Translations under genes and position numbers: made by a program
DNA from: Octopus vulgaris
Taxonomy: Eukaryota
Direction of reading: 5' to 3'
Assembly: GCA_951406725.2 (NCBI GenBank)
Contig: OX597820.1
Coordinates: 45,322,001 to 45,386,000 of the forward strand
DNA: 64,000 bases
The notes under the pieces: generated by a model
What the model was told of the DNA's origin: nothing
What the model saw: the letters and a program-made list of their open reading frames with translations, nothing else
The model's database searches: none
Part shown: in pieces, positions 1-64,000 of the stretch
Layout of the letters: each line of letters starts with the position of its first letter
Position numbering within the stretch: position 1 is the first letter of the stretch

Positions 1-332
1 ACTTGAAAAAAAACAAACCTTTTATGTATTTCATTTATGACAGCAAATCAACCCGGCTGAACTCACTCTTTTTCCAAGCTATATACATAAAAGGCATTGA
101 ACTCAACATTACTAAGCTCATGACACACTCATTAATTTAACAGTGGTTCTACTGCTTACATTTGTAACTTATACCACTGGACCAACTTCAGCTTGCCAGC
201 TTCTGTTGTATTCAGCATCAGAATCTATAGAAATACAGAAACCTATTTTGACAGCGGAGAGAGTGTATAACACGTGTAGATTGTTATACTGTAACGTAAC
301 ACAAACAATTAAGCACTGCATTTCAGAATTTA

Positions 333-745
333 CACTTCATGTTGCGGTTTGGTGGCTTGTGTGTCTCAATGGCCCTGAGAGCTGTGCCAGCGGACTGCAA
401 GTCCCTTGTGGTTCCTATACTGGACAAATCAAAGGATAGAAGTCAGGTCAACATGGACTACTTCATCCCAGAGGTAAAAACGAGTTTGTATAGGGCTAAT
501 ATTCCTATGAAAGAAAAACAACAACAAAATTACAGGAGTATCGATGACAATTCAAAACCAAGAACTAGGAGAGAAAATACCTTCACCCAGGAAGGCTTAT
601 GACGCAGCGTATCAAAATCCGGAAAAAGGGTGCAAAGCTGCAGTGAATCAGTTGGAGGGAAGTAGAAAAAATAGTGAAGAGTGGAGAACAGTAGAGAGAA
701 AATGTCGATGACCTAGGATCCATAGGGAGCGAAGAGCTTGAGTAA
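333..745 (+). mobile_element. Internally deleted RTE-clade LINE (5' UTR module plus 3' end)
   Basis: tgttgcggtttggtggcttgtgtgtctcaatggccctgagagctgtgccagcgg resembles, from recall, the conserved 5' end of RTE/Expander/BovB elements. About 640-745 resembles an RTE ORF terminus (..RENVDDLGSIGSEEL*). Confidence 0.5.
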
Positions 746-1693
746 GCAATATATTAGGATGTGAAAGCTCGGGAAGAGGTATGATGTATCTGGTACAATG
801 ACTCTGTCATTTAATCAAATATCTATGTTCTATAGTTCTGTTGGATCAGAGCTGACGTGGGCTTACACATCATCATTATCTTCAATAACCTCCAATTTAT
901 AATTATATTTATAGGAACATCAAGAAATTGTGTCGGTTGTGGACAGTATTAAGGTTATAGAATACCATCCGACAAACAGTGCAACTGGTAGCCCAACAAC
1001 CCCCACCCCGCCACTTTTATCGCTTCGACCATCTGTTACTCAGTGACGAAATTAAGAAACTAATGTTGAAATTCAACAATGCATTGAGACAATCTAAACT
1101 TAAAAAACAATACCATTGTCAGTCATTTGTGATTCAACAATCTCTTCATCATGTTGAATGGTTTTGACATTTGTCAGCTCTGCATAATTTCTTTCCTTTT
1201 CTTGTTTTTAATTTTCTTTTTTTTTTTACTTTTGTTTTTGTTATAGCTTTTGTTGTTGTTTGTAAAAATGTAAAAAAAAAATGTAAGTAGACAAACATTC
1301 AAAGAAAGCTACAAAGCAAACTTTTACAATAATCTCGTGTTTATTTTGCTCGTCTTGACACCTCCGTGTTTATGATGGGACAACAAGAGGAAAACTGTGA
1401 GAAAATAGATTAACGCCTATATACTCCGCCTACAACTTATCGTCATCGTCATCATCATAATTATTATTATTAATAGCAGTAAGGCGGTGAGCTGGCAGAA
1501 TCATTAGCACGCTTGGCAAGATGCTTAGCAGCATGTCGCCCATCCTTACGTTCTGAGTTCAAATTCCACCGAGGTCAACTTTGCCTTTCATCCTTTCGGG
1601 GTCGATGAATTAAGCACCATTTGAGCGATGTGGTCGATGTAATTGGCTTAAACTTCCTGTGATAGTGCTGGCTTTGTACCAAAATTAGAAACC

Positions 1694-1756
<63 letters not shown>

Positions 1757-1760
1757 TATT

Positions 1761-2290
1761 ATCTTTGCACAGCTTCTAACGCTGGATATGTACTATGGTG
1801 CCAGTTCAGTTGTTCACTACCAGTAAACTAAAGTAACACCCCTTATTTTTCGAGCACCATCCGGAGTATTCGATCGGCTCCAAGCAGTGCTGTTTTCTGC
1901 GAGTGTTCCACCCTTATTGCAGCCCCTATTTGTTCTATGTATTTCTTCAAGATTTTTACTCACTCTTTCCAGGACTCTGAAAATTATTGGTACTACTACC
2001 ACCTTTTTCATCGACCACAACTGCTTTACCTCCAAAGCTAACCCGTCATATCTATCGACTTTTGTTTCTTCGTTATCGAATACCTTGTTGTCACCTGGGC
2101 ATGCTATATCAATGATCCAGCATCGTTTGCTTTCTTTCTCAATTAACATTATGTCTGGTTTCCTATTCTCTATCTCATGGTCGCACTGATTCCTAAAATT
2201 CCATAGGATCCTTGCATTATCATTTTCGATGATGCGTTCGGGTTTATGTTCGTCCCACTGTTTTGCTCTGTCAATTCCATACTTGTTGCA

Positions 2291-2293
<3 letters not shown>
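1761..2293 (-). mobile_element. 5'-truncated R4/Dong-like non-LTR retrotransposon (restriction-like endonuclease C-terminus plus 3' UTR)
   Basis: RILWNF...RKPDIMLIEKESKRCWIIDIACPGD...RYDGLALEVKQLW...VVVVPII is a PD-(D/E)xK RLE domain. Flanked on both sides by (TTA)n. Confidence 0.85.
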
Positions 2294-2350
<57 letters not shown>

Positions 2351-3960
2351 CATTATTATTATTATTAAGGCAACGAACAGGCAGAATCGTTTAGCAGGTC
2401 AAGAAAAATGCTTAGCGGCACTTCGTCCATCTTTACATTCCGAGTTCAAATTCCCTCTGAGGTCGACTTTGCAGTTCATCCTTTCAGAGAAGATAAAATA
2501 AGTACCAGTTGAGTATTGGGATCGCTGTAATCGACTTATCCCCTCCCCCGAAATTGCTGGCCTTGTGCCCAAATCAGTAGCAGTAACAGTGGTGGCAATT
2601 TTGTTTTTCCTCTTCAGAATTTGAGTCTTTCTCATATTCTGACAAGGCTGACCATCTTGAGATATATGTGGCCATCTGTTAAATGTATATGACTTTGATT
2701 TACTTCCTTTAGATATGTTTGTTCTCATCCTGTCATCAATATCGTTTTCATTCTTTTATAATTAAATTATCTTATCGCCTTCAACGTTTTGATGTCAAAT
2801 CCAAGGGTTTATACCCCATGTACAAAATATATTCTTTCTCATTTTGGCACAAGGTTAGCAATGTTGAAGGGAGTGGGAAGTAGATTACATCAACTTCAGT
2901 TCTCATTTGCTCTTATTTTATCGATCTCGAAAGGATGAGAGACAAAATTAACCTTGGCGGCATTTGAACTCAGAAAGTAAAGAGTCGGAAGCATGTTCTC
3001 TGACGTGCTAACAATTCTGCCAGTTCACCGCCTCGTATGAAGTATATTGACACTAATTTAACTATTGAAATATTATATTATCTTTCAGGGAATATTGTAT
3101 ATATTGGTACAGAGGAAATAGAAATGTCAAAACATGTAATATTTTAATGAACTTAAACATTTCCCAATTAGTAATTTATGGTTGGAAAATAACGGTCTTA
3201 AATCTATTAACAGTTCTATATCTTCGTCTAACCTTCTGAATGAAGTAGTGAAAGTGACGCTATTATCACCGCGTTTTTATAAGAGGCACGAGTATCATAG
3301 GAATGATGTTATAATTGATAATATCATTATCGCCTGTTTAAAAATTTTTAACAGTTAATTACAAGTTACTTTCATGGATCAGTAATTGATCTAAATTTAT
3401 TACACGAGTGTTATATATGTGTACTGATATTTTGTTTGTATTTTGGTCTTGTACCAAAATTTGAAACCAATATATTGTTTGTATTTTGTTAGTAATACAG
3501 TCTCTATAGATAATCTAGTTTTTGTGTGTGTGTGGGTCGAATTTTGTATAAGATTGTAGTGTTATCTAAAGCCTTTCCATTTAGTTTTGTTTCGTATTTT
3601 ATGTTACAATGTATTGTAATGGCTCTATGTTGTAAATGCATGTTCAACCGACGAAAATGTGTTGTACTTTTGTGTCCGATGTGACAGTTTGAGTAGCGAA
3701 GTTTGCAACTCTCATCTGAATATTTTTCTGTCTTCTATAAGGAGTGGCTTCAAGGTGAAGGAGTGGCTGTGTGGTAAGAAGCTTGCTTCTCAACCACATG
3801 GTTCCGGGTTCAGTCCCAATGCGCGGTACATTGAGCAAGTGTCTTCTACTATAGCCTTATACTATACTATAGTCTTCTACTATATAGTAGAAGATACTTG
3901 CCCAAGAAGAGTCTTGTGGGCGGATTTGGTAGACGGAAACTGAAAGAAACCCGTCATATA

Positions 3961-4166
3961 AATGTGACCTCGTGTGTACCGTTGGCGATTTTTTTTTCTC
4001 TGTCTTCCCTTCTCTGGATCTTTCCTTCTCCTATGTTTCCGACGAAGAGCTCCGCTCGAAACGTTAAACCCTCCTTCTTTCTTTCTTTCCTGAGCGTCCA
4101 ATAATACTATATTTGTTCCACGTCCTCGCGTTGTGTTTTTTTGTGCTTTCTTGTTTGGATTAACTT
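3961..4166 (+). mobile_element. Short about 200-bp hammerhead-bearing repeat inserted in the internal TA tract of a SINE
   Basis: Related copies at about 7101-7337, 7385-7570 and a 3' half at 25125-25227 share the ttcctgagcg...taatac segment, and the three longer copies also share gctcgaaacgtt. Confidence 0.65.
4035..4069 (+). ncRNA. Degenerate minimal hammerhead-like motif (GAAACGTT type)
   Basis: GTTT-CCGACGA-A-GAGC(tcc)GCTC-GAAA-CGTT-AAAC; one core change (CCGA for CTGA). Confidence 0.55.
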
Positions 4167-4997
4167 TATATATATGTGTGTGTGTTTGTCCCCTACCATC
4201 GCTTGACAACCGATGTTGGCGTGTTTACGTCCCCGTCCCGTAACTTAGCAGTTCGGCAAAAGAGACCGATTGAATAAGTACTAGGCTTAAAAGGAATAAA
4301 TCCTGGGGTTGATTTCTTCGACTAAAGGCGGTGCTCCAGCATGGCCGCAATCAAATGACTGAAACAAGTAAAAGAATATTATTTCCTTCACGTTTAGGAT
4401 ACATTATAATATTATTAACTACCCCCAACACTCCAGTATACTTAATCTCATCGAGCTCAGAAAGAAAAAAGCAAAGTTGACCGCGGCTGGATTTGGACAG
4501 AGATAGAGAGCCCTAACTGAATACCATTCAACATTTTACCCAATTTTCTAACAACTTTTATAATACACTTGAAGTACATTCTGAGTCTTGTAGGTTTGTA
4601 GTTTCGTGTGGATGATGTTTTATAACCAGGATAGAGCTGAAGGTAGCGGTGAAAGTCAATAAGGGTGACGAGAAGGGTATAAACAGGTTGGATAAGTGGG
4701 TACAATCGGAAAGGATATGCTGTTAAATAATTTCAAGAAGGATTCTATAGACTCATGCACTCTATAAAATATATGTTTCAGAACTGATTGTTCTGATTTT
4801 TTTTCTTTTTTTGAGTAGCTTTGTTATTTAAACAAACGTATAAGAATAGGAATAAAAAATTATTCATAGATTTTCGGAAACAGCTTAAAATTATATAAAA
4901 ATTTTCTCTAAAACATCAACTAATCACTTGAAAATATTGACTCAGTCTATAAATGCCGTCATGAAATTTCCTAGATATTTCAAAATATTCTATTCTA

Positions 4998-5420
4998 CTG
5001 AAGGCACAAGGCTCGAAATTTTTGGGGAGGGGTCCAGCCGATTAGATCGACCCCAGTACGCAACTGGTACTTAATTTATCGACCCCGAAAGGATGAAAGG
5101 TAAAGTCGACCTCGGCGGAATTTGAATTCAGAACGTGAAGATAGACGAAACACCGCTAAGCATTTCGCCCGGCGTGCTAACGTTTCTATTTCTTTACTAC
5201 CCACAAGGGGCTACACATAGAGGGGACAAACAAGGATAGACAAACGGATTAAGTCGATTACATCGACCCCAGTGCGTAACTGGTACTTAATTTATCGACC
5301 CATGAAGGATGAAAGGCATAGTCGACCTCGGCGGAATTTGAACTCAGAACGTAGCGGCAGACGAAATACCGCTAAGCATTTCGCCCGGCGTGCTAGCGTT
5401 TCGGCCAGCTCGCCGCCTTA
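4998..5420 (-). mobile_element. Two nested/tandem copies of SINE family B with different 3' tails
   Basis: Shared core gagttcaaattccgccgaggtcgactttgcctttcatcctttcggggtcgataaattaagtaccag (MetaSINE-like central domain, from recall). Confidence 0.9.
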
Positions 5421-6294
5421 GATATTTCAAAATATTAAAAGTACATTCACGTCGTAATTTTACAGTTGTTGCCTATAACGGTTGGTATTGGTTACTCACT
5501 GTTTCGAATCATTGCTGCGTGGGTAAGAAGCTCACTTTGCAACCATGTGGTTTCGCATTCAGTCCTACTACGCGGCACCTTGGACAAGTGTCTTCTACTC
5601 TAGCCCCCAGACTATCGAATGCTTTGTGAGTGTATTTGACAGACGGAAACTGTGTGGAAGCCCATCGGATACATAATTCATGCAAACATATATATATGTA
5701 TGTATCTGTGTCTGTTCTCGCCCATCCCTTGATAACCGGTGTCGGTTTACTTACGTCGCCGTAACTAGCGATTCGGCAAAAGAGACCGACAGAATAAGTA
5801 ATAAGATTTAAAATAAGTTCTGGGGTTCATTTGTTCGACTAAATCACATCATGGTCGCATTCCAGTGCTTGAAAAGTGTAAAAGACAAAAAATAATAAAT
5901 ATAAATAACTAAAACAATATTTGATCCCTCCTTCCGCAGACGAAACGTTTGAATCGCTTAAGGTGGATCGATTTTAAATATACATCACGTAATTACTTTT
6001 CGGTCTTTACACATCGATGCATAAACCAAATAATTTTATAAATGTTTCGAGTCTGAAAGACACTGACGCTACGTAATATAACGAACCTCTCTCTATAACG
6101 ACCATGATAAAATGCATAAAAGCGCTTATAATGAGAAAAAATATCAAACTACAATTATTTAGGACTGGGAAATATTGTATGTTCGGATAAGAATATAAAA
6201 ATGTCATTTGCTAATGAGAATATACCAAAAAATTTTCTGTGTCTTTCTATAAAAAACATTTTCACATAGAATTAAACATATTCTTTAATGGTTT

Positions 6295-6720
6295 TGATCG
6301 GATTGGGTGGGAGAGGACAGTACCCACGGTCTTCGCCGAAAATCCGTGACTAGTGAGATCGACGGAGCAATATTTTATTGCCTTTATTTAAGTTATAAAT
6401 GGCGGCTACAGGAAAGAAAAAAAAACATGTGCAGGGTGGGAATTTCAAAGAGCTAAAAGTCTTGGGAAAGAAATAGTCTAGCGCGGCGCCTAAGGGCGTG
6501 GAGGCGAGTGACGAGAGAAGACAAAAACGAATGAGTCGGATGGATTCGAGTGAAGGCGAGTCGAGATTAAACAGCTCGAGATTAAACAGAGACGTTGCTG
6601 AAGCAACGATACAAAAGATAGAGCACGTTTTGTGGACTAGAGTTTAGTGCCTGTAGGTCAACGTTACCGGTGGATGAGCAGACCTATGACTACAACCGCT
6701 CCAACTGTAACCATCCAGTT
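6295..6720. promoter_or_regulatory. Candidate promoter / first-exon region
   Basis: Locally CpG-rich, non-repetitive island with ATTGG (6302), TATAAA directly before AAATGGCGGC (YY1-like, 6397-6406), GGGAATTTC and GGGCGTGG motifs. Confidence 0.3.
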
Positions 6721-7026
6721 TTTTAAATAGCTAGTGCATCTACATAATATACGCATACTTTCTTTTTTAAAACAGTGGCGTGTGCGTGATTTGATTGACT
6801 GATACGAGCACATATTCATGAAAATGGTTGAGAAAATGAAAGACTGAATCTCTTTCTGCAATTGATTAAATCAGCAACTAGAAAATCATAAAACCATTCA
6901 TTCAACAGTTCTTTTCATGGTTGTTTGCCAGTTTGAGAAACATCGAGGGTGCATATTTGATTTTCATGTTGCATTGGTTTATTATTAATACAACATGACG
7001 CAGATGTACATGTGCATATTTGCATA

Positions 7027-7100
<74 letters not shown>

Positions 7101-7108
<8 letters not shown>

Positions 7109-7336
7109 ATTCGCTAGCTTTTGCACGCATTTTTTTCTCTCCTTCTTTCTGTGTTTTTTTTTTCTGTGTATCTTTCTGTTGAAGAGCGTAGGCTCGAAAC
7201 GTTAAAGACTTGTTTCATTTATATTTCCTGAGCGCCATACTAATACAATTGTTTGTTTGTATTCCACCCGCCTTCGTCTTTTGTTTATTTCCGTAAACCT
7301 GCCTTCGTCTTTTGTCTATTTTCATAAAGCTTACCG

Positions 7337-7374
<38 letters not shown>

Positions 7375-7570
7375 GTATATGAATGTTTGTATCCATGTAT
7401 CGTCTCTCTCTGTCTTCCCTTCTATTGGACTTTCCTCTGTTTCCCAAAAAGAGCGTCTGCTCGAAACGTTAGACCATCTTTCTTTCCTTCCCTGAGCGTC
7501 TGCTAATACTTTACATGTACCACGTCCTCGCGTTGTTATGTTTGTTCTTCTTTTTTTTTTTTGATTTACT
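7101..7570 (+). mobile_element. Two adjacent copies of the about 200-bp hammerhead-like repeat family separated by (TA)n
   Basis: Both contain gagc..gctcgaaacgtta followed by ttcctgagcg or ccctgagcg. Confidence 0.6.
7171..7208 (+). ncRNA. Degenerate minimal hammerhead-like motif (GAAACGTT type)
   Basis: TCTTT-CTGTTGA-A-GAGC(gtag)GCTC-GAAA-CGTT-AAAGA. Stem I covaries relative to the 4035 copy. Confidence 0.55.
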
Positions 7571-7662
7571 ATATCAATCTATCTATCTATATAAAATTTA
7601 CGACAGTTTGTTTCGGTTCCGTTTTACTTCAAGTTTCGCGGGCCCCTAACGGGAGTCCATAA

Positions 7663-7710
<48 letters not shown>

Positions 7711-8597
7711 AAATGCGAAAATATTAATTTCTGTGTGTCAGTGTGTCACACTTAGACTCCCCTCTCTCACTATTCAATCACACTATTCTTCATGATGAGG
7801 TAAGAGTAATAGTAGGTATAGAGGCGATGAGGGTAGTGGCGAACACAGAGAGAGAAAGAGAGAGACAGACAGAGACAGAGAGAGATAGAAAAAGAGAGGG
7901 AGAGAAAGTGAGACAAAGAAATTCATTAAAAATAGTAGTGTTGATGGTGGAAATGGGAGTGATAATAATAGAGAGAGAAAGAGCGGGTGTGTGAGAGAAA
8001 GAGGGAGATGATGTACAACTTTGTTTAACCATGTCTCTTTGACAGAAATTCCTGTAGCCAACATACTGAACGCTATCATTTTTGTTTTAGTTTTTGCTTT
8101 TTTATATAGATATACACACGCACTCACACACACACATATATAAAATACACTTTAATTGAAATAAAGTTCCCTCCAAATTGAACATATCTAATATAATAAA
8201 TGTGAGTATCAGTGTATCACACTTTTTTCAACTTTAATACATCCTTTCTACTGGAATCACAAGGCCTGAAATTTTGGGGGAAGGGATTAAGTCGATTACA
8301 TAGACTCCAGTACGTAGCTGGCACTAATTTTATCGATCGAAAGGATGAAAGGCAAAGTCGACCTCGGCGGAATTTGAACTCAGAACGTAGCGGCAGACGA
8401 AATACCGCTAAGCATGTCGTCCGGCGTGCTAACGATTCTACCAGTTCCCCGCCTTAATATGATATAATGATGAAATGATATATGATATGATAAATGTGAA
8501 TGTCAGTGTGTTACACTTTTTCTACTTTACTCCTACAGGCCGTCACCCAACATATCATACCATTTTGGAATCAGGCTGACTCCGTGAGTGAATTAAA

Positions 8598-9155
<558 letters not shown>

Positions 9156-9195
9156 GACTGTATTTGCGACTTTTTACATTTTTTTTTTGCCCCCA

Positions 9196-11644
9196 TGGCT
9201 CTTAAGAAAATTCATGGTGAAAGTGCTAAGCATCATGCCATAACGCTGGAAGATAAACAGGTTATAATAGAATGCCATGAAGAAGGTGAAAAAGCGGTAG
9301 CAATTGCAATTGTACATAATAAGGGCAAGATTTTAGCACATATCAAATCTGAAGCCCCAGGGATGAAGAACACTGTCATTAATAAAAGAGCCAAAATCTT
9401 TGAAGAAATGGAAAGTCTTCTTTCTCTTTGGACTGTTAGGTTGAATCGTCAGCGTGCTACTATTAGTCAAGAAATCATTCAAGAAAAAGATTTGTCTTTG
9501 TTTGAGGACCTGAAGAAAAATGCCCAGATGAGAAAGATGTAGAGTTCAAGGCAAGTCAAGGATGGTTCGTGAGATTTAAGGAGCGATGAGGTTATCACTC
9601 CATTAAGAAGCAAAGTGAAAGTGTATCAGCTGACTAACAAGCAGTAGCGGAATTTCCTAATGCATTTAAAAAAATCATCGAAGAAAACGGGTTTCCTCCC
9701 GAAGAGATATTTAACGTAGACGAAACTGGATTGTATTGGAAAAAATTGCCAGATCATTCATTCATTTCCAAGGAGGAAAAGCTATTCCAGGCTACAAGGT
9801 CTCAAAAGAACGTGTTGAGAGGTAATTGTGCAGATTTTAAGTAAAAGCCATTGTTTGTGTATCATGCACACAACTCCCGTGCTCTGAAGAACATACCCAA
9901 AGCATCTCTCCTTGTTATATGGACGGCTAATTCAAAAGCGTGGGTTACTGTTGTTGTTTTTGAAGATTGGTTCTTCAATCATTTTATCCCAGCAGCATAG
10001 AAGTACTGTAAGGAGAAAGGGATTCCTTTTAAGGCTTTTCTTATCTTAGATTGTAGATTTTGACCACAACGTTACCGTCGTATACCTCCCTCCGAACACC
10101 ACATCTCTTCTGTAGCCAATCGATCAGGGAATAATTGCTATCTTCAGGCTTTATTATATGAAGCGTATACTGCGACAAGCAATAGCTGCAACTGATCTTG
10201 ATGAGTCCATTATACTTTGTGACTTTTGGAAGAGATACGATATCTACAAAGCTGTACAGAACATAGCAGTGGCATTGAATGATGTACAGATCACGGCTAT
10301 GAACGGTGTATGGAAGAAGCTATGCATGCAATTCATGAATGATTTTAAGGGCTTTGAAAATGTTGCCATGAACAAAACGTTGGTGACTACGATCAAAGAA
10401 CTGAAAATGGATTTGGAGGAGGAGGATTTCACGGATTTATTTGAAAAAGACAAGCAGCCCTTGACGAACGAGAATCTGATAGAGCTTCAAGAGCAGCAAC
10501 ATCAAGAAGAGGTCGAACCTGAGCCACGTCACTTTACCTTTACAAAAATGCAGCAAGCATTTGCATATATCGAAAAAGGTCTTTCTATGTTCGAGGATAT
10601 GGATCGAAATGCTCAACGCCTTTCCAAGATTATGGGGGCTTGTCACAAAGCTTTTGCTCCTTATAATGTAATCCTCGAAGAAAAGAAGACAGTTCAAGGA
10701 ACTCTCAACCAGTTTTTTTAAGCGCATCGAACAACAAGAATAGCCAGAGTCATCTGATGATGTTAACGATCCACAGCCATCTATATCCGCGATGTAAACC
10801 ACCAAATTGTATGTACGTATTGATAAATTTAAAATTAATTTTTTTACAGGCGCAGGAGTGGCTGTGTGGTAAGTAGCTTGCTAACCAACCACATGGTTCC
10901 GGGTTCAGTCCCACTGCGTGGCATCTTGGGCAAGTGTCTTCTGCTATAGCCCCGGGCCGACCAATGCCTTGTGAGTGGATTTGATAGACGGAAACTGAAA
11001 GAAGCCTGTCGTATATATGTATATACATATATATATATGTGTGTTTGTGTGTCTGTATTTGTCCCCCTAGCATTGCTTGACAACCGATGCTGGTGTGTTT
11101 ACGTCCCCGTAACTTAGCGGTTCGGCAAAAGAGACCGATAGAACAAGTACTGGGCTTACAAAGAATAAGTCCTGGGGTCGATTTGCTCGACTAAAGGCGG
11201 TGCTCCAGCATGGCCTCAGTCAAATGACTGAAACAAGTAAAAGAGTAAAAGAGTATTGCAAAATGATAATAATTGCTGGATTTGTTGTTTAAGTTTAAAA
11301 AAGGCTTTTATTTACCATGTCTTATTGCAAAGAGCGTTCATAAATAAAGCGCCCGCGATGTACGATAAATACCGGCAAATTGTATTTGTAAATTTAGATT
11401 ACACTCTTTTTTACTGTACTGTATTAGAAAATAAAAATTATTTGTTTGTAAGCTTAAAATAGGTTTTTATTAACCAAGTATTATTGATTATTGCATTCAT
11501 AAATAAAACACAAAACTGAGATGGTTTATTATCATTTTAGCCTAGAGACAAGTAAATTCAGCCTAGCCTAGCCTAGAGACAAGTTAATTCGGCTTAAGTC
11601 GTGTTTCCTGGAACCAATTAACGACGTAGGGTGAGGTATGCCTG
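9196..11644 (+). mobile_element. Decayed Tigger/pogo DNA transposon (CENP-B HTH plus DDE_1), interrupted by a SINE
   Basis: FKASQGWFVRFK, IFNVDETGLYWKKLP, AWVT...FEDWF, LPPNTTS..QP.DQG motifs with stops and frameshifts. Right TIR ...gaggtatgcctg|TA ends at 11644. Left TIR not seen. Confidence 0.9.
10849..11254 (+). mobile_element. SINE family A, intact, inside Tigger
   Basis: Nearly identical to the copy at 51272-51684. Confidence 0.95.
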
Positions 11645-11651
11645 TATGTAT

Positions 11652-11695
<44 letters not shown>

Positions 11696-12160
11696 GTGTG
11701 TGTGAGAGAGAAAGAGATAGTGGGTGGGTGTGATTGTGTATGTGTGTGTGTTTGAAGAATGATTTCTTTAAATTAAAACTATTAATTACATAAAAGAAAG
11801 CTTAATAAACAGAATAACGCAAATCTTTTTCCTATTGCATACTCACTTTGGCTGTCTTCAGACACATGCATTATGGGATAATCTCTGCAGAAGAAGTTGT
11901 TTACACCATAACACACGTGGTTGAAAAGCTATAAATAGCGAAAGTGCTTACATTATACGAATATTTCCTTTTAAGAGATTTGTGGCACTCTGTATTTTCG
12001 AAGAATTTTATAGAATTAACATTTATTAATTTAAAAAATACCCAGACGTTGTGAAACCTTGTGCGTGTGTATATATATAGGTGTGTGTGTGTTTGTGTGT
12101 ATGTGTGTGTGTACATGTATTTATATATATATATAGATATATTATATATATAAAATATAT

Positions 12161-12207
<47 letters not shown>

Positions 12208-12263
12208 TAATATATATATAGATATATTATATATATATATATATAATATATATTATATATAGA

Positions 12264-12315
<52 letters not shown>

Positions 12316-12351
12316 GCATGTGTATATATGTATATAAATAAGCATATATAT

Positions 12352-12845
12352 ATTCTCGATCGGCAATTTTCGGACGATTCAAGTCCCTGTTAGTGTAAAT
12401 ATTTTCATTCATGTGCGTTAACTACAACATCAGAGCATTTTTAACTCATATTTCTAACAAAGTAGGTGACAATTATAATTCTTTTTGGTGAAATATTGCA
12501 ATCTGCTGTTTATGTTTATTTTAGCGAATCGCTAAATCATCCATTACTTTGGATGACGAAGACATTTATACTAATAGCGAAGCAAACTGAAGAAAGCCGA
12601 GATCGAGCGGGTTTAACTGATGAGGCAACGGAAATTGCTGAAACTGTCGTCAGTATTAAGAATTCACGATCGGCATTTTTCGGACGATTCAGGACCCTAT
12701 TAGTGTATATGCTTTCATACACGTGCGTTAACTACAGCATTAGAGTATTTTAGCTCGTATTTCTAGCAATGTTGGTATTTCTTAAAACCCTAGACACATT
12801 TAGTGACATTTATAATTCTCCTTTATCGTGAAATATTGCAACCCG

Positions 12846-12847
<2 letters not shown>
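12352..12847 (+). mobile_element. Hammerhead-containing non-coding element, about 1.5 tandem units of about 310 bp (retrozyme / Penelope pLTR-like)
   Basis: 12352-12505 is a diverged direct repeat of 12662-12847, with the ribozyme at the junction. (TA)n flanks both sides. Confidence 0.75.
12612..12660 (+). ncRNA. Type I hammerhead ribozyme, canonical core
   Basis: TTTAA-CTGATGA-GGCAA(cggaaa)TTGCT-GAAA-CTG(tcgt)CAG-TA-TTAAG. All three stems pair and the GUA cleavage triplet ends at 12655. Stem I can extend via gatcg/cgatc. Confidence 0.85.
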
Positions 12848-12941
<94 letters not shown>

Positions 12942-13687
12942 GGTATATTATCTATGTATAATATGTATATTTATATACGTACATATATACATACACACGT
13001 ACGCACGTACACACACATATTTATAATGGCGAAGGAAGATGTTGACGCACGTGTTGGTGTATTCATGTGCGTGATGGGTTTAATAGGGCGTGTGCTGGTG
13101 TGTAAGTGCACACGTGCGTATATGCACACACACACACATTCATTCATTCAGCACATTTCCCAGCGCTAAATGTTGCTTCACACCATAAAAATGTAATGTA
13201 AAAACGATTCTTCCTCTTCCTCCAAACTTGATCTCTTTCAGATATATCCTCTATAAAACAATATCACTAATTTATTCAGTCTCAGCGATTTAAATCTCTT
13301 AATTAAATCTCACACTCAGTTCATCAGACGCTTCGTTCTAAAAATTATGCATCACCTGAACATTGAATAAAACTTCAATAACCCGAAACGATGCTATTTG
13401 CTTAACATTTAAATGTTAAATGTTGGACGTTGCTACCGTGTGAGTTGCACGAGGACCAACAGCAGGTTTAAAAGTGAAGCTAATATGAGACAACTGTTCG
13501 TCGTTGTAATAAGGACAATAAATTATACGATGTTAGCAATATACTTAAATTAGTCTGCTTAGGAAATTACGTGAGAATTGTCTCACTGCTCTATAATTAA
13601 TATAGCGTGTAGATTTGAGTCTGTGTGTATGCGTGTAGGCGAATGCCTGTGTTTAACGCACGTACACACATACGTACAGTTGCTTTG

Positions 13688-13735
<48 letters not shown>

Positions 13736-13788
13736 AGTAGTTGAATGAATTATGTTAGTATGGATAATTCGGTTAACTCCATTCTTTC

Positions 13789-13828
<40 letters not shown>

Positions 13829-13858
13829 GTGTGAGTGTGTGTGTGTGTGTGTATGTAT

Positions 13859-13898
<40 letters not shown>

Positions 13899-14879
13899 TT
13901 GTATATATAAGGTATGTTATGTAGAAAAGACAGATAAGCAAAGGAAGGCTTAAGGAGAATATTCACATAGAAAGTTACATATACAAATAACTGAATGATG
14001 TAATCAAGTCTTATCTTTTCAGCTGTTCAGGTGCTGTATCCATGTATGAACACATAAATTCGCACACACACACACACGCCCCCCCCTCCACGTACAGGAA
14101 TCACTCGCGTTAAAAGTCTTATAGTCCCTGAAAACGTGCCGTAACTCAAACTGATTTAATATTTTGGCAACGAGGATGACTTTTTACCTTTCTACATCAA
14201 GTCTTTTTAAACATCAAGTTAAATATCTAGTAGAACGCTTCTTACTGTTTCTTTCCGCAACAGTACCTTCGGCTCTCCTCAATGACTTATTTCCAGACAT
14301 CTTGAATTGTAGGTAAATCTGGCAGTGCCGCTGATCAGCAATTATCCACAACAAATATGTAGTAAAAAAAGAATAGTAGGATGTAAGAACTGCTGTGTGA
14401 AAGCAAAATATTCGCATGAATGTAAGAATGAAAATGTGATAATGAATAAGTGGAGGAATGCGATGGGAGAAAGTACTATGTATTTACAGTTAGTTGAAGG
14501 GTTACCAGATTCATAGACACTTTACCCTTTGCACCTCTTACTTGAACTATAAAAATTCCATACTCTACTCCCACGTACATGAACGCGCACATAGACAAAT
14601 ACGCGTGCATGCACACTCTGTGTTGACATACGACGTATGTAGCTACAGGTATTGCTATCGTACTGTTACTATTAGTGGTGTTGCCAATTGGTTAGTCAAA
14701 AGATGCCAATTGATTATTCAGAAGTTGTTAATGGTAGTGGTTTTTGTTGTATTGGTTTTCATGTTTTCATGTTGGTGATGGTAGGAGTATTGTTGATAGT
14801 AGCTGTGGGTATATTGTTTATTATGTGTTGAAGAGAGGCGGGGGTATGAGATAGTACAGCAACTGTATCTCGTACACCC

Positions 14880-15665
14880 TGGTCGTAAGGAATTTTGATG
14901 TGGTTTTCAGGCGGTGAGATGCTGCCAACATGGTGGTACTTGACACGAATTCCGTCTTCTTCGGTGAATTGTTTCCTGGAAAGAAGGATTGCAACCACCA
15001 AGTAAATGTTAAACAGCACAGGGGCAAAGACACATCTTTGTTTTACTCCACTAGGACATCAAAGGGATCTGAGGTTTCACCTCCCATTGTTACTTTCGTT
15101 TGTATAAAATCATGAAACTTCTGGACAAATGAGAGAAACGTTGTTGAACAGCCAAACTTCTGAAGCAGGCGCCACAGCATGGAACAATTAACTGTGTCAG
15201 ATACCTTTGTTAGATCAATGAAAGTGTATCATCTGTTTCTCTGCAGTTCACAAACCTTCAAGAAGACGCGTCACAAATATCATGTCAGAGGTACTTCTTT
15301 CTAGTCGAAATCCATATTGAAATCCAAGCATAATCCAGATAACATGAAGTAGAAGACGTCGGAGGAGAATAGGAGAGAAGATCTTGCTGGCATAACCCAA
15401 AAGAGAGGATACCCTGCTGTTGCCTCACTCTGCACGGTCTCCCTTGCACTTGTAGACTGCACAGTTGGAATGTTTCTACTTGCCAGGTATAGTCTTTCTC
15501 TGCCAAGAGAAAGAAACAAAGAGTGAAGATGGGATATGAGGTAAGGCTCGCCATACTTGTAGATTCCATCTGGAATTCAATCTTTGCCGGGAGACTTCTT
15601 GCTTTTGTGATTTTGTTGTTGGTGGGGTTGTCAAGTTCTGTCGGGATAGGAAGACCTGGAATCAC
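14880..15665 (-). mobile_element. RTE-clade LINE RT fragment (inverted 5' part)
   Basis: Minus strand reads ...FIDLTKVSDTVN...GGETSDPFDV...CVFAPVLFNIY (RT domains up to 4). Confidence 0.8.
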
Positions 15666-15669
15666 TTCA

Positions 15670-16110
15670 AGTGCTGTGGGGTCCGTGGGGATTTACCGAT
15701 TCAGAGGATCTCTGACACTGGTCTCCACAATGAGGAGATACTTTGTCTGATCTTTGCATCTTTCGGGAGACTCAGCAAACAAGTCTTTTGGAGCAAGAAC
15801 CTTTGAGAAAGTACAAAAATCTCCGTTTATCGAGCTGCCTATTTATCCACCTTCCTGTACAAGTTTGAGTCTGGATCCTTTACTGGCGCAAGGTCAGACA
15901 ACTAGGAGCGTTCCATATCAAATCGCTCCAAAGTATCCTTGGTTTTTCTTGGCAGGACTTTCATACTCAAATCCTCCTGAGGGTTGGAATCTACAACGTT
16001 GAAGCCTGCATCCTCCGTCGTCTTCTAAGTCGGGTTGGACATCTGATTCGGACGCCGGGAAACCGACTCCAAAGGACGGTCCTCTTCAGCCTGATCGAGA
16101 CTGGATACAT
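15670..16110 (+). mobile_element. RTE-clade LINE 3' part of ORF
   Basis: ISDTGLHNEEI...FGRLSKQVFW...TKISVYRA...VGHLIRT, the typical post-RT RTE motifs. Confidence 0.75.
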
Positions 16111-16153
16111 GCCGTATTGATGTTCAAAAGTGCTCAAATAAATGAGACAAGGA

Positions 16154-16407
16154 TAATTAAACATTGGTCAAAGAACAAACATTAAAATGAGTTAACGACT
16201 TTATTTACGGTATCAAACCTCCAACATAATTCATATATAAATAAATATTACCATGGCTTTGATGATATATAAATAATATATAAATCAAAATATTTTGATT
16301 TGTATATTATTATATTATGAAAGCCATGGTAATGTATGATGAAGGTTTGATACGTATATTATGCCGTTAACTCATTTTAACGTGTGTTCCATGACCAGTG
16401 TTTAATT

Positions 16408-16408
<1 letters not shown>
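16154..16408. mobile_element. Fold-back (palindromic) MITE-like element
   Basis: taattaaacattggtca.../...tgaccagtgtttaatta termini, nested arms, and a perfect centre aaatcaaaat|attttgattt at 16291/16292. Confidence 0.8.
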
Positions 16409-16441
<33 letters not shown>

Positions 16442-17700
16442 TTATATACAAAGAGAGGGAGGAGAGAGAGATGTATATATACTTTTTGAGCTAGCATGAT
16501 CTCTTCCACCTCCCCCACGCCAAAAACTATATATAATAAAATCCTTCTATCAACAAACATTTTTATTAGAAGACGTGTATCTTACACCTGATTAACGCCA
16601 CCATCTGGTCATTAGATTTCTGACGAAAGGTCAACTATTTAAATGGCTTCACAAAACACTCCTTTAACACCCCACCATCTCCCAACTCCTCTTCTAATCA
16701 AGTATCTTGTGTTGACCATTCATTACTTTCACTCTCACAATGATTAACAAACCTGAACCCCACTCCAAACACACCCAGATCCGATATATAGAATCACAAA
16801 GCCCCAAATCCTCAGGTCAGTTTGACAGCGAATGCGAGAAAGTTCTCTAAAAATGTTAACAAGGAATTAAAAAAAAAAGTCATCTATATAACATATTACA
16901 GTCAGTAGAAACGGTTTTATTCTAAATCAGTATCTATTGCACATAGCAGAATTTTATTCAGCCCGGTGGCTATTCGCAAAGCCAGTTAATGCTTATTTAC
17001 CGTTTTTCTTTATACTGTACGCGATCAATCTCGTCTATGCATATAGCTGAGTGTTTTACACACCATTAATATAGCCCAACTGAGTCGAAATGCATCTGGC
17101 GTTTTTGCTATACGCTGCTGGGCCGCCTTCCGATATATATGACGGTATTAAACATAACACGTGCATAATAGGAATTAATCCTTGGACGAATACTACTGTG
17201 AATTTGCCTTTCAACGATATTCTAATTTTCTTTTATTCTTTTACTTGTTTCAGTCATTTGACCTCGGTCATGCTGGAGCACCACCATTAAGGTTTTTTTT
17301 TAATTCTTTGTAGGCCTAGTACTTATTCTATGGTCACTTTTGCCGAACCACTAAGTTACGGTGACGTAAACTCATCAACAAGTGATGGTGGGGGTCAAAC
17401 ACAGACACAAAGACACACACACAGATACATATATATATATGCACGACAGGCTTCTTTCAGTTTCCGCCTATCAAATCCGCTAACAAGGTCCGAGGCTATA
17501 GTAGAGGACACTTGCTCAGGATGTCACGCAGGGGGACTGAACTCAGAACCATGTGGTTGGCAAGCAAGCTTCTTACCGCACATAGAAAGCTATTTAATTT
17601 AATAATACCTCTATTGCATATAACGGTTAAATACACACACACACACACACACACACATACACACACACATACACAGGCACACACACACACACACACACAG

Positions 17701-17734
<34 letters not shown>

Positions 17735-18304
17735 GTACACACACACACACAAGTACACACACACACACACACACATATATCTGTGTTGCACGCACAGAAC
17801 TTGGAAGTCACTTGCATTTTTCTCCTGCCTGCTGATATTTTAACATTCTATTAAGAATAAATAAAATATTTTTTGCTCCTGATCGAAATCGCATTTCCTA
17901 CGAGGCTATTTCGATAGAAAAAAAACCCGTGGCTGAAATGAAAAATAAAAATTTGACTTTATCTGGTGCATAACCACAGATACTTATTTGTATATAAGAC
18001 GTATGCCTTTGCTTCGTATGATTATGTATAAGTATCTGTGATTATGTTTCTTTGAATATTGTGCTGAAGATGGGAAATAAGTTCTTTTTATTGCTTTAAT
18101 CTCAAAATTGAACCCAAATTCACAATTTACTGTGATGTTTCATTTAGTATTTTTCATTTGCTCACTTGCAGCCCGTATGTTTTAGGAGTTATACACTATT
18201 TTTTTACTGCCTTTGGTGTCTTCTTTCAGCATGTTGGAGAAGGTTCTTTCCTGATACCTTTAATGTAATTATATAATTTATGTATATAATTATTAATTTA
18301 GTAT

Positions 18305-18757
18305 ATATATAATTAGTGTTAAGTGTCGGGAAAAAAAGTACTTTATACTATTAGGTGCACAGGATCTTCAAGCAAGTTATGGCTGAAAATTATGAGATTC
18401 GCATGTCTATATATAATTTTCTTATCAAAGGGTTTTGGGTTGAGAGAAAGTATGATAACGAGGGAAAAAGAGAGGAAACAAAGAAAAGAAAAAGAAATAG
18501 GAAAATGACAGAAGATTAAGAAGGTGAAAAAAAGAAGATATTTATGCGTGAATAGATGTATATAAATATCATGCTTTCTCTCCACCACAGCACCCTATGA
18601 CAAGAAAACTATATATAGATATGCAACTCCCATAAATTTTCATCCGTAACTCGCCTGAAGATCCTGTGTACCTATAGATGAAATGCGCCCAAAATCAAAT
18701 ATATTAATCTCTATTATACTATAGAGTATTCTTTTTCCCGCCGCTTAACACTTATTA
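18305..18757. mobile_element. Element with about 150-bp diverged inverted arms and a decayed hammerhead-like core (Penelope pLTR-like)
   Basis: 18310-18460 is the approximate reverse complement of 18565-18755. CTGAAGA...GAAA at about 18655-18683 lacks a matching stem I. Confidence 0.45.
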
Positions 18758-18772
18758 TATATATATATATAT

Positions 18773-19059
<287 letters not shown>

Positions 19060-19956
19060 GAGAGAAAAAGGGAGAGAAAGAGAGACGGAAATAATATTAA
19101 GATACAAGGATGTGTATAAGAAGTGGTAATGATAGAAGAAGAGTGTGACAACGGAGAGAAATGAACGTAGGGAAATCAGGATTGGCGAGAGAAAAGATAC
19201 CGGAGCTGTTTAAAACTAATCATTGCAGGCAGTCAAGTTTATTTAGTGAAAATGAAGAGATTTTCATTGGTGTGAACAATTTTATGAGTATCCGCATTAA
19301 ATCATTGAGAGAGAAGACCATTGAAAGAAAGAAAAAAAGAAATAGAATCAAACAAAAGGGAAATACAAATGAATAAATATATGAATATGATGTGAAATTT
19401 CTAAACATATTAACAGTATTCAATTTGTATTTGTTTATTTATTAACAATTTAGTGTACGGAAACTCGTTGTTACTTACTGTAAACATAAAAAACAAGTCC
19501 GTTCACAATGACAGCAATTTGCAGGTGACTAACAGTTTGGGAAAATTAGAGAGCGGAATATATATATATATATATATATATGCTTGAGTGGTCACGTGGC
19601 ATTGATAGTTTTTTTTTGTAAGTGGCGCGAATGATTTAGTATTCATGGTTTTAAAATAGCAGCATGTAATTTGTTCAACTCCATAACTGGTAATCAAATC
19701 ATACGAAAGCCGAGCCAGCGTAGGAGTTTCTATGTCGGTCATGAACAAACTGCAGCCTGTGGGACTTTCTGAATGGCACTCGTTAGATGCCAAATCCATT
19801 ATCGCACTGAAGAAAAAGACAGGTAGGTGCAAAGACATGCATATAGAATACTTTATTAGTACAGATTTCAAATAACCAAACATTAGACGCCCCTTCAAAG
19901 CGTACGGCTACAAGATAAACCCAATTTCTCATTTCAGCCTTTAGAAAAAAACACTT

Positions 19957-21110
19957 TGTAGCAGTGCAGTCGAACTACTTCGCTCCAGTGTAGCAGCACA
20001 CTAGCCCTGCGTCCCTCTGCCCTTTAGAAGTTAGCGGCGGAAGAATACGATGACTTCCGCCCAGCACGACTGGTGCCAAAAATTCAAGTGAGAAAAATTA
20101 CTTGCTGGCTAGGAGCTACAAGGTTAACACGCCATCATCAACTGTCCGGTGATTTCGGTCACACGGGATGACACGCTGATGAGTAACTCATACACTCACT
20201 TGGAAACAACTTATTGCATTTTCTCTTTCATACAGCGTATGAATTTCTACTGCTTTTTAGTGAGCGAACTCTTTTCTCTGCCATCACTCCAGCAGATCGT
20301 TATTTCTATTGTCGCATACATCCTTGTACACAAGTGAAAATCATCATTACACTGTGTTATCCTCTCTTTAAATAAATCTGTGTTACTTTGACCCAAAAAG
20401 ATGCCTTCTGATCAACTCATTTCCACTCACTTACATACACCATCCCTGAATATATTACATTAATACCATAAAGATCGCTTTTGCTATAGTGGTAACCTTT
20501 CACGTTACATTGGTGAACCCGACGTCGGAATATTTTCTTTGGAAATATTCCCAAAATGAAAACAACGAAACACAGAAAAAGAAAGAGAACACAAAACAGA
20601 GATGACCACTCACAAATATCCTGATGTCCCTCGTGCGAACAGCTATTGCATATTTACCTTTCCACTGACACCATGCGTCCGTTGAACTGTTGTTTTCCAT
20701 GCTGTACCCATGTGGGTGAATATTTTTCTCACATTTCAAAATGGCTACCCGACTTTAACTATGGCTCGATTGTATGATACGCATGCGCGTGAGTGCCTAA
20801 ATACACAATTTTTTCCCGTTCGCCAACATTGATAAAAAAAAAACCATCACTGAGGATTAACATTCTTTTATTTGCCGCGGACTGTGCTCGCCTGTTTTCC
20901 CAGCCACAACAAATCACTCACTTTTACCAGCGTTTAGTGGTGATGTTCGACTTTGGTTCGCTCTGATGGACTCGTATTTCGTGGTGTATAACATTACGTC
21001 CGAGCAGCAACAGCTGGATATTCTACTGAACTCCATTCTTTCTTCCCTGGCGAGTCATCTCAAGGATCTCACCACTGACACCCCAAAAGACGCCACTTAC
21101 TTATCAATCA
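19957..21110 (+). mobile_element. Gypsy-type LTR retrotransposon remnant: 5' LTR, PBS and gag N-terminus
   Basis: TGTA...TACA (to 20509) with AATAAA at about 20371, then TGGTGAACCCGACGT (near-match to a tRNA-Trp PBS), then LWFALMDSYF...QQQLDILLNSI gag-like sequence at about 20950-21100. Confidence 0.65.
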
Positions 21111-21466
21111 TGTTCAGAGTGTGAAAATTTTACATATTAGTCTATTGTTCGAAAGAAGGCTAATGTAAAAATATTGGCTGAGAGAAATGGAAGCAGTATG
21201 ATTATTATTAGCAGAAACCTCGCCCTTTAGACGGTTTTCTGTTAGTCACTCGATATTACCACATTTGATTCCCAATTCTAATCATTTTTATATTTTACGT
21301 CTAATTATTTCTTTGTATAATAGTGTTCACTTGCTTAGTAAATATTGCTTTCTTTATTTTATCCGACACAATCTCTCTTTTTTAAAGAGTCAATCTGTTA
21401 TATATATTTATCATTAATAACTGGTAGAACTTACATAAATAATTGGTACAACTTACATAGGTGTGC

Positions 21467-21532
<66 letters not shown>

Positions 21533-21840
21533 GGATGGATGGATGGATGGTGGACGGACAGACGGATGGATGGATGGATGGATACACACACAAAAAGTCT
21601 GGTTTGTAAGAACACATGGACATGACGTTTCCTTACTTTTTCAAATATACCCCAAATTTAAAATGATCTAATTTAAGGATATCATTAATTCGGCATGTGT
21701 TGAAATATGCCAAAACAATTTAATTCCGCACAAATATATGTTACTTTACATATAATTTCTGTGTTAATTCTATTTACTGAAACTTGCTAAAAAGCATATT
21801 TTGTTTTAAAGTAGTATCTATTTGTAGACACAATTATCAG

Positions 21841-22930
21841 TAATTATACTGTTTCCATTTCTCTCAGCCAATATTTTTACATTAGCCTTCTTTTGAACTC
21901 TAGATAATGCAACATACAGCTGACCATGTAAGAAGAATTGTGTTGGAAGATATATTCCAGTTTGTTCAAAAATCTGTCCCCGTGCCTTTTTTGCACGTCA
22001 AGGCAAAAGCTGACTTGACGGAAAATTGTTCGCGTGTAAATATAAATGAAAATTCCGTTTCTTGAGATACATGTGGTATTCTTGGAATTATCAGAGTTGA
22101 TCCTGCATAAGGACCAGAAGAAACCTCAGCCTCAATATCATGATTATGTAAACTGGCAATGGTGTAGTGTGTGCTATTGCAATGTCCATTAGTAGCATCT
22201 AAATTTCTCAGAAGCATTATGCATCGTTTTTTCTTCAGTTTGAGAATGTGTGGTGAAAGCCCTGATGGTGTAAGTTTGTTGATGAACTCGATTGGGTACA
22301 GAGTTTCATTATCGACTGTATCTGAGCTTCTGTATATTTTTTTTAGCTCACTAGGGATCCTGGTCAACAGAAAATCATTCACAAATTGTGCTGCTTCATT
22401 TGTTGGAGTAACGATGGTTCTATTTGCAAGCCACCCAGGGTTTGTGAAGTTATTTTTGAGGTCAGCATATACAAAATCACATAGAATCTGAAAGAGTACT
22501 ACTTTCAAGGTAAGGGTCATTGGGTAGTTTGACTTTGAATTTCCCTTGGCTTTGTTAAACAGAAATGTTACCATTTCCTACATCAAGAAGGTAGATAGTA
22601 AACTCTCTTTCATCAGAATGACTTTCTGTAATAAGTTTTAGATTGATTGTCAACTCTACTACTTCCTCATGATCGCAAAGAAAAGATCTCTTTAGTGTTA
22701 CATCAACAATTTGTGATCTGACACCATTATTTTGTAATGGAATATTCTCCTTTCGAGATACCTTAACCAGTCGGTCATGTGTAGCAGAAACAGAATCATG
22801 TCTACGTCTCCGTGCATATCAGGCATCTGTTTCAGTCGCTTTGCCCTGGTTTCATCTGTTTCAGTTGCCCGTCTTTATCTCTGCCGTTGTACCTTTGCTG
22901 CTAAATTTTCTTTTTCAATCGCATATTATA
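21841..22930 (-). mobile_element. Helitron remnant with PIF1-type helicase fragment
   Basis: RTIVTPTN...YPIEFINKLTPSGLSPHILKLK...IMLLRNL..NGHCNST...IIPRIP...FTREQFSVKSAFALT. Confidence 0.85.
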
Positions 22931-23257
22931 TATAAATGAAAGCCCGTTAAAAACTATCTCGTTTAGCGTGCTAGAAATAGCAGCGATCACGTAGTTATTA
23001 TTATAAGGTTTATAGCGTTCCAAGTACCCATACCAACAAAATAACTTCTTCAATAAAATTAAAAAATATACCGGTACATTAAAGAATTTTCATTTTATCA
23101 AAAATATTAATTTAACAAACTCCGGAATCTGATAATATTTTGGAAATTGTGCCTCGTATCGAAGTTATACAGCTATTTTGTGTAACAACATGCATTCATT
23201 CAACAAAAAAAATCACTTTAAAATTATACCAGTATATTAAAAAAAAAATTCATTTTA

Positions 23258-23895
23258 TCAAAAACTAGCACTATGACCCTTTTGGATGCACTTGGCCCGG
23301 CGGTCCACAAGCTTGCGTATTCCCTTCAAGAAGAAGGTTTTCGGTTGGTCGTGCAGCCATTTATGCACCGCTTCTTTCACATCTTCATCCGTAGGAAATC
23401 GACGACATCGCAAACCATCTTTGAGCGGCCCCAAAAATTGATTGTCGGAAGGGGCGAGATCTGGGGTGTAGGCAGGATATTCTAGCCCTTCAAAACCCAA
23501 TCGGGTAATGGTTTCAACCGTCTGGGTGGTCGTGTGTGGGCGTGCATTGTCATGCAACAACAAAACTTTCTTCGACAATACGCTTCGGTGTTTGATGCGA
23601 ATTGCTGGCTTCTGTTTGTTGGCCAGCAAAGCAATGTATCTTGCACTGTTGATCATACACCCCTTTTCCAGAGAAATCGGATCGCCCCACTTTGTTTTTA
23701 TATTCTTACACATTGCAAGTGGAGCGGCCATGCATACAAGGTAAAGCCAGAAAGAGAAATGGTGTGATCAGGCTCAAACTTTGATCAAGTAACCACAATA
23801 GTACCAACTGTAACCAGGCATGCGCAGAAGGCAGTGTGACAATAATAAAGATATGTTATGGCGAAAATGCGGATAATTTTTGACTTCCCTTTGTA
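23258..23895 (-). mobile_element. Internally deleted mariner (DD34D)
   Basis: LLHDNARPH, YPAYTPDLAPSD motifs; TIR-like TAcaagggaagtcaaaaattatccgca (minus) at about 23869-23895. Confidence 0.85.
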
Positions 23896-23937
23896 AATTT
23901 CCTCAGCCAATCACTGTCTGACTACTGCTGATATATA

Positions 23938-24843
23938 TTAGGTTGAGGAAAACGTTCGTGCGCCGTGTTAAAATAATGATTTTTTATGCAGGAATTTATT
24001 CAAAAACAACTATTCTTCAAAATAAAGACCATAGTTTCCCACGACATTCTGCCAACGATCTGCTAGCTTTCGGATTTGGTCAAAGCACCAATCCTTCCGC
24101 TTTGAATCGAAAAATTCTTGACAGGCTTCTTCAACTTCATCGAATGTCTCAAACCAGCGACCTTTCATAAAGTGCTGCATTGATTGGAAGAAACCATGGT
24201 CAGATGGTGCAACGTCTGGACTATAGGCTGGATGCGGCAGAACTTCCACAACGTCCAATTCTTCAATCTTGTTGCTGGTCTTTCTTATTTATTATTTCTT
24301 TATTGCCCACAAGGTGCTAAACACAGAGGGGATAAACAAGGACAGACAAACGGATTAAATCGATTACATCGACCCCAGTGCGTAACTGGTACTTAATTTA
24401 TCGACCCCGAAAGGATGAAAGGCAAAGTCGACCTCGGCGGAATTTGAACTCACAACGTAACGCAGACGAAATACCGCTAAGCATTTCGCCCGGCGTGCTA
24501 ACGTTTCCGCCAGCTCTCCACCTTATTTATTATTATTTTTTTTTTGGAGCAACGTGAAATGAAGTGTTTTGCTCAAGAACACAACGCGTCGTCCGGTCCA
24601 GGAATCGAAACCACAATCTTACGATCATGATGCTGACACACTAACCACTAAGCCACGCGCCTCCACAGTTGCTGGTCTTTCTGGTAGTATGCGGCTTTGC
24701 ATTGTCTTGTTGGGACAAAGCGCGTTTTCGACGAACACAGTGAATCACAATTGAACATGACATGAACTGAATGAACACACACCACAAAAATATATAAAAA
24801 AGCATTATTTTAACACGGCGCACGAACTTTTTCCTCAACCTAA
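23938..24843 (-). mobile_element. Non-autonomous mariner with both TIRs, interrupted by a composite SINE
   Basis: About 45-bp TIRs ttaggttgaggaaaa.gttcgtgcgccgtgttaaaataatg with TA flanks; QDNAKPH and HPAYSPDVAPSD motifs. Confidence 0.9.
24286..24667 (-). mobile_element. Composite SINE (family C tRNA head plus family B) bounded by a 15-bp TSD
   Basis: gttgctggtctttct at 24271-24285 and 24668-24682. Confidence 0.8.
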
Positions 24844-24985
24844 TATTACCTTTCACTTGTTTCAGTCATTTGACTGCAATCATGGTTGGGTACTGCTCTG
24901 AAAGGTTTTAGTGGAACGAATTAATTCCAGTACTTATTTTTAAGCCTAGTACTTATTCTATCGGCACCGGTTGTCAATCTGAAGT

Positions 24986-25121
<136 letters not shown>

Positions 25122-25895
25122 TATAAGACTTGTTTTATTTATATTCCTGAGCGCCATACTAATACAATTGTTTGTTTGTACTCCACCTGCCTTCGTCTTT
25201 TGTTTATTTTCATAAAGCTTCCCGTTATATATATATATACACACTCACAACAGACTTCTTTCAGTTTCCGTCTCAAAAGGTTCTTGTCGGCTCGAAGCTA
25301 TAGTAGAAGACACTTGGCCGAAGTGTCACGTGGTGGGACTGAACCCTGAACCATGTGGTTGGAAAGCAAACTTCGTACCACATAGCCACACATATATACG
25401 TATACACACACACACAAGCACACACGCACGTACGTCCATAGATACACACACATACACACACACACAAACACACACACACATATATATACATACATGTATA
25501 GTTACACATACGCACAGATTCATAGACGCGTGCGCACATATACACAGTTTTATAATTTGAAAGAATCGTAACAAATTAAGATACCATTATTCAACATTTC
25601 ATATATTAAGTTAGTTTACGAAAAGCCTGATAATAAGGAAACACTATGCATCTATTTATTTTATCTTTTTATCTATTTACTTCTTTAAGTCTTTTGACTG
25701 TAGCCAGGCTGGGGCACCGCCTTGAAGATTTCTAGGCAAACGAATTGACCTAGTACTTGTTTTGTTAAACTTGGTACTTATTCTATCGATCTCTTGTGCC
25801 GAACCGCTATGTTACGGGGACATAAGCACACCAACACCAGTTGTCAAGCGTTGGTGGGGTAAAATACAAACAGAAACACACACAATACACACACT

Positions 25896-26727
25896 TACGT
25901 TGTCTTATCAATAAGTATCGGTACTGTTGCCAGAGTAACGAAGCTAAAGCAAGAAGAGTGAAGCCGCTTGGCACAGATTGATCATGTACACTGCTGTGCA
26001 TGCATAGTAAGTTTTAACGTTCTAGTTCACTTCCCCAGTTTACAGCAGTGCTTGGAAGGAAGGTGTGTAGCGTGTGTTCGTTGCATTGACCATGACAGAG
26101 AAAATTGAGCAGAGAATCTGCATCAAATGTTGTCAAAAGCTTGGAGATACCTGCTCAGAGGTTTACGCAAAGTTTTCAAAATGTTTTCGTTCTCGACACA
26201 ATCAAGAAGATCTTGTGCATCTGAAACCCGAGTCTCTTTTTGGTAAACTGAAAGTAGTTTTGGCACAAAATTAGATGACATGCGTCTCATACTCAAGTCT
26301 TCAGTGATAATGGACTGAACTGAACCGTAACTGGTCTGCACATCTTCTGATAACTCACAGATGATGATTCGACGATTTCCCCTTACAGCTGCACGCACAT
26401 CTGCGATGTTTTTCTCAGTTCTGCTGGTTGCGGGTCTCCCAGAACGTTCGTCAATATTGAACCACTTGTACACTTGTGTACAGCTCATACACTCCTCTCT
26501 ATACACTTTCTGCAACTTTGCGTCGGCCTCTGAGCAGGTATCGCCATGACAGCTTTGTCATGGTTAATGTGACGGTCACACGCATTGCTGTAGATAGCGG
26601 AAGTGGGCTAGAATGTTAAAACTTAGTGTGCATGCACAGCAGAGGTCAAGGTCAATCGTTGGCAAGCGGCTTCACTCTGTGTGCTTCGTTACTATAGCAA
26701 CTGTCTGGATATTTATTGATCAGACCT
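25896..26727. mobile_element. Mariner derivative made of two left ends facing each other
   Basis: The + strand gives MTEKIEQRICIKCCQKLG; the - strand gives ...QVYKWF...RSGRP...FVPKLL. The about 270-bp 5' regions are mutual reverse complements. Confidence 0.8.
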
Positions 26728-29069
26728 CCTTCAAGTTCCGTCTACTAAATCCACTTACAAGACTTTGGTTGGCCCAGGGTGTCATGCAGTGGGACCGAAC
26801 ACGGAACCATGAGGTTGAGAAACAAAGTTCTTATCACACACCACGCCTGCACCTATTTATTTATTTATTCATTTATCTATTTTTACTTTACTAAATCCTA
26901 ACTCCTCAAAGTATTAGGAAGCTGGCTTATTTACTAAAGATTCTATGCATAGTATCCTGTTGCTGATACTGAGAAAAAAAACCCCACAGATTTTAGTCCA
27001 TCTTGTTATCACTAGTCCTTGTGTAGTTGACAAGTGTTTTAGTAACGTTCATATCCTATGATTCAATGGTCTCTTAATGATGAGCACTGACATTCCAGCG
27101 TTGTTAGAGCTTTGTACAAAGAAAGCAGACTCCTCGACTCAATATCGAAGAAAATTACTATATGTAGGCTAAATTTACACTTATATCTTTCTTTTATTTT
27201 TTTATGTTTTAGTCATTGAATTACGCCCATGAAGTGTTTAGTCGAACAAATCGTTAGCAGAATTTATTTTTAAAACTCTGATACCTGCTATCATTCTCTT
27301 GTGCCGTGTCAAGAAGTCACGGAGGCACAACACCGGTTGGCAAGCGTTGGTGGGAAACAAACATAAACATAAAGACAAACAGACAGACACACACACACAC
27401 ACACACATACACACATATATGTGTACGACGGGCTTTTACAGTTTCCGTCTACTAAATTCACTCACAAGGCATTGGTCGACCTGGGGTTATATTAAAAGAT
27501 ACATACCCAAGGTGCCGCGTAGTGGCACTAAACTCAAAACCACATGGCTCCAAAGCGACCTTCATAACCACACAACCATGTTAAGTTATTTTACTAATTT
27601 ATTGAATTACACCACAATAGTGAGAAAGGCGGAAAGATGGCGAGCTGGCAGAATCGTTAGCACACTGGGCAAAATGCTTATCGGTATTTCATCTGTCTTT
27701 ACGTTCTGAGTTCAAATTCCACCGAAGTCGACTTTGCTTTTCATCCTCTAAAATAAGTATCAGTTGAGTACTGGGGTCGATATAATCGACTTTATCCCTC
27801 CCCCGAACTTTCTGGTCTGGTGCCAAATTTGGAAACCAACGTTGCAAAACACGGAACCCTCTCCCATTATTTTGGAACTGATAAGGAACACTCGTTTGTT
27901 TTCTTTAAAAAAAATTGAGTGTACGGTAAAATATATATTTGTTCAGCATTTACTTGTAAGTATGTAATTTGTTTTGGAGAGTTTAATGGTCTAGTATATA
28001 GAACCTAGTTTATGATACACATCATCTGAATACTTTAAATTCTTATTTTGTCTGATCTCCAACTACTTCTATTTCGGAAGAAAGCAAACACCTTGAGTGT
28101 CTATAGATCTGCTTACTTTACTAAATAAATCTACTGGTGTGTCAACGATATATGTAAATCTGTCTAAATTCACATTCTATAGTTCCATGGAAATAACCAC
28201 ATTGAAATAAATTCCAACATATCTACGATTTTTCTTTTCGCTTAAAACAGTTTGAATTATTATTTCCAGTATGAATTATATTTGTCTTTTCGCTATTGCT
28301 AATAATACTTCCTCTTAATGTCGAGGATTTATAAAAGTAATGTCTTTTAAAATAAAATAAAATAAAATTGTACAATGTTTTAATAAGATAAAATTATTTA
28401 TGTCTGTGCCATTCTCATCGTTAAACCAGGCGTTACTGGCTTGTTTCTCTACTATTACATCGTTATTCTATAAAAACACCCATGAATGTAGATTATATTT
28501 ATTATTTTAGCTCGGATGAGAAAGCATTCCTGAGATATATCCCATATTAATGGGAAAATATGTGTTGAGCAAACTACTATATAGCTATTTTGATCTGTTT
28601 AGTGCAGTTTCTGTCTTGTGTTCTCTCGTCTTTATAGGGCAATGGGAAAACTTTGTTACAGAGTAATTTTTGTAACTACTATACAGGCGTTTACATAATA
28701 AATGAGATCCGTTTTAGCCGGGCTGAGATCTTGTGCTGCCTCGTCTTTCTATAGCCACGAAACGCTATTTTGTGCAGAAAATAAACCATTCAGTTAGGAG
28801 CCAAGTCGAGTAACCTTTTTAATATGTAAGTCAAATTGCAAACGTGTAGAAGCTCATCTGTGTTACGAAAAGTAATGAATCTATTTATTTCTACAAATCC
28901 ATAGGTTAGCAGCTCACGTTAAATTACTATTTTGGACTTCTTCGGGCTTAAACCTTTTTCTGTTTTTCTCTCTATATAGTTTTAAAGATGTTGTCAGACA
29001 TCAGTTTCAATCTTAAACGCGATTCAAATTTCGCCCTAGGGTGAGAAACAACCAGGAAAGGAGAGGTTG

Positions 29070-29240
29070 GTAAAGAAGCCATACTTGCAATCTTCAATTC
29101 GGTGTTCGTGCCTGTCCTCGCTTACGATCATGAATGTTCTGTAATGACCGAAAGAGCAAATACATCGCAAATACAAGCGATCGAAAATGGATTCACTCAG
29201 AAGGATCTCTGGGGTAATGGTACTCGACCGGGTAGGAGTT
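29070..29240 (+). mobile_element. RTE (Expander/Rex3-like) fragment
   Basis: AIFNSVFVPVLAYDHECSVMTER resembles the IYVPTLTYGHE.WVMTER motif. Confidence 0.6.
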
Positions 29241-29810
29241 TGTAGGTTTTTGAAAGTAGTGAGGTGATGGGTAGATGTTTGGGAAGGCGCTTTTAGTGTT
29301 TCTTTAAGAAAAAAAATGAAAGAAAAAATTCTTAAAGATTCTCTGCTTGTTTTTCCATGGATTAGCAAGAAGAAAATTCGAAAAAAGTGAAAAAATGAAG
29401 GAATTGGGATGGGGATGGAGAAAATTTAAATGTTGAGAATATGTTTTATTATTTTTTTGCGAAATCCTAATCTCCTGTATTGAAAACAGGAATCGGAAGA
29501 AATTTAGGGAAAACATCAGGTGAGGGGCGCGCTAGAAACAACATGTGAAGGACAAGATTTCTGGGAGAACTTCCTTTTAAATTCATATCGAAGATCAGGT
29601 TTTTAGATAGACTCATTACAAACACGAATTACAGAATAGTAAAAGGTGATTTCAATTGGATCTGAGCTGTAATTTTGCGCGTGCACACAGCAAGAAATAA
29701 TTCATACAGAAATTTTACAGAAGTTTTATCTAGAGTGTGTGTGTGCGTGCGCGCACGTGTGTGTATATGAGTATGTGTGTGTGTGCGTGTGTGTATCTGT
29801 GTATGTGCGT

Positions 29811-29848
<38 letters not shown>

Positions 29849-29936
29849 CAAAGGAAGTTATGTTATGGCATTCTTTCGTTTGAAACGGGAAAGTTGTCAA
29901 CTCGATCATATAGTCGATCACATGGGATCATGTTTG

Positions 29937-30099
29937 TTCGTTAATTTCCGTAATTTTAAAATTTATTTATGGTTTGAAGAGAGTAGAAATTAAAAGAGAG
30001 CAGAAAGAGAAAAGGCAACATTTGCTTTGAAGTGAGAGCAAAAAGTGAAAGAGAGGAGAAAATGAAAGATGTATGTACGTGTATATGAAATGGACGTGT

Positions 30100-30147
<48 letters not shown>

Positions 30148-30927
30148 TACTGAGTGAAAGTGTAAATTGTCATGTATGTATTTTTTGCATGTATGTGTAA
30201 GTGGCACTCACTTTCTCTTTCTCTTTCTCTCTCTCTCTCTCTCTCACACACACATACACATTATCTTTCATATACACGTTCATAAATACATATACATACA
30301 TCTTTTTTGTATGTATGTGTGCGTGTGCACACATGTAAGAAAGTGAGTGAGTGATTATATTTCCTCATAACTTACAGAAATGGATGTATTTTAAAGTACA
30401 CACTCATATAGAAAATGTAAGGTCCTCGCCGTCGTGGTATGAAATGTCATTTAGGATAGTTTAATTATAGAAAGATTATAATGTCAAGTTTTCGTAATGC
30501 AAATATGTAAATGAAAATAAAATTCATTTGTTAACCGAAAGATTACTGAATCTTTTGATGCCCCATACGTCAAAATCGGCAACTCAGTTTTCGAATGTAT
30601 TCGTTAATTTCCATAAAATATTTGTATTTCATTATGCTTTGAAGAGAGCAGAAATCGAAAGAGAAAAGAAAGTAAAACCGCAACATTTGCTTTGAAGTGA
30701 GAGCAGAAAGTGAAAGATGTATGTACATGTATATGAGATGGACGTGTGTGTGTGTGCATGAGAGAGAGAGAGAGTGAGTAAGTGAAGGTGTGTGTTGTCA
30801 TGTATGTGTAAGTGGCACTCACCCAGTCTCTCTCTGTGTCACACACACACATCTTTCATATACACATACATAAATATATGTGCATACATCTTATTGTATG
30901 TATGTAGGTGTGCGTGTGCGTGTGTAC

Positions 30928-30986
<59 letters not shown>

Positions 30987-31255
30987 AGTGACTGTATTTC
31001 CTCATAACATATAGAGAAATATATGTCTTTTAAGGTACACACTCATATAAAAAATGTGACGCCGTTGTCGTTGTCATCATGGAATAAAATAGTTTCGATA
31101 GTTGACTTATAGAAAAGAATATAATGTAAAATTTTTGCAATGCAAATATATAAATGAAGATATAGTTTATTTGGTAGACGTAAGATTACTGAATCTTTTG
31201 ATACCCCATACGTCAAAATCGGCAACTCAGTTTCCGAACGCATAAGGAAGATAGT

Positions 31256-31348
<93 letters not shown>

Positions 31349-31379
31349 TCTCTTATATATATATATATATATATATAGA
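29937..31379 (-). mobile_element. Helitron-like non-autonomous element containing two about 660-bp tandem units
   Basis: Units start ttcgttaatttcc at about 29937 and about 30600 and end with gattactgaatcttttgat.ccccatacgtcaaaatcggc. The minus-strand 5' end TCTATATAT lies at about 31379. Confidence 0.55.
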
Positions 31380-31702
31380 AGTATCCCTGTCTGTCGTTCT
31401 CTTTGTCTCTCACATTCCCTACGTGTCTATCCCTACCTGTCTCCTCGCCTTCCCTGATGTCAATCACCCTCATTATGCCACATTCTCTGAAACTAACACT
31501 TTTGCACCCCTCTCATTTTATCATGTAATAGCCCAACCCTTCGTAGTCGGTCCATCATCAGTTTTTATTGAAATCCAATTCACCTACAATTGGACTGGAT
31601 GTTAGTTCAACATGTATACAAAGTTTGGTGAAGATTGGTTCCCTGGTTTCGGCAGCATGATGATAACAGACAGACAGAAATTGCCATTTATATATAAAAT
31701 GC

Positions 31703-31737
<35 letters not shown>

Positions 31738-33078
31738 TGTCGGGGCAGGTATTTGTCATTTCGAGAATTACTACTCTAGCGGATTCAGGTATCTTCAGGT
31801 ATTTCCAGTGAACTCTGGTGTCACAAACAGTAAAAGAAATCTCATAATAACGTGTTATATCAGTACAACAAGACATTTTGGACAGCTGAAGGTGGGTGAA
31901 TGGTGGTTGGTGAAGGCGCCAATGTGATTTAAGAAAAAGGAAACGGATCGTATTAAATTAGTTACAGAAATACCAAACCTTTCTCTTTGCACTTTCATGT
32001 TTTATGGACTTAGGCATTTGTTTACGAAGACAAAGACACAATGAAAAATATGCGCATACATAAGTATAATGAAATATAATATAATAAATATATGCTTGAG
32101 TGTTTGTGTTTGTGTGTATGTGTACGTATTTGTGTGTGTGTTTATTTGTATTTCTGTGTGTGTGTGAGTGTGTGTTTGAGACCATATAGGAAATTCTTTG
32201 ACAGATTTTTCTCAGGTAATTTAAAGACATTTGGATCCTAAACATAATGATGTCATTGGCCGACGGCGAAATTTCAGTGGAGGATCAGAAAGGGTATATT
32301 AAAAAAAGAAAGAAAGGAAGAAAGAGAGAAAGGAAAATTATTCATGGAGTGTTGTTTTACTTTCCTGGCACCAGGTTTTTCTCACGAAGCAAAACTGTGG
32401 AGAACAAAAAAACAAAAAACGAACCAACACACTCATACACAAATGTTTAACATATATATGTATACACACTCACACATATATATATATATATAATGTATGT
32501 ATATATAAATACATGTGTGTGTGTGTTTAAGCTAATAAAAAACAAAATAAAAAACATAAAAGGCCATATAACTTACAAACGTGACAGGTTTTCTTATATT
32601 TCTTTGACAGTCTTTCAATATTAAGAACTCCACCCAATTGTGGGTATTTTATGACACGGAACTAATGACATAGGATTAACTATTCACAAGGAAAACTATG
32701 TGTGTGAGTGTTTGTGTGTGTATGTACAGTTGGTGTTGTAACAGTCACTTAGTTGTTACTTGTATAGTGAAAGATAGTAGCCGTTGTTTTCTTTTAATGT
32801 TTGGATACTCTCCGTTTGGGAAGATATTCCTAAAATGCTTTACCCCACAGTTTTTATGTGTAGATTGAACAACGGTAACTGGTTCAGTTGGGAATAAGAC
32901 TTTTCCTTTATAAATTCTTCTGAATTATCTAATGTCACGCTACGCTGCACATTCCCACAGATACCCAATAAAAAAAAACTGGAAGTGCATGCGTGTGTGT
33001 GTGTGTGCGTTCGTTTGTTTGTTTCTATAGAAACAGATTTGCTTGCGTATGTAGATGTAAGTATATGTGTATGTGTAT

Positions 33079-33310
33079 AAGGCGGCGAACTGGCAGAGAC
33101 GTTAGCACACCAGACGAAGTGCTTCGCGGCATTTCGCCCGTCGCTACGTTCTGAGTTCAAATTCCGCCGAGGTCGACTTTGCCTTTCATCCTTTCGGGAT
33201 CGATAAATTAAGTACCAGTTACGCACTGGGGTCGATGTAATTGACTTAATCTGTTTGTCTGTCCTTGTTTGTCTCCTCTATGTTTAGCCCCTTGTGGGTA
33301 ATAAAGAAAC
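33079..33310 (+). mobile_element. SINE family B, intact
   Basis: aaggcggcgaactggcagagacgttagcac head plus the core above. Other copies at about 1481-1695(+), 2367-2575(+), 2843-3033(-), 8245-8457(-), 24286-24525(-), 27636-27837(+). Confidence 0.92.
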
Positions 33311-34492
33311 ATATATGTGTATGTGTATTATGTAGGTATCCGTATATGTACGTATTTATTTATGTGTACGTATCTTTATCGTTTATCTTTTACTTGTTTT
33401 AGTCATTAGACTGCAGCCATGCTGGGGCACCGCCTTGAAGAGTTTTTAGTCGAGCGAATAGACCCCACTACTTTTTTCTTTTTTTTTTTTGCTAAACCTG
33501 GTATTTATTTTATCAGGGTCTTTTGTCAAACCGCAAAAATCACGGGACGCAAACACGCCAACACCAGTGTCAAGCGGTGGTGGGGGAACACATACACATT
33601 CACACACACATAGAATAAGAAATAGAATATCCTCGGTACAGTATTATATATTTTTGAAAAAATGAATAGAAATGGCTTTTCTGTAATAATTGAATAGGAA
33701 AATTATATATATATATATATGTGTATGTATGTATGTATGTATGTATGTATGTATGTATGTACGACGGACTTCTCTCAGTTTCTGTCTAGCAAATTCACTC
33801 ACATGGTCAACCCGTGGCTATTGTAGAAGACACTTGCCCAAAACACCTCGCAGAGAACGACAGACAGGGATACTTCTATATATATAAAAGAGATTTTGTG
33901 TGTGTGTGTGTGTGTGTGCACTATCTTCCTTATGCGTTCGAAAACTGAGTTGCCGATTTTGACGTATGGGGTATCAAAAGATTCAGTAATCTTACGTCTA
34001 CCAAATAAACTTTATTTTCATTTACATATTTGCATTGCAAAAATTTTACATTATAATCTTTTCTATAAGTCAACTATCGTAAACATTTTATTCCATGACG
34101 ACAACGACAACGGCGTCACATTTTTTATATGAGTGTGTACCTTAAGAGACATATATTCCTCTACATGTGGTTAGGAAGTACACTTCTTACCACATAGCCA
34201 CGTATATGTATGTTTGTGCATACGAATGTACGGTGTGTTTAAGTATTAAAAATTTTTTTTTAATCGACAGAAAGTTACAAAGGTCATTTCTCAAACTGAT
34301 AAGTATCATTCGTGCACGGGACCCTCGGCCAAAGAGTCATTTTTGTAACTTTCAGCCGATTAAAAAGTGCAAAAGTGTATATACACATGAATTGATTTCT
34401 CTTTTCTCTGTGTATGTGCATAGATAAATATATGTACATGCATGTATATTTGTACGCACTTCTATATTTGTATATGTATATATGTGTGTGTG

Positions 34493-34563
<71 letters not shown>

Positions 34564-34639
34564 ATTTCACAACCGAAAAACCTACTAATAGTTTTATGCT
34601 TTTGTGATACTTGAGCAGACAGATTATGGTACTGTTAAA

Positions 34640-35830
34640 GCATTCATTTGGAATACCTGAAGTTCTGGATTATCTACTAAGTGGCTAATTCGTGTTCTTA
34701 TCCGCCTTTTAGTTTTAGCATACCAGCGCCTGTCTCTAATGGCCCAAATGCTTTCTAAGCCTTCATATCCTTTATGGCCAATTCGTTCGTATAGCTGGTA
34801 ATTTCAATAGCTAGTCTCTCTGCCGGTTCTTCTTGGGATAGTCTCCCTTTCCCCCATGCATTTCTTCTGATTCACTAACCTGTCATAATAGCTTTTACAT
34901 GCCCCTTTTTTGTCGGGGTCAGTGAGAAATATGTCCATTGCGCTTTCGTTACGTGCATATTTCTCTTCAACATCTATTCCTTAGTAGAAAAAGAAAGAAA
35001 AAAATGACGTACATCAATACTGATATACTATCTTGGTCCGGACACTTCTCGCTTCTGATCCTTGCCTTTGCAGACCATTAGAAAACTCTCTTTCCAATCC
35101 CCTCTTTACTATGTATACTTGATTTTAGCTGCTCTTTTAGCTGCTTTATATCGTTTCTTGTTCTTCCTCCTTTTTTCATAGGGACATCTCTTAGCTTTGG
35201 TAACTTTATTTACTGTATCGTTTCACCATCATATTATCTTCCGTCTTGCTGGAACCTTGTTCCATCCTCCGACCGCCTTGTAAGCACACAACAGGCTATT
35301 TCATGATAACTCAGGGTCGCTTTTTATATTATAAATGTCTATTTCCTTCTTAGCATATGCGTCACCAAATATTTTTTTTAAACTACACCATGTTTAAAGA
35401 ATTTTCAATTTCTATACCATCTTTCTCCAGACTGTCTTGTGTCTCTAGGTCTGATGTCACTAATCACTAGTCTATGTCAAGTGGTACAGTCTTTGTCACT
35501 AAATGGCTTATAGTATTCAGCATCGTTTCTGTTTCTCGTTTACTGGTAAGTATGAAGCATATCTGGTCTGACTGGTTGATAGGTGTCCAGTAATTGATTG
35601 GTTTCCTTCAAGTTAGTGTTGTAAAAGTTTTGGCTACTTGCAATCACAGAACTTTAAAAGAACTGATCCCTCTCTGCTCTGTATACAATAACCATATCGT
35701 CCCTTTACAGTAGAATAGCCACCAAGGTGTTGCCCAGCATGTCCATTAAAGTTTCCATCCATAATAAAAAAAAGTCGCCATTCAGTTACTCTGTAAGAAA
35801 GCCCGTTTGTTCATCAGTCAATCCTGGTTA
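34640..35830 (-). mobile_element. Highly decayed LINE (RTE-like endonuclease-linker region)
   Basis: Non-repetitive tract with minus-strand remnants of endonuclease-end and linker-like sequence; no long ORF. Confidence 0.4.
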
Positions 35831-36086
35831 CAGTGTATATATATATATTTTTATTTCACCTGTCTCAGTCATTAGACTGCAGCCTTGCTGGGGCACCGCC
35901 TCGAAGAATTTTCAGTCGACCGAACCGACCCCTGCATTTACTTTTCTTTAAGCCTGACACTTATTCATTCGGTCTTTTTTGCTGAACAGCTAGGTTACAG
36001 AGACGTAAACATACCAACACTGGTTGTCAAGTGGTGGCGGGCACAAACACAGACACGAAGACACACACACGCACGTACACACACAC

Positions 36087-36204
<118 letters not shown>

Positions 36205-36499
36205 TACTGGCTTCTTTCAGTTTCCGTCTCCCAAAACCATTCCCGAGGCTTTGGTCGGCTCGAGGCTTTAGTAGAAGACACTTGCCCAAGGTGCCATGCA
36301 GGAGGACTGAACCCGGAACCATGTGGTTGGCAAGCAAACTTCTACCACACAGCCACGCCTACAGAGAAAAAATACCTTTCATGTTGCCTATGACTTGTTT
36401 TAACTTAATCTGTCACATACTCTTACTAAGTTACTTAATCTATTTCTCTGCCGAAACACCAACTCTACCGGCTACAATGTTATTATTACTTACCCAGAA

Positions 36500-36780
36500 C
36501 AATTGCCATTCCTTCGATATAACTCGACAAAATCAAAACATTTCACTTCGGGTATTTCCGTGGGTTGTGGAGTAATAGATATAACGAAATTATGCCAGCA
36601 ATGTCTCATTTTAAACTTGAAGAAAAAAAAAGGCCTTGCATATTTGTTCTTACCTGTTTCATGTGTGTATGTAAAAATCCTCAAATTTCCAAGCAGAAAA
36701 CAGAATCGAACTGTCATTTGCTTCCACGGAAATAGCCGAAGTGAAATGTTTTGATTTTGTCGCGTTATATCGAGGGAATG
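36500..36780. mobile_element. Inverted-repeat element (about 55-bp arms, about 160-bp spacer)
   Basis: cattccttcgatataactcgacaaaatcaaaacatttcacttcgggtatttccgtgg vs ccacggaaatagccgaagtgaaatgttttgattttgtcgcgttatatcgagggaatg. Confidence 0.75.
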
Positions 36781-37324
36781 CCGAACAATTTGTACCAGTT
36801 ACCAGACTGAGAAAATTCTGGTCAAGTTTATGTTTCCATCATTCCCGTTTCGGTTTTTAATTTTCCTTTAATTTTACTTTCATTTCACTTCTTCGATAAT
36901 ACGGAACACCATATTCTAAACCAAGCATGAGTAACCTTTTCAAGAATCGGGTTGTGTAAGACATGGCACTTCATCAAGCAGAATCCAAGTTAATTTTTCA
37001 TTAGGTGTGCACATTTAGAAAGTCCAACGACCGCAGTTTGCTCACGACTGTCCTAAGCTAACGCTTAAGTTTTTTTTTTCTAAATATATATATATATTTT
37101 TTTAATATTCTTAAGATTGATTATCAAAATTTCTAATATCATGTAAACCAATTTTTCTGGAAGTGAAAATCAACATATTAAATCAACGACTAAATAAAAA
37201 ATGGTTCATTAGAATCTACGAGTGGAAATATATATGAAAGAAGGTTTGAAAATGCAATTTTAAAAGGTGTTTATTCACATGACCGATTTCACTTTTTTAG
37301 AAAAAGATTGTCAAAAGTAAGAAG

Positions 37325-37531
37325 TCAGAAAACAACACAGCTCCCATGACTTTCGGAAACATTTCTTCACACTCAGAGTTGCTGAAGCATGGAATAAACT
37401 GCCTGCGTCAGTTGTTGACTGCCATGACGCTGCATCCTTTAAGGTCCTCATGCTTTCCGAAATCCGTCGAAACTACACCTGATTATATATACACTTTCGA
37501 TGAGTTGTAGTGCACCTGAGCACTGTACACA

Positions 37532-37588
<57 letters not shown>
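37325..37588 (+). mobile_element. CR1-like LINE 3' end with (ATT)n tail
   Basis: FRKHFFTLRVAEAWNKLPASVV...AASFK matches the CR1 C-terminal FF..RV...WN.LP motif. Confidence 0.75.
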
Positions 37589-37704
37589 GAGTGAGCGAGC
37601 AGAGCATGCCATCAAAGTGACACACAAAACAATGTACATGATAACACTTCCAATCAGTTAAGATCAGAAGCCATGAGAGCCACTGACTGGTACTGCATCA
37701 GGGC

Positions 37705-37774
<70 letters not shown>

Positions 37775-38023
37775 TAAAAGCTTTGTAAAAACTTTGTAAA
37801 AACTTTGTTCGGTTTAGTGCTGGTTGTCACAAAAGTATTAAAATACATATATACATTCTTTGTATATAACAATGTATATATGTATTGTAATATTTTGTGA
37901 CAACCAGTATTTAACACAATAAAGTTTTTACAAAGCTTACATTTTACTTTTGACAATCTTTTTCTAAAAAAGTGAAATCGGTCAAGTGAATAAACAACTT
38001 TTAAAATTGCATTTTCAAATCTA

Positions 38024-38078
<55 letters not shown>

Positions 38079-38293
38079 GAAGGTTTGAAAATGCAATATA
38101 TACTTTTATATATATATATGAAAGTAGGTTTGAAAATGCAATTTTAAAAGGTGTTTATTCACTTGACCGATTTCACTTTTTTAGAAAAAGATTGTCGACA
38201 GTAAAATGTAAAAGCTTTATAAAAAATTTATTGTGTTAAATACTAGTTGTCATAAAATATTACAATACATATATACATTGTTATATACAAAGA

Positions 38294-38300
<7 letters not shown>
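37775..38300. repeat. Inverted copies of an about 180-bp repeat around a (TA)n tract; third partial copy at 37229-37320
   Basis: gaaaatgcaattttaaaaggtgtttattcac.tgaccgatttcacttttttagaaaaagattgtc occurs at about 37248 and about 38132, and in reverse at about 37950-38018. Confidence 0.8.
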
Positions 38301-39067
<767 letters not shown>

Positions 39068-39225
39068 ACTGTACTAGAGCGCTCGGTCAGTAAAGCGAGT
39101 AATGATATTATTAATAAAAACATGTGAAAACCAGTTACTCAGGGTTTTTTTGAAATTCACAATGTTTTTGCTGTTTTTAGAAATAAAATTACACACACAC
39201 AAACGCGCGCGCGCACATATATATA

Positions 39226-40488
39226 TCAGGTCATCCCATAAGTTCTGTCCGAATTTTGAATAAAGAAAACAATCGATCAAATGTTATATTTAATTGAAAT
39301 TTATTCATCAGTGTACTTGCCCTGATCATTTATGACTTCCTTCCATTTACTTACAAGCTTTTTAATCCAATCAATGTAAAACGCTTTTGGTTTCAAAGCG
39401 AAGAACACTGAAATGTCAGTTTCGACCTCCTGGCTTGCGAAAGTTATGTCCCCCAAATGATTCTGTAAACTACGAAACAAATGGTAGTCTGAAGGAGCAA
39501 GGTCGGGAGAATAAGGTGGATGAGGAATTTTTTCCCCAACCAAACTCTTTGGTCTTCTGTGATGTGATATTTGCAGTGTGGAGTCGCGCATTGTCCTGAC
39601 GAAACATCACTCCTTTTCGATTCACTACTAAAGTGGGTCTTTTTGCTTCAAAGCTTGGTTCAAACACTCTAATTACTGACAGTAGATTTGACCAGTGATT
39701 GTTGCATTAGGTGGTAACAATTCAAAGTGAATTGCTCCTTTGCATTCCCACCAGATAGAGAGAAGAACCTTTTTCCCATGAAGTTCCCTTCTCGGTTGTG
39801 ATTGAGCTTTTTCCCTTTTACCAAGCCACTGTTTACGACGTTTAACATTTCGATAGAAGACTCATTTTTTGTCACCAGCCACAAGTCTATCCAAAAAGGG
39901 TGAAATGAATTCGCGAGAATGGAGAGAAGAGCAGATGTCAACTCGGGATTTGCGATTGTTTTCGGACAATTCGTGAGGTACCCATTTTCCAAGTTTAGGA
40001 ACCTTTCCAAGTTGATGAAGATGACGTTGAACAGGTGTATGGTTTGAACTAAGCTTTATTGCTAATTCTTTAAATGATAATGCAGGATGGATTTTCTTCA
40101 AATAATACCTCAAGGAGCTTATCATCAAACTCAACTGGACGTCCTGTCCAATCTTCATCCTCAAGGCTGAAATCTCCACTTCTGAATTTTGCAAACCACC
40201 TTCTGCAAGTTCTTTCATTCAAGCATTCTTTCCCATAAACTGAGTTTCCTTTTTTTGTACTCATAAAGCATTATGTGCCTCAAATGCTCTTTAGATACTT
40301 CCATGTTAGAAAGGGTTTTAATCAAAGAAATTTTAATTCTATTATTCTGTAAAATAATATTTAATTAGTTTAAATGTACACAAATGCATAAAAATAATTT
40401 TAAATTCCATTAGACATTCTAAAATACTATTAAATTTCATTCAATTTTAAAAAAGGTAAAATCGGACAGAACTTATGGGATGACCTGA
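39226..40488 (-). mobile_element. Near full-length decayed mariner (about 1.26 kb)
   Basis: TIRs tcaggtcatcccataagttctgtccga with TA on both sides; WVPHEL, QDNARLH and PPYSPDLAPSDYHLF motifs over several frames. Confidence 0.95.
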
Positions 40489-40748
40489 TACATACATATG
40501 TACACGTACGCACGCGCGCACGCACACACACACACATACATACATATTTGAGCACATACGGTAAGGTGTCTCGTGCGACACTCTGACATTCAGTCAATCT
40601 ACTACTCTGAAATGGTGCTTGATTTTATCGATTTTGAAAAGACGAAAGGAAAATTTGGTCTAGAAGGATTTGAACTCAGACCGAAGTGAGCCGGAATAAA
40701 TTCAACAACATACTAGTTTTAGTCAAAAGAGTGAAATGTATATATATG

Positions 40749-40801
<53 letters not shown>

Positions 40802-43129
40802 CATTGAATACGTGTACGTACATACATATTTCCGTACACACACATACATGCATACGTACATGCATACATGCATGCATACATACATATATATGTATGCTTG
40901 GGTATTAACGAGTACATTAATAACAATGAAACTGGTTGCTCGAAATCTTTGGGTATAGCTTATTGTTATCATATTTTAGGTCAGACCTGAATGAACAGAT
41001 CAACCACTAAAAGCGTTCCTACAGTGACCATTCTGGTTTTCTGTTTTTTTTTCTTAGTTTTTGTATAGGGTCTACATTTTACAGCATATTCTTTTTTAAG
41101 ACGATTTAGAGAGGATTGGCCACTATTTGCAGCCGGTTCTGTGATCTCGTTGGCCCATTTAGTACAGGTTTATTATCCAATTCACAACTTCAATGCTTAA
41201 TTCGTATCTGCATATATATTCATATCTATTGTGCTTATGATATATACCAAAACCACAACCGTCATATACTTGGGTAGCATGTTTTATGCTTTTGTCAATT
41301 GTAACTACATGTCTCCTACATAGTCATGAGCAAGCATAGACTCTTTCTTAGCCCTACCTACCTTTACTTAGAGGAACACTGAAAATGTGAAGGCTGGTAC
41401 TAATTACTAAGTTCGCTGGTACTAATTACTAAGTTCGCTGGTACTAATTTCAGCTGAGCAGTCTACAGCAATGTATAAGAGGTTCTTTGCTCAAGACCAC
41501 AATATACTCGCTGATCCAAGAATCGAACTCATGGCTTTATGATCTAAAACCCAACACCTTAACTACAAGGCCATGCGATTTCCTAATGAACATATATACA
41601 TCTTTTAGATCATAACCGCATTTCTTAAAACTTATCTACAACCATTAGCTTCAATTTTATCTTTATGGTTATTTAAGAGTATTAGCTATGGCATGCTGGT
41701 TGTTCGAATTTATTTGTGTTATATTTCTGTCAGTAGTTTCTTGTCATGAAAGGCAAAGTTGACTCTAGCAAGATTTAAGGATTACCTACAGAAATGTGTC
41801 ACCTACCGGGTTTGTTTCTTCATAACATTCTGAAAAATGGATTATTTATATGAAATTTTCTAAAAATACGTTTCAGATGATGTAGATGACGATTATATCG
41901 GAACTTGTGAAAAGATGGGGAAATGGTTCACACAATTTACATGCCTCGTTTACATTTCCTCATAACTTCAGAAATACGGGTATTTTTTAATGAAACATAA
42001 TATTCAGGTGCAGGCGTTGCTGTGTGATTAGAAGCTTGCTTCTCAATCACATGGTTCCGGGTTCAGTCCCACTGTGTGGCATCTTTGGCAAGTTTTTCTA
42101 CTATAGCCTCGGGCCGACGAAAACCTTGGATTTCGCAGATGGAAATGAAAGAAACCCGTTATATATAGATGTGTGTGTGTTGGTGTGTGTCGCACTACCG
42201 CTTGAGAACCGGTGTTGGTATGTTTATGTCCTCGTAACGAAGCAGTTCGGCACAAGAGACCAATAGAATAAAAATCAGGCTTAAAATAGAACAAGTACTG
42301 GGGACGATTTATTCGACTAACAACTCTTCAATGTGGTGCCCCAGCATGGCCGCAGTCTAATGACTCAAACAAGTAAAAGATAAAAAGATAAAAGATAAAA
42401 ATACCTTCCAGATGGTGTAGATTACGTTTATATCAGAATTTAATGTGAAAGAGATGGTGTAAGGTGGATATTTCAACCACTTCGACTTTGTTTCTACATA
42501 CATTTTAATAATGTCGATTACTCTAAGTCGGGGGTGTATCAAAGTGAAGATGCGTGAACTATCCTAGTTGAATACTGGAGACGATGTAATCGACTAACAC
42601 CCTTCCCGAAACTGGTGGCCTTGTACCAAAATCAGAAACCAAAATCATTATTATTATTGAGAGAGCAATGCATGCCACCAAAGTGACACTGGGTTACAAA
42701 TATACGAAGCCCAGTAAACCCATCAGGACTACCCGTCTGATAAGGATACACCAGGCACATGCATCACAACCATATGTGCGTGACATGCTGATCTCACATC
42801 AAGATAAACAGTGCATGACCTTGCAGGTGGGACCCAGTTAGAGTTTTCTTCTGGTCTAATAGTCCATCCCACTCAAAAGATTCCTGAATAAGGTTTGTTT
42901 AAGGATGATAAACAAAACACTGATGTTTCCAGAGGTGAATTTATTCAAATCCCAAAGAATTTCTCTCAGCACATGGCTATAATGCTCCCCTACTACTATT
43001 GCTCGTGACCAGAGATGCACATGTTCAGCTGGTTAAGGTCAAGCAACACACAAGGAAATCTGTGTATTGAGTAAAATAGTCACTGTAGCCCATCTTGACA
43101 AGCAAATATGTGGCATTGAGCAGAATATT

Positions 43130-43435
43130 TGCTACAGCCCATCTTTTATCGTTATTGGTATTTTTTTTACTCCTCAGAGCTCTCGGTCTTGCTTGCTCTG
43201 GTTAATTATGTAAGAAAGGACAGCAACCTGTTGTCAGAAGTCACACCGGGTCTCTTTCCGCAAATTATAAGCTTTGGTACTTGGATGTTAACTTATCGTG
43301 GAAGACTCTCAACACCCCAGCAACAATCTCAAAATCCTGGCTGTCCCCAATAGAGCAGTTTTTTTAGCCTGCTCTACCCTCATGTCAATTCCAATTTCTC
43401 TGACATATTTCTCGAACCTGGTTGTTAGTGCTCCG
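43130..43435 (-). mobile_element. R4/Dong-like 3' end fragment
   Basis: Minus strand reads GALTTRFEKYVREIGIDMRVEQAKKTALLGTARILRLL; abuts a TAT/CAT array. Confidence 0.75.
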
Positions 43436-43465
43436 TATCATCATTATCATCATCATTATCATTAC

Positions 43466-43521
<56 letters not shown>

Positions 43522-43522
<1 letters not shown>

Positions 43523-43768
43523 CTTTTAATTTGCATGTTTGTTACAATCACTTACCGAGACACACCCAGCGTCTTAGGGCGAGTGAAGGATAAGAGATGT
43601 TACAGTATGACTGAAAGCTTGGGGAGAGGAAGTGGCAGGGGCAGTTGCGAAATATCTTCACTTAATACAACACAAACATTTAAATTCAATAGGATTTTTC
43701 TAAGGATGTGGGCAGTGCCTGTCAGCACAATTTTTTGGATTTCTCTGAGACATGATTCTCCTGGGATA
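43522..43768 (-). mobile_element. Second, distinct R4/Dong-like 3' end fragment
   Basis: Minus strand reads IPGESCLREIQKIVLTGTAHILRKIL plus a 3' UTR running into (TAA)n; trinucleotide arrays on both sides. Confidence 0.75.
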
Positions 43769-43846
43769 TTATCATCATCCTCATCATCATCATTTTTATT
43801 ATTATTATTATTATTTTTATTTTTATTATTATTATTATTATTTTAA

Positions 43847-43883
<37 letters not shown>

Positions 43884-43903
43884 CATTATCATCGTCGTCG
43901 TCG

Positions 43904-43945
<42 letters not shown>

Positions 43946-44005
43946 CCAGTATCATGATCATCATCATATCATTATTAAATTATACAATTCTGCTTCTCTT
44001 TCCAG

Positions 44006-44458
44006 TGATTGATTCATCATTCCAGAAGAGAGTGTGTCCTGCCGCCATAGACAAACTTGGAGCACACCTTGAAGATTTGTTAGGCAATATGAGTCAAAAA
44101 TTATACCGCAACAACAGTAACGACAGGAGTCTAAGTTCCAACAGCAGCACCGGTAGTAGAAGCAGTCAAACTAGTAGCAATGGTGATGGCGATAGCCTCA
44201 AGTGGTCGGAACAAAGTTACAGTGTCGGTGACATTTTGGACAAGTTTCGACTGCCTCAAATCGTTCGGTTGCATGCGAGGGGACAACCAGTACATTCAAG
44301 CTTACCGATACCGTTCAACATTGCTCGTGAACAGTTACTGTTCTTCGATTCAAGAAACATTCGGCAGTTGATTGCTGAAAATTTAGTAGACACATCGGAA
44401 CCCGGATCAAACATGGATTCGTACTTGGAAGATGTTGTCATTCCTGAAGACTATCCAG
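44006..44458 (+). CDS. Exon of a CABIT-domain (GAREM/Themis/Serrano-like) protein; probable start ATG at 44089 (44006-44088 is either 5' UTR or coding)
   Basis: Acceptor cttctctttccAG ends at 44005 and donor ccag|GTTAGT starts at 44459. Translation contains WSEQSYSVGDILDKFRLPQIVRL and VVIPEDYPG, matching the CABIT N-terminal W...LPQIV and IP.xY.G.F motifs. The exon ends in phase 1. Confidence 0.8.
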
Positions 44459-44540
44459 GTTAGTGTTGATTCATTGGGATTTTTTAAATGTTTCTTAAAT
44501 GCTTCACACACACACACACACACAAACACTCACACTATTT

Positions 44541-44604
<64 letters not shown>

Positions 44605-44606
<2 letters not shown>

Positions 44607-44770
44607 CTACCAAAAACCTGAGCAAATATAAAGATCTTGAAATAGAAACCAGCAAAATGTGGAACCAGAAGACTAAAACAATACCTGTTGTCATAGGTGC
44701 CCTGGGAATGATAGCAAAAGGGGCTGATTGCTGCCTAACTCAGATACCAGGAAACCTAAAAGTGGCATAA
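44605..44770 (+). mobile_element. R4/Dong-like RLE fragment
   Basis: KNLSKYKDLEIETSKMWNQKTKTIPVVIGALGMI directly follows (TAA)n at 44542-44604. Confidence 0.75.
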
Positions 44771-45332
44771 GACTTCTGCAATGCAGAGATCGCATTTGTT
44801 CTTATAATCGTTATACGGTTTGGCATGTGTAACAATAGACCATTTCATACTAAATACAACTAAGGTGTGTGTTAGGTTATGAATGAGCCTAGATAGAAAA
44901 GTACTATTAGTTTTCGTTTGAGATTTATAGCTAGTGAATCATTACAAATTCTCGCCTTGAAGGTGGTACTACACGTGCCCATATATATACAAACTTGGAA
45001 TCCTCCGTGGAGACTGTGCATTTATATACGATATTTTTTCGCGAAGCATTTATTTTCTAAGGGACAGTAGGCGGGGCATCTACAGCTCTATAGATTTCTA
45101 GAAGGTGCTAAAATGGAGTTTGTGGGGTTATAACTACCTTTCTGAGTCACTTAGGGAAGGCAAAGTGCAGACGTACGATCTACTAGATACAGAAACCAAA
45201 TATCCCTCCGACATACTCTATTCATCTTAAATTTGGAGAGGATGCATCCAAAAACTTAGTCTCATATTTGGGAACAGAATACATCATACATACATACATG
45301 CATACACACACACACACCTATATGTACATGTG

Positions 45333-45432
<100 letters not shown>

Positions 45433-45833
45433 GAAAGGTATTGGTATCAGAAAGACCCAAAAGGTATCGGCTAAACGCCAAGTAAGTGCTATGGATAGAC
45501 CACGGTTAAGCCCCAGGCTCGATAATGATATGAGTGAGGAGTCCAACGTGGGTCATGTATTAGCATGCATATGAATAAACTGACAGAATGAGATAAAAAA
45601 AAACAAAGCAGTAAATAGATGTCATAACATTTATCATCGAAAGGTCTTACAGCTGTAAAGATTCTTAATATTTTCCCACTCCGTGGAATTTCCGTGGGTC
45701 CCCACTAGTATTTATTAATTGCTGTTAGTGGTTATAAGTTTTCTTTATTCCCACTACTTGTCTAAACTTTTTTTCATTATTCAGATCTTAACAATAAACT
45801 GAGTTAAATATATGTGTGTTTTTGTTTCTTTTA

Positions 45834-45896
<63 letters not shown>

Positions 45897-46879
45897 ATTA
45901 CATTTTTCACATTTATTTTTCTATGATGAAATATGCCTGACAGATCTGAAATGCCAAGTCTTTCGACATAACTCGATCCTGTGTAACTTCTACAACTCAG
46001 GGTTCTCGGCTCCCAATTAACTATTCCAACTGAAATACTTTTGGTCTGCCTCAGTCGTGAGCCACGATCTTACACCTCATGTATTTCTGGCATGTTTTAT
46101 CAATCTTCATTAAATATTCAAATTAGTACAGTCATTCAAAAAACACCAGTCAATGACGTTTAATAAAATTCACTTTTCAGCTCATTTCATCTGAAATTTT
46201 CTGAAGTCAATATCCTGCATTCAAAGGATATATCTGTTTTATTTATTTATGTTTTTCACAGCTGTCAAAGTCTGTTCATGTTAATTTTATATAATGTATC
46301 TTTTATACATATTCAAAAGGTGTTTTCAAATGTATTATTTTGACTAGTCTATTTTTACTTTAATTCATTGTCTTGATAATTAACTGCCGTTTGTATTCTG
46401 CTTGAAAAAATCTTGTTAGCTTGTTATGCTCTTTCTTAAGAAATTTATATGAATGAAACTCTTAATATCACATTTAGTAATAGATTCTTTTCTAATCTTG
46501 TTAAATTTTCTGCCTTTAGCATTCATGTTTTGTCTGTATAGCATGGAGTAACTCGTGTACAGTATTGTACAGCTTCATGGTGATTCACACGCCACAACTT
46601 AGACTCTACAAGTCAGGAATTCTACTATGTATGCCTGAATAGTGAAAATGATATTAGTCATTGATTTAGATAGTCGTTTCTTCCCAGCGTAATTATTTCT
46701 AATAACGATTATTCATTTTTTAGCACGCACACGCACACGCGCGCACTTCATGAAATCTGACTTTTGTATAAAGGATGTTTTTGATGCCAACTGAGTGTGG
46801 GCGATCCAAAAAGATCTTATCCAATAATTCTAGAGATCTGGCCTTGCATTTCTAAGGTTTCAGTTCATAGTTTATTCGA

Positions 46880-47640
46880 CCATACATACATACATACATA
46901 CATACATACATACATACATACATACATGTATGCATGCATGCATACATGCATGCATACATGCATATATACATACATACATGCATACATGCATATATGCATA
47001 CATACATACATACATGCATACATGCATGCATACATGCATACATACATACATGTATGCATGCATGCATACATGCATACATACATACATACATGCATACATA
47101 CATACATACATACATACATACATGTATGCATACATGCATACATGCATACATACATACATGCATGGTTGCATACAGACATACTACATACTTGCATGCATAC
47201 ATACATGCATGCATGCACACACATGCATGCATATATACATACAAACGTACATACATAATGCATGCAAACATGCATGCAAACATACATGCATACATACAGA
47301 CATGCTTGCATACAGACATACATGCATGCATACATACATACATACATACATACATACATACATACATGCACGCATGCATGCATACATACATGCACGCATG
47401 CATGCATACAAACATACATACATACATGCAGGCATGTATACATACATACATATATACATACATACATTAGTACGTACATTCATAAGTACGTACATACAAT
47501 CATACATACACATTCATACACAAACACATACACACACCCATATATATGATGTGTGTATATGTACACGTATGAATGCACGTGTATGCATGTATGTGTGCAT
47601 TTATGTATGCGTATATGTGTATGCATGCGTATCATGCGTG
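46880..47640. repeat. About 760-bp compound (TACA/TGCA)n tetranucleotide array in the CABIT-gene intron
   Basis: Almost uninterrupted purine-pyrimidine alternation; source of the spurious YMHT/CMYV ORFs. Confidence 0.95.
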
Positions 47641-47712
47641 AAAGTTTAAAATGTGGAATTTAAATATATTACATCGCAAAAATAACTAAAATATTTCCAT
47701 TTCTATTTGCAG

Positions 47713-48857
47713 GTTTATTTGTGCAGCCAGTAACCATAGGAAACAGTACCGAACTAATCACTTACGATAATATTGAATCTTTGGTATCACACGAAGCCAA
47801 AGGATTCCTGACTCTACACACAATACAAGGTATTCGTAAGACATCATCTCTTGGAAGCATCAGTCAATCAAATGCAGGATCCTGTCCAAAATTGTACCCC
47901 AGAGGAAGTATATTTCTAATTGAAGAAATTCAAAAATGGTCTTTTAGTTCAAAAGGAAATCTTCAGAATAGCCATCACGCTCCTTCCATTATGAAAGTTC
48001 CTTCAGCAAACCGGAAATCCACAGTGCATTTTGCTGACTCAAACCAAACAAATGAATACGATTCTAGAGAAAACATAAACCAGATATCTAAAAGAGAAGG
48101 ATCATCTAGAACATCTTCTCCATTGTCACCAGCAAGAAAAATCCCAAGCATACAAAGGCTAAGTTCCAGTATGAATGACAACTCATTGTTAAGTAGTAGT
48201 TTGAAAACAAGACCAGTAGTTAGGTCTGCTTCCGTAGGATCATCAAGGTCAATAGATAATGGTCTAGTTCTCAAATGCAAAGATGCAAGTGGACGAAATG
48301 TCTATTTCCCGTTTCATACTGAAGGGAGTTTTATTGAAGTATTAACGCATCCAACAAACCCGAATAAACTCTCAATACAAGTGAAAGAATTGTTAAACAT
48401 GAAAGTTCTTCCTCCCATGATATGCTTTGTCTATGGCAAAAAACGTCTTTTATTAACATCTGGTTTTCTAAAACTCAAGGAGATTCAAGAACATCGATCG
48501 GTAGTTGTGTGTGCGGTAAACAGGACTTCATATGTCTTATTCGAGTTGCCTGTCACTTCAAACATGAAATTTTCTTTGTCTCTCAATAAGAATCTTTTAA
48601 CGTCCCCTCATATTCAAAGAGCATTAAATCTCTGCGAAGAGAATGCCACGAATTTCAGCAGTGATATTAAAGTGGTTACTAAGTTGTCTTCAAAGTCAAT
48701 CGAGTTTGGCAACAACGGCCTCACTACTTTCGGTTTGGAAACATTTAAACAGCTGGAAGACATAGCCGAAGTGAGTTCCAGTGAAGAAGAAGATGATGAT
48801 GAAGGTACGAACAAACAGTTTAATCGTATACCTGTCGAAGGAGTGATATATCTGTAG
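47713..48857 (+). CDS. Terminal coding exon of the same CABIT-domain protein
   Basis: Acceptor ttctatttgcAG ends at 47712. G|GT TTA TTT GTG joins in frame to give IPEDYPG-LFVQP. The 378-codon non-repetitive ORF contains the CABIT-like LKCKDASGRNVYFPFHTEGSFIEV and LPPMICFVYG motifs and stops at TAG 48855-48857. ATG44089 to stop is 1515 nt (504 aa). Confidence 0.85.
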
Positions 48858-49653
48858 AAAAAAAAAATGTTGTTGGTCAGTTTTATTGGTGGTTCACGGC
48901 AAACATAATCACCTTCTATTGTAAATAATTATACCCCTCCTCCTCCTCCTCCTCTGTAATTCGGCAGTTATCAGCCACAACGATGAGATACATACATAAA
49001 TGAAGCAGAGGATATACATACATTAAGAAAATACAAAGAAATATGACTGAAATACATACATGCACGCACGTTTTACACATGTATGTACATATACATATAT
49101 AGGAGAATAGTGAGTGGAACCCTTTAAACTTATTCGGAAAATTTCCAAGCCCACAAAATCCTTATTGCCGCAGAATACAGCGATACAAACGTAACACCAG
49201 CAGCATCTCCGCCGGCTTTTCAGTTTCTAGAAACTAATAAATCCAATGTATTTTTGGAGGAATTCCCTCTAGGAAAAGTCTCTGCTTTTAAAACCTCAAC
49301 GTGAGAGTTGTATTTCGGAAGTAATGTGATCGCCCTTCTTTTGGGATGTAGGATTTGTTTAGTAAAGAGGTACTGCTGTTGAAGATGTTATTCGTATCCT
49401 TCAGTGAATCAACTTTGTTGATAATGAGATCATGCCAGCATCCTGCACATGAGTATAATCATATCTTGGCATTATTCAGTCTAACAACCAGGGAACTAAA
49501 AAAGCCAAAGAAAAAAACACCAAGAAGGTACTGACGATTCTCATTCAGCTTCTACAAACATGTTCATATTTAGTTGATGAAAAAATCAGTCAAGCTGATA
49601 TTACAGTATATTGCAATGTGTTACAACGCTATAAGCTAATTCTAGATCATGAC

Positions 49654-49685
<32 letters not shown>

Positions 49686-50179
49686 AAACTAGAAAATTAC
49701 AGTTTCACACTATATTCTCCTGTCTTGCACTATTCATTCGTACTCTATGACCATTATAGCTGACAAACCTGCAACATTGAACTGTCTGTGTAATAACAAC
49801 AAATTGGCCTTTTGAATTACATGCTCAATCCACCCGATGGCTTTCCATACAGATTCCGTTTGCCTAATCTGGGGCTATGACATTGACACAAGCCAAGATG
49901 CTATACAGTGGAATCGATCCCAGGACATCCTAATTGTGAAATGATTTTCTTAATGGCTCAGCCACGCCTTTGTCATACGCACATACATACATACATACAT
50001 ACATACATACATACATACATACATACATACATACATACACTCAGCCACATACACACACACACACATATATATATACACCATAATATCGAGAACAAAGGCC
50101 ACAGTGAACTCCCCGCGGGGGAGTAGAAACTCTAAGTTTCGAGTAGCGTCCTTCTTTAGAAAAAGTTGACAGCTTGATT

Positions 50180-50228
<49 letters not shown>

Positions 50229-51271
50229 CATGTACACAGTTTATACATACTCATATATTTATACATGTACTCATATGCACACTTCTATCCATATGCACAA
50301 ATGTAATAAAAATATCTATGTTTATACATATATTTATACTACAATTAATACAATATTTCAGCTATCAAGAAAAACGAATTCATCAAAGGACTACAAAAAT
50401 GTATAGCTATCTTAAAAAGTTTCAGTAATGCGTTCTTAAAATGTCATATTTGACTTCTTCATTAATCAATGCTCGAAACATTGATTATGGGACATCTCTT
50501 TGCTAATTCAGCCCTCCCTGAATTAGAGTGAGTAAAGTTCAGATGTGAAAACGTTTAATTTTGAATCTTTAGTTTTGATACGGTACGTTATTTTTTGAAC
50601 TCAAATTTCATCGATGTGGGTTTTGCTTTTCATCTTTATGTACCAGCTAAATAGCTTACACCATGCATTATATTTCTATAATGTATCTCTATTTGTGAAA
50701 GAAATTATAATAGAGGAAATTGGCTTGGTTTTTAGATGGTTAGGTACTCAACGAAATAAAGGATATTTAGCATAAAACATTCAAAAGTTGCCCATCCAAT
50801 GTATTGGAATTTATAGATAAAAGCAAAACTTCTTGCAAAATCTCTCCATTGTTTTCTACCAGAGCAGAACACAGTCTTCTAACAATAACTGCAACTCTAT
50901 AGTTTTGTCTGCTTTTCTGACGCCTTCTAAAGATCATATGAATCTAAGCAGGTTGTCAGATCACAACTAAAGGTTGTCTTTATATATGATATACCAAAGG
51001 CCAGTTAAACTGGTGGTGAACTGACCCCCACCAGGATATTGATTAAAACTAGAAAATAAGATGTAAAGATGCAGTAACCCGTTTGCTATGAATCCCTTTG
51101 GCTCTATGGTGCAACCCTGCTATAAAATGTTCATATCTAAATGAAAACCTTCCGTTAGAAGTTCATACAAGAACCTACTTTTTGTAAATTTATATTTCAA
51201 CCATCAGTTTAATAATAAAAATGTTAATTATTTTACTAAGTTCTTTATTATTTTTAAAATTAATTGCAACA

Positions 51272-51684
51272 GGCGCAGGAGTGGCTGTGTGGTAAGTAGC
51301 TTGCTAACCAACTACATGGTTCCGGGTTCAGTCCCACTGCGTGGCATCTTGGACAAGTGTCTTCTGCTATAGCCCCGGGCCGACCAATGTCTTGTGAATG
51401 GATTTGGTAGACGGAAACTGAAAGAAGCCTGTCGTATATATGTATGTATATATATAAGTGTGTGTGTATATGCTTGTGTGTCTGTGTTTGTCCCCCTAAC
51501 ATTGCTTGACAACCGATGCTGGTGTGTTTACGTCCCCGTCAATTAGCGGTTCGGCAAAAGAGACCGATAGAACAAGTACTGGGCTTACAAAGAATAAGTC
51601 CCGGGGTCGATTTGCTCGACTAAAGGCGGTGCTCCAGCAAGGCCGCAGTCAAATGACTGAAACAAGTAAAAAAAAAAAGAGAGA
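51272..51684 (+). mobile_element. SINE family A, intact
   Basis: Same head/body/tail. Further copies at about 5510-5885(+), 17230-17583(-), 24850-25392(-), 25675-25885(-), 27200-27580(-), 33385-34202(-), 35852-36361(-), 42007-42402(+), 59641-59745(+), 61420-61520(+). Confidence 0.95.
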
Positions 51685-52063
51685 ATATCGACGGGTTATG
51701 TGAGCAGAATTGTAGAAAAGAAAGGTTTAAAATGAAATTACTGAATCTAAAATTGAAGCATCATTGCAAACTTATCATACTATTCACAACGAAAATGTTG
51801 GAAAGATCCACGTTGTTACAGATTTAATTTAAATAGTCCGTTTGAGTTCAATGTGATGGTGGCACAATTACTAACGGTTTAAAGTCCTCAATTAACTGAT
51901 TCGTTCACTTCTTATCAGAATCATTGTGTTGTGTGACAACATGGTTCGAAGTAGAAAGAGCAGCCCGGCTGTAAAAAACAATTTCTCCCACTCCAGCAAT
52001 GTAAGTATTAAAAATAAATGTAAAGCAGTTATATGAATATACAGGATGTCCCACCAATATATA

Positions 52064-52508
52064 TCATCATCATCATCATTGTTCGACCGTGGTCGAGACA
52101 ATGGAATTTACCATGCTACGCCAGACTTCACGGTCCATCATAGCATTACGGAGGTCCAGTTGCTGGATGCCTGTATCCCTGGAGATTACATCAGGGTAGG
52201 AGAGTGTGCGCTCTCTGGTATTCCAGAGGAGAAGAGTAGAAATTACCTCGTTTTCAGCTCTACAACAATGTCCAACAAACTGGACTCTCCTACCTTTCAC
52301 AAGAGATGACACAGGTGGTAGTTTCCCATATATTTGCATTTTGGTTGGATGACTCTTCCACGAGTGTAGGTTCCATCCAACCGCCTCTCAAGCTTCTTTG
52401 ATAACGTCCTGGTTTCTGAGCCATATAGTAGAATTGGTTCGACTGTGGCTTTGAAGATTTCAAGTTTGAAGTCTCTACTTAGATTTGATGACCAGATCTT
52501 ATGCATGT
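52064..52508 (-). mobile_element. RTE LINE 3' end with (TGA)n tail
   Basis: IFKATVEPILLYGSET...LDGTYTR...FVGHCCR...AMMDREVWR. Confidence 0.85.
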
Positions 52509-52539
52509 CAATATATATACACACATACACATACATTGA

Positions 52540-53620
52540 ATGATTATAAAGTCAGTGTTTGTTAAAATACATTTCCATTTCTTTATGAACGCCTGCTTTC
52601 AAACTGATGGAAACAGCCATGTATTCGCAAACACCAAGAAACATTTCATTCGGTATTTATGCGCGTACTTGTTCCATGGGTGCTCTCAATTCGTTGACTG
52701 TAGCCGGAGTGACTTGAGATCCGGTGAGAGAAGTGGATATTCTACTATACTTCTTCGTTTAATCCAGCTGTTTGGCAAAACCTCATCTAGGTAGGTCCTT
52801 ACATTACTATGGTAATGAAAGGGTGCCTCATCTTGCTGGAAATACAACCCCGCATCATCAAAGTTCTTTTGAATGTCTGGTGTGACAAATTGTTGTAGCA
52901 AGTCCAAGTAAATGGGACCAGTCACAGTGCCGGCAAAAAAGAATGGTCCAATTAATCCATTTGATAATAAACCGCGCCATACTGCATCTCCTGGTAAATT
53001 AACATGACCTTCCTCCTAAATGTACGGTTTCTCAAGTCTCCAGTAGGTGCATTTGTGGCAGTTAATTGAGGCATTTAATTTAAATGTAGCCTCCTCACTT
53101 CAAACAATATGTAGGAAAATGTGCATCTTCTACATCTTGCCAAATTCTATTCGCAAACCTCCACTCTTCGGACCAGATCATCCTCACTGAGACCATCGAC
53201 TATTCTCGGAATGTAACTTTTCCAATGACAGAGGTTCAAAATGCGATGGATGCTTGATTTTTGAAATTTTTTTTTGATATCTCTTGTCTTGCTTGCTGCA
53301 TAGATACTCTTGAATTTTGGCTATACGTTTCTAGTGCCTTTTCGTGCTTTGTGGGGCTCGTTCGATATCCGTGATCTTCTGGATCATATTTAGTGAACAT
53401 TCATTTTATCCAAACTTATCTCTAATTCAAGAGATGGTAAGTCGTGTAGTTAGATCTATTTGAAACACTCTGCGTTTTCAAAGTTCCAGTAGTACTTTAG
53501 TTCAAAATTCCCTTTTTCAAAGTTTAGTCTGGTTCCCTTCATTATTTTTAATGCGTCAAATCTAAAATGAAATGAAAACTAAGCTCTTAAAATGAGTATA
53601 TATTTTTGGGAACGACCTGT
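52540..53620 (-). mobile_element. Decayed Tc1/mariner of DD41D (rosa/Visitor) type
   Basis: GPFFF...FQQD(E)APFH...WIKRR...[11 protein letters not shown], with about 41 residues from QQD to the expected third D. Terminus TAcaggtcgttccca (minus) at about 53620. Confidence 0.7.
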
Positions 53621-53824
53621 ATGTGTGTGTATTTCGATCAAGGGATCGTAGTAATTCTCATTTAAAGACGAACTAGATGTTAAAAACAAAGTAGGTGTGT
53701 TTAGTTCATTTCTTTGTTTTCCCGTTTTTTATTACAACATGGCCATGATGTTTCAATTATTCTTCATTCTTCGGAAAACGTAACTGGTTATACAAGGTGA
53801 GTACTACACACACACATACACACG

Positions 53825-53904
<80 letters not shown>

Positions 53905-53991
53905 AGAAATATAAAAATGTAAAAGGAGCAAAAATACTGGAGATTCAGTATACACCACGTGGCAAAATTATGGGTTGAAAATATGGGGAAA

Positions 53992-54038
<47 letters not shown>

Positions 54039-54042
<4 letters not shown>

Positions 54043-54465
54043 CCGAATTTTATAGTATTAAATATCCATTTCGGTTGATCATACTAATCGGTTTCGCATA
54101 AAGAATACAATGGATACCACTTGCCAGTTTCACAGCAGACTCAACTAAGAGTCATAAACCAATCCCCTGAACCCTTTTCCGTTTCACCACTTTTTTTCAC
54201 ACCAGCCGCCGATCGGTTGTACTAATCCACCTCTGACAATAGAGAGCAGTCACCATATTCCCTTCCATATCGGCTATCTCTGATGAGCGTAAAATTATAT
54301 AATCGGATTATTACCTAACACTCCATTGTATTCTTTACGCGAAACCGATAAGTAAGATCAGCCGTGATGGATATTTAATACTATAAAATTCGGATAATAG
54401 ACCCACTCTACTGACAGACATGAGTGCATCTTCTCCCTGACTTATGGTCTTAGACGACTCACGCA
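54039..54465 (+). mobile_element. Penelope-like pLTR with inverted 5' extension and hammerhead
   Basis: 54039-54114 is the reverse complement of about 54322-54397. The element starts directly after (TA)n. Confidence 0.65.
54271..54364 (+). ncRNA. Minimal type I hammerhead ribozyme with long stem II loop
   Basis: CGGCT-ATCT-CTGATGA-GCGTAAA...TTTACGC-GAAA-C(cgataa)G-TA-AGAT-c-AGCCG, with GUA cleavage after 54354. Confidence 0.8.
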
Positions 54466-54484
54466 TGTATATGTGTGTGTGTAT

Positions 54485-54516
<32 letters not shown>

Positions 54517-55199
54517 GTACCATGGACGCAGCCTCAAGGCTGAAACATATAAAAGAATATACAGTGCACATATATTTATAATACTGAATGATAGAGTGTA
54601 ACAAAGAACAAGGAAAGTGTGAAGTAATGCTAAGAAAAAAAATGTGACGTTCTAAGAAGAAACGGAGGAAAGGGATTAGATAGGGAGAAAGAAGGGTTGA
54701 AAGTAAGAAGAGTGGGAAGAAAATTGTAAGAATAAATGATGGGGGAATAGATAAGATGATGGGTTAGTCGAAAGACGGATAAATAGACAGTGTGAAAACG
54801 AGAAGGTAGGAGTGGATGACACAAAAATAAAAGGTTCAGGAAAGGAAAGAAGAAAAGGAGGAAAAAAAAGTAAGTGGTGTAAATTGAAGAGTGAAAGAAG
54901 GGGAGGGAAGTCACATGCATTCACACACATACAAGCGCTTGCACACGTTCACCTGTTAAATATGTGCCGATTAAGATATTCAAGATGACTACACTGCCTA
55001 TAGAATAATTCTGTAAGTTGTGTGAAATACACTTCTAGATTCACACATTCAAAAACCAATTAAGACATAAATAATTTAAATGATTGGCTTTCATATACAA
55101 AATTTAGAACACAATTAAAGAAATAAAGTTAATTAATGCAACTGAAGACGATTAGAAATCTGTGGAATGAAAACTGATTCGATTGTGTTGAAATATCAT

Positions 55200-56908
55200 T
55201 AGTACACAATGTCAGTAAATAAAGGAACTTTTGAGGATATATTTTGGCTTTTAGCTTTTATTATTTAAGTCTTTCTGTGATCTCGGGTCCAATGAAAATG
55301 CTTGCTTTCAGTTTTGCGTCACTTTTCTCTACACCAAATTTTACTTTTAGGTACTAGAAGCCACAACCACCCTGTGTCATTGCTTTTACGAAGTTTTTCA
55401 TGAGGTCGAGTTTGATGCGAAGGGTTGGAAGGAAGAGCTTTTTGCGGGTATACCAGTGGCATATGATGCACACAGTACCGTCTAACTATGCGCTCATCTC
55501 TTTTAGGCCAGTCTTTTACTGTGTAATGAGTTCTGTCGTGGTGGCTGTTCCAAACACACAAGAAGCACATATTTTTGGTATATCAAAGTTGCAGTCATAG
55601 GAAGAGAGAAACCTTTAAATCACCACAAATATTCCACTTGTGAACTGAGTAATAAACTCCTTTCAGAAAGAGTTCCATCGATTCATAAGTTTCTTCCATA
55701 CCGATAACATGACCCACAGAAATGGAAGGTTTTTCATTACCATTATGTGACAACACAGCTTTGAGGCTAACCTTACACGAGTCTATAAACAATCTCCATT
55801 CGTTAGCTTCATGCACGTGTCCTAATTTTTGCATTAGTGCATTAACGTCAGTACAGAAACAAGCATTACTTTCTTGCTTGAAAAAGACAAATAAGCCTTT
55901 ATGACGAGAGCGGAAAATGGAAATTTTCGTACCTTTCAGTAGGAGATTCCGATGTTGTAGTTTGGATCCCGAAACTTCTACCCTTTCCTTTGACAATGCT
56001 ACGTCTCTTCCTAAATCGTTCGAAACTTCTTGATTAAATTAGCCTGGCTCATTTTTCTTAGAATCCTCTACTTACTCTTCGTCGATAGGAGAGTCAGAGG
56101 GTTCATTGTGCTACGTGTCAAGATTTTCAAGTGAAGCGTGTGAGAGGGGAACTGGGACAGGGTTCTCAAAGTCATATGAGACTGGTTTTAGAGCCGACTT
56201 ACAATCTACATACGCAATTTTTGCTTTGGTCTTCTTTGAGAAACCACTAATATTTAGTCATGCAAAAGTAACAACCAGACACATAATTGGTTGGCTCATG
56301 CCATACCATTGGTACTGCAAAAGGCTTTCCCTTCCATTTTCCATTCAGCCACTGTGTAAGCCCTGAGTAACACACGGTATAGCATATATGAGGTGCCCAC
56401 CTCTTGTCTTGGTCTCTAACTTTACACATGAAATAATATTTATAGGCAATTTTAAATTTGGAGCAATGTTCCTCCGCTGGTCACGCGAATCAAGTTTTCC
56501 ACTGACATAACAAAAGTTGTCTGGATGATTCACACAGCCTCTCCTATTCATGATCTAACACAATGAACACACTTAAAACAGTAAAAACGCAGAACGAGAG
56601 ATACCAAGAATAAACTGACGTATTTGGCATTGCACACAATACGTCGGCGCCATCTATTGCTAAACTAAATAATGAACTTTCTCATCGCTTGTTTTATTGC
56701 TGTTATTTTTTAATTTTGAATTAAGACCGCTTTAATTTTAGCAATTTTTATAATACGGCCTATATCTTATGGTTATAATCTTTCGCATGCGCATAACTCA
56801 AAATCCTGACGTGCTAGAACAATTCTGAGTGCGGATTCGGAATCGGCATCCTCGATTTAAGCTAAAACACTGGCTTTTACCCCAGTAGCAAAACTTTGTT
56901 GTCCAGTG
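55200..56908 (-). mobile_element. Decayed Chapaev3 (CMC superfamily) DNA transposon
   Basis: CVNHPDNFCYV.G, DQDKRWAPHIC, PFAVPMVWHEP.N...CYFC, WRLFIDS.K.SLKAVL.HNGN, WNICGDLKV; CACTG terminus (minus) at 56908. Confidence 0.8.
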
Positions 56909-57527
56909 TTTTGTATATTTATATATTTAGTCGAGTGGTTGGAGATTTAGGTACAGAAAGAGAAGTTACTACAATTACAGTTGCTTGAAGGGGTAGATTT
57001 CGAGCCAGTTTTCTTAAGTTTAATTAGACAAGGCGAGTCGCAGGGTATAAGATTTTTATTATATCTTATCGAACGTTTAATGGTAGTTATGTTCTAGGAA
57101 ACTTTTCTGAATTAATCAATAGATGTAAGCTTCTTCTGTAGAGGTTCTTCCAGAATATATTTCTCATTCTTCTTATCCTTTTTTTAAAATCAATGTACCA
57201 TGTGAGAATATATAATGTTGAAATGTGATTTTGTACACGGTTTCTGAGAGAAACACATTGCATATTCCCACAGCCACAATAGATTTGGATGTTCTAATTC
57301 TTGCTTTAAAATACTCGCTTAGTAGTGGTGGGGAAAAACGACGCCAATAAAATAATATAATTAAAACGCAATAGGCTTATACTGTAAAATACCATACATT
57401 TTGTTTAGTCTAAAAACTAACAAGCCATAAACAGTATAAGTAGATATTATTGGCTGGGAATAGCATTTCGAATAATTTTCATACTATTCTACACACATAC
57501 ACACACACATATATGTGTGTATATGTA

Positions 57528-57766
57528 CAGTAATCCCTCGCCATATCGCGGTTCACCTATCGCGGTTCACCTATCGCGGTTCACCTATCGCGGTTTATTA
57601 TTTAAACTTACGTCGATTCCTCCGTGATGTTGTTTTACATTTATAATAAAATAAACATATATATAAATTTTAAAATATTAAAAAAAAACACTGTTTCTAC
57701 TTCGCGGATTTTCACCTATCGCGGGGTTTTTGGAACGTAACACCCGCAATAGTCGAGAGATTACTG
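57528..57766. mobile_element. Tigger-like MITE
   Basis: cagtaatccctcg...cgagagattactg termini; internal tandem tatcgcggttcacc x3. Confidence 0.75.
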
Positions 57767-59497
57767 TTTAGAATGTATATGTATATGCTCATATATATAT
57801 ACGTAAAGGTAAGATCCAAGGATCAAGATGTAGGAAGTTAGTAAGCTTCGAGCAGTCCGTAGGAGGTGTAATGTAGACTCGGGTGAAATTCCTCTTCCAT
57901 ATTTATCATATATACGTGCATTCGAACGTAGCAGCGGACAGCTAACCTTTAACCGCTATTTGGATCACGTTGTGTCCACTACTCTGATTGGTTGGTATTT
58001 GTGCAATTTGTCTCATACTCGATTGCCCCAGCTTGCCGCGGATAACCAGTAAGAGGCTCTAAATTGGATCACGTGGGACTACCCTGTTTCAGCCTACAGC
58101 CCCTTATAAAAAATTCAGCTTTTCGTTGTTCCGGGTCTTTGGTTCCAGACATTTTAAGGTCTAGCCACTGACCACGAAGACACAGTCAGTTCCAGCGTCA
58201 ACACTACCACAGCAGCTATATTGAGACTTACCAACTTTGTCACCATGACATTCGACAGCGTTGCGGCAACCTCCTTCTTCATAGCCACCATCATGTCCTT
58301 CTTAACGTCGTCAACATCATCTCTCTACGTATACAGCTCAGCAAGCAATTCACCCCGGTTTCAACAGTTCACTGTTTGTGAATGATTTCACAACGGATAT
58401 ACAATGATTTCACAACGAATATACAACCTGCATGAACTCCCGTGTAAGTGACCCAGGCAGCAGCATTACAGCCACGACTTCACGTACGACATGTATCTGT
58501 AACCGGCTCAGCATCATGGCCGCGACTTCTTGATACAGTATTTCAACTACCGTGTACGATTGACTACGAACTGGTATTATTATCTTTCTTGTGTCTATGA
58601 ACTTCTCACTTCGATGGCTTATGGACACTTTCACTGTCTTCTTATTGCCATCCTTAAATATTCTTAACATGCGCATGCATCTATGCCTACACATACATAC
58701 AGTTTGTTCTCATGACGGCCTGTCAATTATTTTGTATACATGACATATACAGACACACATGTTACTACATCAATAAATGTTCTCTTAATCATTTTTATGC
58801 GGTTGTGTCTCCCATCTGGCATTTATATGTTCTATTCAATTTCTCTTTATTGTAACGGTAGTGTAATGTGGTACAAAAGATCCATTCTCCTCACCTCACA
58901 TCGCACGGCCATTACAGAGGTATAAAATACAACTTTCGAGAACAATTTATTAACGTAGAAGGGTGCAAATTTCTCCCACATTGAAGTTCGATCAGCAGAA
59001 AAAAATTATTTCATAGTTCACGGTTAGCAGCTGGGGTTGCTGTGTATACGAATAAAAATCCAAATTTAGGGAATGGAGTATATAAATTCAGGCTACATAA
59101 TTCGTTGCTATTGTGTTAAATTGTCGTGTGCCCAAATTGGGTCAAATGCGTTGTTTTTTTTTCAATATTTAATTTTGCTTGCAATAGACGGTTCTTTCGG
59201 TCAAACTATCGTATCTTCCTGTGCTTCAGATGAAAATTTATCAAAGTGTAGTACAACGGTTTAGCATTTTTCAAAAGTGTAGTAAGCCCACCTATGACAG
59301 TTTTGCAAAAGGTTTCTGGCTGAAAATATCATACATGCATTGAGTTACGATGTTATGTACTCAATAAAGTATTATTATTAAGATGAAACTGTTGCTAATG
59401 TAAAAAGAAACGGAATGGTGAAACTATTTTTTCGTTTTCTGAAAAAAGCAACGTTTTGGACTTACGACACTTTTGCATAATACCAACGATATGTTTC

Positions 59498-59636
59498 ATA
59501 GCTAGCGGAACCTCGGAAGTAGTAATTACCCAAACGAGGGTTACATTCATTTGACTAAGGTATCTTCGGCCTGACGAGTAGCTAGCGGATTACCCCTCGT
59601 TTGGGTAGTTACTACTTCCGAGGTTCTGCTAGCTAT
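59498..59636. mobile_element. Small fold-back element, about 42-bp inverted arms
   Basis: tagctagcggaacctcggaagtagtaattacccaaacgaggg / ccctcgtttgggtagttactacttccgaggttctgctagcta. Confidence 0.75.
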
Positions 59637-59855
59637 ATATAGGCATGGCTATATAGTAATAAACTTACTTCCCAACCACGTGATTCCAGGTTCAGTCCCA
59701 CTGCGTACCACCTTGGGCAAGTGTCTTGTACTGTAGCCTCGGCATAGCGTCGACTGTGGGCCGGTAGCTGTGTACAGTCGCCTCAACGCCGCCCAGAGCT
59801 GTATCTGAGAAAGTAACAGTTAGTTCATAATATATATGTACGTATGTGTGTGTGT

Positions 59856-60378
59856 GTATAATGTTGCAAACCTCTTCGTGGTATGGTGGGACAGACAGTT
59901 TAAACAGTGCCTAGCGACCCGTAACATCCACTTAGCTATGTACACTCGCTACGTTGAGGACATTAACCTTGTCGTGAAATGTAATAGTAATATAGATATA
60001 GACACAGAGATAGACTCTCCTCTAAATGAAGAACAGGTGATGACTGCTATACAACACATAGCTGACTCTATTCATAGCAGTATAAAAGTTACCGTGGACT
60101 ACCCCTCTAATAGATTACCTGTCCTAGATACTGAGCTGTGGATGGAAAATACTATGGTTAACGGAACCGTTAAACCCTGTATACTCCACTCACACTATTG
60201 TAAACCTATGGCTAATCCACTGGTAATCCGTAGTGACTCAGCGATGTCGAGTACTGCCAAGCTCAACATCCTGGTGGCAGACTTAGTTAGAGTAATGAGG
60301 AATGTATCTCCACTATGCCAACCACAAGAACGACAACAACACATCCAGCACTTCATATTCCGAATGCAATGCTCATGA
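59856..60378 (+). mobile_element. Penelope-like element reverse transcriptase fragment
   Basis: ANLFV...YTRYVEDI (decayed YVDD)...IKVTVD...LPVLDTEL...HYCKPM...SAMSSTAKLNIL follows the PLE RT domain 4-7/thumb motif order. Confidence 0.75.
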
Positions 60379-60811
60379 CACTACATAGACCCTAAGGAAG
60401 ACATGTTTAAAATGTGAATGAAATTGGTTGTGTAGTTCTCAAGTTGGATCTTTTCTTTTTGAAAGCCAGATTTTCCTAGTTAACTAAACAATTTGAAACT
60501 TCGTATACTGGTAGAATGTGTCAAAAGGAAACATAATTGTAAACCAAAATGAAAACAGAATTGTAATTTCTAAGTTTAACGTTGTTTAAAAATTGGAATT
60601 TTAACCAATGATATTCTTTCTTTCGGCCTCATATTATTTACTGCTTTTCAAAATATTGTTACTGTGACGTAAACAGCTATTTTGTGACGTAGTTAACGTA
60701 AACATGTAAATAGATAACTAAAATGTAAACATCTCCGCTTATAAACTTCGTGGAGTATATATAAAATTTGTGTAGATCCTAAATAGCTACACACACATGT
60801 ATACAAACATA

Positions 60812-60872
<61 letters not shown>

Positions 60873-60948
60873 CTATACACACATATTCTAATGCATATGC
60901 ATATATGTGTATATATTTATAATGTGTGTGTATTATAGATGCATACAT

Positions 60949-61003
<55 letters not shown>

Positions 61004-61855
61004 GTTTACATACAATATATATATGTTATATACATCTACATGTATATGTATGTATGAATATATAAGAACCACAGAATTTGAATCAAACTGTTTTGATCCA
61101 TACATACACACACACACACACACACCAACACTACCATCCATGAGACATCCTAACATAATCAATGCTACTACTACTACTATCATCATCATTATCATCATCA
61201 TCCACTGCCGCCACCACCACCACCTCTACAAAAACACCAACACTATAATTGCTGCCATCGTACACATCCACTGTCACCACTACCACCACTGCCATGATAA
61301 CCACATCTACCACAGCTGTTTGCTTACTGCTTACCCACTCACAAAATAGCTATCTACGTCACATTAACACTATGCAGCTAATAATTTCAAATGAAAACAG
61401 ACAATATGATTGGCTAAGGATAGAATAAGTACTGGGCTTACAAAAAGAATAAGTCCCGGGGTCGAGTTGCTCGATTAAAGGCGATGCTCCAGCATGGCCG
61501 CGGTCAAGAGTAACATTAAAAGTAAAATATGTTTTATATGACACATTAGGGTTAGGGTTAGTGTCCGAAGGTTGAAAGTGTTTAGTTACAAAAAATATAT
61601 TTCTCGATCTGCCGTTGAAAGGGTAAAGATCCCTTATATTATTTATTTAAACCCTTTACAAACTAGAAGGGTTATGGGTCAAGAGGAAAATACATCAATC
61701 AAATGTTGGGAAGGCCATCGGTTGAATAAAACAACATTGTTCCTCAACAGAACAATAAGGCTCTATAGTTAGGGGGAAATTTACCCATTCAGTTTCAAAA
61801 CTCAGGTGGAGCCAAAAGAGGTCTCTACACATACATACGTATACACACACACACA

Positions 61856-61888
<33 letters not shown>

Positions 61889-61902
61889 CCAGACAACTTC
61901 AG

Positions 61903-61951
<49 letters not shown>

Positions 61952-61952
<1 letters not shown>

Positions 61953-62796
61953 TAGAATTGCCCGGCGTTGCTCGGGGCTGAATTGCTTGAAAGTACTGTT
62001 AATGATTGCACTGAATTATGATGATTATTCAGGCAAATATTGATATAAGTTTACGGTGGGAGATAAGGACTTAACGATCAAACGTGTGCCATTGCATTGT
62101 TTTGGGGGAACCAAATTTCTGATGAGCATTATAGGGGCACCAACTTTAAGTTTGAGAAAGTGTGGTGGTAGTCCGGGGTGCTCAAAGGAATTGAGTACCT
62201 CTATTGGATAGTTGATGACGTCCTCTGGGTCAGGAGTTGTATCGATAGACTGATATACATAGACTTCCCCAGGAATGAGTTTTAGCATTTCATCATTAAT
62301 ATGGTGAACAGTTTTATTCCTCGGGGCCAGTATAGCCTTTTTGCCAATCCAATCCATATTCTGATAATTAGCTTGTAGATCTGGGAACACTGCATCTCTG
62401 AGATCAGGAGGCGTCTTAACAATGGTACAAATGGAATCGATGGCAATATTACCATTTTCATACCCTGGTATTTTGCCTTCGCCAAGTGCAAGGAGGGTGT
62501 GAGGAAATGCTGCTGATGTGATATTACGTCGCATATGAGCACGCATATTGGTGTGAAGTTTGAGTGTTACTTCCCTTTATTTAAAAAAATATGCATTAAA
62601 ATGGAAAAAAAATGATGGTAAATTATTTTTAAAATCGTAGACTCATCGTAGACGCGCGCTAATACCCAGAAGGGCTCGATATGAATCACGACTATAAGAT
62701 ACCCGGTTTTGGTTAAACTGCATCGCAAAATGTGGGAGTAGTTAGGAATCTAAATCGGAGTAGACAGACACACAACCTTTCTTTTATATATAAAGA
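61952..62796 (-). mobile_element. Complete non-autonomous Helitron carrying a helicase fragment
   Basis: Minus strand A|TCTTTATATATAAAAG 5' end; 3' hairpin cccgagcaacgccggg then CTAG|T; ORF 62025-62546 has AILAPRN, GLPPHFLKLKVGAPIMLIRNL, CNGTRL. Confidence 0.92.
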
Positions 62797-63258
62797 TTTT
62801 CGTCCGTCCTAAAAAACTTTGTGCGGAGTGAATGGTTACCTCTATGGAAATATATACACACACATTATACATACATGTGTGTATAGATGAATATATAAAT
62901 ACATTTAAATATCTATATACACTTTTGGGCGATCTTTCTGCTACTTGGATATACTTTAGATCTTATATTCGTCCAATTCGTCCTAAATAACTTTGTATGG
63001 AGTGAATGGTTACCTCTATGGAAATATATACACACACATTATACATACATGTGTGTGTCTATATACACTTTTGGGCGACTGCTACTTAGAGATAACTTTA
63101 GATGTTAGGTGATCTAGCAAAAAGGATGACCAGTTTGACTTGCTCATCCCTGTAACACACTCACACACACGCACACACACACACACACACAGACACACAC
63201 ACACCCTCACACACACACAGACGCACACACAGACGCACACACACACACTCACACACAC

Positions 63259-63293
<35 letters not shown>

Positions 63294-63294
63294 A

Positions 63295-63918
63295 GCTTAC
63301 AATTTTATTTATATATTTGCGTGTCTATGTGTGTAAAGGGGAAGTGGGAGTAATATGCAGAGTGAAATGTTAAAATATTGAGTTTTCTCGAATTTTGTCT
63401 TAATTGGGGGTAAAATTGAAAGAAATTTTGTATGGCATGACTCAATGAAAGTACTTTGAAAAATCATGGGTAAACTCTAATTGAAGAAATTGTGTGAGGA
63501 GTAAATCGTTATGTATTTATTTGTTTCTGTTTGCTGTGTTTTTTTTTTTTAGTAGTGGTTTAAGGTACACTTCTCTCGTTTTATAGAAATAGTTTCACTT
63601 TAATCGTTGCACACTTGCAAAGAGAAAGGAGTAGAAATTAGAGTGATAGCGTGAGTGAATCAGATCGCTCCGTTTTTGTGTGTGTGTGTGTGTGCGTGTG
63701 CTCTAGCCCACAATAAGAAAAGCACTTGACTTACACACCACAATGTGAGTTTTCTCTAAATTTTGCTTAATTGGGGTTGAAATTTTAAAAACTGGACCTG
63801 GCATGACCCGATGCATTCTATTCTTAAAAATGCTAGGTAAATTGTAATTGAAGAAATCCTATATTGTAGATTTCTATAAGAGACAAATGGAGGCAGATAA
63901 AATCTGCCTTTTATAATA

Positions 63919-63922
<4 letters not shown>
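63295..63922 (-). mobile_element. Non-autonomous Helitron-like element (5' part) with internal duplication
   Basis: Minus strand TCTTATTATAAAAGG start at about 63922; an about 110-bp unit is repeated at about 63378 and about 63745. Confidence 0.5.
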
Positions 63923-63981
<59 letters not shown>

Positions 63982-63982
<1 letters not shown>

Positions 63983-64000
63983 TAGCAGTATCGCCCGGCG
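63982..64000 (-). mobile_element. 3' end of another Helitron running off the window
   Basis: a|ctagcagtatcgcccggcg mirrors the terminus at 61952. Confidence 0.6.

What the first reader, a model, noticed from the sequence alone, without database searches (positions are those of the whole stretch)
3961..60378. Window-level pattern: several ribozyme-bearing non-coding families exploit (TA)n, alongside a Penelope RT remnant
Seen: at least four unrelated hammerhead families plus decayed candidates (about 18655, about 37945-37990, about 50130-50160 minus) in 64 kb, each abutting TA repeats, and a PLE RT fragment at 59856-60378. Inference: a nested ecology in which SINE family A supplies TA/CA tracts that are colonised by ribozyme-delimited RNAs mobilised in trans by Penelope-type RT/GIY-YIG enzymes. 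All the intact ribozymes are on the + strand, the same sense as the CABIT gene, so any within its transcription unit could cleave pre-mRNA.
Basis: inference. Interest (0 to 1): 0.7.

Follow-up and report, generated by a model that had tools for sequence, protein, structure and literature searches.

The report
Penelope retrotransposon ends with hammerheads
This stretch holds leftover ends of several Penelope-type jumping genes, each with a predicted self-cutting RNA motif next to a TA repeat, at the density found all over this genome; the pattern is ordinary, except that the family of the local reverse-transcriptase fragment carries a swapped core base pair that is predicted, not shown, to still cut.

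Summary
The motifs are real. Five unrelated families (A/B, D, G, I, E) show both hammerhead core boxes; two more (F, H) are broken here. (TA)n at their 3' ends is strongly enriched (11-28 of 29 copies per family against 5%). But this is known Penelope-like-element (PLE) biology. B, E and probably F are 5'-truncated ends of protein-coding PLEs; only A and D look non-autonomous. The window is typical (5 motifs; genome sample 4.2 per 64 kb). SINE tracts are not preferred (11 of 145 copies against 62 of 577 TA tracts). Family B copies do not start at the cut site (18 against 3,443). The RT fragment shares no terminal repeat with these families. RNA contigs place bases 1-44005 in a 63.8-kb intron of the CABIT gene, so five motifs there are sense-intronic, but the gene is spliced, and myosin genes show no sense excess (7 sense, 12 antisense). 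One new detail: the RT fragment's own family carries a G3-C8 core (4,071 exact copies), which I found in print only as an engineered mutant; one key paper was unavailable. The scan has noted PLE hammerheads on other DNA of this genome.

The parts
1..44005 (+). Window part of a 63.8-kb intron of the CABIT-domain gene; the upstream exon ends about 19.8 kb before the window
   Evidence: RNA-run contigs join an exon at G000:C7:45302134-45302163 to 44006
3961..4166 (+). Family A: discrete ~215-nt unit with minimal hammerhead (core CCGACGA at 4039, palindromic stem III), inserted in the TA tract of a SINE
7104..7337 (+). Family B: 5'-truncated end of a Neptune/Nematis-type PLE, minimal hammerhead (core CUGUUGA at 7176), (TA)n on both sides
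7407..7556 (+). Decayed relative of A (78% identity)
12354..12847 (+). Family D: partial tandem of a ~340-nt unit; canonical CUGAUGA hammerhead at 12617 with 4-bp stem III; retrozyme-like
18352..18752 (.). Family H: decayed copy (18590-18752 +, CUGAAGA at 18655, 3' half of the motif lost) with inverted arm 18433-18352
25125..25222 (+). Family B piece starting within 1 nt of the predicted cut site, inside a SINE TA tract
37235..38294 (.). Family G pieces: 37856-38026 + (U3-A8 core at 37950), 38294-38119 -, 37320-37235 -, 37872-37784 -
38353..38633 (+). Family I: 5'-truncated dispersed repeat with canonical CUGACGA hammerhead at 38412 and palindromic stem III
44006..44458 (+). CABIT-gene exon (first coding exon seen)
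47713..49950 (+). CABIT-gene exon, ORF to 48857, 3' UTR covered to at least 49950 (broken at the TA tract 49644-49694)
   Evidence: (CABIT E=2.8e-4, below Pfam cut-off)
54037..54462 (+). Family E: end of a Hydra-type PLE; canonical hammerhead at 54280 with long stem II; 5' inverted arm 54114-54037
57804..59636 (.). Family F inverted insertion: + arm 59540-59636 (CUGACGA, no GAAA); - arm in three pieces 59543-59489, 59099-58918, 57871-57804
59798..60375 (+). Family W: RT fragment 59863-60375 with an inverted piece of its own 3' UTR (59855-59798); its ribozyme is not in the window

Best explanation
The motifs sit in the 3' ends of at least seven separate repeat families, three of which (B, E, F) are joined to Penelope-type RT or GIY-YIG coding remnants elsewhere in the genome, and each copy was likely inserted independently at (TA)n by a Penelope-type enzyme. 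Shown: the families, their cores and stems, the TA enrichment, the coding links for B and E (F: two loci), inverted 5' arms, and average density. Inferred from known PLE biology: the GIY-YIG domain nicks AT-rich DNA, reverse transcription starts inside the terminal repeat, and early stop leaves a short end that happens to include the ribozyme. A (fixed ends, no ORF) and D (tandem unit, no shared ORF) are likely copied in trans, A most likely by a B-type element. Most motifs have a 2-bp palindromic stem III and are predicted to cut poorly as lone copies, which would explain why the host intron tolerates them.
For: Coding remnants upstream in the same orientation: B 3 of 29 loci, E 11 of 29, F 2 of 29. 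TA4 within 20 nt of the 3' end: A 25, B 28, D 13, E 12, F 11 of 29 each, against 1,599 of 31,506 random positions; 20 of 31 unselected copies. TA also at the 5' side in 17 of 29 A and 13 of 29 B copies, as for insertion into an existing tract. Inverted arms in E, F, G, H, W. Density 5 against 4.2 per 64 kb. A: 14 of 15 unselected copies start within -7 to +4 of one point. Literature: hammerheads in PLE terminal repeats, lone minimal motifs not cutting (PMC4209133); (TA)n insertion of Hydra, microsatellite bias of Neptune (PMC8557442); AT-rich cleavage and ribozyme cutting not needed for insertion in vitro (PMC11167929).
Against: No ORF link was found for A (0 of 29), G (0 of 18), D (one weak, unshared hit in 29), H or I; only seven protein pieces were used as queries and only 1.5 kb upstream of A, D and G copies was read. 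All six motifs with both core boxes in the window are on + (two-sided P=0.03, noticed after the fact), and 4 of 5 in 60 kb of flanks. In family I the TA-rich 3' stretch is shared among copies, so part of it belongs to the element. Clade names rest on motifs, not on a tree. No cleavage or transposition was measured.
Confidence: 0.85

Rival explanations
1. Nested ecology: the SINE supplies the TA/CA tracts that ribozyme-delimited non-coding RNAs colonise in trans.
For: Two window pieces (3961, 25125) lie in SINE tracts. Copies abut the SINE tract more often than random 200-nt segments do (11 of 145 against 3.6%, P=0.02). A and D look non-autonomous.
Against: SINE tracts are 62 of 577 TA tracts (10.7%), and copies use them at 7.6% (P=0.28) or 1 of 31. 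B, E, F are ends of coding elements. Cut-site starts are 0.5% in B. The ribozyme lies in the middle of A.
Confidence: 0.07
2. The sense-oriented intronic ribozymes cut the CABIT pre-mRNA and have been kept or co-opted to tune the gene.
For: Six motifs lie in sense in the intron (five in the window, one upstream). D has a canonical core and a 4-bp stem III and could act alone. Sense motifs in myosin genes are fewer than the genome average predicts (7 in 468 kb, P=0.05), a hint that some do cut.
Against: Correctly spliced contigs exist in four studies. Myosin genes show no sense excess (7 against 12; 7 against 10 after removing a local duplication). Window copies are not better kept than their families: D has lost its palindromic loop base. 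Lone minimal motifs did not cut in PMC4209133.
Confidence: 0.06
3. The motifs are chance look-alikes in an AT-rich, repeat-rich genome.
For: No Rfam match at gathering score; folding z-scores of the minimal motifs are -0.9 to -1.3.
Against: 39 hits against 5-6 in shuffles. With pairing of positions 3 and 8 left free, 13 of 15 hits pair them Watson-Crick in three different ways. Stems are kept while loops vary.
Confidence: 0.02

Closest known systems
Minimal hammerheads in PLE terminal repeats (Cervera and de la Pena 2014, PMC4209133; parts 1-2 of 4 read, supplements not seen)
   Same: Type I, palindromic 2-bp stem III, extra base between 9 and 10.1, many lone truncated copies, opposite-strand pairs, a U3-A8 family.
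   Different: Here families with A6U (B), U4C (A), A9C (W2) and G3-C8 (W) cores occur; those parts of the paper name only U3-A8.
Neptune/Nematis EN+ PLEs (PMC8557442; passages read)
   Same: B and W: RT, CX3-4CX2C linker, C-terminal GIY-YIG with C-C-H-H residues, (TA)n flanks, inverted arms.
   Different: Neptune and Nematis were not told apart; B and W proteins are only distantly alike.
Hydra-clade PLEs (PMC8557442, section 11 read)
   Same: E: CxCX5C linker, CxxC before the conserved E, CxH after N, canonical hammerhead, (TA)n. F shows similar EN remnants.
   Different: Only broken ORFs were seen; the DKT and RWK motifs were not checked.
Metazoan non-LTR retrozymes (PMC7229834, passages; bioRxiv 10.64898/2026.07.22.740005, part 1 of 5 and passages)
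   Same: D: ~340-nt tandem unit, canonical type I motif, no ORF, AT-rich.
   Different: D copies are old (71-87% identity), mostly partial tandems with one motif; no circular RNA was tested.
Engineered C3G/G8C hammerheads (PMC11167929, PMC3884650; passages)
   Same: G3-C8 pair as in family W; the double mutant partly restores cutting in a PLE ribozyme.
   Different: W carries it naturally, in 4,071 exact copies, and some family copies keep long open frames.

Membership tests
Type I hammerhead ribozyme | Core boxes CUGANGA and GAAA with A15.1-U16.1 and H17 | tested here: met
   D, E, I canonical. A, B, G, W deviate in the first box and are variants; F, H and 50130 do not meet it in the window.
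Type I hammerhead ribozyme | Three paired stems and a 3-8 Watson-Crick pair | tested here: met
   13 of 15 unconstrained hits pair 3-8
Type I hammerhead ribozyme | Self-cleavage | not testable with these tools
   Only contigs were available
Type I hammerhead ribozyme | Rfam hammerhead model at gathering score | tested here: not met
   0 matches in window, L082, L194; lowers the claim to Rfam's families, not the resemblance
EN+ Penelope-like elements | Single ORF with RT and C-terminal GIY-YIG | tested here: met
   W: 1,025-aa frame, Pfam GIY-YIG above cut-off; B and E by motif in broken ORFs, no Pfam hit; not found for A, D, G, H, I
EN+ Penelope-like elements | Terminal repeat with hammerhead; tandem or inverted 5'-truncated copies; alternative 3' tail | tested here: met
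EN+ Penelope-like elements | Placement by RT phylogeny | not tested
   No reference PLE set was on hand
Neptune/Nematis clade (B, W) | CX2-5CxxC linker and CCHH motif | tested here: met
   read from translations
Hydra clade (E, F) | CxCX5C linker, CxxC/CxH around E and N, (TA)n insertion | tested here: met
   E; F only by similarity to E's EN in 2 loci
Hydra clade (E, F) | DKT and RWK motifs in the RT region | not tested
   No locus reached that far intact
Non-LTR retrozyme (D) | Short tandem unit with type I hammerhead and no ORF | tested here: met
Non-LTR retrozyme (D) | [quoted passage not shown] | tested here: not met
   The window copy has one motif; two motif-like matches within one locus in 3 of 30, so this copy is a remnant
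Non-LTR retrozyme (D) | Expressed as circular RNA | not testable with these tools
   No reads were laid on D

The most novel reading that the evidence does not exclude
A young PLE family, whose RT fragment lies in this window, uses a natural G3-C8 hammerhead core in over 4,000 identical copies, while its sister family (54% protein identity) has C3-G8 with A9C and a compensatory stem II change. PLE ribozymes in this genome would then sample three Watson-Crick forms of the 3-8 pair, be invisible to CUGANGA searches, and number about 160,000; some elements reported to lack hammerheads would carry them.
Probability: 0.45. Interest if true: 0.5.

Novelty: new member of a known kind. Interest (0 to 1): 0.3.

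Why it matters
The window-level pattern adds members to known classes and needs no new mechanism. Two things are useful. First, about 160,000 hammerhead-like motifs in one genome (extrapolated from 590 kb) give a large natural test of whether such motifs are selected against in introns; the myosin sample hints at a sense deficit. Second, family-wide core variants (G3-C8, U3-A8, U4C, A6U, A9C) show that standard descriptors undercount PLE ribozymes and offer ready substrates for the open question of what these ribozymes do.

Tried and rejected
Rfam at E<=1 gave 208 matches; the 150 shown were microRNA-like hits on simple repeats and none a hammerhead, 58 were not shown. Folding z-scores did not separate minimal motifs from shuffles; only E (-2.3) and F (-2.9) stood out among 10 folded. 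A DNA search with 25126-25222 returned nothing, not even itself, so it was replaced by pattern counts. The family E count (0 of 30) came from a wrong spacing in my pattern and was dropped in favour. Seven 'F2' hits in the random sample were SINE sequence carried in my query and were dropped before counting. The main descriptor misses family I (3-bp stem II) and was tuned on window motifs, so counts are floors and favour the window. The candidate at 31798 (-) had no copies in 1.9 Mb of fetched loci. No holder run was on record as RNA; the runs are guessed RNA and hold contigs only. Twenty planned myosin stretches were not obtained, so that test rests on 49 of 69. Lunse et al. (RNA Biol, PMC5785218) is not held; only its title was seen, and it or the supplements of PMC4209133 and PMC3088659 may already show a natural G3-C8 core. 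Searches for that core. No control junction was counted for the cut-site test in B, and no other family was tested that way.
Full report
Setting. The window is G000:C7:45322001-45386000 of a 2.8-Gb animal assembly. That it is an octopus is my recall from its repeats and comes from no call. I took 'SINE family A' to be the repeat with a central TA/CA tract, such as 10850-11235; the finding does not define it. Family letters A-I, W and W2 are my own labels.

What is in the sequence. A relaxed type I descriptor finds five motifs, all on +: 4039 (A), 7176 (B), 12617 (D), 37950 (G), 54280 (E). A looser version also finds 38412 (I), whose core is canonical in 10 of 12 other copies. Each is a dispersed family. 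A and B are 71% alike over 129 nt; the others are unrelated in sequence. F (59571) lacks GAAA on +; its minus arm carries the other half and is split by an insertion. H (18655) is a decayed copy of an old family. The 50130-50160 candidate has no copies and no fold signal. Among the 30 best loci, cores were CCGACGA in 26 (A), CUGUUGA in 30 (B), CUGAUGA in 20 (D) and 23 (E), and mixed in F; best loci lean towards the window's own subfamily.

More than chance, but not special. In 59 stretches of 10 kb at fixed positions on 25 chromosomes the descriptor gave 39 hits, against 6 and 5 in two shuffles; that is 4.2 per 64 kb, and five in the window is unremarkable. The excess extrapolates to about 160,000 motifs. 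With pairing of positions 3 and 8 left free, 13 of 15 strict hits in 1.1 Mb pair them: C-G 9, U-A 2, G-C 2.

TA flanks. (TA)4 starts within 20 nt of the 3' end in 25 (A), 28 (B), 13 (D), 12 (E) and 11 (F) of 29 copies each, against 1,599 of 31,506 random positions. Of 45 family pieces in the random sample, 31 reach the 3' end and 20 of these are followed by TA. Descriptor hits have TA within 200 nt in 21 of 39 cases against 19% (P=2e-6). TA also lies 5' of 17 A and 13 B copies, as expected for insertion into an existing tract. In family I the TA-rich 3' stretch is shared among copies and partly belongs to the element.

The SINE is not a preferred supplier. Of 577 TA tracts in the random sample 62 abut the SINE's inner edge; 11 of 145 family copies and 1 of 31 unselected copies do (P=0.28 and 0.25). 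In the window two pieces do (3961, 25125). SINE tracts are used about as often as any TA tract.

Relation to PLEs. B copies run upstream into RT and GIY-YIG remnants with a CX4CX2C linker in 3 of 29 loci. E copies run into an RT and an endonuclease with a CxCX5C linker, CxxC and CxH in 11 of 29 loci, the marks of the Hydra clade, which inserts into (TA)n (PMC8557442 section 11). F has similar remnants in 2 of 29 loci. A has none in 29, and 14 of 15 unselected copies at 85% identity or more start at one point: a discrete unit, likely copied in trans by a B-like element. D is a tandem unit of about 340 nt without a shared ORF, like a non-LTR retrozyme. G, H and I have PLE-like inverted arms but no ORF link was found. 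The elements are not bounded by their ribozymes: the motif lies mid-element in A, and in B a TA junction at the cut site occurs 18 times (3 in the control) against 3,443 intact sites. This fits the report that a PLE inserts uncut RNA in vitro (PMC11167929, passages).

The RT fragment. It belongs to family W, with copies 84-85% identical and frames up to 1,025 aa ending in GIY-YIG. Its 3' end shares nothing with A-H, so its presence beside them is coincidence in a genome full of PLE ends. Its terminal repeat has no CUGA box but reads GUGAACA, an extra G, a 5-bp stem II, GAAA, a palindromic stem III and a 7-bp stem I: a G3-C8 core. The exact pattern occurs 4,071 times with a variable loop II and no control match. 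The sister family W2 (54% protein identity) has C3-G8, C at position 9 and a compensatory change in stem II. U3-A8 is in print for PLEs (PMC4209133) and elsewhere (PMC3088659 section 8). G3-C8 I found only as an engineered mutant that partly rescues cutting. Lunse et al. and the supplements could not be read, so novelty is open.

The gene and the strand. Contigs from runs guessed to be RNA, in four studies, splice 44458 to 47713, and in three studies splice 44006 to an exon 19.8 kb before the window. A, B, D, G, I and one more A copy upstream therefore lie in sense in a 63.8-kb intron. The 3' UTR is covered to at least 49950; E and F are not shown to be inside the gene. Six of six on + has P=0.03 after the fact; 4 of 5 hits in 60 kb of flanks are on +. 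As a control I read 468 kb inside myosin genes, whose spans I inferred from ordered same-strand exon matches (49 of 69 planned stretches): 7 sense and 12 antisense hits (P=0.36; 7 and 10 without a local duplication), and 8 of 20 sense by family search. There is no sense excess; sense hits are, if anything, fewer than the genome average predicts (P=0.05). The gene is spliced, and lone minimal motifs did not cut in vitro in PMC4209133. D and I are the window motifs most worth assaying.

Other papers seen: bioRxiv 10.64898/2026.07.22.740005 (part 1 of 5, passages) derives animal retrozymes from PLE terminal repeats and reports fewer in introns; PMC7229834 (passages); PMC6765202 (passages); PMC13282606 (passages) lists 31 recently active PLE families in an octopus and does not use the word hammerhead.

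Verdict. The observation largely stands. The explanation is the ordinary life cycle of several PLE families and their non-autonomous derivatives, not a SINE-fed ecology or a locus-specific control. Interest 0.3; the natural G3-C8 core is the part worth a bench test.

Noticed in passing
L082:6431-6490; L089:664-720 (just downstream of the window): Family W hammerhead-like motif with a G3-C8 core, 4,071 exact copies; sister family W2 has C3-G8 with C at position 9.
   Followed up: yes
L295 (two copies), L307, L299: Further U3-A8 motifs in families unrelated to G.
   Followed up: no
window 4039, 59571; loci L090-L119, L150-L179: Two unrelated families (A, F) carry C at position 4; F's mix of cores fits CpG decay from CCGACGA.
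   Followed up: partly
window 7176; other loci: B-type cores vary at position 7 but keep U at position 6 (24 of 43 A/B-type matches outside the query loci), a change at a normally fixed base.
   Followed up: partly
window 59098-59489: An insertion with short inverted ends splits the minus arm of F inside the loop of stem III.
   Followed up: no
window 16150-16425 and 36490-36800: Long inverted-repeat elements, not identified.
   Followed up: no
window 21966-22577 (-), 62025-62576 (-), 62785: Pif1-helicase fragments (Pfam PF21530) and a repeat end followed by TA in 20 of 20 copies; probably Helitron remnants.
   Followed up: partly
window 9200-10720 (+): Broken DDE_1 (Tigger/pogo-like) transposase.
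   Followed up: partly
window 50226-50390 (-) and 13733-13791: Other repeats whose ends abut TA (14 of 17 and 4 of 5 copies); no hammerhead seen in the window pieces.
   Followed up: no
window 46881-47627: A 750-bp degenerate (CATA)n array in the second intron; family W's 3' UTR also holds (CATA)n.
   Followed up: no
L338: Two 620-bp inverted arms of family I enclose an unrelated L1/Tx1-like LINE.
   Followed up: no
window 44006-48857: The CABIT-domain gene has a non-coding or short upstream exon 63.8 kb away; its Pfam match is below the curated cut-off.
   Followed up: partly
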